Positions 1-64,000 of a stretch of DNA of 64,000 nt are shown in pieces. Numbering within the stretch: the first letter of the stretch is position 1; every line of letters starts with the position of its first letter. Origin of the DNA: an uncultured Verrucomicrobiae bacterium (lineage in GTDB: Bacteria; Verrucomicrobiota; Verrucomicrobiia; Chthoniobacterales; UBA10450). Position numbers and translations under genes: made by a program. The notes under the pieces were generated by a model, which had not been told where the DNA came from, searched no databases, and was given only the letters and a program-made list of their open reading frames with translations. The stretch is taken from assembly GCA_963815455.1 (NCBI GenBank), contig CAWFGO010000001.1:1184001-1248000 (forward strand), read 5' to 3'.

Positions 1-457
1 GATGAGCGCGCCGGCCGAAGATTCGAAATCGGTGAAGAACGTGATCACCAAAGGCGAGAACACGACCCAGAAAAACCCGAACGATCTCTATCTGCGATTA
101 CAAGGCGACTATGTTCACGCCGAGGACACGGACACAGGAGAGCCGCTGCCACGGATTACGCCCTGGCGTTGCAGTGCCTCACTTAACTATGAGTCGGAGC
201 ACTGGACGGCGAGCATTGAAGGCCAGCGGGTGAATCGACAAAATCGCACCGCGGAATTCGAGACATCGACGCCGGGCTACACTTTCCTCAACGTGAGTCT
301 CGGTTACAAATTCCAGTGGGGACGCACTTACAATTTCCTCTACGTTCGTGGCACCAACCTGACCGACGAGGAAGCGCGCGATCATCTCTCGTTCCTGAAA
401 GAAGTGCTCCCGCTAGCCGGTCGGGGCGTGACGGTCGGGTTCCGCACGACCTTCTGA
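1..457 (+). CDS. TonB-dependent receptor, C-terminal fragment (5' end outside window)
   Basis: Beta-barrel C-terminus with LPRITP, NLTDEEARDH motifs and terminal Phe (GVTVGFRTTF). Confidence 0.85.
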   Translation, partial: MSAPAEDSKSVKNVITKGENTTQKNPNDLYLRLQGDYVHAEDTDTGEPLPRITPWRCSASLNYESEHWTASIEGQRVNRQNRTAEFETSTPGYTFLNVSLGYKFQWGRTYNFLYVRGTNLTDEEARDHLSFLKEVLPLAGRGVTVGFRTTF

Positions 458-480
458 GTGACTCGATCAATGCTCGCCTA

Positions 481-1224
481 ATGACGCGATCCGGCTTATT
501 TGCCTTTCTCTGCATCGCGGCGGTTTGCGCCACCTCGGATGGTCAGGATTCGGTCACGGCTGCGGCGTCGCTTGAACCGAACCCTCCGAGCACGGAGAAG
601 ATTACGTTTAGCGAAGTTAAGGTCGATGGACCGTACATCGCTATGACTTTTGATGATGGTCCGCAGGCGACCTACACGCCCAGGCTGCTCGATTTGGCAG
701 CGCAGAGGCACATCAAGCTCACCTTCTTCGTCATTGGCCAATGCGTCGAGCAGAACCCGGCCGTTCTCCGCCGCGAGGTTGCGGACCGCCACGAAATCGG
801 CAACCACACCTGGTCGCACCCCAATCTCGCGAAACTTCCAGACGACGGTATTCGAACCGAACTTCAGCGGACCGAAGACATCATCGTGAAAACCGTCGGT
901 ATCAAACCGAAGTTGATGCGCCCTCCCTACGGCGCAATAACCCAGCGCCAGCGGCAATGGGTCAATCGCGACTTCGGTTACAAGATCATTTTGTGGGAAG
1001 TCGATCCTGTCGATTGGAAACGGCCTGGGGCTAATGTCGTCGCGCAACGCATCATCGCGGAAGCACGGCCTGGTTCGATCATTTTGTCCCACGATATTCA
1101 CCCGGGCACGATTGCGGCGATGCCGCAGGTTTTCGATACCCTCCTGGCCAAAGGATTCAAATTCGTGACCGTCTCGGAGTTGCTCGCCATGGATAAGGGC
1201 GGCGAGCGAAAACCGTCGAAATAA
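481..1224 (+). CDS. Polysaccharide deacetylase (NodB homology), secreted
   Basis: TFDDGP, HEIGNHTWSH, MRPPYG, IILSHDIH motifs; signal peptide from ATG 481. Confidence 0.92.
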   Translation: MTRSGLFAFLCIAAVCATSDGQDSVTAAASLEPNPPSTEKITFSEVKVDGPYIAMTFDDGPQATYTPRLLDLAAQRHIKLTFFVIGQCVEQNPAVLRREVADRHEIGNHTWSHPNLAKLPDDGIRTELQRTEDIIVKTVGIKPKLMRPPYGAITQRQRQWVNRDFGYKIILWEVDPVDWKRPGANVVAQRIIAEARPGSIILSHDIHPGTIAAMPQVFDTLLAKGFKFVTVSELLAMDKGGERKPSK

Positions 1225-1333
1225 TTCTGCTAGTTTTCAACGGATGCGCCGGCGGGTGCGACCATCGTTTGAACCCTCGGTGCGTCGTTGATCTCAATTT
1301 CATTCGTCGCGATTGTGCGTCGGCGCACGAAAG

Positions 1334-1398
1334 TGTAGGGGCGAGCGTGTCACCCGCTTTCGAAATCATTTGCGGCCGACACGGCCGCCACTACACCT
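1334..1398. repeat. GTAG-type REP inverted pair
   Basis: TGTAGGGGCGAGCGTGTCACCCGC...GCGGCCGACACGGCCGCCACTACA; closely related copy at about 25130-25194. Confidence 0.7.
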
Positions 1399-1403
1399 AG
1401 AAC

Positions 1404-2732
1404 GTGCATTCGTTCCATTATCGCGATGGCAAACTTCACTGCGAAGATGTCGATCTTGCCCGGGTGGCCGAGAAATTTGGCACGCCACTCTATATTTATA
1501 GCGCGAGCACGATTCTCGATCATTTTGGCCGGCTCGATGCGGCACTCGCGCCGCTCGATCACCTGATCTGTTATGCGGTCAAGGCCAATTCGAACCGCGC
1601 CATCCTGAAGCTGTTGGCCGAATCCGGCGCCGGGTTCGATATCGTTTCGGGTGGCGAACTGTTTCGCGTGCTTAAAGCAGACGGCGACCCGGCCAGATGC
1701 ACCTTTGCCGGCGTGGGAAAATCGCGCGAGGAAATTGAATACGCGCTCGATCGGCGCGTTTACAGTTTCAACGTCGAAAGCGAAGCGGAGCTGGATTACA
1801 TCGACAAAATTGCCGGCGCGAAAAACTTGCGCGCGCCGATCGCGCTGCGAGCCAATCCCGATGTCGATCCGCACACCCACGAATACACCTCCACCGGTTT
1901 GGAGGAGAATAAATTCGGCATCGCCCTCGGCCGGCTCGCCGTCGTTTACGAGCGCGCCGCGCAGATGCACCACATCGACATCGTCGGCCTGCAAATGCAC
2001 ATCGGTTCACAAATCACCGAGGCGGGGCCGTTCGCCGAGGCGATCAGGAAAGTGGCACCACTGGTGCGCGAGTTGAGATCGAAATACGGGATCAAGTTTT
2101 TCAGCATTGGCGGCGGCATGGGAATTATTTATCGCCGGGCGCTGGAAAGCGGCTCAGGCAAATGGTGGCATGAGCACGATGGCGAAGCGTCCGCTTTTAG
2201 CGTCCGTGATTATTCTCAAGCGATTATGCCCGCGCTGTGCGATCTCGGCGTTCGCATCCTGGTCGAGCCGGGTCGCTTCCTGGTTGGCAACGCCGGCGTC
2301 TTGCTCACCCGGGTCCGCTACGTTAAGAATACGGGCGCGAAGCGATTCGCCATTGTCGATGCCGGCATGAACGATCTCATTCGTCCCGCGCTCTATCACA
2401 GCTATCACGAAATCGTCCCGGTCGCCGAGCCGCGGCCTGTAGGGGAAGCTGACAGCTTCCCGGGCAAGAGCATGAGCAACGAAAAGATCGACATCGTCGG
2501 GCCGGTGTGCGAATCGGGCGATTTCTTTGCGATCGACCGCGAAATGCCCCAACTGCGCGAGGGCGATCTGCTGGCCATCATGAGCGCCGGAGCCTACGGA
2601 TTCGTTATGGCCTCCAATTACAACTCCCGTCCGTTACCCGCCGAGGTGCTCATCCGCGGCGAGAAATTCACGCTGATCCGAAAACGCCAGGTCTGGGAAG
2701 ACCTGGTGCGCGACGAAATCGATCCGGCATAA
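1404..2732 (+). CDS. lysA: Diaminopimelate decarboxylase
   Basis: YAVKAN PLP lysine, HIGSQI, EPGR, GPVCESGD, GAYG..MASNYN. Confidence 0.97.
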   Translation: MHSFHYRDGKLHCEDVDLARVAEKFGTPLYIYSASTILDHFGRLDAALAPLDHLICYAVKANSNRAILKLLAESGAGFDIVSGGELFRVLKADGDPARCTFAGVGKSREEIEYALDRRVYSFNVESEAELDYIDKIAGAKNLRAPIALRANPDVDPHTHEYTSTGLEENKFGIALGRLAVVYERAAQMHHIDIVGLQMHIGSQITEAGPFAEAIRKVAPLVRELRSKYGIKFFSIGGGMGIIYRRALESGSGKWWHEHDGEASAFSVRDYSQAIMPALCDLGVRILVEPGRFLVGNAGVLLTRVRYVKNTGAKRFAIVDAGMNDLIRPALYHSYHEIVPVAEPRPVGEADSFPGKSMSNEKIDIVGPVCESGDFFAIDREMPQLREGDLLAIMSAGAYGFVMASNYNSRPLPAEVLIRGEKFTLIRKRQVWEDLVRDEIDPA

Positions 2733-2739
2733 CCGCGTT

Positions 2740-2861
2740 GTCGTCCTGAGCGGAGCACATATCCCAGCTGTCATCCTGAGCGGAGCGAAGCGAAGTCGAA
2801 GGATCTCGCGGAATCAGGCCGCAGGTTCGAATCGGGATCCCTCGACTTCGCCCGGGATGAC
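2740..2861. repeat. CGTC/TGTCATCC-type palindromic repeat (MITE/REP-like) plus partial copy
   Basis: GTCATCCTGAGC...GAAGGATC---GATCCCTCGAC...GGGATGAC terminal inverted repeats; about 12 full or half copies in the window. Confidence 0.85.
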
Positions 2862-2921
2862 GCCGCGGCTGCCGCTTGCGCAAATTCGTGGCGCGCGTAA
2901 ATACTATTCCCACTAAAATCA

Positions 2922-3620
2922 ATGAAACGGTCCCTCGCCATCCTATTTGCCCTGCTTGCTCTCACCCAGATCGCGCCCGCGCGCCAGACCCAGAGCGAAG
3001 CGGTGCTCCTCATCGGCGGACCATCCCTTTATCAATGGGAAAAATATAAGGCGTATCCGCACGATCATTGGTGGGCGAATTTTGTCCGGGCCGCTCGGAT
3101 TCGCACCGAGCAATTGCGCGGTCAGCTTGGACCAAACGCGACCATCACCTGGCTTGTCTACAAGCAGGGCTACATCGATCGAGCCGAGCAGGAACACCAG
3201 GACTTGATCGCCCTCATCGATTCCGTGCGCGAGAAATTCAATCTCAACCTGGTTTACTTCGACAAGGGCGGCGAGGTGATCAACTACCTGAACAACGGCC
3301 AGCCGCGCGACCGGGTGAAGATCGTCGATTTCGAATACTTCGGGCATTCGAACAAGGCTTGTTTCATGTTCGATTACAGCAGCCATCTCGACAGCGCCGC
3401 CAAGTCATGGTTGCACGAGAACGATCTGGTGAGAATCAATCGCCGCATTTTCGCGCGGGATGCCTATATCAAAAGCTGGGGCTGTCACACCGGCGAAAGC
3501 ATGTCGACAAAATGGTATCGAGCCACCGGCACCCATATGATCGGCGCCATCGGCAAGACCCAGTTCATGATGGAAGAACTGCCCATCCTCACCTCCCAGA
3601 ACGGCAAGTGGGTGAACTGA
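2922..3620 (+). CDS. Secreted hypothetical protein
   Basis: Signal peptide, 232 aa, YFGHS and SWGCHTG motifs (possible His/Cys pair). Confidence 0.75.
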   Translation: MKRSLAILFALLALTQIAPARQTQSEAVLLIGGPSLYQWEKYKAYPHDHWWANFVRAARIRTEQLRGQLGPNATITWLVYKQGYIDRAEQEHQDLIALIDSVREKFNLNLVYFDKGGEVINYLNNGQPRDRVKIVDFEYFGHSNKACFMFDYSSHLDSAAKSWLHENDLVRINRRIFARDAYIKSWGCHTGESMSTKWYRATGTHMIGAIGKTQFMMEELPILTSQNGKWVN

Positions 3621-3711
3621 ATTTTCGACTAGATGGCGACTCGGCCGCGCCGGTAGATTTCCTGCAAAAATTCGTGTTCATTCGTGTCCATTCGTGGTTA
3701 ACATTCCGGTG

Positions 3712-3921
3712 ATGAAGATCTCTGCCGAAGATCAAAAAGGGCTCAGCGTGATTCTGATCTGTCTGGGCCTCCTTTCCTTTCTGCTCGGGATCGCCGGTCG
3801 AACCAAAATGGATTTCCACTACGCCAATCAAATCTTCACCACCGGAATGTCCGTCGCGGCTGTACTGGCCGGGCTGGGTGTGATCGTGTTCCTGTTTTCC
3901 CTGCGGAAAAACCGGGGCTAG
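3712..3921 (+). CDS. Small membrane protein (2 TM)
   Basis: Two hydrophobic helices and a basic C-terminus. Confidence 0.55.
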   Translation: MKISAEDQKGLSVILICLGLLSFLLGIAGRTKMDFHYANQIFTTGMSVAAVLAGLGVIVFLFSLRKNRG

Positions 3922-4063
3922 CTCCGGCTTCCGCCTTCGAAGCCGATCCCTTTCTGTCATCCTGGGCGAACGAAATCGAAGGACCTCAAATTCTTTCGCC
4001 TGGTCCTCTCCATCGTCGCTCGCTCAATTGTCGATCTTGCCGAACCTCTCGGCACATACGAGC

Positions 4064-5215
4064 ATGCGCGATTCCGTGAGCGAAACGACAACGCCACCGC
4101 GGCTCGACGTCGATCCGCGCTTTCAAAATCGTGAACGGCAGCCGGGTCTCGATCTCCTCCGTGCGCTCGCAATCGTTGTCGTCGTGGTTTATCACGCGGG
4201 CATTTTCGGGTTCGTCCTCCCGGGCCGCATCCATCGCTTTGGCTGGATCGGTGTCGATCTCTTCTTCGTCCTCAGCGGTTATCTCATCGGCGGTCAACTC
4301 CTCGCACCGCTTGCCCGCGGCCAGAACATCAATTTCGGGCGCTTCTTTTCCCGACGGGCATTGCGAATCCTGCCCGCATATCTTGTCGTGCTCGCGATTT
4401 ACTTTTGGCTGCCGTCGCTGCGGGAATTTCCGGACATATCTCCGCTCTGGAAATTTCTGATCTCAGTTCAAAACATTGACCTGCGCGGTGGCACCGCTTT
4501 TTCGCACGCCTGGTCGCTCGCCATCGAAGATCAATTCTACCTGGCCCTGCCGCTGGTCCTCATTTTGATCAGTCGCTGGCCGCGCGCGGGGATTGTAGTT
4601 CCTTGCGCGATTGTTCTTGGTGGCATCGTTCTGCGCACGTTTCTGGCCTGGCAATTTCCCGGCGAGTCCGGCGGCGTTTCCTTCCGGGGTTTCCAAAGAT
4701 GGATTTATTATCCCACCTGGACCCGGCTCGATCCGCTGGTCTTCGGCGTTGCGCTCGCGGCGATCGAGAAATTTCGACCTAATTGGTGGCAGCGACTGAT
4801 GAATACCGCGATCTGGCTCTGGCTACCCGGCCTGGCCGCGATCGTTTACGGTCTTTACCTGGGCGAAGGAGACATCCTCACCGTCGTCGCCTGCGTCTGG
4901 CAATTCCCACTGATCGCTCTCGGAATGGCCGCGTTGCTCGTCTGTGCCGTCAGCCCGCGACTGCCGTTCCGGCGAACCGAGATCCCGGGCGCCGCTCTTT
5001 TCGCCAGCATCGCGTTCAGCGTTTACCTCAGTCACAAACTCGTCATTCATCAGGCAATTCAATTCTGTTCGGGCCACGACATCGCGCTCACCTCCGTTTG
5101 GGCGCTTCTTCTGGTCGAGACCGGCATCTACATCGGCGGACTCGTCTTGTTCATGGCTGTGGAACGACCATTCCTTCAATTGCGACACCGAATCGCCCAA
5201 CGCCAATTGCGATAA
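4064..5215 (+). CDS. Acyltransferase family 3 (OafA-like)
   Basis: GLDLLRALA, GVDLFFVLSG, RRALRILPAY, HAWSLAIEDQFY, VERPF. Confidence 0.93.
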   Translation: MRDSVSETTTPPRLDVDPRFQNRERQPGLDLLRALAIVVVVVYHAGIFGFVLPGRIHRFGWIGVDLFFVLSGYLIGGQLLAPLARGQNINFGRFFSRRALRILPAYLVVLAIYFWLPSLREFPDISPLWKFLISVQNIDLRGGTAFSHAWSLAIEDQFYLALPLVLILISRWPRAGIVVPCAIVLGGIVLRTFLAWQFPGESGGVSFRGFQRWIYYPTWTRLDPLVFGVALAAIEKFRPNWWQRLMNTAIWLWLPGLAAIVYGLYLGEGDILTVVACVWQFPLIALGMAALLVCAVSPRLPFRRTEIPGAALFASIAFSVYLSHKLVIHQAIQFCSGHDIALTSVWALLLVETGIYIGGLVLFMAVERPFLQLRHRIAQRQLR

Positions 5216-5359
5216 CCGCACGATTTTCTGACGCTATCCGGCCACTTCTTTGGTCGACCTGACTTCTGACCTCCTATCCGCCCTACTTCTTAAATCTTAC
5301 ATCATAAATCTGCCTCCCCTCCGCCCTCGCTATTTCGCGGATATCGGCTATAGTGCGTG

Positions 5360-5716
5360 ATGTCCAAATCTGCTGGTGCTTCTTTCTCACGCCGTGCGCC
5401 CGATAACATCACTGAAGAGCTCGTGGCCGTGCTTTCGTCCAAGGCCTCGTTTGAATTCAAGGCCTTGTTCGACGTGATCTTCCTGAACCTCAAGGAGCGG
5501 AATGCCGCCAGTGGGGGAGAAGAAATGCTGCGTTTGCGCACCTATGAGAAACTCCAGAGCCTCGTCCACCAGGGGGCCGTCACCAGAACGGTCAAGGGGA
5601 TCGTGAAGAACTACAAGGGTGTCGGCTCGCGCCTAGTCGCGCTGAGCGCCGAGATGGAAGTTCTGCGCAGCGAATGGAACCAGAAAGTTCTGGCCAAAGC
5701 CGCGGCCCGGGATTGA
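5360..5716 (+). CDS. Conserved small basic hypothetical protein (possible winged helix)
   Basis: Clean ORF with SGGEEMLRLRTYEKLQ; a paralog at about 9175-9444 supports coding status; TATAGT just upstream. Confidence 0.75.
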   Translation: MSKSAGASFSRRAPDNITEELVAVLSSKASFEFKALFDVIFLNLKERNAASGGEEMLRLRTYEKLQSLVHQGAVTRTVKGIVKNYKGVGSRLVALSAEMEVLRSEWNQKVLAKAAARD

Positions 5717-5864
5717 GGTCGACAATTCCCGGGGACGCTCTCTTGATTTGCGCTCCGGAGCCCATTGTAGGGCGTCTGTGTCAGACGCCATCCGCACGGG
5801 GCTTCCCGAGAAACGCCCTGCCCCAAATCGGGCTTGAATTCGACTTCTGACATCTCGTTGCTCA

Positions 5865-6479
5865 TCACTTTGCCAGATGCGAAACCGGATCGCTCCAATC
5901 GCCTTGCCCGGTTAAGCCGCCCAGCGCGCGCACTTGAATCGTGTAGACCATGCCGAGCGTGAGTCGATCGAAGATGATGTGCTGCCAATCGCCTGTGAAC
6001 ACACTCGGCAGCCAGGGACCATCGGCTTGGGAGCGACCCTCGTACAAGTTGCTGTTCCTCACCGGGTGCCGAAGTCGCCCGATCAATTGTCCGGTAACGC
6101 CGTTCTCGACGATCGGGCGCTCCGGTTTCTCCAGGGGCCACAGCGCCCGGTTCGGACTTCTCGCTTCAAATCCGGAACTCCGCAATTGCTCCATGTCTTT
6201 GGCTGTGGTCTGCACGTAACCGGCCAGCTTGCGCAAAACCCCAAGTAAGGTTTGGCGGGACAAATTTTTCGTCGCGGTGTCGATCGATCCGCCCATGGCT
6301 GCTTTCTCGATCTGGAGCGCAAAATCAGCACTTGCCGTTTTGAGCATCGGCAGCATTGCCTCGATGAACGGCACTGAATAGGCCGGGTTTCTCCTCATGC
6401 TCCTGTCGATTCTCATCGCGAAATCATCCAGGTCCATGTCCGATAACTTCGCGAATCGATACGAAACGCTGATTCCCAT
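5865..6479 (-). CDS. Hypothetical protein with C-terminal fibronectin type III-like domain
   Basis: C-terminal LTLGMVYTIQVRALGG...DWSDPVS FN3 pattern after a helical N-terminal domain. Confidence 0.7.
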   Translation of the reverse strand: MGISVSYRFAKLSDMDLDDFAMRIDRSMRRNPAYSVPFIEAMLPMLKTASADFALQIEKAAMGGSIDTATKNLSRQTLLGVLRKLAGYVQTTAKDMEQLRSSGFEARSPNRALWPLEKPERPIVENGVTGQLIGRLRHPVRNSNLYEGRSQADGPWLPSVFTGDWQHIIFDRLTLGMVYTIQVRALGGLTGQGDWSDPVSHLAK

Positions 6480-6665
6480 TTAGCTCCCTTGGTTGTGGTT
6501 AATGGTTGAAGCGAGATCCCCCGCCACGACAACCCGGCTTCCCTCGCCGTTGCCAGCGCAAAAGGCAGCAATAGGCGTTCCCATATTATGAAAATTATAA
6601 GGCGAACCGGAATCCGCGTCTCAAGATGCATCCGGCCAGAACGACGAAAACTTTTCTTACTGCGC

Positions 6666-7223
6666 TCAACGCTGGGCAGCAGGTTTGCCCCTCAGCAATT
6701 CCGCCAGCTTGCGCGCCGTATTAGAGTTTCGGACCGTGATCCGGCGATAGATCGGATGGCTTGGCAATTTGCCGCTCGTCGTGCGTCCGAACAACGCGAT
6801 GGAAAGCGACTGATAAATCACGCCCCGGCCCGGCGTCACCATTTCGATCTCCGGTTTCAATCTGCCCATCGCCTCAATCACATCGCCCGTCTTTGTTCCC
6901 GGCAGGAGCGCCAGAAGATTGTGTTTCCAATCCTTGTTCGTTCCCCACGATTTCGGCGCGCGCCGCACAATTTCCCGCCATTCACTTTCCGCGAACACCA
7001 CCACACCCACCTGCATCGCAAACGTCTTCTCGATGGACGCTTCCATCTTGCGTGCCAACCGGTCCACGTCCGTTTTCGGCGCCGCAAAAAGCACATTGCC
7101 GCTCTGGATATAAGTCTGCACCTCCGCGAAGCCGGCTTTCTCCAGACACTTTTTCAACTCGCTCATCCGGATCAATCCCTTGCCGCCCACATTGATTCCG
7201 CGCAACAACGCCAGGTAGTTCAT
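6666..7223 (-). CDS. DUF1697 domain protein
   Basis: YLALLRGINVGG, VQTYIQSGNVLF, TVRNSNT. Confidence 0.93.
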   Translation of the reverse strand: MNYLALLRGINVGGKGLIRMSELKKCLEKAGFAEVQTYIQSGNVLFAAPKTDVDRLARKMEASIEKTFAMQVGVVVFAESEWREIVRRAPKSWGTNKDWKHNLLALLPGTKTGDVIEAMGRLKPEIEMVTPGRGVIYQSLSIALFGRTTSGKLPSHPIYRRITVRNSNTARKLAELLRGKPAAQR

Positions 7224-7372
7224 TCGTTCCCCATCATATTCAGAGAAATGGACGTTTCTATTAAATCGCGACGCGCTCTCCGCCTTTCAGCGAATCGAAT
7301 TGGATTGACATTTGACCAATTTCTTCTCAGCCTTGGGCTCGCTCTTTAACCTAACCAACCGCCTTGTTGCTT

Positions 7373-8194
7373 ATGAAAAAAGCCACTTCCTACTGCCTTG
7401 TCCTCACATTCCTGTTCGCCAGTCTTCTGGTTTCCACCGCTCGCGCAGACCTGATTGCCGTCGATTCCAGTCGCGCGCTGTATTCGATCGACATGACCAC
7501 CGGGGCCAAGACCCTGATCGGGACCGTGAGCGCAAATGCCAGCACCACCGCAGAACTGGCCTACAATCCCGTGAACGGCGTTATTTACCTCAGCTCGACC
7601 GGCAACGACTCGCTTTTCAGCCTCGACCTGGCCACCGGGAACGCCACGCTCATCGGCGCGTATGGCGATTCCGCGGTCGTCATGCACGGGCTCGAATACG
7701 ACGACAGCACGGGGATTCTGTATGGCGTCTCTTCCCACAACAACGGCCTTTACAATATCAATCCGTTGACCGGTGTCGCCACATTGATCGGCACCTCCGG
7801 CCTCACTTCGTTCACCAATCTCGGTTACAATTCCGCCACCAACCAGATGTTCGCCACCAACAGCGGCAGCGACAGTTTCTATCTGATGAATCGCGCGACC
7901 GGCGCGACTACGCTGATCGGGGCGTTGAATGGGCCGACCAACCCGAACGGCGTGGCCTACGATCGCGACAACGGGTTGATGTACATGGTCGATAACAGCA
8001 CGGACAATCTCTATACCATCAACATGATCACCGGCGAGGCGACTCTGATCGGTTCCACCGGCCCGGGTAATCTGCTCGGACTGGTTTACATTCCCGTGCC
8101 CGAGCCCAGCTCGATCATGCTGCTCGGCGTCGGCGCCGCTTTGCTCGCCGCCCGCCGTTGGCGCGGATCACGTCGATCCAAACAGAGAGCCTAG
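7373..8194 (+). CDS. PEP-CTERM exosortase substrate with beta-propeller-like repeats
   Basis: Signal peptide, repeated LYxIN..TG.ATLIG units, C-terminal VPEPSS-TM-RR. Confidence 0.9.
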   Translation: MKKATSYCLVLTFLFASLLVSTARADLIAVDSSRALYSIDMTTGAKTLIGTVSANASTTAELAYNPVNGVIYLSSTGNDSLFSLDLATGNATLIGAYGDSAVVMHGLEYDDSTGILYGVSSHNNGLYNINPLTGVATLIGTSGLTSFTNLGYNSATNQMFATNSGSDSFYLMNRATGATTLIGALNGPTNPNGVAYDRDNGLMYMVDNSTDNLYTINMITGEATLIGSTGPGNLLGLVYIPVPEPSSIMLLGVGAALLAARRWRGSRRSKQRA

Positions 8195-8333
8195 ACTCCC
8201 TGTAGCGGCGGTCTCTGACCGTCGATTTTCGGCGACGACTCCCCGCTTCCCCTGAATATTTCCTCCCGATTGGCGTAATCCGCGGTAACTTGTCACTCGC
8301 CTGCCAAGCCATAGCCAGGCGAACGCTGGTCAC

Positions 8334-9086
8334 ATGTCACCTGCCACTTCTTCAACGCAACGCATCGCCCTCGTCACCGGCGCCAACAAAGGAATCGGTT
8401 TCGAAGTCGTCCGCCAGCTCGCGCGCAAAGGTTTCCGCGTCTTTCTCAGCGCCCGCGACTCCGATGCCGGAGTGGCGGCTGTTAAGAAACTCAATGATGA
8501 AGCTGGTAGTACCGCGGCCGATCTTGCCACTGGCCACGCGTCACTTGTCACTTTCCTTAAGGTCGACATCTCCGACCCGGACAGCATCGACAGCGCCGCT
8601 CGGGAATTTTCGCGTCAGGCCGATCATCTCGACTCGCTCGTGAATAACGCCGGCATTCTGCTCGATAACGACAAAGACGTGCTCACCACAACGCCGGACA
8701 TATTCGAGGACACTCTCCGGACCAACACGCTCGGTCCGCTCCTCGTCGCGCAGGCCTTCGTCCCGATGCTGAAAAAGAGTAACGCCCCGCGCATCGTCAA
8801 TGTTTCCAGCGGCGGCGGCCAGCTCGCCGACGGCGCCGATGGTTGGGCACCGGCCTATTGCATTTCGAAAACAGCATTGAATGGCGTCACCGTCCAACTC
8901 GCCGCCGCGCTCCCGAAATTCGCGGTCAACTCCGTTTGCCCTGGGTGGGTGCGAACAGATATGGGTGGGTCGAATGCCACCCGCTCCGTGGCGGAGGGTG
9001 CATCGGGAATTGTGTGGCTTGCATGCGAAGCTCCGCAATCGTTAACAGCCAAGTTCGTTCGCGACCGTAAAACAATCCCCTGGTAG
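8334..9086 (+). CDS. SDR family oxidoreductase (carbonyl reductase-like)
   Basis: TGANKGIG, NNAG, YCISK, CPGWVRTDMG. Confidence 0.93.
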   Translation: MSPATSSTQRIALVTGANKGIGFEVVRQLARKGFRVFLSARDSDAGVAAVKKLNDEAGSTAADLATGHASLVTFLKVDISDPDSIDSAAREFSRQADHLDSLVNNAGILLDNDKDVLTTTPDIFEDTLRTNTLGPLLVAQAFVPMLKKSNAPRIVNVSSGGGQLADGADGWAPAYCISKTALNGVTVQLAAALPKFAVNSVCPGWVRTDMGGSNATRSVAEGASGIVWLACEAPQSLTAKFVRDRKTIPW

Positions 9087-9174
9087 TTGTCGCCGCGTCG
9101 CTCTGTCGACGCGTTCTTCAAAACAGAAAAACCACGAATAATCGCGAATCTACGCGAAGACGAGAATATTAGTG

Positions 9175-9444
9175 TCTCTTCGAATTCAAGCCCTTGTTCG
9201 ACATCATCCTGCTTAATCTTCGGGAACGAAACGCGGCCAGCGGGGGGAAGAAATGCTCCGGTTGCGCGTTTACGAAAAGCTTCAGGGCCTGGTCCATCAG
9301 GGCGCGGTCGATCGAACAGTAACGGGGATCACGAAAAAATATAAAGGCGTCGGTCCGCGCATGAACACCCTCAAAGCGCAAATGAAACTCTTGCGGGTCG
9401 AGTGGAGCAAGAAGCTTGCGGCCAAGGCCGCGGCGCGAACCTGA
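9175..9444 (+). pseudogene. 5'-truncated paralog of the 5360-5716 protein
   Basis: FEFKPLFDII...ERNAASGG/EEMLRLRVYEKLQGLVHQGAV aligns with the intact copy; in-frame stop upstream and an indel in a G-run. Confidence 0.75.
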
Positions 9445-9554
9445 TCTTTGTTCTCTGATCCGCCGAAGGACGGATTGACGAACTCGCGCCCGCTCGCTTC
9501 GGCCTCTCGGCTTTTCCCGTCAATGTCGCTCGCATCCCTTCGGCTCCATTCGCC

Positions 9555-9781
9555 GTGGCGAACTTCCGTCGTCTGATTTCTGTTCGAAGCATTCGGTAAA
9601 ATCGGGTACACGTTCGACCATTAAGCTAGGAGTCATATTATTCTCCGACACGCCTCTGGACGCCGGCTCACCGTTCCAAATCATCGTGAGTTGGCCAAAG
9701 GAACATTGCCCGCCCTGGTTTCGTGAAGCTGGTTTAACCAAAACACAATTCGCTGAATTACTTTTGATCGAGACAAACTAA
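9555..9781 (+). pseudogene. hicA: HicA toxin pseudogene
   Basis: Manual translation AFGKIGYTFDH*ARSHIILRHASGRRLTVPNHRELAKGTL.AL / REAGLTKTQFAELL; premature stop and frameshifts; absent from ORF track. Confidence 0.8.
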
Positions 9782-9849
9782 GACTTTCCAGAGTCACGAA
9801 TTCTGAATCCAAACACCTGACTACGCGCGTCCAAGCATTATAATTAGCC

Positions 9850-10260
9850 ATGGAAACGACTAGCTCACTCCCGACGCCGCCACCGCTCCCAGCCAGTGGC
9901 CCTCCGACCACCTCCATCACCTCTTCGAGCGTCCGCACCTGGTGCATTCTGTGTCACGCCAGCGCGTTGCTCGGCGTTTTTTTTCATTTCCCCGGGCACC
10001 TGCTCGGACCGTTCATTGTCTGGCTGGCCAAACGTGACGACTCGCCCGAGATCGATGCCCACGGCAAGGAATCGCTCAATTTCCAGATCTCGATGCTTAT
10101 CTACAACGTTGTCGCCGCAGTCTTTTGCCTGGTCCTGATCGGCTTCTTTTTCCTCGCCGTCCTTTGGGTGCTGAACGCGATATTCGTCATCGTCGCCTCC
10201 ATCCAGGCCAGCGATGGAAAATTTTACCGCTACCCGATCACCATTCGCTTTATTCAGTGA
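9850..10260 (+). CDS. DUF4870 domain membrane protein
   Basis: W..LCH.S.L, GPFIVWL, HGKESLNFQIS, YRYP.TIRFI; TATAAT 5 nt upstream of ATG. Confidence 0.92.
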   Translation: METTSSLPTPPPLPASGPPTTSITSSSVRTWCILCHASALLGVFFHFPGHLLGPFIVWLAKRDDSPEIDAHGKESLNFQISMLIYNVVAAVFCLVLIGFFFLAVLWVLNAIFVIVASIQASDGKFYRYPITIRFIQ

Positions 10261-10283
10261 GCTGCGGGGAAAGTAAGGCGGCG

Positions 10284-10586
10284 CATTCTGTCGTTTCCAT
10301 TTCAGCTTGTCAGCTTTTCCGCGTTTCAGAATTTCAACGTGTGACCATCCGGTTCATCCAATAAAGGGATTCTTAACCGCGGATTACGCGGATATCACAG
10401 ATAAAGAAAGGTTCGTGATTCCCATCATCTGCATCCGCGTAATCCGCGGTTGAAATCTTGTCCTTGTCGCAGCCTTGCGCCCATGCCGGCATTCATTCTG
10501 TCGTGTCCCATTTCAGTGTTTCAGCTGTCATCGTGTCAGCTTTTTGGAATTCTCGTTACCCAATGACGATCCGGTTCATCACCTGA
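10284..10586 (+). repeat. Two diverged copies of the DUF4870 3' end with TTTCAGC-like repeats, separated by an inverted repeat
   Basis: VTIRFIQ* at 10341-10364 and RYPMTIRFIT* at 10554-10586; IR AACCGCGGATTACGCGGAT 10375-10393 / 10433-10451. Confidence 0.8.
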
Positions 10587-10802
10587 TCGAACACGGTTTG
10601 GATAACAATTTTCGTCGCTCGATTTCCCTGAATCGTTGCCCGGCTTCCTAGTCACATCAAAGGCTCAGTTCCAATAGAACGCCGTGCCGTCGGCTGCTAC
10701 GCCGGAGATAGGAGCTGGAAGTTCGCAGCCGGCCACCCGTCCGGCCCTATCTTCTAACTCCAATCTCCCTTCCGGGGTTAAATCCTGCCTCTCTGTGTGC
10801 GT

Positions 10803-13800
10803 TCAAGGACTCGCTGGCGGTAATGCTGTGCCCGATCGTGATTTCACGAGCGAGATATCCGTGGCGTTGATTTCGCCGTTGATGGTCACATCGTTCGGGC
10901 AATTCGACTGGCTGAGAATGACACCGGACTGCGATTTCGTCTGACCAATATCTGAGGCGTTAACCAACCCATTCATGGTCGTGTCGCCGACCAGGAATCC
11001 CATCGTTATGTTCGCTGAGGGTAGCACCCCGCCGTTTACCCCGGTGAGATTTGTTCCGGTTACGGTCAGTGTCTGCTGGTCTGCTACTCCAGCGAGGTTC
11101 ACAAGCATGTCGTTGCCGCTGAAGCTCACCGAGCTCACACTTCCCACACCTGACGTAACCATCGCGTTTCCGCTCTGCATCGGCATGTCGAAGTGCAGCA
11201 CCATCGTGTAGTTGCCGCTCCCATTGCGCGGCTCCACTCCGGAGCCGTCCAATGGCATTGGTATGTCAAACGGTCCCGCAGCACCGTGGGTTAAACGCGA
11301 GGCTGCTCCCGTGAACGCCGGCGCTGCCGGTAGCGTCGCGCAGTCGCCAGGTCCCGCGGTGTTATTAATGAAGCCGGAGACCGTGCCACTGAATGGCGAG
11401 GACACTGGCCCTGAGGGCGGCTCCCCGCCCGTCGTATTCACGACCACCACAAAGGTATGTCCCGCGGGAACCGTGAACGAGTAACTGGCATGGTCGACGG
11501 TTGTCCCCAGACCGCTAATACCAGTGTCTCCAAGGTAGTTCGTGTCGAGCATGGTTGGATCGTACACTTGATCGTAGGCGACACTTTCGATGTCACCCGG
11601 ACCGCCGAGTGCGGCGTTGATCGTTACGGTGTAGCAACGAGCCGCGCCGCTCGTGTTAGTGAAGTTGAATGTTTTGTAGTAGTGCGTTCCCGCAAAACCG
11701 CCTCCAGGGCTGGCTTTACCGCCGCAGGGGCTTGGCCGTCCGTCCCGGCCAATACGATCGGCCTGCGTCGCATCACTCGTCATGAGCTGGCTGGGCGGAA
11801 TTTGTTGATCTGGACCGCCGGCACAGGTCGGGATGATGTACTGGATCGTCTTCATCCCGCCCGCGTAAGTCAGGTTGAGTGAAAGCATGATTTCCGTGCC
11901 GCAGACAAACGAGTCCGAGACGGAGATTTTGAACGGCGTCGCGTTCGTGCCGCTCTGGTCAATCGCCATGTCCGGATACGTCGAGCTACCCTGGTCGATC
12001 GTAACTCCAGCAGTCGATGTTGTGAGTGTCGCCTGGATCGCGGTCTCGGGCGCGCAACCGTTGTTCTGGACGCCGAGGTTTAGCTTCACGCATTCGCCCC
12101 GATTGACGATGCCGTTGTTGTTACCTAACGCATCGTCAATCGTAAATCCATTCGCCTCGAGCTTCGATGCGCCGGTCACGGTGAAGTTTTGGGTAACCAT
12201 CCCGCCGCCCGGCGGTGAAACCATGGCGGAGGCCGGCGATGCCGCCGTGCAGTTGCGATTCGCGTCCGCGGCAACGGCCGTATAGGTGCCGGCCGGAACC
12301 AGGATTGTGTACAGGCCGTTTACATCAGCCGCGCCCGCATAGCCATTGCTCAAAGTCACTGTCACCCCGGGAACCGGAGCACTTGTCGCGCTTGAAGTAA
12401 TTGTGCCTTTGACTATCCCCCACAGACCCGCGGCCGAAGCGCAGGATGGGAACTTGAAGCTGGCAATACGGGTCGACCAGTTGAAGCCGCCGTTGGCCTG
12501 CAAGTACTCGTTCGTATAATAGAAAGTGCATTGATCAATCGGATCGAGTGTCATGGCGGTGTAGTCGCCCCATCGGTTGCCAGCGCCTAACTGCGAGCCC
12601 AGGCCGGCTTTCATTTCTGTCTCCGCTCCCATCGTGCCAACCGGATCGTCAGCCAGACGCCCGGTCAGGTAGATGCCCGGTTTTATCGTCGGACTCGATT
12701 TGCTGTAGCCCAGCGCGATGTTGCCGTCTTTGTCCATCGCGGCCGATGGCATCCAACGGTAGCTGGTGTCCGGATCGAAAATGCCGGATTGAAAAAGTGT
12801 CGGTTGAGTCGTCGAGCTTCCCGCATTCCGGAATTCGAACCATTCGACCGCTCCGTGATTCACGTCGCTGCTGTCGCTCGGACCACTGACGACAAGCGAT
12901 TCCTGCGGCAATGCCTGTGTTCCGTTGTTGCGGTAAGCCAGGCGATACATGTAGTGGCCGCCCAAGTTGTCGAGATAGTCCGTCGGCACGGCTGGTGCAG
13001 GCTCGGGCACGCAGTCGCGACCATCATCGGTCGCGCCGCTGAGGCATGGTGCATTGCCGATGCCGCCCATGATGGGAGGGCCGGATGTCACGACCATCGT
13101 GGGAGCCGGGTCCCAGGTCACCGCCACTCGATGCGATGTGGTCAGCTCCGTAAGCGCGAAGTTAGGGCCGAGAAGAAACTCTGCCTCGCCCGCCGCCGGA
13201 GGAGTTAGACTATCGAGGTCGGCGGGCAGAAATCCGAATTCCGCTCCCAAGTCCGAGCTCTGCATCCGGGCCGGAAGACCATGGATCATTTTTTCCCGCT
13301 CGAAAACGTAGATGCGGCCGGTAGTGAACACGAGCCCCGCGCCAAAAACATGCGCGCTCATGTAGTAGCCATCCGGCCACACGCCGGTGTGCGGATAATC
13401 GACGAAGTTAACCGGATCCGTCTGGAAGTCGTAAAGGTAATACTCTCCGGTTGCGTCCGATGTTGCTGAGATGGCGAGGCACTGGTGCGAATAGTCGGTC
13501 TGGCCCGCGGCGACAACGAACTGCGAGAGAATCCAGCGGCCTGCGAGAATGTCGTAAGACACGACCGGGTCGCCGTCGTTATGCGATGCGCAGACGCCGC
13601 CCAGCGCCTGGAACAGCGTATTACCGGCCGCGGGTCCGTACTCAAGGGCCCCGGTGGTTTTGTTGAAGACCGCAAAGCTGGTGTTGTTCCATTGCACGAA
13701 TTGCGTCGAACCGACGCGGCCGTTTACATCCGGGGGATTACCAGAAGGGCTGAACCCACCCAGTCCCACACCGACGCCGTCGAAGTTGAGCCCGGTGGGA

Positions 13801-14246
13801 GTAGGCGCCGAGATCTGCTCTCCCGCCTTCGTTTGAGCATGTCCCCTTGGACCGCCACGCTTGGTCGGCGGTTTGGGCCGCCTCGGTTCCGGGACAGGAT
13901 TTTTCGTAACCGTTGCCGGATTGATCGGCGCGAGGTCGCGCAATTTCGCGCTGCGAACTGCTGCGACCGGGGCCAGAATCTGTGGCGGACCGCTGTATTT
14001 AACCGCGGCCGGCAGCAATGCCTGTGATCGGTCAGCCGGATTCTTGTCCAATTTAATTGCTCCCCTTGCCGCGCCGTAGCCTTGTGCGGAGGCGGGACCG
14101 CCGGCGAAGCGATGGGTCAGTGATTGTATGCCGAGGGGCGCAACCCCAAAGGCGAACAGAGCGAACATGCCTGCGACAAGGCAGAGAACAGACGCGGTAA
14201 GGATCCGCAAGTTGAAGAAAGCGCGGCGAAGATTTCTTGTTTTCAT
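10803..14246 (-). CDS. Large secreted protein (beta-rich N-terminal domain, carboxypeptidase-regulatory-like Ig domain, C-terminal dockerin-like domain)
   Basis: Signal/TM N-terminus, PPDVNG, RWGDY motifs, GDTTMNGLVNASD / DVTINGEINATD dockerin-like repeats. Confidence 0.82.
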   Translation of the reverse strand: MKTRNLRRAFFNLRILTASVLCLVAGMFALFAFGVAPLGIQSLTHRFAGGPASAQGYGAARGAIKLDKNPADRSQALLPAAVKYSGPPQILAPVAAVRSAKLRDLAPINPATVTKNPVPEPRRPKPPTKRGGPRGHAQTKAGEQISAPTPTGLNFDGVGVGLGGFSPSGNPPDVNGRVGSTQFVQWNNTSFAVFNKTTGALEYGPAAGNTLFQALGGVCASHNDGDPVVSYDILAGRWILSQFVVAAGQTDYSHQCLAISATSDATGEYYLYDFQTDPVNFVDYPHTGVWPDGYYMSAHVFGAGLVFTTGRIYVFEREKMIHGLPARMQSSDLGAEFGFLPADLDSLTPPAAGEAEFLLGPNFALTELTTSHRVAVTWDPAPTMVVTSGPPIMGGIGNAPCLSGATDDGRDCVPEPAPAVPTDYLDNLGGHYMYRLAYRNNGTQALPQESLVVSGPSDSSDVNHGAVEWFEFRNAGSSTTQPTLFQSGIFDPDTSYRWMPSAAMDKDGNIALGYSKSSPTIKPGIYLTGRLADDPVGTMGAETEMKAGLGSQLGAGNRWGDYTAMTLDPIDQCTFYYTNEYLQANGGFNWSTRIASFKFPSCASAAGLWGIVKGTITSSATSAPVPGVTVTLSNGYAGAADVNGLYTILVPAGTYTAVAADANRNCTAASPASAMVSPPGGGMVTQNFTVTGASKLEANGFTIDDALGNNNGIVNRGECVKLNLGVQNNGCAPETAIQATLTTSTAGVTIDQGSSTYPDMAIDQSGTNATPFKISVSDSFVCGTEIMLSLNLTYAGGMKTIQYIIPTCAGGPDQQIPPSQLMTSDATQADRIGRDGRPSPCGGKASPGGGFAGTHYYKTFNFTNTSGAARCYTVTINAALGGPGDIESVAYDQVYDPTMLDTNYLGDTGISGLGTTVDHASYSFTVPAGHTFVVVVNTTGGEPPSGPVSSPFSGTVSGFINNTAGPGDCATLPAAPAFTGAASRLTHGAAGPFDIPMPLDGSGVEPRNGSGNYTMVLHFDMPMQSGNAMVTSGVGSVSSVSFSGNDMLVNLAGVADQQTLTVTGTNLTGVNGGVLPSANITMGFLVGDTTMNGLVNASDIGQTKSQSGVILSQSNCPNDVTINGEINATDISLVKSRSGTALPPASP

Positions 14247-14439
14247 GGCGGATTATGTGATTCGTCGAAGGTGATCGTGTTCAAGCCATCGACCGGGCGT
14301 ATCTCGGGCGCATATTTTTTTGGGGCTAGCCGCTGAACCCAGCTTTTGTCTAAATTTCCACGTCCGGGGAGCACAGGCTGCCAGCCTGTTGGTTTCGGCT
14401 GCTAGCCGAAACGATCTTCATAATCTTGATCAACTTCCT

Positions 14440-14464
14440 TGCATCATAAGCGGCTTATGATGCA
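14440..14464. promoter_or_regulatory. Perfect palindrome, putative operator (second copy 14727-14741)
   Basis: TGCATCATAAGC-G-GCTTATGATGCA; core CATAAGC-N-GCTTATG repeated downstream of the small gene. Confidence 0.55.
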
Positions 14465-14523
14465 TCCTTGGCCCGAGGAATAAATTGTAGGGCAGGCGCT
14501 CCGCCCGCCGTCCCTGAGCGAAA

Positions 14524-14712
14524 ATGACAGAGGCACAAAAGAAGATTCACGAGTATCTCGTCGAGATCGGCCGCCGCGGAGGCGAGAACAGCCGGCGCGA
14601 GCTGACCAAATCCCACGCGCGCCAGATGGTCGCGATCCGCGAAATGAAGCGCGCCGCCTTGCGCGAGGGTAAACCCTGGCCACCCCGCGGTCGCAAACTC
14701 CAACTTTCCTAG
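14524..14712 (+). CDS. Small basic protein, possible DNA-binding/antitoxin-like
   Basis: 62 aa, YL.EIGRRGG.SRR motif, Arg/Lys-rich. Confidence 0.65.
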   Translation: MTEAQKKIHEYLVEIGRRGGENSRRELTKSHARQMVAIREMKRAALREGKPWPPRGRKLQLS

Positions 14713-15058
14713 TCAAAATCATCTATCATAAGCCGCTTATGTTGGATGGTTGCAGCCCGTGGTGATTTTCAGATTCGGGCCTTATCGCTCTTCGCCCTTT
14801 CACGCGCTCGCGCGGGCAGGTTTGTGTTCGCCACAGGACGAACTCGCCAGCCTGCCACGTCATCTCGTCACGCCGAAGCCCGTGCCAAGGCGGAAGCTTT
14901 AGCGACGGCGGGTGGCGAGTAGTGGGCCGCTGTCGCTCCAGACGCTTTTAAAGATAAGAGGTCGTTTCTTGACGGAATCGAATTAGGAACGCAGGAAAGC
15001 AGGAAATCGCTTAGCAGGATGTCCTGGGGTGGTACCCGAGGTGCTAGACAGATGAGGG

Positions 15059-15746
15059 ATGGCCAATTTTCTCGACACGACTGAAATCAGTTTCCGGATT
15101 GAGCGCCTCCTCAAGACTGCGGAAAAGCGCATCATCCTGATCAGCCCTTATCTCAAGCTCCGGCCCAGAGTGCGAGAGTTGATCGAGGATGCTGTGCGAC
15201 TGGGCGTTCGGGTACATGTGGTCTACGGAAAGAAGGAAATGTGCGATGGCGCCGATCAGCTCCGCGGAGTTGCGGGCGTGAAAGTCACATTTTGCAAAAA
15301 CGTCCACGCGAAATGCTACCTGAACGAAAAGGTCGGGATCATCACCAGCCTAAACCTGTACGACTTCAGCGAAGCGAAGAATCAGGAAATGGGCGTCTTC
15401 TTTGATCGCGAAGGCGACCCGGAGTTGTATCAAGAGGCCGCCAAGGAAGCCGACCGCATCATCCGAATGAGCGGAGGCAGCACCGGCTATCAGGAATCCG
15501 CTCTTGCCGCGGTCTCCCCGAAAGTCGAAGCGGCGAAGGAGTTACGGCAAGCTAACAACCGCCAAACTTGCGGCGAAGCTGGGAGTGCAAACGACGCAAT
15601 TATTCAACAAGCTGATCGGGCGCGGATATCTGGAACTGCGCGACGGAGGCAAGCACTACATCACCCCTGAGGGACGGGAAGTCGGCGGCGAATTTCGGAT
15701 GGGCAAAGGGCCGTATTTTCTTTGGCCCCCAGACCTCCAGGTCTGA
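15059..15746 (+). CDS. Phospholipase D-like (single HKD-type motif) protein with C-terminal winged-helix-like domain; frameshift near 15540
   Basis: LISPYLK, VHAKCYLNE, ITSLNL; continues in another frame as KLTTAKLAAKLG...GYL...HYITPEG. Confidence 0.8.
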
Positions 15747-15883
15747 CGTTGCCCTGGCAAAGGGGACTCCGTTTCTAGTTCACTCCGCGCTGGTGGAAGT
15801 TGACGACATCATAGGCTACCCCATCGGCAGAATCGACTTTCGGAGATTGTCGACCTTACGGGGTTCGTCTTTAATCGCGCTTA

Positions 15884-15960
15884 ATGGCGCAACGCGGTAC
15901 AATCGCGATCACTGATTTCGACTGGTACACTTTCTTGAGCCAGCGCCGCTCCTGGGCCGA
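15884..15960 (+). pseudogene. N-terminal stub of an HNH restriction-type endonuclease
   Basis: MAQRGTIAITDFDWYTFLSQR resembles the (V/I)TDxDWxxFL start of COG3440-like proteins, then truncated. Confidence 0.5.
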
Positions 15961-15994
15961 GAATGGGTGCGCCAGCCGCGAGATTGGGCCGAAT

Positions 15995-16291
15995 CTAATC
16001 TTCGCCACACGGTCTACGATCTGAGCGTTGGTGAAGGGGCGCGAGTATGGTCTTGATGCCTTGTTCGGCGGCGACCTGAAGCGCGCCCTCAAGCGCAAGT
16101 TGAATTTCGCGCGCGGCTTCTTCCCTCGTATCGCCATGTGCCATGATGCCGGGCCATTCGACGACTTGGACGATAAAGCATTCATCGCTTTTTCCGCGGA
16201 ATACCAAATGCGGATTTCGTAGTCGCGAGGGTCGGGTTGCGTCATTTCGTCCGGCGATGAGCTTGTCGAACAGCTTTTCTGTTTTGCCCAT
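15995..16291 (-). pseudogene. hicB: hicAB remnant: about 16-codon hicA-like stub joined to hicB (ATG 16245, one frameshift)
   Basis: YEIRIWYS..DECFIVQVVEWPGIMAHGDTREEAAREIQLAL is HicB-like; MGKTEKLFDKLIAG resembles HicA N-termini. Confidence 0.75.
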
Positions 16292-16446
16292 GCGCAGCGA
16301 ATTCTAACGGGACGCATTTGCTGACGGCAAGAATTTGATAGGGAATCAAACAAGTCCACGACGGCGAGGGCGCAATCGCCAGCACGCGAGTCGCCCGCAC
16401 AAGGCGGGCAGGCAGTGCGCTCCCCAGTCCGGGTCGTAGCTGATTT

Positions 16447-16707
16447 TTATGAGCGCGATACGACTACCTTTGCCCGATAGCCTAATCGGCGAAGGAATTC
16501 TTCGCAGTCTTGCCAGCGCAATCCGAACTCTGCGACATCAGCAAGGCCGAGTCGGCCAACGATTTCACTGAGAAGATCGACATCGGCTTCGTCGAAGTCG
16601 GCATCCATCATGGCGCTCTCCGCCCAATCAACCAGCTTCGCCTGACTGACTTTGCCGTGCAGGTACTCGGCGATCTTATCGGCAACGATCTGGCGGGTCG
16701 TTTTCAT
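16447..16707 (-). CDS. Small acidic helical hypothetical protein (putative antitoxin/immunity)
   Basis: 86 aa, LVDWAESAMMD...LGLADV..FGL.W.DC..FL..LGY; second gene of a tight pair. Confidence 0.75.
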   Translation of the reverse strand: MKTTRQIVADKIAEYLHGKVSQAKLVDWAESAMMDADFDEADVDLLSEIVGRLGLADVAEFGLRWQDCEEFLRRLGYRAKVVVSRS

Positions 16708-16719
16708 GCGTCAGAGATT

Positions 16720-16956
16720 TTACAGCTGTTTATGGCCCAAATCGACGGGAAATTTCTCGTGCACGCTGACAAGCCGGCCGCTGGCGTCATAAATCTCCTG
16801 TGCAAACCGAATCGTATTTTCGCTCGCGTCCACTTCTTTGATGTAACGAGCGCGTCCACCGGCGCGCCCGACGAATTCACGAATGTACCGTCGCCCGCCA
16901 TTGGGTAATTCCTCCCAGTGTTTGAACTTTCGCTCGTTCTGTTCGCGGGAAGCCAT
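16720..16956 (-). CDS. Small hypothetical protein (putative toxin)
   Basis: 78 aa from MASREQNERKF; GGRRY, ARY.KEVD, F.QEIYD, HEKFPVD.GH. Confidence 0.75.
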   Translation of the reverse strand: MASREQNERKFKHWEELPNGGRRYIREFVGRAGGRARYIKEVDASENTIRFAQEIYDASGRLVSVHEKFPVDLGHKQL

Positions 16957-17082
16957 TGCGCGGAGCATACCAAACGTTCTCCAATCTGAGGGGAAAAGTT
17001 TGCGACGCGAGGGCGCAATCCCCAACACGCGAGACGCATGCGCTCCCCAGACCAAGATGCGACCGGTCGGTCGCGGGCGGAC

Positions 17083-17230
17083 TTGACAGCGCCGAGGTCG
17101 CCGGGCCAAATGGCGGCGGGATGAAATTTATCACACGCCGGTTCGCGGCCGCGCCGGAAGGAACCGCCGTTTATTTTTCATTCAAATTTTCGCGACGCTC
17201 GGGTTCGCTGTTCTTTACTCGACGCTGGTT
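17083..17230 (+). pseudogene. Diverged duplicate of the promoter region and first 36 codons of the POT transporter
   Basis: MKFITRRFAAAPEGTAV-FFIQIFATLGFAVLYSTLV versus MNFLKRRFSAAPEGTAVLFFIQIFATLGFAVLYSTLV. Confidence 0.85.
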
Positions 17231-17434
17231 CGGTTTTCACCAAAACCGAATCGCCGGCTTCCCTAGACCAACTCGCAACGCTCGCGGCCTCCCGCCGTAA
17301 AGTTCGCGCCCTGCGAACCGCTCTGCGCGACGAAGCATTTGCTGGTAGCCGGGAAACTAGTACGTGGCTTCGGGGTGTGGTTGATCCCGCGAAATCTTGA
17401 CTTCCGGGGAGTCGAAGAGCCAAATGTCACTTAG

Positions 17435-18940
17435 ATGAACTTTCTAAAGCGGCGATTTTCAGCTGCGCCAGAAGGGACGGCCGTCCTCTTCTTCATTCAA
17501 ATCTTCGCGACGCTCGGGTTCGCCGTTCTTTATTCGACCCTGGTCCTGTACGCAACGAAGCATCTCCAGCTTCCGGTCAAGCTGGCGACCGCGTTGATGG
17601 GCGTGTTTGGCGCGTTCAATTACGGGCTGCACCTGTTCGGCGGTTACCTGGGCGGGCGGTTTCTTTCGAACCGGAATCTATTTGTCGGCGGCATGGCGTC
17701 GCAGGTGGTGGGATGCGCGTGCATCGCGACCGGCTCGCTCGCGATGTTCTATGTCGGGCTCGCTTTTTTCCTTACCGGCAGCGGCCTGAATGTGACCTGT
17801 ATCAACATGATGCTGACCCAGCGTTTCACCTCGGAGGACCCGCGCCGCGAAGGCGCTTTCCTCTGGAATTACGCCGGGATGAATGTCGGGTTTTTTGTCG
17901 GGTTCGCCGTGGCCGGTTATTTCCAGGGGACGGAGAGTTATGCGAGCCTTTTCATTTTCGCGACGCTCGGCAACTTTGTCGCTATCGTCCTGGCCCTGTT
18001 CAACTGGAAGACGTTGATCGACCGCAATACGCCGCTGCTGGAGGTGACGTCGAACCAGTTCCGGCTGCGGTTGCTGGCCGGCCTAGGCATTCTCATCGGT
18101 GTCGTACCAATCGTGTGGTTCATGCTCCAGCGACCCGGTGGGACCGAGACGATCCTCAAGACGATCTGCGCCGGGGTCGCCCTGACGCTGATCTATCTCA
18201 CGCTGCGTCACCGGGATCGACGCGAGCGGCGGAACATGACGGCGTATCTAATTCTGACTGTCGGCTCGCTGATGTTCTGGTCGTTGTATCAGATGGCCCC
18301 GAGCGGCCTGATGCTGTTCGCGGTCCACAACGTGAACCTCTTCATTGGCAAGGTGCAGATTCAGCCGCAATGGATCCAGAACATCAACACTGTCTGCATC
18401 GTAATCGGCGGACCGATTCTGGCGGCGGCCTTTACCCGCCTGCGCGCGCTCGGGTGGAGGATCGACATCCCGAAGCAGTTTGCCACGTCGCTGATTTTGA
18501 TGGCGCTGGGCTTTCTTATTCTCCCGTTAGGCATCAAACTGGCCGGCATCGACGGCAAGAGCGCGTTCGTGTGGTTGTTCATGAGTTATGTGCTGCAGAG
18601 CGCCGGTGAGTTGCTCATCTCTCCGATCGGCTACGCGATGATCGGCAAGCTCGCGCCGCGGCAATACCAGGGAATAATGATGGGCAGCTGGATGCTCTGG
18701 ACAGGTCTCGCATCACTTTTCGCGGGCGATTTCTCGGGCATGATCCCCGAGCCGACCGGCACCACGGCGCTCGCGACCAACCCTGAATATGTGAAGCTCT
18801 TCGGCGCGCTCGGCGCGGGCAGCCTCGTGGTCGGTATCGCGCTCGTCCTGCTGATTCCGTTCCTGCGCAAGCTGATCACCGACAAGGCGGAGGTGCCTGC
18901 TGTCGAAATGGCGGAGACGACGGTGGTGCCGGGCGTCTGA
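17435..18940 (+). CDS. POT/PTR family oligopeptide:H+ symporter (MFS)
   Basis: Multi-TM MFS; RREGAFLWNYAGMNVG, GELLISPIG, APRQYQG.MMG.W. Confidence 0.9.
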   Translation: MNFLKRRFSAAPEGTAVLFFIQIFATLGFAVLYSTLVLYATKHLQLPVKLATALMGVFGAFNYGLHLFGGYLGGRFLSNRNLFVGGMASQVVGCACIATGSLAMFYVGLAFFLTGSGLNVTCINMMLTQRFTSEDPRREGAFLWNYAGMNVGFFVGFAVAGYFQGTESYASLFIFATLGNFVAIVLALFNWKTLIDRNTPLLEVTSNQFRLRLLAGLGILIGVVPIVWFMLQRPGGTETILKTICAGVALTLIYLTLRHRDRRERRNMTAYLILTVGSLMFWSLYQMAPSGLMLFAVHNVNLFIGKVQIQPQWIQNINTVCIVIGGPILAAAFTRLRALGWRIDIPKQFATSLILMALGFLILPLGIKLAGIDGKSAFVWLFMSYVLQSAGELLISPIGYAMIGKLAPRQYQGIMMGSWMLWTGLASLFAGDFSGMIPEPTGTTALATNPEYVKLFGALGAGSLVVGIALVLLIPFLRKLITDKAEVPAVEMAETTVVPGV

Positions 18941-19118
18941 TCAAGAGTCTTGGCTTCCCCACGCAATTCGTTGAAGTCCGAGCAGGAATGGCCCGACGCT
19001 GGGGCGCGGCGAGTGAAACGTTCAATCGTTTGCGGCGCCAAGTTACGCGCATTGGAAACGATTGGTTAAATGAAATTAGATGCTGCCGTTTGCGGATCAA
19101 GCGGGGTGGGGTTGGTCT

Positions 19119-19147
19119 TTGACATCATGATGTCTTATTGGTACGCT
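19119..19147 (+). promoter_or_regulatory. Sigma70 promoter of vapBC with overlapping operator palindrome
   Basis: TTGACA-17 bp-TACGCT; palindrome GACATCATGATGTC 19121-19134; ATG 7 nt after the -10 box. Confidence 0.75.
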
Positions 19148-19154
19148 TTGATGC

Positions 19155-19397
19155 ATGAGGACAACAATTTCGATCGAGGATTCGCTTTTGCAGAAGGCGA
19201 AAAAGATTTCTCATGAACGTCGCTGCTCGCTGCGCGCGGTAATCGAAGACGCACTGCGGGCCGCGTTTGCCAAGGGACGAAAGAGAAGCCGATCCAATGC
19301 GCAGCGGCCGTTGAAGACTTTCAAAGGCTCAGGGACGCAACCCGGGATCGATCTCAGCTCATCATCAGCGCTTCTGGATGCGATGGAGTCGCGATGA
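19155..19397 (+). CDS. vapB: VapB-type antitoxin (RHH)
   Basis: MRTTISIEDSLL..AK....SL..VIEDALR; 4-nt ATGA overlap with the PIN gene. Confidence 0.88.
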   Translation: MRTTISIEDSLLQKAKKISHERRCSLRAVIEDALRAAFAKGRKRSRSNAQRPLKTFKGSGTQPGIDLSSSSALLDAMESR

Positions 19398-19822
19398 TTC
19401 TGCTGGACGTGAATATTCTGGTCGGCGCGCATCGCGAAGATGCGGATCAACACCGGGAAATTCGACCCTGGCTGGAATCGGCTCTTGGCGAACCGGCTGG
19501 CGTGGCAGTTTCGGAACTGGCTTTGAGCGGCTGCCTGCGCATGGTCACGCACCCGAAGATTTTCAAGAAACCGACGCCGCTAGCGCTGGCGCTCGAATTT
19601 CTCGATGATTTTCGTTCACGTGACGAGGTGCACCTTCTCGCGCCCGGACCGGGTCACTGGAAAATTTTCATCGATCTTTGCCGTCGCGGGGATGCGCGCG
19701 GGAACCTTGTCCCCGACGCTTTCCACGCCGCGCTGGCGATAGAACTCGGCTGCGACTGGCTAACTCTCGACCGCGGTTTTGCGCGATTTCCCGGCCTGAA
19801 ATGGCGTCACCCCCTGGATTGA
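19394..19822 (+). CDS. vapC: VapC PIN-domain toxin
   Basis: ILLDVNILV, GNLVPDA.HAALAIE, TLDRGFARF. Confidence 0.93.
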   Translation: MILLDVNILVGAHREDADQHREIRPWLESALGEPAGVAVSELALSGCLRMVTHPKIFKKPTPLALALEFLDDFRSRDEVHLLAPGPGHWKIFIDLCRRGDARGNLVPDAFHAALAIELGCDWLTLDRGFARFPGLKWRHPLD

Positions 19823-19995
19823 GTCCGAGATCCCCTCGCCACGGCGAGTCTGTCCAATGGCGGACGCGGCGAGTCTTCGACCGGGCTGGCGGTTGTGACG
19901 AATGAGGGTTGTTATTCGTGCGCCGCGCGTGACCCAGAGATTCGACCCCGAACGCTTTCGGGGCCGCTACAGCGAAGAATGACAGCGAATCGCTG

Positions 19996-20931
19996 TCATT
20001 TCATGCGGTCAAACGTCTTCTGGAGAAGTTGTAAATCGGAAGCGTTGCCGGTTTTCTCGCGAGTGGTCTCGATCCATTTTTTCTCCAGTGCGTTCTTGGT
20101 CGGGCGATCACTCTGGTAAAAGACGCCGAAAACGCCGGGGAATGGGAGCTGGGCCAGTTTATACGCGGCGAGCTCGTCGGTGACGTCGTGCCTTAGCTCG
20201 TCCTCGGGAGTGTTGTCCCATTTCTTTTCCTCAACCAGCGAGAAGGCGCCGTTTTTCCTGGGATTGGCCGGGTCGAATGCGCCGGGAAAGAATTCGACGC
20301 ACTCACTCAAACATTCGATCACGCTGAACCCGGGATGATCCATGGCCCGCTCGATCATCTGGATCATGTGATTGACCTGCGCGGCGTGGGTCCGGGCGAT
20401 AAACGTGGCCCCGGCGGCGACGAGTTGTTTCATCGGGTTGACTGGGTGATCGATCGCGCCCTGGGGATCGGTCTTGCTTTTGAACCCGATGGGCGACGTC
20501 GGAGAGGTCTGTTTCTTGGTCAGGCCATAGACGAAGTTATCCATGATGACGTAGGTCATGTTGATGTTCTTGCGCGCGCCGTGATTGAGATGGTTCCCGC
20601 CAATCGAGAACCCGTCGCCGTCACCGCCGAACAGGAACACGTGCAGATCGGGTCGGGCCAGGCTGATCCCGCTGGCCAGAGGGACGGCGCGTCCGTGAAT
20701 GAAGTGGGCCCCGTGACCGTTAACGAAATAGGGAAACCGGGACGAACAACCGATCCCGGCCAGGGTGACGATCTTTTCATGATCGAGCTGACGTTTCTCG
20801 AGAACTTTGTAGAACGAAGCGAGCACGGCGAAATCGCCACACCCCGGGCACCAGGTCGGGTGGTCGGCGGTGATCGCCTTTTTGGTTAACTTCTCGCGCG
20901 GCGCTTCGGTTGTTGTTAGGGTATCACTCAT
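19996..20931 (-). CDS. korB: 2-oxoacid:ferredoxin oxidoreductase beta subunit
   Basis: WCPGCGD, GIGCSSR, GDGDG TPP motif, YGLTK.Q.SPT. Confidence 0.93.
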   Translation of the reverse strand: MSDTLTTTEAPREKLTKKAITADHPTWCPGCGDFAVLASFYKVLEKRQLDHEKIVTLAGIGCSSRFPYFVNGHGAHFIHGRAVPLASGISLARPDLHVFLFGGDGDGFSIGGNHLNHGARKNINMTYVIMDNFVYGLTKKQTSPTSPIGFKSKTDPQGAIDHPVNPMKQLVAAGATFIARTHAAQVNHMIQMIERAMDHPGFSVIECLSECVEFFPGAFDPANPRKNGAFSLVEEKKWDNTPEDELRHDVTDELAAYKLAQLPFPGVFGVFYQSDRPTKNALEKKWIETTREKTGNASDLQLLQKTFDRMK

Positions 20932-20944
20932 AAAAATCTCTCAA

Positions 20945-21123
20945 TCTGGAAGCCAGGAATCCAGGAAAGGGACGGCTCTGAATAAATAGTTAGAGATCCC
21001 TCGACTTTACTCGGGATGACAAAGATTGGTTGAGCGTCGCCCACAGGGCGACGGCTACATCCTGGCTTCCTGGTTTTCAGATTTTCTTTCACATCAAGCC
21101 TCAAACATCTTACATCAAACATC
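20945..21123. repeat. Nested repeat cluster between korA and korB
   Basis: IR TCTGGAAGCCAGGAATCCAGGA 20945-20966 / 21060-21081 enclosing a half CGTC element and a GTAG REP, then (A)ACATC heptamer-like repeats. Confidence 0.75.
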
Positions 21124-23037
21124 CTATCCCACTCCTTGCGGCACGACTTCCTTTAATGATTTCACGTTTTCGGGCGCGGTGCCGGAGTGAACAGTGGGCT
21201 TGCCCTCGCGCGGGATGTGCCGGGCGGCGAATGATTTTCCCTTGAATACGCCTTCCAAAATTTCTTTTACCCGGAACGTTAACCCGTCGGTCTTGGTGAA
21301 GCTCTCGATCTTCGGTTCGCAGTAACGGGCCCGTAAGATCGTGGCCAGCTGACCGAACCCGTAGAGGCCCTGGTCGTTCATTTCCACGGTTACGATCCGT
21401 TTGTAGTTCTTGAAGATTTTTTCGAGCCCGTTCGGCAACGGATGAATGTGGCGGAGATGCAGCGCGCCGCATTTTTCTCCATGTTCCCGGGCCATTTTCA
21501 CGGCGTCATGGATCGGGCCGTAGGTCGATCCCCAACCCACCAACAACGTGTCGCCCTTCTCGTCGCCGTAAACTTCCGGCACCGGGATTTCCTCGGCCAG
21601 TTTCCGCAGTTTGTTGCGACGTTTGGCGGTCATGGCCATGTGCAACTTCGGGCTGCCGGTGGGGTGTCCCATCTCATCGTGCTCGAGCCCGCCAATGAGC
21701 GGATATTTGCCGTCGAGAATCCGAGTCCCGGGCGGGACGTGCTGCGTGATTTGATCGACTGGATACGGCTTGTGCGTTTGGCGCGGGGTGAGATCGGGTT
21801 TCGGATCGACCATCAATTTCGCCAGCTCGGGTTCGTCGAACGCTTCGATCCGCGTGGCCAGCGAGGTATCGCTCAAAATGAACACCGGTGTGCTGTACTT
21901 TCGCGCGATCCGAGCGGCTTCAATCGCGATATAGAAACAGTCCTCCACCGATTTCGCGGCCAGCACGACCCGTGGACTATCACCATGACTGCCGTAGATC
22001 GCCTGGTGCAGATCGCTCTGCTCGACATTGGTTGGCAATCCGGTGCTCGGGCCGCCCCGCTGAATATTGCAGATAATGAGCGGCATCTCCGCCATCGACG
22101 CCCAACCGATCGCTTCGGCCTTGAGCGAAATGCCCGGCCCGGCGCTGCCGGTCACGGCCAGATATCCGGAGTAAGACATTCCCAAGGCAATCGAGACCGC
22201 GCCGAGTTCATCCTCGGCCTGGACAAAGATTCCGCCGTACTTGGGCAGCTCGGTCCGGAGAATTTCCATGATCGACGACCAGGGCGTGATCGGATAACCG
22301 GCGCCGTAGCGCACACCGGCGGCGATCAATCCGTAAGCGATGGCCTGATTGCCATCCATCGTGATCTGGGCGCGCGCGCCCGGTTTTTTCTCGAGCTTTT
22401 CAAATTGATAATGATGGGTCAGCACTTTGCCGACCGGATAGGCGTAACCGGCCTGGAACGCCATCAATGCCGTGTTGACGATGCTTTGGTCTTTGCCGGC
22501 GAATCTTTCGGTGATCAGTTTTTTCAACTTCTCGACGTCGAGATTGAAAATTTTCGAGATCAGACCGAGCACGAAAATGTTTTTGCCCTTGTCCTTGGCC
22601 GTGCCGCCGAGCGCTTCGACGGTGAGCCCTGTGATCGGGACCCCGACGTAAACGAAACGCTTGTCGTCGAGGTTCGGCTCGACGTTATCGGAATCGTAAA
22701 GGAGGACGCCGCCTTCTTTCAGAAAGCCGATGTGGTCCTGATAACTGTGCTGATAAAACGCGACGAGAAAATCGGCTTCATCACCGGCCGAAAGCACTTC
22801 GCCCGTGCCCATCCGCACCTGGAAGATCGACGGCCCGCCAGAAATCGTGGCCGGAATGGTCATGTAGGTCATGACGTCCTGGTCGCTGCGGCCGGCCAGG
22901 CGGGCCAAAAAAGCGCCGGCGGATTGGATCCCGTCCTGGGAATTGCCGGCTAGTCGGATCACGGCGTCATTGATGTTTTCGGGACGCAAGTCGGCCCGGT
23001 CCGGGGTCGGAGTGGCAATTGGAGGAGTTTCGTTCAC
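21124..23037 (-). CDS. korA: 2-oxoacid:ferredoxin oxidoreductase alpha subunit
   Basis: AGNSQDGIQ, GYPITP, QAEDE, QRGGPSTGLPT; GTG start at 23037 (the ORF-track extension is repeat-derived). Confidence 0.93.
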   Translation of the reverse strand: MNETPPIATPTPDRADLRPENINDAVIRLAGNSQDGIQSAGAFLARLAGRSDQDVMTYMTIPATISGGPSIFQVRMGTGEVLSAGDEADFLVAFYQHSYQDHIGFLKEGGVLLYDSDNVEPNLDDKRFVYVGVPITGLTVEALGGTAKDKGKNIFVLGLISKIFNLDVEKLKKLITERFAGKDQSIVNTALMAFQAGYAYPVGKVLTHHYQFEKLEKKPGARAQITMDGNQAIAYGLIAAGVRYGAGYPITPWSSIMEILRTELPKYGGIFVQAEDELGAVSIALGMSYSGYLAVTGSAGPGISLKAEAIGWASMAEMPLIICNIQRGGPSTGLPTNVEQSDLHQAIYGSHGDSPRVVLAAKSVEDCFYIAIEAARIARKYSTPVFILSDTSLATRIEAFDEPELAKLMVDPKPDLTPRQTHKPYPVDQITQHVPPGTRILDGKYPLIGGLEHDEMGHPTGSPKLHMAMTAKRRNKLRKLAEEIPVPEVYGDEKGDTLLVGWGSTYGPIHDAVKMAREHGEKCGALHLRHIHPLPNGLEKIFKNYKRIVTVEMNDQGLYGFGQLATILRARYCEPKIESFTKTDGLTFRVKEILEGVFKGKSFAARHIPREGKPTVHSGTAPENVKSLKEVVPQGVG

Positions 23038-23085
23038 GCGGGATAGAACTGTAACAAAATTAGAGCATGATTCCACTGGCAATTG

Positions 23086-23205
23086 AGGTGGATCGGCCGC
23101 TCTGCGGGCGATGCCGGAATAATGCGGCCTTGCCGCCACATCTACCATCGCGCTCGGAGATCGTGATCCAGCTGATGAAGGTGCAGCCGCGGGCGCTGGC
23201 GGCGA
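23086..23205. repeat. Composite palindromic repeat of about 120 bp, copy 1
   Basis: AGGTGGATCG...GATCCAGCT followed by a degenerate GTAG REP; near-identical to 26117-26238. Confidence 0.85.
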
Positions 23206-23312
23206 TTTGGCTCTGCGGCCGACACGGCCGCCTCTACGCCGCTGCGCGGAAGAGAGGTCGGAGGAGATTCGTCGGCTCGACAGAGTCTCGCCCTACGGGC
23301 AATGTTTCCACG

Positions 23313-24359
23313 ATGAAGAAATTGCTCTGGGCTTTGGTGCTGCTGCCCGTCATCGCCGCGGCGGAAGATGTTTACAAACCGCTGATGCAAATTCCGATCG
23401 GGGGCCAGGGCGGCTGGGATATTCTGACTGTCGATCCGGTGGCGCACCGGCTTTACCTCTCGCACTCGACCAAGGTTGTGGTGGTCGATCTGGAGAAGAA
23501 TGCCGTTGTTGGCGAGATCGGTGATACGCCCGGCGTTCACGGATTCGTCGCGGTGCCCGACTTGGGACGCGGATTTTCTTCGAACGGCAAGGAATCGAAA
23601 TCGAGCGTTGTCGATCTAAAAACGCTCCGGACGATGTCGAAGGTGGATACCGGCGAGAATCCTGATGCCCTCATTTACGAACCAAAGCGAGGCGAGATTT
23701 ACGTTTTCAATCACACCGGGAATTCGGCGACGGTGATCGACGCGAAGGCGGAGAAACCAATCGCCACCATCCCGCTTGGCGGGAGCCCGGAGTTCGCCGT
23801 GGCTGATTCCGGAGCGGGGCGCGTCTATTGCAATATCGAGGACAAGAGCGAGGTCGCAGTCATCGACACGACAAAGCACGAAGTCGTGGCGCGCTGGCCA
23901 ATTGCGCCCGGGGAAGAGGCGAGCGGTATCGCGCTGGACGCGGCAAATCATCGGCTCTTCGTGACTTGTCATAATCAAATGATGACGATGCTGGATGCCG
24001 GCACGGGCAAAGTGATTGCCACGGTGCCGATCGGTACAGGAGTCGATGGGTGCGCTTTTGATGAGGCAAGGAAACTGGTCTTCGCTTCCTGCGGCGAAGG
24101 GACAACGACGATCGCGAAAGAGGAAACGCCGGACAAACTTTCGATCGTACAAATCCTGAAAACGGAGCGCGGCGCGCGGACCATTGCCATCGATCCGAGC
24201 ACGCATCGGATTTATTTGCCGACAGCGCAATTCGAGCCGGCGCCGCCTGCCGCGGCGAACCAGGGCGAAGGCGGGTCACCCGCGCCCGCGCCACGAGTCC
24301 GACCGAAAATCATCCCGAATACCGTGAAGCTTCTGGTTTTCGCTCCGACAAGTCCCTAG
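23313..24359 (+). CDS. YncE family beta-propeller, secreted
   Basis: Signal peptide MKKLL; GGWD.LTVD..AHRLY, GVHG, GARTIA.D. Confidence 0.9.
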   Translation: MKKLLWALVLLPVIAAAEDVYKPLMQIPIGGQGGWDILTVDPVAHRLYLSHSTKVVVVDLEKNAVVGEIGDTPGVHGFVAVPDLGRGFSSNGKESKSSVVDLKTLRTMSKVDTGENPDALIYEPKRGEIYVFNHTGNSATVIDAKAEKPIATIPLGGSPEFAVADSGAGRVYCNIEDKSEVAVIDTTKHEVVARWPIAPGEEASGIALDAANHRLFVTCHNQMMTMLDAGTGKVIATVPIGTGVDGCAFDEARKLVFASCGEGTTTIAKEETPDKLSIVQILKTERGARTIAIDPSTHRIYLPTAQFEPAPPAAANQGEGGSPAPAPRVRPKIIPNTVKLLVFAPTSP

Positions 24360-24374
24360 CAGCAAATTTGTGTC

Positions 24375-25125
24375 TTGCGCCGATTAATACTATTTCTGTT
24401 TGCGATCTCGGCGTTTGTTGGGCAGCACGCGCGCGCACAAGGCGGCCCGCCGATGATTACGGACGATCCCGGCACGCCGGGCAACGGTCGTTGGGAAATC
24501 AATCTGGCCGTCGCTTTCGAGCATCGACAAAGCGAAACATCGTGGGATTTGCCGATGATCGATCTGAACTACGGCGTCGGCGAGCGGATTCAACTGACGC
24601 TGCAATCCGCGCCGGTCCTTTTAAAGCGGAGCGGCCAGGGATCAATCGGTGGAATCGGCGGCACTGAAGCGGCGTTGAAATGGCGATTTTTGGACGAAGA
24701 ACGCGACGGCGTTTCGATGTCGATCTTCCCGCGAATCATTTTCAACGTCGTCCAGTCATCGGCGCGCCGCGGTTTGTCGGAAGCGGGAACACGAGTCCGA
24801 TGCCCCATGCAGATCGCGAAGAAATTCGGCGTGGTTGATCTCGATCTCGAGGCCGGATCGCTCACCAGCACCGTCGGACGCAGCGAATGGCTCTATGGAA
24901 TCGTCGGCGCCATCGAAGTCAGCAAGACCACTGCGTTCATGGCGGAGCTGCAGGGCACGGCGCGGACGAGTTTCGCGCGAGACACGTTAACGGTAAACGT
25001 CGGTGTTCGACACAAGCTCAAGCGACTGGTCGATCCTGATTGCGTCGTTAGGCCACGAGGTCCGATCGCCGGACGACGAACCATTGGCGTTAGTTGGCTA
25101 TTGCGGCGTGCAGCTGCTGTTCTGA
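24375..25125 (+). CDS. Outer-membrane beta-barrel (transporter-like); frameshift near 25020
   Basis: GGPPMITDDPGTP..WEIN; shifted frame ends LVGYCGVQLLF* with terminal Phe. Confidence 0.75.
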
Positions 25126-25247
25126 AACGTGTAGTGGCGGGCGTGTCGCCCGCAAATAATTATGTTGTTGCGTCCGACACGGCCACCTCTACACCGCTTC
25201 GCGGGAATTTGTAGCCGCGGGCGCTGACTGCGGTTTCAGTTAATCGA

Positions 25248-26033
25248 TTAATGCGCTTTTGAAGCCGGCTTCTGCGGGAACATTAGGATCAACGCGACGA
25301 TCCCCACAAGGAGCGCCAGAGATGCGGTATAGCGGCTCAGGGCCAATCCTCCATTCGCCAGAGGCTTATCCAGAAAATCACCGACGACGGCTCCAAGTGG
25401 GCGGGTCAGGATGAATGCCGCCCAAAACAGAATCGCGTGCGAGATGTTCGTGAAATAGTAGAGAAGCGCGGTCAGAAGGAGCAACCCGCCGAACACGGCG
25501 GTAGCCCCGAGATAGCCCGTGTCATTGGTATCCGCGACCCAGTCGCCGAGCGCAGTCCCCAGCGTCTGCGAGAACAGGATCGTGACCCAATAAAAGATCT
25601 CGACCTTCGGCGTGCTCACCGTTTCGACCGATATGCTCCCCGTTGACCAACGCCACGATAAAAGGGACACCATTACCAGGATCAACAAGATGGTCGAACC
25701 GCCCGTGTAACCGATACCGAGCGATCGGGTGCAATAGTCGGCCAGCGTGGTGCCGACCGTTGTCGTTGCCACGATCGTCAGCCAATACAGAAACGGGTGA
25801 AATTTCTTCGCCTTGATCTGGACCAGGACCGCGGCGACAAAAATAACGCCGAATATTGCCGTGCCGATGAGATAGCCGCCGCCTTTGTTCGCGGCGGTAG
25901 TCTCGCCAAGCCACGACATGGTGACAGCGTCGCCGCCCGTTTCACCCAGCGTGGTGGCGAGGATCTTAATGATCCAGAATACCAGGGTTACGTGGGGTAC
26001 TTTGGCAACTAGCTCCGAGGTCTTTTTGTCCAT
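25248..26033 (-). CDS. COG4705/DUF347 membrane-anchored protein
   Basis: KVP.VT..FW.IKI.ATTLGETGGD, SQTLGTALGD, AFILTRPLGA. Confidence 0.93.
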   Translation of the reverse strand: MDKKTSELVAKVPHVTLVFWIIKILATTLGETGGDAVTMSWLGETTAANKGGGYLIGTAIFGVIFVAAVLVQIKAKKFHPFLYWLTIVATTTVGTTLADYCTRSLGIGYTGGSTILLILVMVSLLSWRWSTGSISVETVSTPKVEIFYWVTILFSQTLGTALGDWVADTNDTGYLGATAVFGGLLLLTALLYYFTNISHAILFWAAFILTRPLGAVVGDFLDKPLANGGLALSRYTASLALLVGIVALILMFPQKPASKAH

Positions 26034-26116
26034 CTATCCTCTCAAGTTAGTGGCATGAGTCGAATCGCAGTGGATCGCGTTGCTGGTTGCATCGTCCGCG
26101 CTTCCATACGGAGCCA

Positions 26117-26238
26117 AGGTGGATCGGCCGCTCCGCGGGCGATGCCGGAATAATGGGGCCTTGCCGCCACATCTACCATCGCGCCCGGAGATCGCGATCC
26201 ACCTGATGATGTTGTAGCCGCGGGCGCTGACCGCGGCA
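26117..26238. repeat. Composite palindromic repeat of about 120 bp, copy 2
   Basis: Direct repeat of 23086-23205. Confidence 0.85.
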
Positions 26239-28411
26239 TTAGTTCGCCGCTGGTTCGAGACCGCGGCGTTTTAGCAACGGCTCAATATACGGATCGCGCC
26301 CAACGAAATTCTTAAACAAGCCCAGGGCATCAGCCGATCCGCCGCGGGACAAGAGCATCGAGCGGAAGCGGTCGCCGTTCTCGCGCTTGAGGCCGCCGTG
26401 TTCCTTGATCCATTCAACCGTGTCGGCATCGAGCACTTCGCTCCAGATGTAGGAGTAGTAACCAGCCGAATATCCGCCGGCGAATGCGTGCGAGAAATAC
26501 GGACTCCGATAACGGGGCGGGACCGGTGCGAAATCGACCCCGGCCTTGTGCAACGCTTCCGCCTCGAACGCCATCGCGTCCTTGGGAATCTCGGCGGGAC
26601 TCAGTTGGTGCCAGGCCTGATCGAGCAACGCCGCGGCCAGATACTCGCTAGTCGCATAACCCTGATTGAACTTTTCCGAGGCCTCGACTTTGTCCACCAA
26701 CGCCTGCGGAATCGGTTCGCCGGTCTTATAATGTTTGGCGTAATTCTTCAGCACCTCCGGCCAGTTCGCCCACATCTCGTTCACTTGCGACGGATACTCG
26801 ACGAAATCCCGCGGCACGCTGGTCCCGGCGAACCGCGGATATTTCACGTTGGAAAACATTCCGTGCAACGCATGACCGAATTCGTGAAAAGCGGTGCGCA
26901 CTTCATCATGCGTCAGCAACGTCGGCTCGCCTTTCGGCGGTTTCGGGATGTTGAGATGATTCGCCACCACCGGTTTCGTCCCGAACAATCCGCTTTGCGG
27001 GACGTAAGCGTTCATCCAGGCTCCCCCGCGCTTGGAAGGACGCGCGTAATAATCGGCAATGAAAAGCGCCAGCGGTTTGCCATCCGCGTCGAAAACTTCG
27101 AATACGCGGACTTCAGGAAGATAAACCGGGAGATCGTGTCGCTCCTTGAAGGTAAGTCCGTAAAGTTTTCCAGCGGCAAAAAAGACGCCGTCGATCAGGA
27201 CGTGGTTCATTTCGTAATACGGCCGCAGTTCCGATTCATCGAACGTCGTACTTCGCCTTGCGGACTTTCTCGGAATAAAAATTCCAATCCCACGAGGCGA
27301 TTTGAAATCCGCCTTTTTCTTCATCGACAATCTTCTGCATGTCGGCCGCTTCGCGGCGGGCATTGCCGACTGCGGGAGGCGCCAGTTCAGCCAGGAGTTT
27401 GTTTACGGTCGGAACGTCTTTCGCAGTCTGATCCTCGAGTTGATAGGCAGCCCAACTTGCATATCCGAGCAATTTCGCCTTTTCGGCCCGAAGCTGGGCG
27501 GTGTGAATCACAATGTTGCGGGTATCGAACTCGCCGCCTTTGCTATTGCGCGACAACGACGTTTGCATGATGCGTTCGCGCAACGGGCGGTTCTGCAACG
27601 ATCCCAGTAGCGGCTGGCCGGTCGTGTTTTGGAGCTGGATGACGAACTTGCCTTCCTTTTTTTCGTCCTTCGCCGCTGCAATTGTCCCCGCCATCTGGCT
27701 ATCCGATAGCCCGGCCAGATCTTCCTTCTTATCAACCACAACCGACGACGCGTTCTTTTCTTTCAACACATCCTGGGAAAACTGGGTTTGCAGCGTGGCC
27801 AGCTCGGCATTCATTTTCTTAAGCTTTTCCTTGTCCGGATCGGACAACTTGGCGCCGGCCCGCACAAAATCCTTGTAGTAACGCTCGAGCAGATAACTCG
27901 ATTCGGGATCGAGCCCGAGTTTGTCGCGATTGTCATAAACTTCCTGGAGCCGGGCAAAAAGTTTGCTGTTGAGAAAAATCGCATCGTTATGCGCGGAAAG
28001 CTTCGGAGCCATTTCGGCCTCGATCTTCTGCATCGCCGGATTGGTGTTGCACGCGTTCAGGTTCGAGAAGGTTCGTTCCGCCCGGTCGAGCAGCTGCCCC
28101 GTTTTTTCCAGAGCGACGACGGTGTTATCGAACGTGGGCTTTTCCGCGCTGGAGGCGATCCCCTCGACTTCTTTGAGCTGCTCGCGCATCCCGGCTTCCA
28201 TCGCCGGGACGAAATGCTTGTCCTTGATCTTGTCGAACGGCGGGAATTGATACGGCAACGCGCTCTCGGTCATGAGCGGATTGCCGGCAGTCGCGGCGGA
28301 TGAGGAATGTTTCACGGATGCTTTAGGCGCAGCATGAGAAGTAATCGCGATTTGCGTTAGCGCCAGTGCCATGGAGGCGGCGAACAATTTGGAACGGACG
28401 AGGTAATGCAT
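26239..28411 (-). CDS. dcp: M3 family peptidyl-dipeptidase Dcp (frameshift near 27240)
   Basis: PPFDKI, K.GGAWM, FHEFGHALH, DFVEYPSQ, GYSAGYYSY.WSEV. Confidence 0.92.
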
Positions 28412-28561
28412 AGGAGATGGAACGTTCGACGTCCAACGCGCAACGTTCAACACTCAATTTCGAACGGAGAAGGAAGCAATTGTAGCCGCGGGCGCCGACC
28501 GCGGTAATTCGTCGGCTCGACAGAGTCTCGCCCCACCTGCAATGTATTCTCGATTACGAGC

Positions 28562-29701
28562 ATGAGCACGAGCAGGAGTGGGAGATTAGCAATTGCAACG
28601 CTGATGATGTTTCCGATGGCGATGATGGCCGCACAAGAGAGAACCGAAGATTTCGACGTGAAGGCGGCGGAACGATTCGCCAGGCTCGCGCTCGAATGCG
28701 TGCACAAGGAATATCCGAACAAGATCGCGCACGTGCTCAACAGCGATGCCGACGTTCAGCCACCGCGCAAACTGACTCCGGCATTTTACGGCTGTTATGA
28801 CTGGCATTCGTCGGTGCACGGGCATTGGCTCCTGGTGCGATTGATCAGAAAATTTCCGGATGCGCCGTTCGCGAAACCCGCCCGGGAAGCACTGAAGAAG
28901 AGTTTGACCGCCGAGAACCTAAAGCAGGACGCGATTTACATTCGCGGAGAAGGCCGGGCCAGTTTCGAGCGCCCGTATGGCCTGGCCTGGCTGTTACAAC
29001 TTTGTGCCGAGCTGCGCGAGTGGGACGATCCACAAGCGCGCGAGATGTTGAAGAATCTTGGTCCGCTCGAAGACGCTGCGCTCGATCGAATCAAAACATG
29101 GTTGCCGAAGCTGTCGCATCCGGTCCGGATCGGCGAGCACAACCAGACCGCGTTCGCGTTGGGTTTGATGCTCGATTATGCGCGAGGGAAAAAGGACGAC
29201 GCTTTTGCCAAACTGCTTACCGATTCCGCCCGGAAATTCTTCCTAACCGACAAGGGTTGCCCGCTCGACTACGAACCGTCGGGTGAAGATTTTCTTTCGC
29301 CCTGCCTGGGCGAGGCGGACGTGATGCGGCGAATACTTTCGCAAAAAGAGTTTGCCAGTTGGCTGAAGGAATTCTTGCCGCAGATTCCGGCGACCCCGAA
29401 AGACAGCGAGATCCTTACCCGCGATTGGCTGCCGGTGGCGGTGTCACCCGACCCGAGCGATCCGAAGCTGGCCCATCTCGATGGACTGAACCTGAGCCGG
29501 GCCTGGATGTTGGAAGGAATTATTTCCGCGCTGCCCGCGGATGATCCGCGGAAATTTCATCTTTCGATGGTAGCGGAAGCCCATCGCCGCGCGGGACTGG
29601 CGGCAGTGACCGGGGAACATTACGAGGGCGGACATTGGCTGGGGAGTTTTGCTGTTTATCTCACGACGCGGCGCGGAATCCAGGGCGAGAAGGCGAAGTG
29701 A
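28562..29701 (+). CDS. DUF2891 domain protein
   Basis: EYPNK, PAFYGCYDWHSSVHGHW, HLDGLNLSRAW, YEGGHWLGSFA. Confidence 0.93.
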   Translation: MSTSRSGRLAIATLMMFPMAMMAAQERTEDFDVKAAERFARLALECVHKEYPNKIAHVLNSDADVQPPRKLTPAFYGCYDWHSSVHGHWLLVRLIRKFPDAPFAKPAREALKKSLTAENLKQDAIYIRGEGRASFERPYGLAWLLQLCAELREWDDPQAREMLKNLGPLEDAALDRIKTWLPKLSHPVRIGEHNQTAFALGLMLDYARGKKDDAFAKLLTDSARKFFLTDKGCPLDYEPSGEDFLSPCLGEADVMRRILSQKEFASWLKEFLPQIPATPKDSEILTRDWLPVAVSPDPSDPKLAHLDGLNLSRAWMLEGIISALPADDPRKFHLSMVAEAHRRAGLAAVTGEHYEGGHWLGSFAVYLTTRRGIQGEKAK

Positions 29702-29769
29702 CGTTGTAGCCACGGCGCTGTGCCGCCGTGCATGGGAAGAACGCCTCGACACAGCGAGGCGGCTACAGA

Positions 29770-30569
29770 TCAGCGCTCGGCGGTAAGCGGCGGGCGAACA
29801 GGACTTTCGCCGCCGGGATGCCAGGCCCGTTCTTCCCAGAAAGATTTCAGGGCGGGCAGACTTCCGTAGAAAATATTGCGCTCGGCCCGGACGATGTTGG
29901 CCACGCTTTTTGGGTAGCTCGCGCGCGGCAAACGGCATTTGCCATCACCGGTGTATTGCCAGAGATGCCAATGACTCCAGGGCGACGTCGCGCTCGGACG
30001 CGCGCCGTAATTGGCCAGCCACAGCCAGCAGTTCGCCAGGGTATCCTTTGCGCCGCGCTCAACCGCCGGCCATTCACCGCCTGACGAATATGATATTCGC
30101 CGGAATAAATTCCCGGATATTTTCCGGTCCGCTCCTTAATTCGTTCCGCGAACGCGACCGCCTGATCGATCCGCATGCTCCCGCCGGGATAATGACCGTT
30201 CTTTTCGAAATCGAGCACCAGGAGGATGCCAGACGGCCGCGACGCCGGATCGGCCTGCGACCACGCGCTTTTGACAACATTCAGGAAATGATCGGCCTGC
30301 CGGACTGGATCGCCCGAGTTTGCATAATGGTACGCGCCCCAGAGCAAACCGGCACGAGTCGCGGCTTGTTGTCTCGAAGCATAGTAAGAATCCCGGACAA
30401 AGGCCGGATACGTGGCCTCATGAATCACGCCCACGATGCCTTCGTATTTCATCCGACCAAAATCCGCCCGCATCAGATCGTAATGCGACATGTTCACGAC
30501 CGCGTTGGTGGCAAACGCGGACACCGGCAGCGCCAGCAAGGATAATGAAATACGAGTGAGAAACTTCAT
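29770..30569 (-). CDS. Glycoside hydrolase family 25 (lysozyme-like), frameshifted near 30030
   Basis: GLLWGAYHY, QADHF, LVLDFE; shifted frame gives WLANY and HLWQYTG. Confidence 0.85.
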
Positions 30570-30639
30570 TCGAATGACCAAGAACCCCTGGGGAACACCA
30601 ACATAAAAATCTTCATTGATGTGAATGCAAACGGAAAAT

Positions 30640-31680
30640 TCACAAATCGGCCGGCCGGGCGAATCTAAAACCAGCTAATCCCGCGCCAACATCGACATCC
30701 TTCGACAAAGCCAGCGCCTGAAAACTGCGGCCGAGCATTTCCGGATGCAACAACGTTTGCAGCTCGCGTTTCGATTTAGGATCGACGTCGGCAGCGAGCT
30801 CCGGCCGTGCGGAAATAATCCCGGTAAGGAAATGGTGCTGGTCGGCGAAGCCGTCCACGCGCAGGCCGTTTTTTCGGGCGCGATCGGCGATGCTAGCCCA
30901 GTCCACGTGCGCGGTAACGTCGGCCTGGCCGATCCGCTCGAAGGGCGAATCGAGATGTCGATGTTGGGCGCGGACTTGCACCGTTGATTCAAGGACGCCG
31001 CCCAAATGCCCGTAATCGATGGCAATGACGTAACCGCGTTGCAAGTTGGCCGCGACATTGTCGATCCAATCGAGCGCGACTTGATTGGGTTTGGTCTGCT
31101 CCCGAACCGGCCGCTCGACGAAAATGAATTTGTCCCCCTCAAGATCGACAAGTTTTCCCGGCAAATCGATGGGCATGGCGTCGATCAGCTCGTTGGAGAA
31201 ATGAATTCCGGCGAACGGCTCCAGGGAATTGCCCCAGTCCACTTTGTCGCCAAATGATTCGAGCGTTTGCCGTTGTCGATCCTGCCAGATGGGAAACGGC
31301 TCGACGATCCGGTAGCGCAAGGCCGCAAAAAATTCCGGCGCGCGTTCTTTGGCCGATTCGAGCACGTCCCGCGCGAATTGGCCATCATGTGCCCCCTGTT
31401 CGACGATGACGAAGTTGTCGATGTCGCCACGGCGACCAGGCCCTCCGAGTCGTTCCCAAATTTGGGCAAACTGCGCGGCCAGCAGCCGCCCGAAAAGCGG
31501 TCCGACGCTGACGTTGGTGAAATAGTCGCCCTTTCGCCCGATGGCGGCACGGCCGCTGGAATAATAGCCGTGCTCGGGATGATACAGCGCCTGTTGCATG
31601 AACCAGGCAAATGATTGCGGGCCTCGTGCTTCGATTTCGGCGCGGATAATGTCGATCAAGGCAGAATTTCCCGTAGTCAC
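30640..31680 (-). CDS. SAM-dependent methyltransferase, MidA/NDUFAF7 (COG1565) family
   Basis: FM..ALYHP.HGYY, GDYFT, SNELIDA, IDYG, D.TAHVD. Confidence 0.9.
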   Translation of the reverse strand: MTTGNSALIDIIRAEIEARGPQSFAWFMQQALYHPEHGYYSSGRAAIGRKGDYFTNVSVGPLFGRLLAAQFAQIWERLGGPGRRGDIDNFVIVEQGAHDGQFARDVLESAKERAPEFFAALRYRIVEPFPIWQDRQRQTLESFGDKVDWGNSLEPFAGIHFSNELIDAMPIDLPGKLVDLEGDKFIFVERPVREQTKPNQVALDWIDNVAANLQRGYVIAIDYGHLGGVLESTVQVRAQHRHLDSPFERIGQADVTAHVDWASIADRARKNGLRVDGFADQHHFLTGIISARPELAADVDPKSKRELQTLLHPEMLGRSFQALALSKDVDVGAGLAGFRFARPADL

Positions 31681-31750
31681 CGTGGCATCGTTAAAACGTT
31701 GAATCGTTAAAGCGCTGACCTAAGTTGCGCGACTGATTTCTTTCAAAAAC

Positions 31751-34324
31751 GTGAATACGCCCGAAACACATCTGATGCCGCCGCCCGGTTATCGTTTCCG
31801 GCGGCCATGGTATGCCCGGCCGCTGTTTTACGTTCCGGTCGGGCTGGTGGCGGTGCTGATTGCGGCGGGGGCGATCTACCTTTTCATGACTGCCTCCGAA
31901 CTGGGCGACGAAGCGGCGACGTTCGATCTGACCAAGCTCGAGCAAATGGAATCAGCCAGCGTGATTGTCGATCGTAACAACAAGATTTTCGGCCAGATTT
32001 ACGTCGAGAACCGCGAAACCATTCCCTACGAGCAATTGCCGCGCGACCTCATCAATGCCGTGGTCGCGGTCGAGGACGCAAAGTTTTATCAACATCACGG
32101 CTACGATCTGTTTGGCATGGTCCGAGCCGCGCTGAAAAACGCGCTGGCCGGCCATGTGCGCCAGGGGGCGAGCACGATTACGCAACAGCTGGCCCGCAAC
32201 ACCTTTTCGCTCAAGGAAAGGACGTTTCATCGCAAGTTGCTCGAGATTTTTCTGGCCCGCCGGATTGAGGACCGGCTCGGCAAACAGAAAATCATGGAGC
32301 TGTATCTGAACCGGATTTATTTCGGTGGCGGTTTGTACGGCGCGGAGGCGGCGGCGCGCGGTTACTTTGGCAAACATGCGCGCGAGATGACATTGGCGGA
32401 ATGCGCGACCCTGGCGGGCCTAATCAAAAGCCCTAACAGATTATCGCCGTGGAGCGATCCGGCGGCGTCGCGCGAAGCCCGCAATTACGTCCTGAGCAGG
32501 ATGCGCGACCTGGAGTTCATCAATCGCCAGAAGTGGGCGAGCGCGCAGCAGGAAGAAGTCGTGGTCGGCAACCGGCAAAACGCGCAAGGGCAAACCTACG
32601 CGGTTGATTACATTCGCCAGAAAGTGATCGAGGCAGTGGGTTGGGACCGGGCGATGAATGAAGGCTTTCGCATTCACACCGCGATCGACGCCGATCTGCA
32701 AAAAGTGGCGGAAGAATCGTTGCGCCGGAGTTTGGACCACGCCGAGCAGTTTCCCGGTTATGATCACCAGACCTACGCTGAGTACGCGGCAAACTTCCGC
32801 AAAGCGAAATCGAATGGCGGAACCGCGAGTCAGCCGCCGCCCGAATATTTGCAGGGCGCAGTCATTGGAATCGACAACGCAACCGGTGGAATTCTGGTGC
32901 TGGTGGGTGGCCGCGATTTCGAGCATAACCAATACGATCGCGCGTTGCAGGCGAAGCGGCCGGTGGGCACGGCGATGTTGCCCTTCGTATACGCGGCGGC
33001 GTTCGAAGACGGAATGTTCCCCGGATCGGTGGTGGAGGATTCGCCGCTCGACAATCGCGCGGTCATGATCGGCGGCACGACGGGAATCCTGGGCGAATGG
33101 GGACCGGAAAGCGCGGAGAATCGCTATGAAGGCGCGATTACCGCACGCGAAGCGCTGGTCAAGTCGAAAAACGGCGCCACCATTCGCATTGGCATGAACG
33201 TCGGTGTCGATCCGGTTCTGCAGCTTTGTCGCACAGCCGGGATTCATTCTGCGCTTCGGCCTTATCCGGCGACGTTTCTAGGCAGCAGCGAAATTACCCT
33301 GGCCGAGCTCGGGCTCGCCTATACGATTTTTCCAAACGGCGGCTGGCGCCCACGGGCGCTTCACATTCTCGAGCGGATCGAGGAAAAGGACGGCACGGTT
33401 TGGACAGCGCAACGCGATTACAAGAAAGACAATGTGATCAAGCCTGAGACGGCCTACGAAGTTCACTCGTGCCTGGTCGATGCGTTGATAAAGGGAACGG
33501 GCAAATCCGCGCGCACACAATTCGGTTTGAAAAAATTTCCGGCGGCGGGCAAAACCGGCACAGCCTACGATTTTACCGATGCGCTCTTCGCCGGTTATGA
33601 TAACAATTTCACCTGCGCGGTCTGGGCCGGCTTCGATAAACCGCAAAAGATTTATCGCGGCGCATTTGGAAGCGAGATCGCTCTGCCGGTCTGGGTCGAT
33701 ATCATGAACGCGGCGGCCGAACATTATCCGGCGGAGGAGATCAAGCAGCCGCCCGGCCTGGAGCGAGTCGAGATTTGTTCGCGATCGGGTTTACTCGCCA
33801 CCGACAGATGTTACGACAGCGTCAAGACCGCAACCGGCGATGTCATCCAGCGGCGCACAACCTATATGGAAATCGCGACCCCGGCGCAGAAGCCGACCGA
33901 GTTCTGCAACGTCCACGGCGAACCGCGAACACGCCTGGTTCGCGAGCAACCAGAGGAAGGAGACTTGCCGCGCGCAGAGTTAGCGGTCGATCTCAGCGAA
34001 GTCACGCCGGTAATCATAAAAACGCCAACCCTTCTGGCCGACAAGGATCCGTACAACGCGATAAAGCCAACGGTGAAGCCGCAGGTGGAACAGCTGCCAG
34101 ACCAGGTGCTCTCGCAGCAGCCGGAAAAAGAACAGAATGGCGAGGAACAGATCGACAATCATAATGCCCAACCCCTTTTAAATCCGTCGCCGGTCAAAGC
34201 GCTCGAAGGCCAGCCGATCGAGATTCGGAAGGCGCTCCCGGTCGGCCCCTCGGAGGAAGAGTTGGAGAACACGCTCTTGAAAAACCAGACGCCGTCTCCG
34301 CCAGAGGCTGATTCGGGCGACTAA
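31751..34324 (+). CDS. Class A penicillin-binding protein (PBP1A family)
   Basis: EDAKFYQHHG, GASTITQQL, RKLLE, YLN.IYFG transglycosylase motifs; TP domain with SKN and KTG but TAML in place of SxxK. Confidence 0.92.
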   Translation: MNTPETHLMPPPGYRFRRPWYARPLFYVPVGLVAVLIAAGAIYLFMTASELGDEAATFDLTKLEQMESASVIVDRNNKIFGQIYVENRETIPYEQLPRDLINAVVAVEDAKFYQHHGYDLFGMVRAALKNALAGHVRQGASTITQQLARNTFSLKERTFHRKLLEIFLARRIEDRLGKQKIMELYLNRIYFGGGLYGAEAAARGYFGKHAREMTLAECATLAGLIKSPNRLSPWSDPAASREARNYVLSRMRDLEFINRQKWASAQQEEVVVGNRQNAQGQTYAVDYIRQKVIEAVGWDRAMNEGFRIHTAIDADLQKVAEESLRRSLDHAEQFPGYDHQTYAEYAANFRKAKSNGGTASQPPPEYLQGAVIGIDNATGGILVLVGGRDFEHNQYDRALQAKRPVGTAMLPFVYAAAFEDGMFPGSVVEDSPLDNRAVMIGGTTGILGEWGPESAENRYEGAITAREALVKSKNGATIRIGMNVGVDPVLQLCRTAGIHSALRPYPATFLGSSEITLAELGLAYTIFPNGGWRPRALHILERIEEKDGTVWTAQRDYKKDNVIKPETAYEVHSCLVDALIKGTGKSARTQFGLKKFPAAGKTGTAYDFTDALFAGYDNNFTCAVWAGFDKPQKIYRGAFGSEIALPVWVDIMNAAAEHYPAEEIKQPPGLERVEICSRSGLLATDRCYDSVKTATGDVIQRRTTYMEIATPAQKPTEFCNVHGEPRTRLVREQPEEGDLPRAELAVDLSEVTPVIIKTPTLLADKDPYNAIKPTVKPQVEQLPDQVLSQQPEKEQNGEEQIDNHNAQPLLNPSPVKALEGQPIEIRKALPVGPSEEELENTLLKNQTPSPPEADSGD

Positions 34325-34327
34325 GCA

Positions 34328-35368
34328 ATGACGCAGCCCAGCGCAAACGAGTTTCGGTTGACCGTGCTCAATCCGGGCGGACGCGACCCGGAGCAGAATT
34401 TTCGCGATCCGGCCGGTCCGGCGACTCCGGTGCATCCGCCGGTGAATTTTCACGCTTTCGCCGCCTGCACCCAAGGGATTTTTCAACACGACACCCAGCG
34501 CGCGGTTGTCGATGAGCTACCGGTCCTGCTCTTGTTACGCGGCGATTTTCGGGCCTCCGAGCGCGCCTTCAAAGAACTCAAAAGGAATGGACGAAAAATC
34601 GCCGTTTCTCTAAAGGAAACCGGCCTGCATCAAATCGCGGGGCAAATGCGCAAACGGGCGCAATTGGCGCGTTTCATGAGAATGGCCGAACACGCCGACG
34701 GTTGCATAGCTACGACGCCGGAAGCGGCCGAAGTGTACTGGCGCGCGCGGTTGCACCGCGATCCGGCCACGGTGGCATTTATTCCAACGCCCTACCCGAT
34801 GGAGGATCGACAATGGGACCTTTCCGCGCCGCCTAACGAGCAAGACGGCATTTTTATCGGCACTCGTGAATGGAACGTTCCGTCGCGCAATCATTTCGCC
34901 GCCCTGCTCGTGGCCCGACAACTGTGCGAAGCGAGCGGCGAACGGGTTACGGTTGTCAATCTGGATGGATGGCTGGGACGCCGTCGTCTGGCTCAGCTCA
35001 AATTTCCCGAAGGAAAGTTGCACCTGATCGAGAAACAAATGCCGTATGCGGATTATCTGCGCGAAGTGGCGCGACATAAAATCGTGCTCCAGCTCGACCG
35101 GAGTCGCGTGCCCGGCCAGGTCGCCGGTGACGCCCTTCTGGCCCGCACCATTTGCGTAGGCGGCGACGGCGCGATTGATCGCATCGTCTTCTCCAAAACG
35201 TGCGGTGAAGGCCGCACCATGAACGATCTGGCCAAGCTCGCCGCCGGCCTACTGAAGGATGCGAATAGCCGGGCCACATTGATCCTGGAATCGCAATGGC
35301 GCGCCATGGAACGGCTCTCGTTTCAGGCGATCCGTGCCCAGCTCGCCGCGTTTTTTGCCAAGCTGTGA
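34328..35368 (+). CDS. Hypothetical protein, possible GT-B glycosyltransferase-like
   Basis: 346-aa ORF immediately after the PBP; C-terminal PGQVAGDALL..T.CVGG weakly GT-like. Confidence 0.6.
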   Translation: MTQPSANEFRLTVLNPGGRDPEQNFRDPAGPATPVHPPVNFHAFAACTQGIFQHDTQRAVVDELPVLLLLRGDFRASERAFKELKRNGRKIAVSLKETGLHQIAGQMRKRAQLARFMRMAEHADGCIATTPEAAEVYWRARLHRDPATVAFIPTPYPMEDRQWDLSAPPNEQDGIFIGTREWNVPSRNHFAALLVARQLCEASGERVTVVNLDGWLGRRRLAQLKFPEGKLHLIEKQMPYADYLREVARHKIVLQLDRSRVPGQVAGDALLARTICVGGDGAIDRIVFSKTCGEGRTMNDLAKLAAGLLKDANSRATLILESQWRAMERLSFQAIRAQLAAFFAKL

Positions 35369-35524
35369 ATCACGGCGCGCTAGAGTAAGGGTGGATTGTC
35401 ATCCCGAGTCGCGCAGATGACGAGGGACCTCGCGAGGAAGTCTAACGCTCCGAACCATGCTGAAGCATGATCGCTGCTACCGGTTCCGGAATCGCCATGG
35501 CTCCGCCGCGGTCAGCGCCCGCGG

Positions 35525-36706
35525 CTACAGCATCGTCCTTAGGTAGATCTCTTCGAGTCGTCGGACCTGCGCGCGCAAATCGAATTTTTCGCGGACGGTT
35601 TCCGCGCCGTTTCGCGCCAGCCGGGCGAGCGATCGTCGATCCTGAGCGGCTTCCAGCAATGCGCCCGACAACGCCTCGAAATCGCGTTCCCCCACCAGGA
35701 TCCCGCTCACGCCGTTCTCGATCGCTTCGGGAATACCGCCGTGATTTGTCGCGAAAACGGGAAGACCGCTGGCCATTGCTTCCAGCATCGAATTGGGAAT
35801 TCCCTCCTGGTTTCCGTCGATTCCGGTCTCGCTCGGATGCAGAAAAATGTGCGACGCATAAAAGATTTCGCGCAGTTCTTCCTGCGAGACAAAACCGGGC
35901 AGCGCCACACGATTGTCGATCCTGAGTTTTTGCGTTAGCTCGCGCAGCTCTTGGAGCATCGGTCCCTCGCCCGCGATCGTCAGTCTCGCCTCCGGGTATT
36001 TGGCCTGGAAACGGGTGAAGGCGTGCAGCGTCGTAGCCAGCCCTTTCTTTTCGATCAACCGGCAGGCCTGGACCAAATGCCACTCGCCATTTTGCGGAAC
36101 CGCGCGTTCGCGAAATGGAAATTGATCAAGCGGAATTCCAGTCCGCGCGATCTCGATCTTGCTCGGATCGCAGCCAAGATCGACAACGGCGCGGCGCAAC
36201 GATTCCGACCGGACCAGAACGAGCTTCACCGCGCCGAGCATTTGCCGGGTCGCGTCTCGATAGAGCGGCTTGTGCATGTCCACCAAAACGTCGGCGCCGT
36301 GAAAAGAAACGATCGACCGCTTTGGCCAGGCCCGAATGAGTGGCAACAAATGCACGGCAATGTGGCCGAAATAGATGTGCAACAATCGCGCGGCCCGGTT
36401 ATCGAGGACTTCCATCAGCGCCCGCGTTTCTCCCGGCGAAATCTGCCAGGGAGTGTCGCGCACCTGGCGAAACCAGAACCGCCGCAGAAAATGCAACGAC
36501 GGTTTGGGGGCGATGTCGATCCTTTCCAACGGGAAACGATCGGCGTTTTCGCGTTTCTGGGTGATGATGAATGGGGCGACGCGCTCGAGCGCGGTAATCT
36601 GCCGGTAGATGTGCAACATCTCCGGCTTCAGGAAGGTCGCGCAGTAACAGGCGACGACCGGGGGCGTATTGATTTCGGCGCTCAAGTTCGACGTTACATC
36701 GAACAT
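35525..36706 (-). CDS. Glycosyltransferase family 4 (WcaL-like); start uncertain
   Basis: SFHGAD, RLIEKKG, EGIPNSMLEAMASGLPV..T.HGGIPE. Confidence 0.92.
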   Translation of the reverse strand: MFDVTSNLSAEINTPPVVACYCATFLKPEMLHIYRQITALERVAPFIITQKRENADRFPLERIDIAPKPSLHFLRRFWFRQVRDTPWQISPGETRALMEVLDNRAARLLHIYFGHIAVHLLPLIRAWPKRSIVSFHGADVLVDMHKPLYRDATRQMLGAVKLVLVRSESLRRAVVDLGCDPSKIEIARTGIPLDQFPFRERAVPQNGEWHLVQACRLIEKKGLATTLHAFTRFQAKYPEARLTIAGEGPMLQELRELTQKLRIDNRVALPGFVSQEELREIFYASHIFLHPSETGIDGNQEGIPNSMLEAMASGLPVFATNHGGIPEAIENGVSGILVGERDFEALSGALLEAAQDRRSLARLARNGAETVREKFDLRAQVRRLEEIYLRTML

Positions 36707-36729
36707 CCAACCTCAAACATCAAACATCC

Positions 36730-37041
36730 TCAAAAGACCCACTCGAACAGCTTGATCCCTTTCCATTTCCCGGTCACTGGGTCGATTACGACGCTCTGCT
36801 GGGCCGTGCCGTATTTGGCCGGCGCTTTCGGATTGAGCATCTGCACGGGGTTGTTTCCCGGTGCGAACGCCCGTGGCAACACGCCCCGGACTTCCTCTTT
36901 CTGCAGCGGCGGCGGAATCTTTTTCTTGAGCGTGCTTTTCACGGCTCGCTTTGATTTGGCCGGTGCGGTAAACGTTTGAGGCGCAGCCACGACGGCGGTC
37001 GCCATCATAACCAACAATGCCGAGACCAGATACTTCTTCAT
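36730..37041 (-). CDS. Small secreted hypothetical protein
   Basis: Signal peptide MKKYLVSALL; NPVQMLNP.AP.KYG; ends in Phe. Confidence 0.7.
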   Translation of the reverse strand: MKKYLVSALLVMMATAVVAAPQTFTAPAKSKRAVKSTLKKKIPPPLQKEEVRGVLPRAFAPGNNPVQMLNPKAPAKYGTAQQSVVIDPVTGKWKGIKLFEWVF

Positions 37042-37112
37042 GATTTTTCCCTCCCTACAAAGGCGCGCAATTTCTTGTCGGTTAAAACGCCTCGGCACAG
37101 TATTATAGACCA

Positions 37113-38084
37113 ATGGACTACGTTGAGAAGGCCAAACGTGTGCTCGACGTAGAAATTTTCGAGCTCCAGCGGTTGCGGGACCGGCTGGGTGAAAACTTTT
37201 CCCGCGCCGTGCAGTTAATCAAGGAAACGGTGGATGCCCGGGGCAAGGTGGTGGTGGTCGGGGTCGGCAAATCGGGGAACGTGGGCAGCAAAATCGCCGC
37301 CACCCTCACCAGCACCGGTTCGCCTGCCGTGGTGCTGGATTCCTCGAATGCCTTGCATGGCGACCTGGGCGTGGTGGCCGATGGCGATGTGGTCCTGGCC
37401 TTGAGCGCCAGTGGCGAGACGGAGGAACTGCTCCGGATCTTGCCGGCCATCGCTAGGTTCCAGGTCAAAATCGTTGCCGTTTGCGGCGATCCGAAATCGA
37501 CCCTGGCCCAGAACGCCCACATTTTTCTCGATGTAAATGTCGAGCAGGAGGCGTGTCCGTTAAACCTGGCCCCGACATCGAGCACGACGGCGATGCTGGC
37601 CCTGGGCGATGCCCTCGCGATGGTGTTGCTGGAAGCGCGCGGATTCAGGAAGGAAGATTTCGCCAAGCTTCACCCCGGCGGCGTGATCGGACGCAGTTTA
37701 CTCATCCGGGTGCATCAAGTGATGCGGCCGCGCGAATCGATGGCGCTGGTTTCGCCCGATACGCCGATCCGCGACGTGCTCAAGGCGATGACCAGCGTGC
37801 GGGCCGGCGCCGCAGTTGTGGCCGGCGAAGATCGGCAATTGCTCGGTATTTTCACTCACGGCGATTTTGCGCGGCATTTCCAATCCGATCCCAAGGTCGG
37901 CGAACGTCTGGTCGCGGATCTAATGACGCTAAACCCGGTAACGGTGCATCGGGACAGATTGGCGGTGGAAGTGTTGAACCTGCTCGAGCGTCATCGCATC
38001 GACGACTTGGTCGTGGTGGATGATAACAAGGTGCCGGTCGGCATTGTCGATTCGCAGGACCTTACGCGATTGAAGCTGTTGTAA
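37113..38084 (+). CDS. kdsD: KpsF/GutQ arabinose-5-phosphate isomerase
   Basis: GVGKSG, HGDLG, EACP.NLAPTSST, HPGG, two CBS domains. Confidence 0.95.
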   Translation: MDYVEKAKRVLDVEIFELQRLRDRLGENFSRAVQLIKETVDARGKVVVVGVGKSGNVGSKIAATLTSTGSPAVVLDSSNALHGDLGVVADGDVVLALSASGETEELLRILPAIARFQVKIVAVCGDPKSTLAQNAHIFLDVNVEQEACPLNLAPTSSTTAMLALGDALAMVLLEARGFRKEDFAKLHPGGVIGRSLLIRVHQVMRPRESMALVSPDTPIRDVLKAMTSVRAGAAVVAGEDRQLLGIFTHGDFARHFQSDPKVGERLVADLMTLNPVTVHRDRLAVEVLNLLERHRIDDLVVVDDNKVPVGIVDSQDLTRLKLL

Positions 38085-38090
38085 TTGTTC

Positions 38091-38212
38091 CGTCATCCCG
38101 AGCGCTGGCCGCGCCGGAGCGCAGCGAAGGCGGGCAGTCGAGGGATCCCGTCGCGCCAGCTTTAAGGTTTCGTCGCGGATCCTTCGACTCGCTTCGCTCT
38201 GCTCAGGATGAC
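38091..38212. repeat. CGTC-type palindromic element with nested mini-element
   Basis: CGTCATCCCGAGC...GCTCAGGATGAC; insert at 38104-38134. Confidence 0.8.
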
Positions 38213-38260
38213 CGGAGGTTTGCTTGCGTCAGCCCAATGCGCATGTAACGTCGCGCTCCC

Positions 38261-38818
38261 ATGGCAGCAGCCAACGATCTCCGCAAAGGACAAGCCATTA
38301 AATACAATGGCAACACCGCCATTGTTCTGGAAGTGCATCATCGTACGCCGGGAAATTTGCGCGCGTTTGTTCAGGCCATTATCCGCTACATTAACACCGG
38401 AAAAAGCGCGGACGTTCGGTTCGGCTCAACCGACAAAGTGGAGTTGGTCGATATCGAACGGAAAGAGGTCGAGTTCAGTTACAAAGATCACAGCGGCTAC
38501 CATTTCATCGATCCGCAGACGTACGACACGATCGATCTCGACGAAGCTTTGCTCGGCGAAGCGAAAGATTATCTGGTGGAAAACCTTTCGGTGCAGGTTC
38601 TTTACGCCGAAGGCAAGGCGGTGCAGGTCGAACTGCCCGCGTCGGTAAATTTGAAGGTCGTTGAATCGGCCGAAGGTTTGCGCGGCGATACCGCCAGCAA
38701 CGTGACCAAGCCGGCCAAACTGGAAACCGGCAAAACGATCAACGTTCCTCTTTTTATCAAGGAAGGCGAAACGATCAAGATCGACACCCGCACCGGCGAT
38801 TACATGGGCCGGGCGTAG
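38261..38818 (+). CDS. efp: Translation elongation factor P
   Basis: DLRKG, TPG.., RGDTA....KPA.LETG..I.VPLFI..GE.I.IDTRTG.Y..R. Confidence 0.96.
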   Translation: MAAANDLRKGQAIKYNGNTAIVLEVHHRTPGNLRAFVQAIIRYINTGKSADVRFGSTDKVELVDIERKEVEFSYKDHSGYHFIDPQTYDTIDLDEALLGEAKDYLVENLSVQVLYAEGKAVQVELPASVNLKVVESAEGLRGDTASNVTKPAKLETGKTINVPLFIKEGETIKIDTRTGDYMGRA

Positions 38819-38842
38819 AAATCATTTCTGACGATTGCGCGC

Positions 38843-38965
38843 GCCATCCCGAGCGCTCGCCGCGCCGTAGCGCAGCGAAGGCGGGAAGTCGAGGGACCCC
38901 GTGGCGCAACCACAAGATTAGCCACGGGATCCCTTCGACTCCGCTTTGCTTCGCTCAGGATGACG
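38843..38965. repeat. CGTC-type palindromic element with nested mini-element
   Basis: GCCATCCCGAGC...GCTCAGGATGACG; insert at 38855-38885. Confidence 0.8.
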
Positions 38966-39064
38966 GCCGGGCGCGTGGTTCCTCCTTGCCAAAATCTGCG
39001 CCAATGGATTCGGCTTCCGCTCGCCACGGCGTCTGCGTAATCTGCGGATGAAACTTTCGGCGCG

Positions 39065-39877
39065 ATGAACCACAGACGAACCCGTCGCGGAGCCAAGCCA
39101 TCGGGCCGCGTGAAGATCACTCCTTACGTCGTGCCGACGACGCGAAAACCGCCTGCAGGCCGCTCGCTGCCGCTGATGGTGCCGACCCGCTGGGTAAAAT
39201 TCGTCGTCGCGATCTTTTTGGTGCCGGTCTGCGCGGTTCTCAGTCAGACGTTCTTTACCGTCTTCGCGCGGGCCACCGTGACCCAGCGGCTTTGGGCGGG
39301 TGAAGAATTCTGGTTCTTTACTCTGGGCGCAATTCTTTGGCCGATCGCGTTCTTCGGTTTGCCGCGACCAATCGTTGTCTACGTCTTCGGACATGAGCTG
39401 ACTCACGCCCTCTGGGTTTGGCTAATGGGCGGACGCGTCAGCCAATTCAGTGTCGGCCGCGAAGGCGGCCACATCGTCACCACCAAGAGCAACTTCTGGA
39501 TCGCGCTCGCTCCCTATTTTTTTCCGATCTACAGCATTTTGGCGATCGGCGTTTTCGGTGTGTGGAGCTTGTTCGCCAATCTGCAGCCGTATGGCCGGCT
39601 GCTGTATGCCGTGATTGGCGCGACCTGGGCGTTTCATTTCACATTCACTTGCTGGATGATTCCCAAGAACCAGAGCGACCTGCGCTCTCACGGCACGTTC
39701 TTCTCGCTGACGGTGATCTATCTCATGAATCTGCTGCTCCTGTGCGTGATGCTCGTTCTCGCTTCAAGGCAAATCACGTTCGCCGATTTCGGCGCGGATT
39801 TGTTAACCAATATCGGAAACTTCGCCCAACGGCTTGGCCATCTGGCCGACCGCTTCAGCCAGGGCGCGGGGCATTAG
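39065..39877 (+). CDS. Membrane protein, M50-like metallopeptidase
   Basis: Multi-TM, HELTH, LAPYFFP, SD motif. Confidence 0.75.
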   Translation: MNHRRTRRGAKPSGRVKITPYVVPTTRKPPAGRSLPLMVPTRWVKFVVAIFLVPVCAVLSQTFFTVFARATVTQRLWAGEEFWFFTLGAILWPIAFFGLPRPIVVYVFGHELTHALWVWLMGGRVSQFSVGREGGHIVTTKSNFWIALAPYFFPIYSILAIGVFGVWSLFANLQPYGRLLYAVIGATWAFHFTFTCWMIPKNQSDLRSHGTFFSLTVIYLMNLLLLCVMLVLASRQITFADFGADLLTNIGNFAQRLGHLADRFSQGAGH

Positions 39878-39886
39878 CTTCTCGAT

Positions 39887-40022
39887 TGTCATCCCGAGCG
39901 CAGCGAGGGACCTCGCAAACGCACTCCAACCTTCCGAGCCATCCCGAAGCATGATCGCATCGTCGCTCGCGCGCGTTGTCTCTTCCCTTCTCGCGAGATC
40001 CTTCGCTGCGCTCAAGATGACA
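39887..40022. repeat. CGTC-type MITE-like element of about 135 bp
   Basis: TGTCATCCCGAGC...GCTCAAGATGACA; interior GAAGCATGATCGC shared with 35398-35480 and (inverted) 42925-43062. Confidence 0.8.
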
Positions 40023-40028
40023 GGCTCG

Positions 40029-42884
40029 TTAACGATTCGCAATCACCGCAAACGGCAGGATCGACATCGCGTCCGACATTTTGAGTTGTCGATCTTGTAT
40101 CCGTAATTCGCGACAGGCAAAAAGCTCGCTCGCGTTCCCGAGCGAAAGCGACTCGGGTAACTCGATAGCCGTATCCTTCCATTTCTCGCCTGTCGGCGGG
40201 AAACCAATTCGCGACGAGAGCCGGGGTGCGATGATTACGATCCAGCGATCATTCAGTTTTCGCGCGAAACTGACGCAGCAATCGGCGAAGGTCCCGCTGG
40301 CGCGAAGCGGCAAATATTCGCCCCGCTGGAAAAGATCGACATTTTCCCGGCGAAATTGCAGCGTCCGCTGGATCAGGAACATTTTGATCCGGCCATCCGG
40401 CCAATTTTGCATCAGTTCCTCCGATTTCGCCTGGCCGAGTGATTCGAGCATTTCGGCGCGCCGTTTGTAATCAACCGGTCGCCGATTGTCGGGATCGACC
40501 AGACTGTAATCCCAGATCTCGTTACCCTGATAAATATCGGGCACGCCGGGCGAAGTGAGCTTGAGCAACGTTTGCATGAGCGAATTGATTGCGCCGAGCT
40601 GGGCGATATCGCGCGCGACCGGCAGAAAATTGGGCAAGAATTTATTTCGCGGCGACGAATCCAAAATCTTCGCGACGAAATCGTGCATCGCTCCATCCCA
40701 AGCCTCGTTTGGCTGAATCCAGCTAGTATTGAGCTTTGCCTCATACAGCGCCTTACCCATGTAGGCCCGAATCCGATCGATGTAGTCAGCCGTCGCGGTC
40801 GTTTCCGGCTCGCCCGACATTTGGATCGGCCAGGTCCCGAGCAATGTCTGATAAAGCAGATATTCCTCGTTCGAGTCCGGCGCTTCCATTTCGTTCACGC
40901 TGCGTTTCCAGCGGCGATTGGCGATCCGCCACTGCTGTAACGATTTGCGCCAGAGCTCGGGCACTTCCGAAAGGGCCACCATCCGCGCACGCACATCCTC
41001 GCTCCGTTTCGTATCGTGGGTCGAAGTGGCGAGTAACGTCGCCGGCCAATTTCGTTGTCGATCCAAATTGCGCTCGTGGAACGCGTCGATGCTCAGACCG
41101 AATTGCTGCGGCTCGCCCCCGACCTCGTTGAGCGCGACCAGCCGATTATAAATATAGAACACCGTGTCCTCGAGTCCCTTGGCCATGACCGGTCCCGTGG
41201 TTTGCTGAAATTTCAGCACGAAATGGGTGTGCGCTTCCCGGGCGGCGTCATCGAGATTTTCCGGAAATCGAAAAAGCAAAACATCGCGCAGAAAATTGAA
41301 GATCGATTCTTCAATGGCCGGGTTCCGGCGCTTGGCCCCGGCGATGGCGCGTTCGACGACTTGTCGATCTTCTTCGCTCACTGGTTGTCCAGGCGCGAGA
41401 TACGTTCGGTAAACAGGGAAGCAGGCGATCGTTTCCCGCACCGCGCGACCGAGCGCCTCCCAGGTAAAATCGCGAAACCAGCGATTCTGTTCGGAAAGTC
41501 GATCCACCATGTTACCGAGAACATCGACATCGTTGGCCAGCGCCAGTTTCATCACCTGGAGTTTTTTTGCGTAAAGGAGATGACCGAAGTGCAACGAGTG
41601 ACCGATGAAGCGATGAAAAATCTTCGTAATCGCCGTCTCAGCAGCCGAATCGGCCAGCAACTGCGTCACCTGATTCGCAAAATCGTAGCCGGTCGTTCCG
41701 TGCACCGGCCAATCTTTCCGCAGGGCTTCCGAACCAGTGAGAATTTTTTCCAGCGCGAGGTAAATTGCGCGCCCGTCGTTTGGCATCGCGATTCCCAGTG
41801 CCTGCGCGCTGCGCCGCTGGAGTTTGTCGAAATATTCCTGCGGCAAATAGAGTCCGTCCGGATGATCGATGCGCAGGCCGGTGACCGCGCCGGCGTGAAT
41901 AAGATCGAGAAGCAGCTGATGCGTGGCCTCGAAAACTTCCGGCACTTCCATCCGAATCGCGGCCAGATCGTTGATATCGAAAAACCGGCGATAATTGATT
42001 TCTTCGGCGGCGACCCGCCAGAATGCCACTCGATAGGCCTGGGCGTTGAGCAACGCGTCGAGCGTGTCGAAACTGCGCGGATCGCCCGGGTGTCCGTTAA
42101 TCTGAGCCAGCGCCTTGTCTATCGCCTGTTGCACCTGCGGCGCTTCCGCGCATCGCCGTTCCAAGCGCCGTTTGATAATTTCCTTCTCCCGGGCCCGTTC
42201 CGCGATCCGTTCTGGATCGGTCTCGGCGCGCTTCGGCAGGTATTCCAGGGCGGTTAGAATACTTTGAAGCTCGGCGTAGAACTCCTCGTCCTTGAATTCC
42301 TCAAGATTCTGGAGCGCGATCTCGATGATGTATTTGTAAGTGCCCGGCGCGATGGGCAGCCGCCGCTCGTAGTAAGTGAGGTAAAATGTGCCTTCCTCGA
42401 AACGCACCTTCAACTCTCCGCGTTCGAGCACCCGCCCGTATTGATCGCCCAGGATCGGAAGCAGAACCTTGTCGTGCAGGTCCGCTTTCAGCGGTTGCCA
42501 GTCGATGTCGAAATAGGGCGCGTAAATCGAGCTCGGGCCGTTTTCGAGCACGTCCATCCACCATTGATTCAGCGGCTCGGAGATGCCCATGTGGTTCGGC
42601 ACGAAATCAAGCAGTTGCCCCATGGAATGCGCGTGCAGCTCCACGATCCAGGCGTCGTACTCCTCGCGCGAACCGATCGCCGCATTCAGTTTATTGTGAT
42701 CGGTGATGTCGTAACCGTGCAGGCTGTCCGGGCGCGCCTGAAAATAGGGCGACGCATAGGCGTCGCTCACGCCTAACGCGTGCAGGTACGGCACGATCTC
42801 GCGCGCTTGCGCAAACGTGAACTGCCGGTTGAACTGCAACCGGTAGGTGCAACTGGGGATGCGCGGGTGTTCCTCTTTTGTCAT
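40029..42884 (-). CDS. treY: Malto-oligosyltrehalose synthase
   Basis: TYRLQF, HGYD, DFVPNHM, INYRRFFD, GLRIDHPDGL, STHDTKRSED, PGVPDIYQG, LVDPDNRRPVD. Confidence 0.96.
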   Translation of the reverse strand: MTKEEHPRIPSCTYRLQFNRQFTFAQAREIVPYLHALGVSDAYASPYFQARPDSLHGYDITDHNKLNAAIGSREEYDAWIVELHAHSMGQLLDFVPNHMGISEPLNQWWMDVLENGPSSIYAPYFDIDWQPLKADLHDKVLLPILGDQYGRVLERGELKVRFEEGTFYLTYYERRLPIAPGTYKYIIEIALQNLEEFKDEEFYAELQSILTALEYLPKRAETDPERIAERAREKEIIKRRLERRCAEAPQVQQAIDKALAQINGHPGDPRSFDTLDALLNAQAYRVAFWRVAAEEINYRRFFDINDLAAIRMEVPEVFEATHQLLLDLIHAGAVTGLRIDHPDGLYLPQEYFDKLQRRSAQALGIAMPNDGRAIYLALEKILTGSEALRKDWPVHGTTGYDFANQVTQLLADSAAETAITKIFHRFIGHSLHFGHLLYAKKLQVMKLALANDVDVLGNMVDRLSEQNRWFRDFTWEALGRAVRETIACFPVYRTYLAPGQPVSEEDRQVVERAIAGAKRRNPAIEESIFNFLRDVLLFRFPENLDDAAREAHTHFVLKFQQTTGPVMAKGLEDTVFYIYNRLVALNEVGGEPQQFGLSIDAFHERNLDRQRNWPATLLATSTHDTKRSEDVRARMVALSEVPELWRKSLQQWRIANRRWKRSVNEMEAPDSNEEYLLYQTLLGTWPIQMSGEPETTATADYIDRIRAYMGKALYEAKLNTSWIQPNEAWDGAMHDFVAKILDSSPRNKFLPNFLPVARDIAQLGAINSLMQTLLKLTSPGVPDIYQGNEIWDYSLVDPDNRRPVDYKRRAEMLESLGQAKSEELMQNWPDGRIKMFLIQRTLQFRRENVDLFQRGEYLPLRASGTFADCCVSFARKLNDRWIVIIAPRLSSRIGFPPTGEKWKDTAIELPESLSLGNASELFACRELRIQDRQLKMSDAMSILPFAVIANR

Positions 42885-42924
42885 GTCGGGCAAAACACCT
42901 TAGACACGATTAGCATAATAAGCA

Positions 42925-43062
42925 TGTCATCCTGAGCGCAGCGAAGGACCTCGCGATTAAGCACAGCGCTCGCGATCAAACAAGCGATCATGCTTCACTA
43001 TTGCTCGATCCGTTTCCCCGCCTGTGCGAGATCCCTCGTCGTCTACGCGACTCGGGACGACA
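42925..43062. repeat. CGTC-type MITE-like element
   Basis: TGTCATCCTGAGC...CTCGGGACGACA. Confidence 0.8.
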
Positions 43063-43066
43063 CAAT

Positions 43067-44807
43067 TTACATCTTCTCCGGCACTTTGATCCCGAGAAGA
43101 TCGAGCCCACATTGCAGAACGCGCGCAGTCAACTCGCACACCGCCAGTCGCGAGCTCCGCGCCGGTTCTTCCGATTTCAAAACCGGACACGCTTCGTAAA
43201 ACGCATGGAAACGCGTTAGCCAGCTCGAACAAATAGTTCGCCAGAACGTTCGGCCGAAAATCGTTCAGCACCTGCGGAACCGTTTCGGCGAACTGGCAAA
43301 GGCGCTTTGCCAGATTGATCTCAGCCAGTTCGCCCAGAACAAGTGGCATGTGCTTCCAGCCCATGTCCTCATCGGCAGGATGCCGATGCCACGTCCCGCC
43401 CGCCTTGCGAAAAATCGATCGAATTCGCACATAGGCGTTCTGCAAATAGGGCGCGGTGTTCCCCTGAAACGAAAGCATTTTGTCCCAGGAAAAAACGTAA
43501 TCGGTCATCCGGTATTGCGACAGATCGCCATATTTCACCGCGCCGATCCCAATTCTTTGGGCGATGTCGATCTTCTCCGCCTCGCTTAATTCGGGATTCT
43601 TTTCTTCAACGATCTTACGGGCGCGCTTGCAGGCCTCATCGAGAACGTCGCGCAGCGGCACGTTGTCGCCCGAGCGCGTTTTCATCAACTTGCGGTCTTC
43701 GCCCAGAATGCTGCCGAACGTGATATGGCGAAAATCGGCCGTGTATCCTTCGCGGCGCGCAATCGCGAAGATCTGTTTGAAATGCAGACTCTGCGGCGCG
43801 CCCACCACATACCAGACCGTGTCGGCTTTCAAATCATTGACGCGATAATCGACCGTCGCGATGTCGCTGGTGGCGTAATTGAATCCGCCATCCCGTTTGC
43901 GAATGATGCACGGTTTATCCGCCAGCTCGGGGATATCGGGAAAAAAAACGACGACCGCGTCTTCACTTTCCTCGGCGATTTTGGACTTGAGCAAACGATC
44001 CACGACGCCGGGCAACCGGTCGTTGTAAAAGCTTTCGCCGTTTTGAATGTCATAATGAATATCGAGCAGCTTGTAGGTCCGCTCGAAATCTTTCATGGAG
44101 AGATCGACGCACTGTTTCCAGATCGACAAATTTTCGGCGTCGCCGGCCTGAAGCTTCACCAGTTCCTGCCGGCAGGCTTCGCGCACGGCCGGATCGGTTG
44201 TCGATCTTTCGTTCGTCTCCTTGTAAATGCGGACCAGCTCGGCGATCGGGTCGGGCTCGAGCGCCTTTCGATCCAGCAAATGCTTCCAGCCGTAGATCAC
44301 CATCCCGAACTGAGTTCCCCAGTCGCCGATGTGATTGTCGCGAATCACTTCGTGACCGAGAAACGTCGCGATCCGGGCCAGCGCGTCGCCTAGAACGATG
44401 CTCCGAATATGGCCAATGTGCATCGGCTTGGCCACGTTGGGCGATCCGAAATCGATCACGACTCTTCGGGGCGATGTCGATGCTGCCACGCCGAGGCGAT
44501 CGTCGCCTAAAACGGCGGCGGCTTGTTTCGTAATCGCTTCGGTGCGCAAGGCAAAATTGATGAAACCCGCGCCAGCCACAGTGGGCGTGTCACAAATTTC
44601 GCCAACATCGAAGTGCTCGATAATTTTCTTCGCAATCTCTCTCGGATTTTCGCCGCGTTGTTTGGCCAGCACCATGGCGGCGTTCGTTTGATAATCGCCA
44701 AAGCGCGGGTCGGCCGCCTGCGTGACTTCGCCCGCGGCCGGAGGCAAGCCCGCCCTGGACAGCGCGTCGCTCAATCGCTTGGCAAGAATTGTTTGGAACG
44801 TTTCCAT
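43067..44807 (-). CDS. argS: Arginine--tRNA ligase (frameshift near 43210)
   Basis: [39 protein letters not shown]; shifted frame ends LGIKVPEKM*. Confidence 0.96.
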
Positions 44808-44858
44808 GAAAATTTAAGGAACTGTAGCCGGTTCGTTGCGCGAAGCGAGAATAGCGCT

Positions 44859-44953
44859 TGTCATCCCGAGCGGAGTCGAGGGATCCCGTCGAGCCGCCTC
44901 TAGATCATGCCGCGGGATTTCTTCGACTCCGCTTCGCTGCGCTCAGAATGTCA
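44859..44953. repeat. CGTC-type palindromic element
   Basis: TGTCATCCCGAGC...GCTCAGAATGTCA. Confidence 0.75.
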
Positions 44954-44960
44954 GCAGCAA

Positions 44961-45428
44961 CTACGTTTTCTGCGAGCCCTCGCGGAAGATCGACAGGATT
45001 TCCTCAGACGATTTCGCAGTGGCCAGATTTTCGCGAACGGTGCGGTCGTTCAGAAACTTCGCGATCGAAGCGAGCGTCCGCAGATGCGTTTGAAATTGAT
45101 TTTTCGGGACAATGAAAAGGACGACAAATTTCACCGGCGCATTATCGAGCGCGTCGAACTCGATGCCGGTTGTCGATCTTCCAAATGCCGCGACCACCTC
45201 TTCCAGCCGGTCGGACGAGCAATGGGGGATGGCGATGCCAAAGCCGATCCCGGTGCTCATGGTTTCCTCGCGTTGTTTGAGCGCGGCCAGAATGGAGTCG
45301 CGATCCGGGGCTTTGATTTTGCCAAGATCGACAAGCAAGTCGATCAGCTCCACGATGGCCGGCCAACGCTCGGTTGCCTTCATCTCCGGGATGATTTGCT
45401 CGGCGGAAAGTAGGTTGGCCAACGACAT
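44961..45428 (-). CDS. ptsN: PTS IIA component (nitrogen-regulatory/fructose-type)
   Basis: REETMSTGIG.GIAIPH, FDALD..PV. Confidence 0.88.
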   Translation of the reverse strand: MSLANLLSAEQIIPEMKATERWPAIVELIDLLVDLGKIKAPDRDSILAALKQREETMSTGIGFGIAIPHCSSDRLEEVVAAFGRSTTGIEFDALDNAPVKFVVLFIVPKNQFQTHLRTLASIAKFLNDRTVRENLATAKSSEEILSIFREGSQKT

Positions 45429-45507
45429 GCGAGTTTTCTCGGGCGGGGAGGGCAAGCTTAGCGGGGGCGCTTGGGTTGACAAGCGCGTTTTGGGCGGCTT
45501 AGCGGCA

Positions 45508-46210
45508 TCAGGAATCCTGCATTTTATAGTTCAATCGTCGCGACAGCAGCCAGCGGACGCCGAACATGTCGATGGTGGCGCGCAACGCGCGATTGCCCAG
45601 GCCGTATTTGCTCTGGCCGAAGCGGCGGGCCCGGTGGTTTACCGGAATTTCAACCAGCCGGAAGCCGGCGCCTTTGACCAGCGCGGGGATAAACCGATGC
45701 ATCCCTTTGAACGGCACGAGCGCGTCGATGCATTCGCGTCGCATGGCTTTCAATGTGCAACCCGTATCGCGCACGCCGTCATGGGTGAACCGGCTGCGAA
45801 CGGCATTTGCAATCCGGCTCGTTAGCCGTTTGAGGAGTGTATCCTTGCGATTTTCGCGGTAACCGCAGACGAGATCCGCGCCACGCTGGATTTCGGCGAG
45901 CAACTTCGGAATATCGGCGGGATCGTTCTGCAAATCGCCGTCGATGAGGATTGCGGTCGCGCCACGCGCGGCCTGAAGCCCGGCATAGATCGCCGCGCTT
46001 TGCCCGGCGTTTTTCTCGAACCGAATCACGCGAACATTCGGCGCGGTTTCGATTCTTTCGACAGTGCGATCGGTCGAACCATCATCGACAAAAATAATCT
46101 CGTGATCGAGTCCTACCGAGAGCTGCGCGCAACTCCGATTGCAGGATCGACATGTTCTCTTCCTCATTGAAGAGGGGAACGACCACCGAGATTTCCGGAG
46201 AAGTTGTCAT
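45508..46210 (-). CDS. Glycosyltransferase family 2 (DPM1/ArnC-like), N-terminal frameshift
   Basis: ISVVVPLFNEEEN (manual), VDDGSTD, DGDLQNDP, DTGC.LK, MHRFIP. Confidence 0.9.
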
Positions 46211-46215
46211 CGGAG

Positions 46216-47796
46216 TCACAACGGGAGGGTCCGATAACTTCGGCAGAGGAAAACTCGCCACGTCCGGACAACCGTGCCGTAGCGCCGCACCTCGATTGTC
46301 CCAACGGTCTCCACCGATTGAAACCCGGCGCTAATGTTGTGCGGAGACACGGTCTTTTATTCCATCGCGGATGAAAAGCGCGCTGCGCCCGACGAACAGA
46401 TTCACGCCGTTCTCTTCGGTATAGACTTGATCGCGCGGGCGCGTCTCGTCCGGCTTCACTTCTACAAATTCATCGTAGCGCGGCCAGAAGGAAAATTGAT
46501 TAACCATGTCCTGCGATTCGGGGATGTAAACCGGCGGGTGCCCCGGCCCTTCCCGGCGTTTATCGCGCAGATAAAATGAAATCTCCGATGCGCGATCGCG
46601 GGCATCGGCAATCAGAAACAATTTCTCGCCCAGTTTCGTTTCCATTTCGTTGCGCATCTCTTCCAGCGCGCCGGTGGCGGATTTCCAGCCCGCGCATCCG
46701 GTCGCTCGGATCGCTCCGCCACAATTTCAAGCCGGCGCTGCGGACCAGATCGGTATCGAGGGCGAGCATGCTCATGAGAAGGCCAAGCGCCAGCGCGACC
46801 CCGGTGCAAATCCGCAAAGCCGCGCGCTCTTCAACCCGTTCCCGCCAGAAATAAATCGCCAGTAATCCAAAACTCAGCATGGCCAGCGCGTCCCAATTCG
46901 GCGCGGCGGCCTTGTTGATGGAGAGAAGCAAATAAAAAGCGAAGACCGGGAGACCGAACCAGAAAAGAAAGAGCACCTTGAATTGTTGATTCACCCGGCG
47001 CCAGCTCGCGATCACGGCCCAGGCCAGGGCCAGAAAAAGAAGAGGCGAATAAGCGAGAAAATGTTGGCCGATGAATTTGAGCGGCTCGACCAAATGAAAA
47101 CCGAAACCGTGTTCGACGCCGCCGCGAGAACGCAGATGGATAAGAGTGATCCAGGCGCGCTGGTCGTTCCAAACGATCGGCGGGATGGTGCAGACCAGCG
47201 AACAGGCCCAGCAACACATAGAGACCGGGCCGGCGAAATTCGTGGCGCAGCCGCGGCGCCAGCGCGAGCACCAGAACGACGGAAACGAGTTCGAACGCAT
47301 TCGTATATTTGCAGAGGAAACCGAGCCCAATGAGCAAACCCGTTAGCGGCCAAAACCAGGAGAATCGCGGACTTTGCTCCAGCGCGATCCAAAACGCGAA
47401 CATCGCGGCAACCCAAAAGAAGATCGACAACGGATCGATCGTCATCAGGAACGAGCCGATGTTGAAAATCGGGGTGACGTTCAATGCGATCACCGTCCAC
47501 AGCGCGGCGTTCGCGTTGAACATTCGCCGGGCGAGATAAAACAAAAGAAGGCTCGTCCCCGCCGCCAGCACCGGGCTGAAAAACCGCACCCCGAATTCGT
47601 TGGCGCCGAAGAGCGCGGTGCCGGCACGAATGACAAAGGCAACGCCGGGCCCCTTGCTGAAATAGGCCGGCGCGAGCCGCTCCGACCACATCCAGTAATG
47701 GGCCTCGTCGAATTCGAGATCGCTCGTCGGGAGCATCGACAATCGCACCAGGGTCAGCGCCAGAACAAAAAACCAAACCGCGCGGGTCGTGCTCAT
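46216..47796 (-). CDS. Glycosyltransferase family 39/83 (PMT/ArnT-like), several frameshifts
   Basis: DEAHYW.WS....AYFSK.P, GLGFLCKYT, PPIVWN; multi-TM. Confidence 0.85.
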
Positions 47797-48444
47797 TGGG
47801 TAGGATCGACAACCAGACTTGAATGGCGCGCGAAAACCTGCGGCATCCATTTTTTCGCAGCCGTTCGCCAAATCCATTCCAGGATTCCGATGATGATCAA
47901 CGCCTCGCCGGTCGCGAGAAAAAAAGTCGCGATCACGTCGCTCGGCCAATGCGCGCCCAGATAGATTCGCGAGTAACCGACAAGCGCGGCCACGATCCAA
48001 TAAAGCCAGCCGCGTCGCCGGTAAAACAACGTGCAGCAGACTGCGATGGCAGTGTTGTTCGCCATGTGTCCCGATGGGAACGACGGCCCGGACCGGTTCC
48101 GATCGGTCGTATCGGAATAACGAATCGTCGGCTTTTTAAAGAGCGTCAAAATTTTCGGACTGGCCTTTTGCAACTCGACCATGCGCACGCTTTCCGCTTG
48201 TTTCGGACGCCGCCGATCTATCGCCGATTTGAGCGTGCCGGTTACCTGCTCGACAATCAGAACGGTGATAAGGATGCAAACCATGCAGGCGCGCGCCTTG
48301 AACCGGCCGAAAACAAGAACAACGAGCACGGCCGACAATGAGCAGCGGTCTCCATATGGCCGCATCGCTCAAGACGGCCATGAACAAATCCAGCGCGGGA
48401 TTCGTCCATTGCTCATTGATAAGATGAAAGAGGGCTTGGTCCAT
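47793..48444 (-). CDS. PAP2 family phosphatase (frameshift near 48340)
   Basis: K..I.R.RP, SFPSGH, SRIYLGAHWPSDV. Confidence 0.9.
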
Positions 48445-48520
48445 GGAGTCGCAAAGAGGCTGGGTTTAAGCTTTAATCACCACCTGCCAATAAACAATGC
48501 CGTAAAATGACGAAGCACGA

Positions 48521-49282
48521 ATGACGAATGACGAAACAAATCCGAATGAACGAATGACCAAACCGCGATCCGACGCTTTAGCTTTGTCATTTGGATTTCG
48601 TCATTCCTTCGGGCTTAGTCATTTGTCATTCGTCATTCCTTTCATCTTCTTGGCGTCGGCTCTGGCCGAGCCTCCGCCGTCCGCCCAGGAAATCCTCGCC
48701 ACGGTTCGAATGCGTCAGGCTCAACAGCAGATCGATCTGAACGGCCAGTTGCGTGAAAACGATGTCGTCGTCCCTTTCCAGCTCACGCAAACGGGTCCGG
48801 TCATTCGCTATTTGTTCCAAGATCCCAAAGAGGTTTTGCAATTGCGGCTTCAGGAGAACGATTCGCGACTTGAAGTAGTATCGGACTCCGATACGGAAAA
48901 GATCCCCGCGTCAAAGCTCGATGAGAAAATTCGTGGCACCGGCGTTACCTATGGCGACCTCGCGCTCAAGTTTCTTTACTGGCCGGACGGCAAAGTATTG
49001 GGCGATGAAACCGTGCACGCCCGGAGTTGCTGGAAAGTGCAATTAAAATCTCCGTCGCGGGACTCGCAATATTCGAACGTCTTGATCTGGGCGGACAAGG
49101 ACAGCAGCGCACTAATGCGCATGGAAGGCTACGATTGGAACGGCAAAATCGCGAAGCGCTTTGAAGTTGTCTCCGCGCAGAAGATCGACAATCGCTGGTT
49201 CCTAAAGCAAATGCGCGTGGAAGAATTCCGGCCCGGGACGAACAAGGTGCAGGCGCGAACGTATTTGGAGATTAAAAAATAG
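48521..49282 (+). CDS. Outer-membrane lipoprotein-sorting (LolA-like) protein; start uncertain
   Basis: IRGT.VTYGDL, WKV.L, Y..V.IW.DK, W.LKQM; N-terminus built from repeats. Confidence 0.8.
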   Translation: MTNDETNPNERMTKPRSDALALSFGFRHSFGLSHLSFVIPFIFLASALAEPPPSAQEILATVRMRQAQQQIDLNGQLRENDVVVPFQLTQTGPVIRYLFQDPKEVLQLRLQENDSRLEVVSDSDTEKIPASKLDEKIRGTGVTYGDLALKFLYWPDGKVLGDETVHARSCWKVQLKSPSRDSQYSNVLIWADKDSSALMRMEGYDWNGKIAKRFEVVSAQKIDNRWFLKQMRVEEFRPGTNKVQARTYLEIKK

Positions 49283-49372
49283 CGTAAGCATCTCGCCTGG
49301 CCGGGAGGAGCTTCTGTCAGGCCCGAGGCAGGCCAAATGACGCGCACAACCGAACCTCCGCCCCCCGGTGTT

Positions 49373-49422
49373 GTGCAAATACACGTGCATTTACACGTTT
49401 ATTCATCTAATTATAGTTAGGT
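49373..49422 (+). other. attI: Putative integron attI site
   Basis: GTTAGGT core at 49416 preceded by ATCTAAT and a 12-bp direct repeat; exact complement of the ACCTAAC of the first attC. Confidence 0.65.
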
Positions 49423-49462
49423 CTTAGGAAACGCCGCGTGAAATCGTCGAGGGACAGTCACT

Positions 49463-49768
49463 GTGGGAGATACTCAGTTCCGGTGGAGTGTGCACCGCCA
49501 ACCGACTTGGGCCACATCGCGTCATGAGCAAATCGGCTTACGTGGGTTAGCGATTCTTGTCGAGCCGGTGGAGGCGAGTCGACGGCAATTGCTCCTGGAG
49601 TTCAGCATTGATCGGTCGCTACACGGTGACATGCCACAGCACCAGCGCTTTCGCATTCCGGACCGTCGTTTGGTCGAGTGTATTGAGAAGGCTGTCGGCG
49701 CAGGCTATGATCCTTCGAGACGTGGAAAACCATTTGTTTATGAGGCCGGACCTCCGTACGAGTTCTAG
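49463..49768 (+). CDS. Cassette 1 hypothetical protein (start uncertain)
   Basis: ORF ends 5 nt before attC1. Confidence 0.7.
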   Translation: MGDTQFRWSVHRQPTWATSRHEQIGLRGLAILVEPVEASRRQLLLEFSIDRSLHGDMPQHQRFRIPDRRLVECIEKAVGAGYDPSRRGKPFVYEAGPPYEF

Positions 49769-49773
49769 CGCAG

Positions 49774-49902
49774 ACCTAACCAGACGATGAAGCTAACGGC
49801 CACTGTCCTGCGTTTTGGTGATGCCTTTCTGGCGGTTACTTTACTTTCACTGCGTTGTGGCCGCTACCCCAGTGGCCGTAGCTTATCTTATTCTCGTTAG
49901 AT
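49774..49902 (+). other. attC: attC site 1
   Basis: ACCTAAC CAGACGATGAAGCTAACGGCCACT...AGTGGCCGTAGCTTATCTTATTCTC GTTAGAT. Confidence 0.92.
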
Positions 49903-49903
49903 C

Positions 49904-50290
49904 ATGAGCAAGCGCGCAACAGAAGATGCCATCCGGAAGGACATCGAAGCGCATCGCCAACGGAACGTTATGCTGGTCCAGCACATCACCAAAAGAGGTG
50001 CCGACACCGCGCGGGAGCGTGACATCGATTGTTTCTTTCACACACGCGGCGAGGATGCCGCCATCACACTGTCGGCATTTTTGCAGTCACGTGGGTTTCG
50101 GGACATTTCCATTGTGGACACCGAGGATGGGGGCGATCACCCGTGGACTGTTCAGGCCGTCCTTACCGGCACAGTAGTCGCCTTTACAGCGGCCGATCGC
50201 ACTGAGGAACTGGTTCGTATCGCAGCAGACCATGACGCACTGTTCGATGGTTGGGGAACACTGCTGGACGAAGTGCCACCGACGATCTAA
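49904..50290 (+). CDS. Cassette 2: RraB-like (ribonuclease E inhibitor domain) protein
   Basis: R.ID.FF, L...GF, C-terminal A..H...FDGWG; stop codon lies within the R'' box. Confidence 0.75.
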   Translation: MSKRATEDAIRKDIEAHRQRNVMLVQHITKRGADTARERDIDCFFHTRGEDAAITLSAFLQSRGFRDISIVDTEDGGDHPWTVQAVLTGTVVAFTAADRTEELVRIAADHDALFDGWGTLLDEVPPTI

Positions 50291-50409
50291 CCAGACGATG
50301 CAGCGAACGGCTTTCCCGGCATGCGTTTACATTTTGCGATGACTAACATACGCTCACTTCAATTCAGCCTCGGTGTCGAAAGCCGTCGCTGATCTTATTC
50401 TCGTTAGGC
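50285..50409 (+). other. attC: attC site 2
   Basis: ATCTAAC CAGACGATGCAGCGAACGGCTTTC...GAAAGCCGTCGCTGATCTTATTCTC GTTAGGC. Confidence 0.92.
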
Positions 50410-50664
50410 GAAGAAGCGAATGACCGTATCGTGACTCACGAATGCACACCGCAATCCGCAGCTGCTGGCAAAAGCCAGTACCTGCTCTCTCCAGCTTCGC
50501 GGGTCCGCTGGATCACACCGAAACCACGTAAAGAAGCCGTCAGTCGTTACCGAGACGCTGCTATAGTCGCTCGCCAGAGATTCGCGTATGCGGTTTCTCA
50601 GCGTTGGGATGCAATCGCTCCACTCATATCCTGTTGTGCTTCTGTTCATATCTTGTGTAAGCAT
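50404..50664 (-). CDS. Cassette 3 reverse-oriented small hypothetical protein
   Basis: ORF whose TAA stop falls in the core site; fills the 5' part of cassette 3. Confidence 0.45.
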   Translation of the reverse strand: MLTQDMNRSTTGYEWSDCIPTLRNRIRESLASDYSSVSVTTDGFFTWFRCDPADPRSWREQVLAFASSCGLRCAFVSHDTVIRFFA

Positions 50665-50670
50665 CTCGGC

Positions 50671-51252
50671 TTGCTTGCGCGTTCGGCTCTCGATTGCAAG
50701 ATCCTTTTTGTTGTTTTTTTCGCGATTTCCGCCACTGCAGCAAACACATTGATAGCGGGCGAGCCTTACACTGTGCCGAGCAGCGCCCTTACGGACGCAG
50801 CTCGGCAAAATCTCGTCGGTGGCTTCACATACCACCTTCCGCCCGGTTGGTCGCAGAAGAATCTTCCCGGTGCACAGTTCAAGGCAGCATTCGGACGCGA
50901 GGAAGACGGCAATCCCGGAAACATTAGTTTTCAGGTTGCCGCTTTCAGCGGCAGCCTTGGCGAGTTTCAGGCCACGATGTTAAAAGAGATGCCGTCGGTT
51001 TTCTCCAAGATGGGCATTTCGGATTCCCGAGTCGTAAATCAATCGGCATTCGAAACATCCTCAAAGCTGGTTGGCTTGCAGGCAGTCGTCGAGGCTGAGC
51101 GCCTCGACGGGAAGACTGCGCGACAGCTCCTCTATTTCTTCGAGCGGAAGGACGGTCAAAAGATTCTCGTAACTTGCTCGGTCGTGGACGAGGGCACGCG
51201 ATACGATGCGATCTTTGATGCGATCATGAAGACATTCGAGGTCACAAAGTGA
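50671..51252 (+). CDS. Cassette 3 secreted protein (PsbP/Mog1-like); start uncertain
   Basis: Signal-like LFVVFFAISATAA, GFTYHLPPGW, FDAIMKTF. Confidence 0.7.
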   Translation: MLARSALDCKILFVVFFAISATAANTLIAGEPYTVPSSALTDAARQNLVGGFTYHLPPGWSQKNLPGAQFKAAFGREEDGNPGNISFQVAAFSGSLGEFQATMLKEMPSVFSKMGISDSRVVNQSAFETSSKLVGLQAVVEAERLDGKTARQLLYFFERKDGQKILVTCSVVDEGTRYDAIFDAIMKTFEVTK

Positions 51253-51265
51253 TTGCCACCCATTC

Positions 51266-51388
51266 GCCTAACCAGACGATGGAGCTAACGGCCACCCGGC
51301 GTATGTTTACCTTTCTCGTGACTTTAACACTATTGCTTCGATCATCGCTCGCTCTCGGTGGCCGTAGCTCATCTTGTTCTCGTTAGAT
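51266..51388 (+). other. attC: attC site 3
   Basis: GCCTAAC CAGACGATGGAGCTAACGGCCACC...GGTGGCCGTAGCTCATCTTGTTCTC GTTAGAT. Confidence 0.92.
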
Positions 51389-51410
51389 GTAATGCAAACT
51401 GTTCGGCGGT

Positions 51411-51794
51411 ATGGAATCCTTCCTTCACTTCGTCATGACATTTGCCGGAGCACTCGCTGCCGCAATCGGGATTTTGCTCGGTGCGATTCTGATTTTTCTC
51501 CTCGTCGTTTGGATCAGCGATAAGATGCCGAGCGCGAACAAGCGTATCCGCAATCAAGCGCTCGGCGGCATTGGCTTGGTGCTATTCGGCTTTCTCATGC
51601 TTTGGAACGCGCGATGGGCACTGTTGCACCATACCATCTTGTTTCGACGCTACCCCTCGTGGGGAAGGTCTGCATGGATGAATCCGTGGCAGGCGATTGC
51701 CGTCGCTGCCATTTGCTTCATCCTCGGAGCGGTCCTCGTGATAGATGCCGTGCGCAAGAAAAGAGAACCAGATGCAAATTTCTCGGCAAATTGA
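51411..51794 (+). CDS. Cassette 4 membrane protein (3 TM)
   Basis: Three hydrophobic helices; ends 9 nt before attC4. Confidence 0.75.
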   Translation: MESFLHFVMTFAGALAAAIGILLGAILIFLLVVWISDKMPSANKRIRNQALGGIGLVLFGFLMLWNARWALLHHTILFRRYPSWGRSAWMNPWQAIAVAAICFILGAVLVIDAVRKKREPDANFSAN

Positions 51795-51803
51795 ACGTCT
51801 CGC

Positions 51804-51927
51804 ATCTAACCAATCGCTCGAGCCAACCGCTGGCCGTCGCGATGTCCACATTTGATTTCATGAAACAGTTCTCGATGTTTGCCATGCTCGCTCTCGCCAG
51901 CGGTGCCTGAGCTCATTCTCGTTAGAC
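51804..51927 (+). other. attC: attC site 4
   Basis: ATCTAAC CAATCGCTCGAGCCAACCGCTGGC...GCCAGCGGTGCCTGAGCTCATTCTC GTTAGAC. Confidence 0.88.
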
Positions 51928-51997
51928 CTGTTGGATTGCTCTGCGCGATGAGAAGGCGAAGTGAAAAAGCGCGAATCTTGCGCGAGCGAGCGAAGCC

Positions 51998-52741
51998 ATG
52001 AACGACGTTCCCGATGAAAAGCCGGTGGCAGCTACCTCAGGCGTGGCCCGCCAGCGGCGCGGTCTTGATTGGTCCCAGGCGCTAGTTGAGCTCGCTACGG
52101 TCGTCATCGGCATCTTAATCGCATTAGCGGCGAACAACTGGGCGGAGGGGCGACATAACGCTGCGCTGGAAGCTCGTTATCTGGAGCGACTCCTCGCGGA
52201 CAGCACGGAGAATCTTACCATGCTTCAGGAGAGGATTGATCTGCTGACGCGCCGGACCGACGAACTGACTCGCTTGAGCGGCTGGCTGACAGGCGGAACA
52301 GAGCGTCCCATAGATGCGGAAATTTCGGACGTTCTCTGCCGCTGGTTTATCCAACCAGCCTTACGCCTGCGCCGCGAGACCTACGCCGAACTGGTGAGCA
52401 CGGGTAACCTCTCTCTGCTGCGCGACGTGCCACTGCGCGCACTGCTTGAGCAAGCGGAAACCAGACACGAAGAATTGCTCAGGCTCGATCGCTTTACCGA
52501 TATTCTTCAGCGAGAGACGGAGCCATTGAATCGATATCGCCAGTGGAAAATCGATCCGGGTGCTGGCCCGAAGGTCGGCTGCCGTTTTGATCTCAATGCT
52601 ATGCGCTCTGACCCGGTCATCCCCTCGATCCTCGCCCAGATCTGTCGTGACGAGACTATAAACCGCTCGTTCTGTGAGCAGGAATTGGTCGCAGTCCGCG
52701 CCGTGCGCGACCGTATAACAAGAATGCAATCGCCGCGATGA
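51998..52741 (+). CDS. Cassette 5: DUF6090-like protein (N-terminal TM plus helical domain)
   Basis: E...VVIGILIALAANNW.E.R....E..YL..L..D; Y.ELVSTG.L.LL. Confidence 0.75.
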   Translation: MNDVPDEKPVAATSGVARQRRGLDWSQALVELATVVIGILIALAANNWAEGRHNAALEARYLERLLADSTENLTMLQERIDLLTRRTDELTRLSGWLTGGTERPIDAEISDVLCRWFIQPALRLRRETYAELVSTGNLSLLRDVPLRALLEQAETRHEELLRLDRFTDILQRETEPLNRYRQWKIDPGAGPKVGCRFDLNAMRSDPVIPSILAQICRDETINRSFCEQELVAVRAVRDRITRMQSPR

Positions 52742-52803
52742 GACTGCTTGCCGAAGTGACAATGGCAGAGCGGGGCGGCCACATTCTGACCAAACACGAA
52801 AAG

Positions 52804-52926
52804 GCCTAACCAGACGGTGGAGCGAACAGCGACCGGCCTTTTCTCCACGCGCAGAGTAGATACAATGTCTTCCATGTTCTCCACCCTCGCTCTCGGTCGC
52901 CGCCGCTCACCTTGGTCTCGTTAGAT
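52804..52926 (+). other. attC: attC site 5
   Basis: GCCTAAC CAGACGGTGGAGCGAACAGCGACCG...CGGTCGCCGCCGCTCACCTTGGTCTC GTTAGAT. Confidence 0.9.
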
Positions 52927-53383
52927 GAATCGGTTGCGTCTTGTCGCGTTGATAATTCTGTGCGTCACGGCCTCGTTCCGTGCGCAGGGCACTGGCTACT
53001 ACACTGCGGGGAGCCACATGACTAGCGCTGTCGACGCCAAGGGTGTCCGGCACGATGGGCACTCCTATAAAGGCGCTCCGCCTTGGCTCGCAGATCGCAC
53101 CTCAGGACCGTCACCAGATTACCCCATTCGCGAGCGCGCATTGCACCATCAAGGCCGAGTCATCGTTCGCCTCACCCTCGATCTTAAGACTGGCCGTGTT
53201 ATCAAGACCTCTTTGCTGAAGTCCTCGGGCTACCCCGAACTTGATCGCTGCGCGATTGCCGCTTTTAGCCGCTGGACGTGGCGTCCGGGCCGTTGGAAGG
53301 AGATAGACATGCCTACGAGATTTGAGATGGCCGATCCGTCTCAGCCGCCAGTCCCAGGGGCGACCCGGTTGCCGCACTCATGA
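52925..53383 (+). CDS. Cassette 6: TonB C-terminal domain protein, secreted
   Basis: PDYP...R..H.QG.V.V....D..G.V....L.KSSG..ELD..A..A...W.W.P; ATG overlaps the core site. Confidence 0.85.
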   Translation: MNRLRLVALIILCVTASFRAQGTGYYTAGSHMTSAVDAKGVRHDGHSYKGAPPWLADRTSGPSPDYPIRERALHHQGRVIVRLTLDLKTGRVIKTSLLKSSGYPELDRCAIAAFSRWTWRPGRWKEIDMPTRFEMADPSQPPVPGATRLPHS

Positions 53384-53386
53384 TTC

Positions 53387-53396
53387 ATCTAACCAT
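53387..53396 (+). other. attC: Truncated attC site 6 (R'' box only)
   Basis: ATCTAACCA directly after the cassette 6 gene, complementary to GTTAGAT at 52920; no matching right arm. Confidence 0.6.
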
Positions 53397-53613
53397 ACAT
53401 CTGAGGTGGTCCGTCAAACATTTGGATTGAAGTTATTGGTAGGATTTTCAGGCGGCTTTAGGGAGTTGTTGATCGGCCATGAATAACTGCTGGATGACCA
53501 ATAATGCGATGCATTCGTTTTGATGAAGTGTTCCCCTAATTGTTCGCGAGCGAGAATCTCTTTTCGCGAGATCCTTCGCCGTCTACGCGGCTCAGGATGA
53601 CAAGGCCACGCTA

Positions 53614-54375
53614 TTAATGCTGCGCAGCTTTGACAATTTGCGCGAAGCTGCGCGGGTCGAGGCTGGCGCCGCCGACCAGGGCGCCGTCGATATCCGGTTG
53701 CGACATGAGCTCGCGCGCGTTTTCCGGTTTCACACTGCCGCCATATTGAATGCGGACGCGGTCGGCCGTCGTCTGATCGGAGAGTTCGAGAAGCGTGTGC
53801 CGAATAAAAGCGTGCGCCTCCTGCGCTTGCGCGGGAGTGGCGTTGCGGCCAGTGCCTATGGCCCAGACTGGTTCGTAGGCCACGATTGTTTCTTGTAACT
53901 CTTTGGCATCGAGACCGGCCAGGCTCCCGCGTAATTGGATCGACAATATCTTTTCCACGTTGCCGTGATCGCGTTGATCGAGCGTTTCGCCGACGCAAAC
54001 AATCGGACGCAGACTTGCTTCGTGCGCGGCGCGCACTTTGCGATTTACAATTTCATCGGTTTCGCCAAACAAGGCGCGCCGTTCGCTGTGGCCGAGCACG
54101 ACGTAGCGCACGAATAAATCGCGCAACATCGCCGACGAGATCTCGCCCGTGAACGCGCCGTTGCGCTCCCAATGCATGTTTTGCGCGCCGACCTTGATGT
54201 TCTGCGCGTCGCCCAGGGCTTCGTTCACTTTTGCAATCGCGGTGAACGGCGGAATGATCACGATTTCGGCATCCGCCGCGTCGCCGATTTCGAGTAGAAA
54301 GGTTTGGACGAACCGCGCAGCCTCGGCCTGCGTCATGTTCATCTTCCAATTCGCGGCAATAATTTTCTTACGCAT
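53614..54375 (-). CDS. tpiA: Triosephosphate isomerase
   Basis: ANWKMN, GHSERR, AYEPVWAIGTG, YGGSV, LVGGASL. Confidence 0.98.
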   Translation of the reverse strand: MRKKIIAANWKMNMTQAEAARFVQTFLLEIGDAADAEIVIIPPFTAIAKVNEALGDAQNIKVGAQNMHWERNGAFTGEISSAMLRDLFVRYVVLGHSERRALFGETDEIVNRKVRAAHEASLRPIVCVGETLDQRDHGNVEKILSIQLRGSLAGLDAKELQETIVAYEPVWAIGTGRNATPAQAQEAHAFIRHTLLELSDQTTADRVRIQYGGSVKPENARELMSQPDIDGALVGGASLDPRSFAQIVKAAQH

Positions 54376-54389
54376 AATGAGCCGACGCG

Positions 54390-54584
54390 CGAGATCCCTC
54401 GCTACGCTCGGGATGACGGGAAGGGCTGGCGACGATTTTCTTTCTCATATCACGTGATCGTCAGCCCGAGCCCCGAACGCTTTCGGGGTTGAGGGATCCC
54501 GTGGCAAAAGGTACCGGTAACGCATCGGGATCCTTCGACTTCGCTCAGGATGACGGGGAAAGCGGGCGCGATTTTCTTTCTCAT
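54390..54584. repeat. Two CGTC-type elements, each preceded on the minus strand by a duplicated tpiA start
   Basis: ATGAGAAAGAAAATC at 54584 and 54448 (minus strand). Confidence 0.8.
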
Positions 54585-55790
54585 TTGTCAGTCAACGCGG
54601 CGACGCCCGGCAGTTCCTTGCCCTCGATTAATTCCAGCGATGCGCCGCCGCCGGTTGATATGAACGTCATTTTATCCGCGAGGCCGGCCTGTTTCACCGC
54701 GGTCACGGAATCGCCGCCGCCGATGATCGTGGTGGCGCCCGATTGGGCGAGGGCTTCGGCGATGGCAATTGTTCCTTCGGCGAACTCCGGGATCTCGAAT
54801 ACACCCAGCGGCCCGTTCCACAAAATCGTTTCGGCCTTGGCAATCTCCTCCTGGTAAAGCGCGATCGTGGCCGCGCCGATATCGACCGCGTGCCACCCAT
54901 CGCGAATGCCGTGCTCCTGGGAAAGCCGGCTCGTGTTCTCCATCGAAGCGCCGGCCTGGACTGCCTCCGCCTCCACAACATCGACCGGCAACAAAAAATT
55001 CACGCCGCGCTTTTTGGCAAGATCGACAATCTCATGCGCGAGATTGACCTTGTCGGACTCGACCCGGCTGGCGCCAATCGGGATTCCCTGCGCTTTGAAA
55101 AAAGTGTTAGCCATGGCGCCGCCGATCAGAATCGTGTCGGCCTTTTCCATGAGCGCTTTGAGCACGCCGATTTTATCGGAAACTTTCGAGCCGCCCATGA
55201 TCACGAGAAACGGCTTGGCCGGTTTGGCCAGTTCTTCGCGCAAATACTTCAGCTCCTTCTCCATCAACAGACCCATCGCCGATTGTTTCACGAACTTGGT
55301 GATTCCAGCAGTCGAGGCATGGGCGCGATGGGCCGCGCCGAAAGCATCGTTAACATAAAGGTCGCCGAGCTTGGCCAGCGCTTCGGCAAATTTCGGATCG
55401 TTCGCTTCTTCCTCGGGTTGGAACCGGACGTTTTCGAGCAACGCGACGTCCCCGTCGTGCATGGAATCGATGATGGTTTTCGGCACATTGCCGATCGTGT
55501 CGTGACTGAAAATGACCGGATGATGGATGAGCGAATGCAAATGATCGCCCACTGGCCGCAGTGAATATTTTTCCACCGGTTTTCCCTTGGGCCGGCCGAA
55601 GTGGGCCATCAAAATCGTCTTCGCCTTATGCTCGCGCAGATAATTGATGGTGGGAAGGCTCTCGCGAATCCGGGTGTCATCGGTGATACGAAATTTCCCG
55701 CCATGGGTATCGGTCGGCACATTAAAATCGACCCGGACGAGGACGCGCTTCCCCCGGACGTCAAGATCGCGAACGGTGAGCTTAGCTCAT
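54581..55790 (-). CDS. pgk: Phosphoglycerate kinase (1-nt indel just after the start)
   Basis: KLTVRDLDVRGKRVLVRVDFNVP upstream of the ORF-track start; LLENVRF, NDAFG, GGGDS, STGGGASL. Confidence 0.97.
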
Positions 55791-55791
55791 A

Positions 55792-55830
55792 TTACTCGTG
55801 CTCGTAATCGTAATCGTGCTCGTAATCGAT
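55792..55830. repeat. GATTAC/GAGCAC hexamer array at the gene 3' end, encodes DYEHDYDYEHE
   Basis: Inverted relative to 56235-56268. Confidence 0.85.
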
Positions 55831-56220
55831 CCCTGCTTGTTCTCCTTCCCGCACTCGTCCAGCGCGATCGGAAAATCGGCGCAACAATCCGACAAGCATC
55901 TCAACGATGCGAACCAGCTGCTCCTTCCGTTCGTTGGCAATCTTTTGCTTGGCGAGTTTTCGCGCCACCAAGACATCGAGACGCGCCGCGCATTCGACTG
56001 CCGAGCCACGCGCGATTTCGAAGAACCGGGAACGATCGGCCGCAGAAAATTTGCCGTTCCCCTCGGCGATATTCAGCGGCACGCTGGTCGAGGCCCGGTC
56101 GAGCTGGTCTTTCGCGGCCGCCTTCTCGGTGATTGTTTTCAAAAAGTCACCCACCCATCCACAGAAGTCGATCGCTTGGACGTAAACGTCCAGTTTCTCG
56201 TGATCAAAGTGGATTTTCAT
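55792..56220 (-). CDS. Four-helix bundle protein (23S rRNA IVP/Avd-like, TIGR02436)
   Basis: HEKLDVY, DQLDRAS.SV.LNIAEG.G, F..IARGS..E. Confidence 0.93.
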   Translation of the reverse strand: MKIHFDHEKLDVYVQAIDFCGWVGDFLKTITEKAAAKDQLDRASTSVPLNIAEGNGKFSAADRSRFFEIARGSAVECAARLDVLVARKLAKQKIANERKEQLVRIVEMLVGLLRRFSDRAGRVREGEQAGIDYEHDYDYEHE

Positions 56221-56234
56221 GGGCTAATGAAAAC

Positions 56235-56268
56235 CGATTACGATTACGAGCACGAGCACGATTACGAA
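56235..56268. repeat. GATTAC/GAGCAC hexamer array upstream of the gene
   Basis: CGATTACGATTACGAGCACGAGCACGATTACGAA. Confidence 0.85.
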
Positions 56269-57271
56269 CTATTTGCCGAGCATTTCCAGCATTTCCACGC
56301 AGCGATTGCTGTAGCCCCATTCGTTGTCGTACCACCCCACGATCTTGGCGAACCGGTTCCCAAGTGTGATGGTCAGTTTGCTGTCGAAAATGCACGAGTG
56401 CGGGTTGCCTACGATGTCCTGCGAAACCAGCGGCTCGTCGCTGAATTCGAGCACGCCTTTGTAACTCTTGTCCGCGGCGGCCTCTTTGAATGCGGCGTTA
56501 ATCGCATCCACCGAGGCATCCTTCTCCAGGACCACGGTGAAATCTGTGACCGAACCGTCCGGCGTGGGGACGCGGAAGGCGCCGCCGTTCAGTTTTCCCT
56601 TTAGAGCGGGAATCACTTCACCGATCGCTTTGGCCGCGCCGGTGCTGGATGGAATGATGCTGACTCGCCGCCGCCCGGGCCCGTCGCAAATCCTCGTGGG
56701 GCAGATCGAGAATCCGTTGATCGTTGGTATAACTGTGGATCGTGCTCATGAACCCGTGGGCGATACCGAACTTGTCATTCATCACTTTGGCCAACGGCGC
56801 GAGGCAATTCGTCGTGCAACTGGCGTTGGAAACGATCGTGTGCTTGGCCGGATCGTAGACGTCGTCATTAATCCCGACGCAAATCGTGGCGTCGGGGTTT
56901 TTCGCCGGCGCGGAGATCAGGACCCGTTTCGCGCCGCCTTTGCTGATATGCAGCTCGGCTTTGTCGCGACTGGTGAAAAATCCGGTCGATTCGAGGACAA
57001 CATCGACATCGAGCTTTTTCCACGGGAGATTTCCCGGGTCGCGCTCTTTGAAGATTCTGATCTTATGGCCGCGCACGATGATGTTTTCATCGTCGTAACC
57101 GATTTCACCGTCGAATTTGCCGTGGACCGAGTCCCACTTGAGCAAGTGGGCCAGCGTATGCGTGTCGGTTAGATCGTTAATGCTCCGGACACGCTCGACT
57201 TGTTTCTGTGACATGGCGCGCAGGACATTGCGCCCGATGCGGCCGAAGCCGTTGATTGCGAAGTTTGCCAT
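56269..57271 (-). CDS. gap: Glyceraldehyde-3-phosphate dehydrogenase (frameshift near 56660)
   Basis: [35 protein letters not shown]. Confidence 0.97.
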
Positions 57272-57343
57272 AGTATATTTGCGAGTTTCGATTTGCGATC
57301 GCTGATCAAATTACATCAGCAAGGAAAGGGATGGGAAACTAAA

Positions 57344-58099
57344 GTGGGTGAACGACCGAAGCAATTCCGAACTGCCGCCTTGATTGCAGGATTGTCGATC
57401 CTGTCCGCGCCAAGCCTGTCTGCTTCTCCGGTGAAAAGGATCCTCGTGTTTGGGGACAGTTTATCGGACGGCTTGAGCCTGAACCGCAGCCAGGCCTACC
57501 CGGCGTTGCTCGTTCACAAGTTGCGCGAAGCGGGATTGAATTACGAAGTCACCAATGCCAGCGCCAGCGGCGGCACGACCGATGGAGGATTGCGCCGGTT
57601 GCCGCCGCATCTAAAACGCAAGATCGACATCTTCATCTTGGAATTGGGAATCAACGATCTCTTTCTCGGCACGCCGGTTGAAGAAATTCGCAATAATCTC
57701 CAGGCGATTATCGACAAGGTGAAAACGCGTAACCCGAACGTGCGGATCATCATCTGCGGGATGCAGTTGCCGAACTCTTCCTCCGGCAATTACGTGGGCG
57801 CGTTTGGACAAATGTTTGCCGATCTCGCGGCTAAGAATCATGCCGCGCTCGTCCCGTATCTGCTGCAAGGCGTCGGGGGCGATCCGTTATTGAACCTGCC
57901 CGATCACATCCATCCCAACGCGGCCGGGCAACGCGTTTTGGCGGAAAATGTCTGGCGGGTGCTCAAGCCGATTGCCCGCGATACGGCCGCCGAGAACGCC
58001 GTCGCACGAAAGATAAAACTAAGATGGACCCAGCACGACCCAACCAACTCGAACCGGCCGACCCGTTCTTTCACGAGCGCGCCGATCACGCCATTTTGA
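57344..58099 (+). CDS. Arylesterase (TesA-like SGNH hydrolase); ends uncertain
   Basis: FGDSLS, NAS.SG.TT, LELGIND, DHIHPN. Confidence 0.9.
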   Translation: MGERPKQFRTAALIAGLSILSAPSLSASPVKRILVFGDSLSDGLSLNRSQAYPALLVHKLREAGLNYEVTNASASGGTTDGGLRRLPPHLKRKIDIFILELGINDLFLGTPVEEIRNNLQAIIDKVKTRNPNVRIIICGMQLPNSSSGNYVGAFGQMFADLAAKNHAALVPYLLQGVGGDPLLNLPDHIHPNAAGQRVLAENVWRVLKPIARDTAAENAVARKIKLRWTQHDPTNSNRPTRSFTSAPITPF

Positions 58100-58314
58100 A
58101 CAAGATCGAGATCGCCACCGAGGGAGAGGATTGCGATGAGTGCGTGCGACGTCTGCGCCCGGTGCTGATGAAGATCAACGGCGTCCACGGCGTGGACGTC
58201 GATCTCGAAAATGAACGCGTCGTGGTAACGTTCGACGCCCGCAAAACGCACGCCCCGGATTTGCACGACGCGATTTTGGCCAGCAAATACAAGCCCGGGC
58301 TGGCGGCCGAGTGA
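58024..58314 (+). CDS. Heavy-metal-associated (HMA) domain protein
   Basis: GEDCDEC (CxxC), GV..V.VDL....V.VTFD. Confidence 0.8.
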   Translation: MDPARPNQLEPADPFFHERADHAILNKIEIATEGEDCDECVRRLRPVLMKINGVHGVDVDLENERVVVTFDARKTHAPDLHDAILASKYKPGLAAE

Positions 58315-59363
58315 CTAGACCGCGGGTTGCTGCTGGGTGAGGCAATGGAATGTGCCGAGGCCCCAGATCAATTCACGGCAATCGATGCCGATGACGCGGC
58401 GATTGGGAAATAGCTCGCGCAGGATCGACAACGCTTTTTCGTCGGCGGGATCGGCGAAAGTCGGGACGAGCACACAGGTGTTTGCGATATAGAAATTGGC
58501 GTAGCTGGCGGGGAGATGCAGGCCTTCACGCACAGTCTGCTTCGGCATCGGCATGGTGACGATGTCGATGTTGCGACCACCAATCTTCATATCGCGCAGC
58601 CGGGCGAGATTTTCCTGGAGCGGCTCGAAATTTTCGTTGTCGCGATCTTCTTCGATCACGGTGACGACCTTTGTTCTCCGAGACAAAACGCGCGAGATCG
58701 TCGATGTGCCCGTCGGTGTCGTCGCCGACGATCCCGTCGCCAAGCCAGAGAATTTCGCGAACTCCGAGAAAATCGCGGAGACGCTGTTCGATCTGGCTCG
58801 CGGGAAAGATTCGGGTTCCGATTTTTGTTGAGCAAACACGATTCGCTGGTGAGCAATGCGCCCGAGCCGTTCACGTCGATCGAGCCGCCTTCCAGAATCA
58901 TCCGCGGATAAAACACCGGCAGTCTTAGGAGCTCGGCCACCCGGGTGGGCACGACTTCATCGAGATCGAATGGCGGATACTTGTTGCCCCAGGCGTTATA
59001 ATCCCAATCGACAATCGCAAGCTTTGGATCGACATCACGGGTAAGAAAAATCGGGCCGTGATCGCGGCACCACGGCTCGTTTGTTGGAATTTCGTAGTAG
59101 GTAATGCATTCCTGGTGCGGCAACGAATCCAGGACCGCTCGCGCTTCAGCTTCGTGGGCACCGTTGACGACATTGATGCATACCGGCTCCGATTCGGTCA
59201 GGGCCGCGACCAACTCGTATAGCGTCGGCAGCACGCGATCGAACGAATCGGGAAAACTGATTCCTTCGCGGCGCGGCCAGGAGAGCCAGGTGGCGGCGTG
59301 CGGCTCCCATTCGGCCGGCATTCGATAGCCGAGCTGGGCGGGAGTTTCAGAATATTGAGGCAT
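58315..59363 (-). CDS. aguA: Agmatine deiminase family protein (frameshift near 58800)
   Basis: MPAEWEPH, W.RDHGP, LEGGSID, PASYANFY, G.FHC.TQQ.P. Confidence 0.92.
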
Positions 59364-59377
59364 GCGTTAAATTTCAC

Positions 59378-59471
59378 CGTCATTCCGAGCGAAGTCGAGG
59401 AATCCCGATGCGCTAGCTTAAGCCTGCAACCCGGGATCCCTCGACTTCGCTACGCTTCGCTCGGGATGACA
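59378..59471. repeat. CGTC-type palindromic element
   Basis: CGTCATTCCGAGC...GCTCGGGATGACA. Confidence 0.8.
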
Positions 59472-59546
59472 ATCGGTAATGCACGCGGCGTGGTTTCAGG
59501 ATTCGTATTGATTACTTAAAGCAAGAGATACAATGATTCTGGAAAC

Positions 59547-62006
59547 GTGGAATCAGCAAAGCCAACGCCTAAGCCGCGTCCGATCTGGGCGACATACGGT
59601 GTCGCTCTTTTTAGCGTTGGCGCGGCCATCCTCATTCGCTGGCTGCTCGATCCGTTTTTGCATGACCAGCTCCAACTGCTCACTCTTTACGGCGCAGTGG
59701 CGATGGCGGTTTGGTTTGGCGGGTGGCGACCGGCGCTGTTGGCCAGCATGGCTGGGTACGTCCTCGCCCAATATATTTTTATTTCGCCACGTTATGCGTT
59801 TGATTTCGCGAGCCCGGTTATTTGGGCGGGGTTGATCGGCTATTCGCTCTCGTGCGGGATCATCATTTTTCTGGGCGAAGCGATGCGCCGGGCCCGGGGG
59901 CGCGTGGAAGAGCATAGCTCGCGTTTGGAGCAGGAAATGGCCGAACGCGAGCGGACCGAGCAGGCCCTGGCGGAAAGCGCACGCCGTCGGGAAGTGTTGT
60001 ACAAATTTGTGGAACGCCGCCGTCGCGCGACGTCGTTGAAGGACATTTACGATTCGGCATTGGACGCGATTCTCGGTGCGCTCCGCTGTGATCGCGCCTC
60101 AATTCTGCTTCTGGACGATTCCGGCACAATGCGCTTCACCGCCTGGCGGCATTTGTCCGATGCCTACTGCGAGGCAGTCGATGGTCATTCGCCTTGGAAA
60201 ACAGACGACCCGGAGCCGGAGCCGATTTGGATTGCCGATGTCGCCGATTCGGACCTCGACGTTTCCCTAAAGGCGCTGGTGCGAAGGGAAGGAATCCGTG
60301 CGCTCGCCTTTGTTCCGCTGATCGCCGAAGACCGCCTGATCGGCAAATTCACGATTTACTACAACGCGCCTCATGTTTTCAGCGATGACGAAATCGAACT
60401 AAGCCTGAGCATCGCTCTGCAACTCGCCCTCGGCACGGAGCGCAAGCGCGCGGAAGAACAGTTGCACGCCAACGAGGAGCGGCTGCGGCTGGCTACGCAA
60501 ACCGGCAAGATTGGAATCTGGGAGTGGGACATTCCCAAAAATCGCGTCTCTTGGACCGATTCGCTCTTCGTGATGCACGGCGTAAAGAAGGAAGATTTTA
60601 ACGCCACGGCGGAAGGATTTGCCGCGCTGGTTCATCCGGACGATCGCGAATTTGTTTCCAAAGCCATCGAGCAAACCTTGACCAACGATGCGCCCTATGA
60701 ACTGACATTTCGAGCTTTGCGATCGGATGGGACCGTTGTTTGGCTTTTCACAAACGCCATGGTGGTGCGAGACGGCCAGGAGCCGTTGCGAATGATCGGA
60801 ACGACGACCGATATCACCGAGCTCAAGCAAGCCGAAGAAGCGTTGTCGCGGGCCAAGGGCCAGGCGGAGGAAGCCAACCGCGCCAAGGATCAGTTCCTGG
60901 CTATGTTGTCACACGAACTGCGCACGCCGCTAACGCCAGTTCTGATGACGGCCTCGGCTCTGGAAGGCGACCGCACAATCGCGACCGATCTGCGCGAGCA
61001 GCTCGGCATGATTCGGCGCAACATCGAACTGGAAGCGCGGCTAATCGACGATTTGTTGGACGTAACGCGAATCGCGCACGGAAAATTCGATCTCCGTGAT
61101 GAGACTGTCGATCTTCACGCAGCGATTGAGCACGCCCTCAGCATCTCCGCGTTAGAACTGGAGACAAAGAAACTACACGTCACGAAAAAGCTCGAAGCGA
61201 CCGAGTATCACTGCCGGGGCGACGCGGCCAGACTGCAGGAAGTTTTCTGGAACATTCTGCGCAACGCCGTGAAATTCACGCCCCGGGGCGGCAAGATCGA
61301 CATCTCCACCCGAAACGATGGCGACCACAGCGCGATCATCGAATTCAGCGACAGCGGCATCGGCATCGAGCCGGAATTGCGACCCCGGATCTTCGACGCG
61401 TTTGAGCAGGGCGCACGCGCTCATGGCGTGCGATATGGCGGCCTCGGACTCGGCCTGGCGATTTCGAAACGGATCGTCGATTTGCACAAGGGAAAGATTG
61501 AAGCGCGGAGCCCCGGCCCCGGCCAGGGATCCACGTTCAGCGTAACGCTAAATACCATTCAGGCGCCGCAAGCCCCTGAACGCGCAAAGCCTTTGCCAGC
61601 GAAACATCCAGCCGATGCCGCTCAAATATTGATTGTCGAAGACCACAAGGACACGTCCGATGTTCTGCGCCGGATTTTGGAAAACAGCGGTTACTCAGTA
61701 ACAGTCTGTAACACCACCGAGAAAGCGCGAACCGCCGCCGACAGACGGAAATTCAACCTGGTGATCAGCGATATCGCGCTATCGGACGGAAGTGGCCTCG
61801 ATTTGATGCGCCACTTGAGCGAGGCGCAGGGCCTGAATGGGATCGCGCTGAGCGGCTTCGGCACTCAGGAAGATGTGAGGGCGAGCAAAAAAGCCGGATT
61901 CGCCGCGCACCTGACTAAACCCGTCGATTTGGAACGATTACGCGAGACAATTGTCGAATTGTTAGGGCAAGGGAAGTCTATCGAACCCCAAACAACATCT
62001 CCTTGA
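59547..62006 (+). CDS. Hybrid sensor histidine kinase (DUF4118-GAF-PAS-HisKA-HATPase-REC)
   Basis: Four N-terminal TM, FLAMLSHELRTPL, N and G boxes GGLGLGL, receiver ILIVED...SDI...KP. Confidence 0.95.
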   Translation: MESAKPTPKPRPIWATYGVALFSVGAAILIRWLLDPFLHDQLQLLTLYGAVAMAVWFGGWRPALLASMAGYVLAQYIFISPRYAFDFASPVIWAGLIGYSLSCGIIIFLGEAMRRARGRVEEHSSRLEQEMAERERTEQALAESARRREVLYKFVERRRRATSLKDIYDSALDAILGALRCDRASILLLDDSGTMRFTAWRHLSDAYCEAVDGHSPWKTDDPEPEPIWIADVADSDLDVSLKALVRREGIRALAFVPLIAEDRLIGKFTIYYNAPHVFSDDEIELSLSIALQLALGTERKRAEEQLHANEERLRLATQTGKIGIWEWDIPKNRVSWTDSLFVMHGVKKEDFNATAEGFAALVHPDDREFVSKAIEQTLTNDAPYELTFRALRSDGTVVWLFTNAMVVRDGQEPLRMIGTTTDITELKQAEEALSRAKGQAEEANRAKDQFLAMLSHELRTPLTPVLMTASALEGDRTIATDLREQLGMIRRNIELEARLIDDLLDVTRIAHGKFDLRDETVDLHAAIEHALSISALELETKKLHVTKKLEATEYHCRGDAARLQEVFWNILRNAVKFTPRGGKIDISTRNDGDHSAIIEFSDSGIGIEPELRPRIFDAFEQGARAHGVRYGGLGLGLAISKRIVDLHKGKIEARSPGPGQGSTFSVTLNTIQAPQAPERAKPLPAKHPADAAQILIVEDHKDTSDVLRRILENSGYSVTVCNTTEKARTAADRRKFNLVISDIALSDGSGLDLMRHLSEAQGLNGIALSGFGTQEDVRASKKAGFAAHLTKPVDLERLRETIVELLGQGKSIEPQTTSP

Positions 62007-63468
62007 GCGATATTTGCGCGCTCTCGTGAAAGCGGGCGGCGACCTCCGCCGGTGCGTGATACTTGTGGCAGGTAATGCACTCGGCGACGACTCGGCCTTG
62101 CGGGCTGTGACAATTGACGCAGTTCGCTTTCACCGGCATGAGAATGTCGGACGTGTCCCGGCTTTGCCCGGCGTGATGGCAATAATTGCAATCGAGCGGT
62201 TTTTGCGTGGCCGGCTCGGTCCGGTGTTTGGAATGATCGAACCTTGCCTGCGGCATCCAGCGATCGACCAGGGTCGGTTTGGTCACGAGCGGAGTTGCAT
62301 TCGACACCGGTTTCACTTCGTGGCAAAACGCACAACCGTAGAATGCCGCGCGTGACCGCGGCGCGTTCCCGAGCTGCGGTTTGTAAGGATCGTTCGTAAA
62401 GAAAACCTGGCGCTCGAGTTCTTCGCCGGAACGAACCCGCCCGCGCAACTGCGCCATTTGTTTGGCCGCGAAATCCTGAATCTCGCGCGTGGCCGTCATG
62501 CCTTTCTTCACGGCAAGTTCGGCATATTGGGTCGGCAAAGTTCGCAAAAACGCCCGTACGCCGCTGGCGTTCCCATGGGGAAGGGTCAGCTCCGGATTTT
62601 TCGGATCGAACTGAAGCGAGTGACAAGGCTGGCAATTCGCGGCGAAACTGATTCGCTGCATGTATCGGCCATCGGCATCCGGTCTATGGCAGTAATTGCA
62701 ATCGAGTTTCTGGCCATTCACCAGCGGGATGTCGTTTGCAAAATGGCGCTGATGATTAAATCGAAGCACATCCGGGTCGCGGATTTTCGCCGGACTCTTA
62801 GTTTTTTCGACATTGAGTTGAAATTCCGGATGCGCGCCCCAGAAAGAATCAAAGGTTTGGGTGTAACCTCGACTCGGTCGCGGGAGTTGAAAGACGACCC
62901 TCTGCGCCGGGTGCGGATGTCGATCGAAATTCGCCAGGTCCATTCGCATCCCCTTTTGCGCGGCGGCAGCCATGGTCGCGGAATTGTTGTGACACGACGC
63001 GCACTGCGCGCTGGCCACGGCGTCCATCGGTCCCGGGCCTTTGTGTTCCTGATGACATGCTGAGCACGAGCGATTTTCGATCACGACGGGTTCGTGAAAA
63101 GCGTGCAGTTGATGGCATTTCTCGCATTTTCGATCGATCGAATTGAATGGAACGCCTGCGTGAAAACGTTCGCTCGCGACCTGTTTCATCCTATCCGGCG
63201 TGACCGGTCCGCCGGCAGTGAGCGTTTTATCGTGGCAACTTGCGCACTTGTCGCCGAAGGCGGCGTGCTCGGCCGAAATTTGGCCCACGCTAAAGAACGT
63301 CTCCCGGCCGCGCTTTTGATAAAGCACGATGCCGGCGATTCCGGCAACGATTACGATCAGGCTGGCCGCCATCCGGATGCGGCGCCAGACGTGGAGTCGA
63401 TTGTAATAACCGAGGTTTCCCCCGTAGCGCTGGGAGATTTGTTTTTGGGTTCGGCGCGGCGCGGCCAT
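61978..63468 (-). CDS. Membrane-anchored multiheme (10 CXXCH) cytochrome c
   Basis: CASCH, CEKCH, CSACH, CASCH, CNYCH, CQPCH, CAFCH, CNYCH, CVNCH, CITCH; N-terminal TM. Confidence 0.92.
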   Translation of the reverse strand: MAAPRRTQKQISQRYGGNLGYYNRLHVWRRIRMAASLIVIVAGIAGIVLYQKRGRETFFSVGQISAEHAAFGDKCASCHDKTLTAGGPVTPDRMKQVASERFHAGVPFNSIDRKCEKCHQLHAFHEPVVIENRSCSACHQEHKGPGPMDAVASAQCASCHNNSATMAAAAQKGMRMDLANFDRHPHPAQRVVFQLPRPSRGYTQTFDSFWGAHPEFQLNVEKTKSPAKIRDPDVLRFNHQRHFANDIPLVNGQKLDCNYCHRPDADGRYMQRISFAANCQPCHSLQFDPKNPELTLPHGNASGVRAFLRTLPTQYAELAVKKGMTATREIQDFAAKQMAQLRGRVRSGEELERQVFFTNDPYKPQLGNAPRSRAAFYGCAFCHEVKPVSNATPLVTKPTLVDRWMPQARFDHSKHRTEPATQKPLDCNYCHHAGQSRDTSDILMPVKANCVNCHSPQGRVVAECITCHKYHAPAEVAARFHESAQISLKEMLFGVR

Positions 63469-63481
63469 AATGGGCGCTTAA

Positions 63482-64000
63482 TCAATAATAGAAGAGCGTG
63501 ATGTAGGCGTGCCACGCCGTGAAGAGAATAAGGAAATAAGAAATCGGCACGTGCACGAAAAGCCAGGCGTGCAGCCAATGCTGCAATCGAAGTTGCAAAT
63601 CGAGAGTGCGCCGTTCGTCGCACCACGACTGAATTTCTTCGATGCGCCCACGGTAGAACTCCCCGACTCTCAGTTTCACTACGCGAAAGAGATCTTCGGA
63701 GTACCGATTGTTCCCGAGCCGTAACCGATCGCCACGCCGGGCGGACAGATATGGCAGTATTTCCGTGTCGAGAAATGCGACCAGGACTGCTTCCGAGTCC
63801 ATGTCGCGTTCGGGCGCCGCGGACGAAGCCGCCGCCGGCGCCTCTACGGTCGACTGCGCCGCCGCGCCGCGCTCGCCATTCGCGGCCACGAGATCGGTGG
63901 CGACTGTCGATTCTGTGGCGAATTCCTCGGACGGACCTGCCGCTGATGCGCCGGGGGCAGTCCTTGCCGGCAACGCAGACGCGAACGAATCGCGCATTTC
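63482..64000 (-). CDS. Membrane protein C-terminus (partial), likely partner of the multiheme cytochrome
   Basis: LQHWLHAWLFVHVPIS...AWH C-terminal His-containing TM motif. Confidence 0.75.
   Translation of the reverse strand, partial: EMRDSFASALPARTAPGASAAGPSEEFATESTVATDLVAANGERGAAAQSTVEAPAAASSAAPERDMDSEAVLVAFLDTEILPYLSARRGDRLRLGNNRYSEDLFRVVKLRVGEFYRGRIEEIQSWCDERRTLDLQLRLQHWLHAWLFVHVPISYFLILFTAWHAYITLFYY

Follow-up and report, generated by a model that had tools for sequence, protein, structure and literature searches.

The window, that is, the whole stretch of DNA that was analyzed, comprises 64,000 nucleotides of contig C1 in genome G000 (G000:C1:1184001-1248000); below, G-numbers designate genomes, C-numbers contigs and L-numbers homologous loci. 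A gene for a DUF4870 membrane protein of 136 aa (PF09685, E=1.6e-37), the likely insertion target, is located at positions 9850-10260 on the forward strand, and its body is at least 87% identical in DNA to 37 other loci. Three 3' ends of this gene, all on the forward strand, were reported in the first-pass annotation and could be confirmed: the live end, which reads RYPITIRFIQ* (with its last 7 codons and stop at 10237-10260), and two displaced ends, copy 2 (VTIRFIQ*, 10341-10364) and copy 3 (RYPMTIRFIT*, 10554-10586). Copy 2 differs from the live end at 8 of 24 nucleotides, 6 of them in third positions (6 synonymous codon changes and 1 that is not), and copy 3 at 11 of 33, with 9 in third positions (7 synonymous changes and 2 that are not; stop codons were counted as synonymous in both comparisons). 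Third positions therefore take 15 of the 19 changes, in agreement with what had been noted earlier, and the identity to the live end is ~67%. The two extra ends had tail scores of 43 and 32, and a match of at least 32 occurred in none of 5000 first-order Markov simulations of the 540 nt downstream. The stack probably continues on the same strand to ~10768 with an eroded fourth end of 8 nt (...Q*, 10670-10677) and the module behind it. The score of this end together with its tag was reached in 0 of 1000 shuffles, most of it coming from the tag, with the 8-nt end being weak alone. An inverted gene-end match near 10595-10620 was also weak (its score was reached by 4 of 1000 shuffles). A 79-codon ORF ending at copy 2 was considered and found to be without support.

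The DNA behind the live stop is a mosaic. When it was compared with 176 other DUF4870 loci, all segments of 10261-10768 except ~10461-10476 matched DNA behind DUF4870 ends. Directly behind the live end lies the body of module M1 with an internal deletion (10261-10340, forward strand), in which a tag is followed by a pyrimidine-rich repeat arm of TTTCAG type; arms of this kind flank four-helix-bundle genes in G000, one of which, on C5, lies between a TTTCAG pair. Copy 2 is linked to the hairpin after it, module M2 (10365-10460), with 19-bp perfect inverted arms (10375-10393 and 10433-10451). This end is live in L116/L200 and displaced in L032, L033 and L051, and 10342-10460 matches the downstream DNA of the same loci, the hairpin interior being inverted relative to L032, L051 and L116. 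The right half of an earlier M1 insertion, including its arm-to-gene-end junction (10477-10553, forward strand), is common to L191 (88% over 103 nt) and L034 (84% over 104 nt); this match spans 10477-10580 and stops just before the last codon of copy 3. It is followed on the forward strand by two further remnants seen behind DUF4870 ends elsewhere (10587-10669; 10587-10617 resembles L035, and 10612-10669 resembles L032 and L035) and by module M5, which follows the fourth end within 10670-10768, is 82-84% identical to L003/L196 and over 10682-10768 matches G022, where it lies directly 3' of the live stop. The tag behind the live end also occurs in L032, L034 and L191; the same allele and tag are live in L034/L191 and displaced in L032, which has the module order of the window plus one extra module in front. 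Where a segment carrier has a genus label, this is g47 or g22, and the window belongs to g1; the segments thus recur behind DUF4870 ends across genera of Chthoniobacterales. The inserts between the ends in the window are 104 and 222 nt long, with no gene between the copies, and the duplications measure 23 and 34 nt. A block shared between 10284 and 10494 and a 19-bp perfect inverted repeat, both pointed out in the first-pass annotation, are indeed present; the TTTCAG blocks and the inverted repeat represent genome-wide repeat families, with the hairpin motif matched by 23 arms. The region folds better than shuffles (z -3.2) because of the hairpin. No known RNA family was detected in 9400-11000 at E<=0.1, and a promoter/terminator scan remained near shuffle level.

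Several other features were observed in the window. The first ~37 codons of a POT/PTR2 transporter gene are present a second time, in recoded and frameshifted form, at 17121-17231, 314 nt upstream of the live start (17435), a mirror case of the displaced ends. The junction of this copy is also found in L042 (75% over 322 nt), where several starts are stacked; two are present in L125. In L035 the POT/PTR2 gene follows within 370 nt of DUF4870, so that 10587-17434 may form a variable zone with displaced ends on one side and a displaced start on the other. For two small ORFs that are related to each other and lack a Pfam match (5357-5716 and 9253-9444), a homolog was seen in L050, where it lies between displaced ends, and in L002, L039, L044 and L126, where it is located upstream of DUF4870. 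A four-helix-bundle gene (55795-56220, reverse strand) is located between gap and pgk with its own inverted periodic arms, and no displaced gap end was seen there. Across G000, most of 20 four-helix-bundle/GxxExxY sites are flanked by inverted low-complexity arms whose 6-9 nt unit differs by site, and units of these types are also found immediately ahead of displaced DUF4870 ends in relatives. The genes for peptidase M3 (26242-28411), GAPDH (56272-57271) and probably an agmatine-deiminase-like protein (58318-58828) are each split in two, which suggests indel errors of the assembly.

The first-pass annotation regarded the live end as the native one, but our comparisons point to it as the incomer. 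The 25 closest loci are mostly 85-96% identical to the window in windows of the gene body, and 71-80% identical in the last 45 nt, except L034/L191 (91%), which are the two loci sharing the window's downstream DNA; copies 2 and 3 carry mostly majority codons of the DUF4870 family. Therefore, the live end, a minority allele and the newest of the stack, came with its tag. Overall, the gene body is no nearer to L034/L191 than to other members of the clade; the closeness is confined to the last 45 nt, and the exchanged tract was therefore short. Linkage of allele and tag is also seen beyond the window: the last three codons agreed in 0.89/0.69/0.98 of 61 tag-sharing clade pairs as compared with 0.44/0.28/0.44 of 1452 other pairs (the pairs are non-independent), and the three ends of the window differ in their tags, each of which goes with its own allele at other loci. 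A single M1 arm-to-end junction precedes three different old tags, with similarity stopping just before the last codon. This is expected if a displaced copy is a hybrid, with a 5' part from the donor and a 3' part from the recipient. Finally, synonymous divergence among 38 clade loci rises from 0.16-0.20 in the body (~0.18) through 0.25 and 0.34 to 0.46 in the last 11 codons, and is flat at 0.38-0.41 in 40 sampled other loci. Because the clade was set by similarity of the body, the body figure is biased downward; the last value, however, is also above the family-wide level.

We gathered 190 DUF4870 loci, of which 14 had no locatable end and 14 were duplicates; among the 162 left, 140 had at least 400 nt of downstream DNA. 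One to three extra stop-anchored ends were found in 17 of these 140 loci (the window included, and a few paralogs in the denominator). Twenty further regions picked by pattern scans added seven stacked loci; being selected, they give no frequency, and L197, which has no intact gene, was dropped from later counts. Unpublished genomes G003 and G008 served as background rows only, and no claim depends on them. In the same-genus genome G001, only the paralog was found. The displaced copies, 31 in number and up to 3 per locus, fall into 20 junction groups. The shortest has 22 nt and the longest at least 240 nt, with 19 copies in the range of 28-45 nt; post-insertion erosion may have inflated this spread. 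By our own reading, older copies are more decayed in 5 of 7 multi-copy stacks, but not in the window; truncated older modules suggest later deletions. The first gene downstream of DUF4870 is highly variable, and no integrase, four-helix-bundle or GxxExxY gene was among 108 such first downstream genes scanned. Duplicated ends are separated by repeat-rich spacers of 80-450 nt or by kilobase inserts with toxin-antitoxin (TA) pairs, a methyltransferase gene or a thioredoxin-like gene. The cargo anticipated in the first-pass annotation was thus found in part: TA, GxxExxY and other cargo does occur between duplicated gene ends, but no four-helix-bundle or GxxExxY gene lies between duplicated DUF4870 ends, where only repeat arms remain, of the kind that flanks such genes elsewhere in G000.

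At the joins, the gene end is duplicated, not deleted. Of the 21 copies of 45 nt or less, 14 (several of them of common ancestry) are preceded by a periodic repeat arm; in 543 background windows the frequency was 7.4%, and none of the 10 longer copies has such an arm. Short displaced ends cluster at 28-42 nt. In 23 loci, the offsets of the first displaced copy occupy all three frames; the copies are therefore not alternative coding ends, and frameshift or read-through into an alternative C-terminus was rejected. Between the live end and the nearest displaced copy (23 pairs), we counted 70 synonymous and 14 non-synonymous codon changes, the ratio for random single changes being 13:41, although part of this excess is built in, as the copies were found by peptide match, which favors synonymous differences. 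Stacked loci are also recoded more strongly, with 4.1 synonymous differences per 7 codons versus 2.2-2.6 in ordinary orthologs, and 3 of 23 live ends at stacked loci, but 0 of 108 at unstacked ones, depart from the consensus in all four TIRF codons. Avoidance of restriction sites was rejected as a cause of recoding: GATC (1.03) and CCGG (1.19) are not under-represented.

A scan of last codons against controls, proposed in the first-pass annotation, revealed an enrichment in G000. Among 2814 genes of our own gene calls, 9 are followed within 600 nt by a non-coding duplicate of their own end (mean of 0.07 and maximum of 1 in 30 permutation rounds) and 18 within 1500 nt (mean 0.37, maximum 1); tandem paralogs, which made up 2 of 11 matches in an earlier pass, were excluded from these figures. 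On inspection, one of the 18 was a repeat, which we take to resemble an integron attC site, and two represented one event between convergent genes, leaving 16 loci. Besides DUF4870, there are 15 further loci, including nuoK, rpsG, rplK, pyrG and secA (these names, as well as fabG and nupC, are our own reading of the translations, and only nuoK was confirmed by HMM). Four of the 18 are near-identical tandem units with the same downstream DNA (fabG, C2:563690, C2:221919 and C1:1098793), a pattern of local duplication; in the remaining duplicates, the copies are recoded and lie on either side of TA-like pairs, a GxxExxY gene or hairpins. Of the 18, just one has a periodic arm in front, namely the repeat that is not a gene end, and the repeat-arm rule is therefore local. 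In rpsG and nuoK, the displaced copy is directly before the start of the next gene. The companion scan of first codons (score of at least 36) yielded 9 matches over a null of 0.05, but most matches are tandem paralogs by inspection and three resemble displaced starts. At C3:282802-283964, two convergent genes enclose a single insert that has duplicated the ends of both as well as the intervening hairpin, and at C2:708078-710833 a tyrosine recombinase match lies near a repeated element that presumably resembles integron attC sites.

For nuoK, we gathered 30 loci and parsed 27 for spacers and 22 for displaced ends. Spacers longer than 500 nt were found in 8 of 27 loci, GxxExxY genes in two loci by HMM and in four more by eye, and a displaced nuoK end in 2 of 22 loci, each shortly after a right arm. 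The GxxExxY protein presumably has a nuclease fold. In G000, the GxxExxY gene lies between nuoK ends whose 17 codons show 9 changes, all of them synonymous, and the displaced copy abuts the nuoL start. The final five codons of the insert resemble the nuoL start of a same-genus genome, unlike the host nuoL start, which points to a chromosomal fragment of a relative that was illegitimately joined. In 19 of 21 comparisons, the displaced nuoK copy was less ortholog-like than the live one, the opposite of DUF4870, and this result fits end displacement only if the crossover position varies. The GxxExxY cassette between the nuoK copies (G000:C1:134356-134902, L211) is frameshifted, which may reflect long-read error or decay, and same-genus G001 has the arms at nuoK without the gene.

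Taken together, we think it probable that the extra DUF4870 ends are non-functional relics of serial end displacement, driven by crossovers in the last codons with DNA of relatives. The proposal of the first-pass annotation, serial insertions that supply a replacement terminus, is supported by modules and junctions common to other genomes, by the genome-wide excess over permuted controls and by cargo between duplicated ends. A short piece of a relative's chromosome, consisting of the last ~8-25 codons of the same gene and whatever follows them (hairpin repeats, cassette arms, TA genes), would recombine into the host gene within those codons. The host protein would stay intact, with the stop and downstream DNA of the donor, and the old stop and its downstream DNA would end up behind the insert. 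The first event would involve one illegitimate join: the fragment might circularize and then undergo a single crossover, or it might be captured through one-sided homology. Afterwards, the module between two gene-end copies could enter the allele of any relative by ordinary short crossovers, regardless of downstream DNA, with new modules landing next to the gene and old ones eroding. Tracts of 25-45 nt at ~67% identity are a poor substrate for ordinary homologous recombination; therefore, the crossovers would have used closer alleles or another pathway. The heavy recoding may be due to survivor bias, identical repeats being deleted, or, as a rival idea, to escape from a cutter. The uptake route, a circular versus linear donor, the order of events and the cause of the recoding are what we infer from these patterns; ComEC and DprA are present in G000 and were also matched in 10-11 of 14 control genomes. 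Further points speak against end displacement: the clustering at 28-42 nt together with the arm before 14 of 21 short copies is a regularity unpredicted by plain recombination, and 4 of the 18 genome-wide matches look as if they came from local duplication.

Several known systems share features with this arrangement. Free-standing homing endonuclease ORFs with a replacement C-terminus occur in fungal mitochondria. Copies of atp9 of 47-54 bp lie beside a LAGLIDADG ORF (PMC6506933); the short gene-end copy beside a mobile insert is alike, but the DUF4870 stack has no nuclease gene and there are many unrelated targets. Displacement of Rhs C-termini, for which a circle-based route was proposed, not shown (Jackson et al. 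2009, PMC2935791), likewise leaves variable-length gene fragments in strings behind an intact gene. However, each Rhs fragment has a different C-terminal domain of the rhs gene, whereas in DUF4870 the peptide is conserved and only synonymously recoded; here ordinary genes for membrane proteins and housekeeping functions are affected, most fragments comprise 8-15 codons, and it is the DNA behind the stop that varies, not a toxin domain. In insertion with long target duplication (Furuta et al. 2010, PMC2853133), an insert without a mobility gene is also located between variable-length direct copies of the target. This class, found mostly in competent species, was defined for restriction-modification genes, inserts under 20 kb and repeats >30 bp, with left-right identity of at least 93% in the tabulated cases examined, whereas the window has short, ~67% identical, serial copies and no restriction-modification cargo. 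Prophage e14 in E. coli icd has a mostly synonymous replacement 3' end with the old end, icdC, stranded behind, as here, but it is a single 165-bp duplication beside an integrase-bearing prophage (PMC11148124). Homology-facilitated illegitimate recombination combines one homologous anchor with one illegitimate join, which is also what the 20 junction groups among 31 copies and the nuoK junction look like. In E. coli, 56 of 60 selected clones had partial duplications (109-950 bp in the 14 sequenced), attributed to recircularized incoming DNA, and sequential displacement was proposed for T6SS immunity arrays; on the other hand, the classical form deletes recipient DNA with no duplication, and the DUF4870 tracts are shorter, natural and stacked (PMC3240628, PMC5361080). 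End displacement thus works like Rhs tip displacement and e14/icdC but falls outside both classes as defined, and it differs from long target duplication in cargo and identity. In the literature searched, whose coverage was limited, the layout was undescribed for these cassettes or for the DUF4870 family. The DUF4870 locus adds population evidence, i.e., shared modules, their order, hybrid ends and the gradient.

It is also possible, but unlikely, that an element-encoded enzyme acts in trans. In one version, the consensus gene end would be cut by a nuclease and the break repaired from a donor, so that the module is copied in (a form of homing in which recoding protects the element from its own enzyme); in the other, an HUH/REP-associated transposase would introduce a nick at the hairpin arm, which it then links to the gene end. 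The stronger recoding of stacked ends, the arm abutted by 14 of 21 short copies, the GxxExxY gene between the nuoK ends and the profile matches in G000 (16 Y1_Tnp, 20 four-helix-bundle and 3 GxxExxY) would fit such an enzyme. However, no such gene is located between the DUF4870 ends of the window or among the 108 first downstream genes, the arm precedes just one genome-wide duplicate, the targets are unrelated genes, which is not expected of one specific cutter, and 1 of 21 four-helix-bundle/GxxExxY cassettes (that at nuoK, at the threshold used) is an insert between duplicated ends. Quite improbable, too, is local tandem duplication (slippage or template switch at a hairpin), which would produce identical copies whose live end was recoded later by double-crossover allele swaps via the shared right-hand repeats. 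It would explain the four near-perfect tandem units listed above and G022, which repeats its own tag ahead of its displaced end, but neither the three different allele-tied tags of the window, nor the single junction ahead of three different tags, nor the foreign nuoL-start-like piece in the nuoK insert.

Integrase-driven islands that target the gene end, like e14 at icd, would leave attL/attR remnants with the same geometry and a synonymous replacement end (PMC11148124), and G000 does have 7 tyrosine recombinase matches over the cut-off outside the window. Yet there is no integrase or transposase among the called genes of the window, the nearest tyrosine recombinase match is ~300 kb away, none was seen in the 108 downstream neighbors and the copy lengths vary more than tenfold, so that this origin has very little chance of being correct. 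Even less credible is an assembly chimera of strains, the objection raised in the first-pass annotation. The assembly is of metagenome type and several genes have apparent frameshifts (the split peptidase M3 and GAPDH), but the same junctions recur in separately assembled records, ~67% identity of the copies is far below strain level and contamination of the genome is 0.37%. Priming by a reverse transcriptase was rejected, with no RVT_1 match to the query used in this 90%-complete genome.

The spread of integrase-less single-gene cassettes, TA modules and hairpin repeats between genomes has so far been poorly explained. The DUF4870 locus keeps several rounds of insertion in order, with modules common to genera and a measurable recombination gradient in the target, and a specific route can now be tested, in which a 25-45 nt copy of a conserved gene end is the landing pad. 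It also carries a warning that the last codons of conserved genes may have a history apart from that of the gene body. A broader, speculative and rather doubtful proposal is that in these bacteria gene ends serve generally as attachment sites that need no integrase: once the last ~10 codons of a gene lie on both sides of a module, it would home into that gene across genera, build polar arrays and be selected to recode its end (against deletion or re-cutting), possibly aided in trans by proteins of the repeat-armed cassettes (GxxExxY, four-helix bundle, Y1 transposase). If true, TA modules, hairpin repeats and armed single-gene cassettes would have an undescribed route of mobility, and gene termini would be subject to fast synonymous change from this source.

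Follow-up and report, generated by a model that had tools for sequence, protein, structure and literature searches.

Synonymously recoded duplicate gene ends in a Chthoniobacterales genome and their probable origin in one-sided recombination

Doubled gene ends in the window and in the genome

Three genes in the 64-kb stretch of DNA analysed here (the window) have extra copies of one of their ends stranded in adjoining DNA. The 3' end of the DUF4870 gene occurs three times, the 5' end of the POT symporter gene twice and the 5' end of tpiA three times, all just where a first-pass annotation had placed them (Table 1). The stranded copies are 18-113 nt long and 67-80% identical to the functional ends. 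We consider these and the similar duplications elsewhere in the genome to be, probably, scars of one-sided, homology-facilitated illegitimate recombination (HFIR) of DNA from related species.

Table 1. Functional gene ends, stranded copies and neighbouring elements in the window
Feature	Position	Strand	Evidence
DUF4870 gene (PF09685, E 1.6e-37)	9850..10260	+	Pfam match
DUF4870 functional 3' end, RYPITIRFIQ-stop	10228-10260	+	sequence reading
Spacer inserted after DUF4870, short TTTCAG-type repeats	10261..10343	+	hairpin test z 0.32, not significant
DUF4870 stranded 3'-end copy 1, TIRFIQ-stop	10344..10364	+	6 synonymous differences and no non-synonymous one, counting the stop
Long hairpin repeat between DUF4870 copies	10375..10451	.	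folding z -7.5; blastn: ~9 related genome places
Second DUF4870 spacer and stranded 3'-end copy 2	10483..10586	+	copy 2 at 10554-10586
Stranded POT 5' end with its own TTGACA promoter-like box	17083..17233	+	ATG at 17121
Single-copy DNA separating POT copies; second promoter-like box at 17397	17232..17434	+	
POT-family oligopeptide:H+ symporter, functional copy	17435..18940	+	PF00854; TIGR00924 over cut-off
tpiA, functional copy	53614..54375	-	PF00121
Partial GTCATCC hairpin repeat, Ssn-related-motif-like	54388..54417	-	sequence reading
tpiA stranded 5' copy 2, MRKKIVA	54428..54448	-	sequence comparison
Two-armed GTCATCC hairpin element	54460..54554	-	folding weakly above shuffles, z -1.7
tpiA stranded 5' copy 1, MRKKIA; ATG overlaps pgk stop codon	54567..54584	-	
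Four-helix-bundle gene (55792-56220) between gap and pgk, inverted short-repeat flanks	55790..56268	-	PF05635, TIGR02436

At the DUF4870 locus the last 30 nt of the functional gene have their nearest relative in genome G079, of another genus (2 differences, against a median of 7), and the start of the spacer that follows (from 10261 on) is common to the two genomes. Copy 2 (RYPMTIRFIT-stop) differs from the functional end at 7.5 synonymous and 3.5 non-synonymous sites, and DNA from 10483 to 10580 matches a spacer-plus-remnant unit in G079 at 90% over 98 nt. The stranded POT start (17121-17233) covers 38 codons, is interrupted by a single 1-nt gap and has 18 synonymous and 7 non-synonymous differences. 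Both stranded tpiA starts share MRKKI, and a GTCATCC hairpin repeat follows each after 10-12 nt. An Rfam search of the 64-kb window gave no match.

The duplications extend well beyond the window and are not due to chance. A genome scan for stop-anchored 3' copies (in non-coding DNA, within 1.5 kb, score at least 12) found them for 21 of 2,993 genes, against 0.0 in five shuffles; an ATG-anchored scan found six 5' copies, against 0.2. The latter replaced an unanchored alignment of 5' ends, which was dropped because it was non-directional (29 upstream versus 25 downstream at score 15), repeats having been miscalled as starts; tblastn for long remnants returned mostly paralogues. Taken singly, the short copies at DUF4870 and tpiA fall under the cut-off of 12; they were accepted because they are doubled in the window and recur in relatives. 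Across loci, remnants measure 15 to 204 nt (L311, which repeats the L029 sequence, was counted once, and L349 was taken as chance). End fragments also lie within 1.5 kb of 13 of the 50 tRNA and tmRNA genes; these are the most conserved anchors, and we count them toward one-sided recombination.

Relatives have scars at the same genes, at 2-6 of 30 loci per gene. This genome's genus holds one other genome. In G042, from another family, 800 kb contained four matches at three loci, mostly near-identical. No scars were seen in 400 kb each of G211 and G214 (same class), an underpowered comparison given that about 2.8 are expected at this genome's rate. In five sequencing runs, at most 0.16 of this strain's words were present, and none of them proved to be a read set of this strain.

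Divergence of the copies and the DNA between them

Of 22 pairs of 3' copies, six were left out (an attC, a tandem paralogue, three tandem duplications with identical or near-identical copies and one unverified pair). The 16 curated pairs, 816 nt in all, have 100 synonymous and 59 non-synonymous differences, giving a pooled dS of 0.83 and dN of 0.10. If the copies had been identical and one had decayed, a mean of 57-68 synonymous differences would be expected, with a maximum of 87 in 4 x 1,000 simulated runs; the observed excess rejects identical duplication followed by decay. The first-pass annotation had held that the copies differ mainly at synonymous sites, so that they were not identical at birth and one terminus is foreign, and both points are borne out. 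Ten remnants in relatives (630 nt) have a similar composition, with 61.5 synonymous and 29.5 non-synonymous differences. Most pairs in this genome are 75-90% identical.

The two POT copies are separated by 18 differences in 96 nt, and distances to the 29 other genomes are mostly 13-25: the two copies are as divergent as alleles of different genera. For nuoK the figures are 9 of 45 nt between copies and 7-19 to other genomes. In a direction test no relative was consistently nearer to either copy.

The DNA between the POT copies occurs once in the genome (blastn-type comparison), and at 17232-17322 it matches DNA upstream of POT in another lineage, at 90% over 94 nt in G034 and 96% over 46 nt in G062. 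The G034 match is non-coding, and the G034 POT gene itself is just 85% identical. At the joint 3-5 shared letters are seen, counted with a donor taken from relatives that may not be the true one. A border of the HFIR type, with homology to the resident gene plus donor flank, was found at two of the three window loci (POT and DUF4870).

Elsewhere the intervening DNA, 0.1-1.3 kb long, is of mixed kinds: toxin-antitoxin pairs, a PD-(D/E)XK gene (at nuoK), hairpins and plain upstream DNA, with no restriction-modification families among the 15 open reading frames scanned. The toxin-antitoxin remnants that had been placed beside the POT duplication (15995-16291 and 19155-19822) lie outside both POT copies. 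In some cargos the side facing the remnant looks truncated. At nupC a 74-aa antitoxin without a Pfam match follows higB, and at C5:179577 an 11-codon gene start lies on that side; both look short against the usual lengths of such genes.

In relatives the same cargos also occur at the same junctions without any remnant: inserts of some 500 nt between nuoK and nuoL in 5 of 29, and hairpins between pgk and tpiA. Such a pattern fits recombination that is usually two-sided and only exceptionally leaves a scar, a view also put forward for T6SS arrays in the account cited here (PMC5361080). Contigs from four of the sequencing runs belong to other species, and some join pgk to tpiA, or gap to its next gene, without inserts.

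One-sided recombination and its alternatives

The likely course of events is as follows. DNA of a related species would enter the cell, probably by natural transformation, and pair at one end with a conserved gene, presumably through RecA, while its other end is joined illegitimately by an end-joining activity (Ku is present). The gene would thereby gain the donor's terminus, which we infer to be the copy now in use, together with adjoining donor DNA, and the old terminus would be left stranded. Hairpins, toxin-antitoxin pairs and nuclease genes are probably passengers on this route and benefit from it, and finished cargo-plus-remnant units can then probably spread by ordinary two-sided recombination. 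Scars probably hug gene ends because longer donor pieces recombine on both sides and leave none, and because joints that break needed genes are lost. The earlier proposal of one-sided homology plus an illegitimate junction agrees with this reading.

HFIR in transformable Acinetobacter, Streptococcus and Pseudomonas is described as using one homologous anchor and one illegitimate joint, with no dedicated enzyme in the accounts cited (PMC5361080, PMC6382021, PMC2884548). The likeness lies in the anchor, the joint and the lack of a dedicated recombinase at the loci; here, however, such events are read from natural genomes, at many housekeeping genes and with donors from other genera, and the resident terminus is kept. 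At T6SS effector, Rhs and CDI loci an incoming module is said to anchor on the conserved part and push the old 3' part downstream, and such events stack (PMC5361080). What is displaced in those cases is the tip of a toxin, on which diversifying selection acts, whereas here the same peptide is re-encoded and the gain is the cargo.

Several observations count against this interpretation. Laboratory HFIR is described as rare (PMC5361080). In most cases it reportedly removes recipient DNA and leaves no second copy behind. The genome has one gene each for ComEC, DprA and Ku, which speaks for our reading, but competence genes do not prove transformation; the ComEC profile also matches 10 of 14 control genomes. 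MutS is present, and the divergence between copies is close to the limit of about 15% past which transformation in Bacillus drops steeply. In 400 kb of G123, a member of the same family, no scar was seen against an expected number of about 2.8, again an underpowered comparison. Identical or near-identical pairs (C1:1098793, rpsG, L101 and L136) are equally well explained by plain target duplication.

Could all the scars have arisen in that way? An insertion would duplicate its target over a long and variable stretch, both copies being the same at first, and homologous recombination would later swap the working copy for an allele of another species. Such duplications are known for restriction-modification genes: Furuta et al. 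describe insertions without a mobility gene, mostly in competent species, flanked by variable repeats of >30 bp that often lie over start or stop codons (PMC2853133). The synonymous test is compatible with later replacement of an allele, and the near-identical pairs fit. We nevertheless think this origin unlikely. The published repeats mostly show high identity (44/46 to 47/47, the lowest seen being 368/393; PMC2853133), whereas most pairs here are recoded and flank arbitrary cargo rather than restriction-modification genes; repeats of that length and identity occur at a few other pairs and not at the window copies. Two events would be needed per locus, and it would be left unexplained why the inserted DNA is that which flanks the gene in the donor.

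The hairpin repeats raise another question. The GTCATYCYGAGCG repeat has 264 copies in the genome; none matches the published Ssn-related motif exactly, 20 do so at up to one mismatch and 147 at up to two, a level reached in 0.06% of random places. Small single-domain GIY-YIG genes without an NCBIfam match lie inside or among repeats at C3:443690 and C2:522238, the 2 of 8 small GIY-YIG loci that have repeats on both sides. This resembles the Ssn nuclease and its SRM/NTS hairpins, with GTCAT-tagged hairpins in hundreds and small GIY-YIG genes among them, and SsnA cleaves single-stranded DNA a few nucleotides upstream of the hairpin during transformation (PMC11893778). Ssn-like enzymes might cleave single-stranded DNA as it enters, directly 5' of a GTCAT hairpin, and the free end might then be joined to a resident gene end. 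Scars are indeed modestly enriched at the main repeat (4 of 161 gene 3' ends with it carry one, against 17 of 2,245 others; odds ratio 3.3, p 0.047), and a GTCATCC-type repeat also adjoins the tpiA remnants of G010, G014 and L279. Nevertheless, 17 of the 21 3' scars have no such repeat adjoining, the gaps between repeat and remnant are not fixed (4, 4, 7, 16, 10 and 12 nt), and the DUF4870 and POT loci are not covered. The role described for Ssn is to restrict transforming DNA, not to insert repeats or duplicate gene ends, and Neisseria SsnA reduces integration (PMC11893778). We therefore hold repeat guidance to be very unlikely. A version in which Ku end-joining attaches the end cut beside a hairpin to the displaced resident strand is quite unlikely as well; if true, it would give hairpins and small selfish genes a host-encoded, integrase-free entry into essential operons, across genera, with a new gene end swapped in. 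The association of duplications with repeats that the first-pass annotation had suggested thus holds as a modest enrichment and fails for most scars; with cargos so mixed, its repeat-bounded mini-cargo system does not stand.

Islands such as e14 at E. coli icd, which is integrase-driven, carry a replacement gene end and share the present geometry of a replacement terminus plus a displaced fragment. The scars might accordingly be shrunken relics of such islands; tRNA end fragments are common and the genome has eight tyrosine recombinase (PF00589) matches. None of the eight, however, is near the window or the 16 curated pairs, more than 20 unrelated protein-coding targets are used, at 5' as well as 3' ends, and the small cargos adjoin no integrase. 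As a general account this seems highly improbable, though relics of this kind may explain some tRNA fragments.

Apparent single-base frameshifts in gap, at the start of pgk and in two other genes hint that strain haplotypes were merged in the long-read metagenome assembly, but the remnants can scarcely be artefacts of this sort, for independent assemblies, some of them fragmented, have remnants at the same genes, and the unit shared with G079 is 90% identical. Finally, the genome has 16 four-helix-bundle genes over cut-off, whose products we take to be Avd-like, but RNA-templated copying, which had earlier been suggested as a possibility, or copying like that of diversity-generating retroelements is almost certainly not the answer: the genome (90% complete) gave no RVT_1 match, adenine at the 159 differing sites is hardly biased (34 in remnants, 30 in functional copies), a promoter-like box was stranded along with the POT start, and none of the 16 genes lies between copies. 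The unit at 55792-56220, listed earlier beside duplicated termini, has no duplicated gap or pgk terminus, so it is not a scar of the present kind.

What the scars may record

The interpretation first placed on these loci is thus partly supported. It had called the system undescribed, but one-sided illegitimate integration, long target duplication and 3'-end displacement are all published. The mechanism we favour is already known, its targets here being housekeeping genes of a Udaeobacter-related family within the Chthoniobacterales, and on present evidence there is no new enzyme system. A genome-wide account of recoded terminal copies did not turn up in the literature covered (mostly open papers).

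The scars give a natural record of one-sided recombination that can be counted. The process has been seen mainly in laboratory assays and is considered rare, as in the account cited (PMC5361080); scanning for recoded terminal copies would be a simple way to chart it over prokaryotes. How toxin-antitoxin islets without mobility genes reach chromosomes is a gap noted in the source cited (PMC13617665), and the scars offer such a route of entry. From them it would seem that gene ends and intergenic DNA are exchanged across GTDB genera in an abundant, uncultured lineage of soil bacteria.

Terminal duplications in the window and across the genome

We use the term scar for a gene beside a dead second copy (a remnant) of its own first or last codons. 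The short duplicated termini that the first-pass annotation had reported for DUF4870, POT and tpiA genes were all found, and the DUF4870 and POT copies do differ mainly at synonymous sites.

Features in the window and elsewhere in the source genome (G000; contig prefixes mark positions outside the window; syn/non, synonymous/non-synonymous differences)
Feature	Position	Detail
DUF4870 gene end	10260	
Copy of its last 7 codons	10344-10364	syn/non 6/0
Copy of its last 11 codons	10554-10586	syn/non 7.5/3.5
Spacer plus remnant	10483-10580	90% identical to spacer plus remnant of relative G079
POT gene start	17435	
38-codon copy of POT start	17121-17233	syn/non 18/7
POT-upstream segment	17232-17322	90% identical to POT-upstream DNA of relative G034
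tpiA start	54375	minus strand
MRKKI copies, beginnings	54448; 54584	
Four-helix-bundle gene	55790-56268	between gap and pgk
Apparent frameshift, gap	56616-56618	single-base
Apparent frameshift, pgk start	55790	single-base
Apparent frameshift, M3 peptidase	27236-27363	single-base
Apparent frameshift, deiminase	58656-58839	single-base
attC-like array	49761-52927	five sites, small cassette genes
119-nt repeat	23086-23204; 26117-26235	92% identical
Short gene fragment, two diverged copies	5450-5709; 9179-9437	71%
nuoK-nuoL insert (L043)	C1:134355-134902	PD-(D/E)XK (PF13366) gene between inverted repeats
parA-like start with own 5' remnant	C7:20251; C1:410163	small differences
Small GIY-YIG genes	C1:532651; C3:553128; C1:174056; C3:491045; C5:75712	
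147-nt hairpin elements	C3:208676-209235	tandem array
Tyrosine recombinase	C1:1495298	adjoins an attC-like array

Scars are real and widespread. Stop-anchored gene ends (gene calls made for this analysis) were compared with non-coding DNA up to 1.5 kb downstream; at a score of at least 12, 21 of 2,993 genes have a copy, against 0.0 in five shuffles. An unanchored 3' scan gave 26 copies downstream versus 7 upstream, 10 in reverse complement and 1 in shuffled sequence, and ATG-anchored 5' copies numbered 6 versus 0.2 in the control. Targets include nuoK, rplK, rpsG, a FabG-like reductase, a flavoprotein, an aldehyde dehydrogenase, nupC and a 2-oxoacid dehydrogenase E2. The two copies are separated by toxin-antitoxin pairs (HigB, PemK, PIN/Phd, DUF4258/DUF2283, DUF2442), a PD-(D/E)XK gene, hairpins or unrelated small genes. 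End fragments also occur near 13 of 50 tRNA/tmRNA genes, a count made without a shuffle control.

The assembly (3.62 Mb, seven contigs, 90% complete) contains apparent frameshifts that are probably assembly errors, and single gaps should therefore not be over-read. Contig C7 may be a strain variant, its parA-like start being repeated on C1.

Origin of the second terminus

Were the two copies identical at birth? Six of 22 pairs were dropped (one attC, one tandem paralogue, three identical or near-identical tandem duplications, one unverified). The 16 retained (816 nt) show 100 synonymous versus 59 non-synonymous differences, 105 of the 159 at third codon positions. A simulated null, in which a terminus is duplicated, the dead copy is free to change and the live copy accepts only synonymous changes, gave mean synonymous counts of 57-68, and none of 4,000 runs exceeded 87. 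Remnants in relatives are similarly biased (61.5 versus 29.5). This excess over the null, with the like bias in relatives, indicates that until recently each copy evolved as a working allele. At POT, 18 of 96 nt differ between the copies, on a par with alleles of other genera; the copies of nuoK differ at 9 of 45 (relatives' range 7-19) and those of rplK at 3 of 45 (1-11). The earlier inference of a foreign terminus is thus confirmed.

Among the best 30 loci per gene, with G000 included and kin not independent, remnants occur at 4 tpiA (counting G003, an unpublished genome), 2 nuoK, 4 rplK, 6 DUF4870 and 5 POT loci. Across 105 tpiA loci with enough flank, the start pattern was matched by 5 of 75 at 75% protein identity or more (among them a repeat record and a match likely due to chance) and by none of 30 below. 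Junctions at scarred genes are hypervariable among relatives, and in the tpiA and nuoK surveys most inserts there carry no remnant. The DUF4870 gene of G079 is 91% identical to that of G000, and at least one spacer-plus-remnant unit is, judged by sequence, common to both. The POT copies of G000 are separated by DNA that is single-copy there and matches G034 upstream of POT; the insert therefore represents the flank of the same gene in another lineage and is no dispersed repeat.

In three relatives (L149, L163, L166), promoter-like segments are stacked upstream of POT, apparently through the process behind the scars, here with no coding remnants. Between nuoK and nuoL, five relatives have 500-nt inserts similar to that of G000, and G001 has an empty inverted repeat (L060, L066, L070, L074, L086, L067); the PF13366 insert and the empty repeat are a MITE-like pair.

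Repeats and candidate enzymes

Scars showed only a modest tie to the GTCATYCYGAGCG repeat: 3' scars are enriched at gene ends adjoining it (4/161 versus 17/2,245 elsewhere, p 0.047), whereas for 5' scars p is 0.22 (1/105 versus 5/2,451) and scar-to-repeat distance is variable. The GTCATYCYGAGCG repeat (264 copies in G000, 70 in G034, 0-3 in 79 other phylum genomes searched) resembles the published Ssn-related motif (Ssn being GIY-YIG single-strand nucleases), and two small GIY-YIG genes are located among such repeats. SsnA is described as cutting ssDNA upstream of its hairpin, at a distance of a few bases, and as lowering transformation (PMC11893778). Settings of the five tabulated GIY-YIG genes include apparent 23S rRNA sequence, a place between duplicated tRNA halves and one directly after tmRNA. 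The 119-nt repeat has about 50 related places in G000.

A four-helix-bundle unit had been named as a neighbour of duplicated termini. The one in the window has inverted short-repeat flanks and no terminus copy, and G000 has 16 genes of this kind that score over the cut-off, none of which lies between the copies of a pair. The suggestion of an RNA-templated junction fared no better, with no RVT_1 match in the 90% complete genome and no adenine bias in 16 pairs. No integrase was found near scars, and 16 Y1 transposase-like matches were not linked to them. The attC-like array, in a window with no integrase, has 49 related places in G000. ComEC, DprA, MutS and Ku are present.

One-sided recombination as the probable source of scars

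One-sided recombination is the simplest account of the scars. Homology-facilitated illegitimate recombination, with one homologous anchor and one illegitimate joint, is described in PMC5361080, PMC6382021 and PMC2884548, and PMC12359135 mentions it for accessory genes of which one flank recombines. Insertion that leaves a long duplication of its target (PMC2853133) and toxin-antitoxin islets ascribed to two-sided recombination (PMC13617665) are also on record. A literature search turned up no genome-wide description of recoded terminal copies in housekeeping genes, itself weak evidence of absence.

A donor fragment carrying a conserved gene and neighbouring DNA would pair within the resident gene, and its other end, lacking homology, would be joined inside the terminal part of that gene. 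The gene would then end (or start) in donor codons followed by donor flank, leaving the resident terminus stranded beside its old neighbour; for example, the nuoK remnant abuts nuoL and the tpiA copy beginning at 54584 overlaps the pgk stop. Repeated events would stack, as at DUF4870 and tpiA. We infer this direction, as we do the uptake route and the enzymes. The observed duplications, synonymous bias, divergence and flank matches are best explained by this known host recombination route, rather than by the new gene-boundary insertion system hypothesised earlier.
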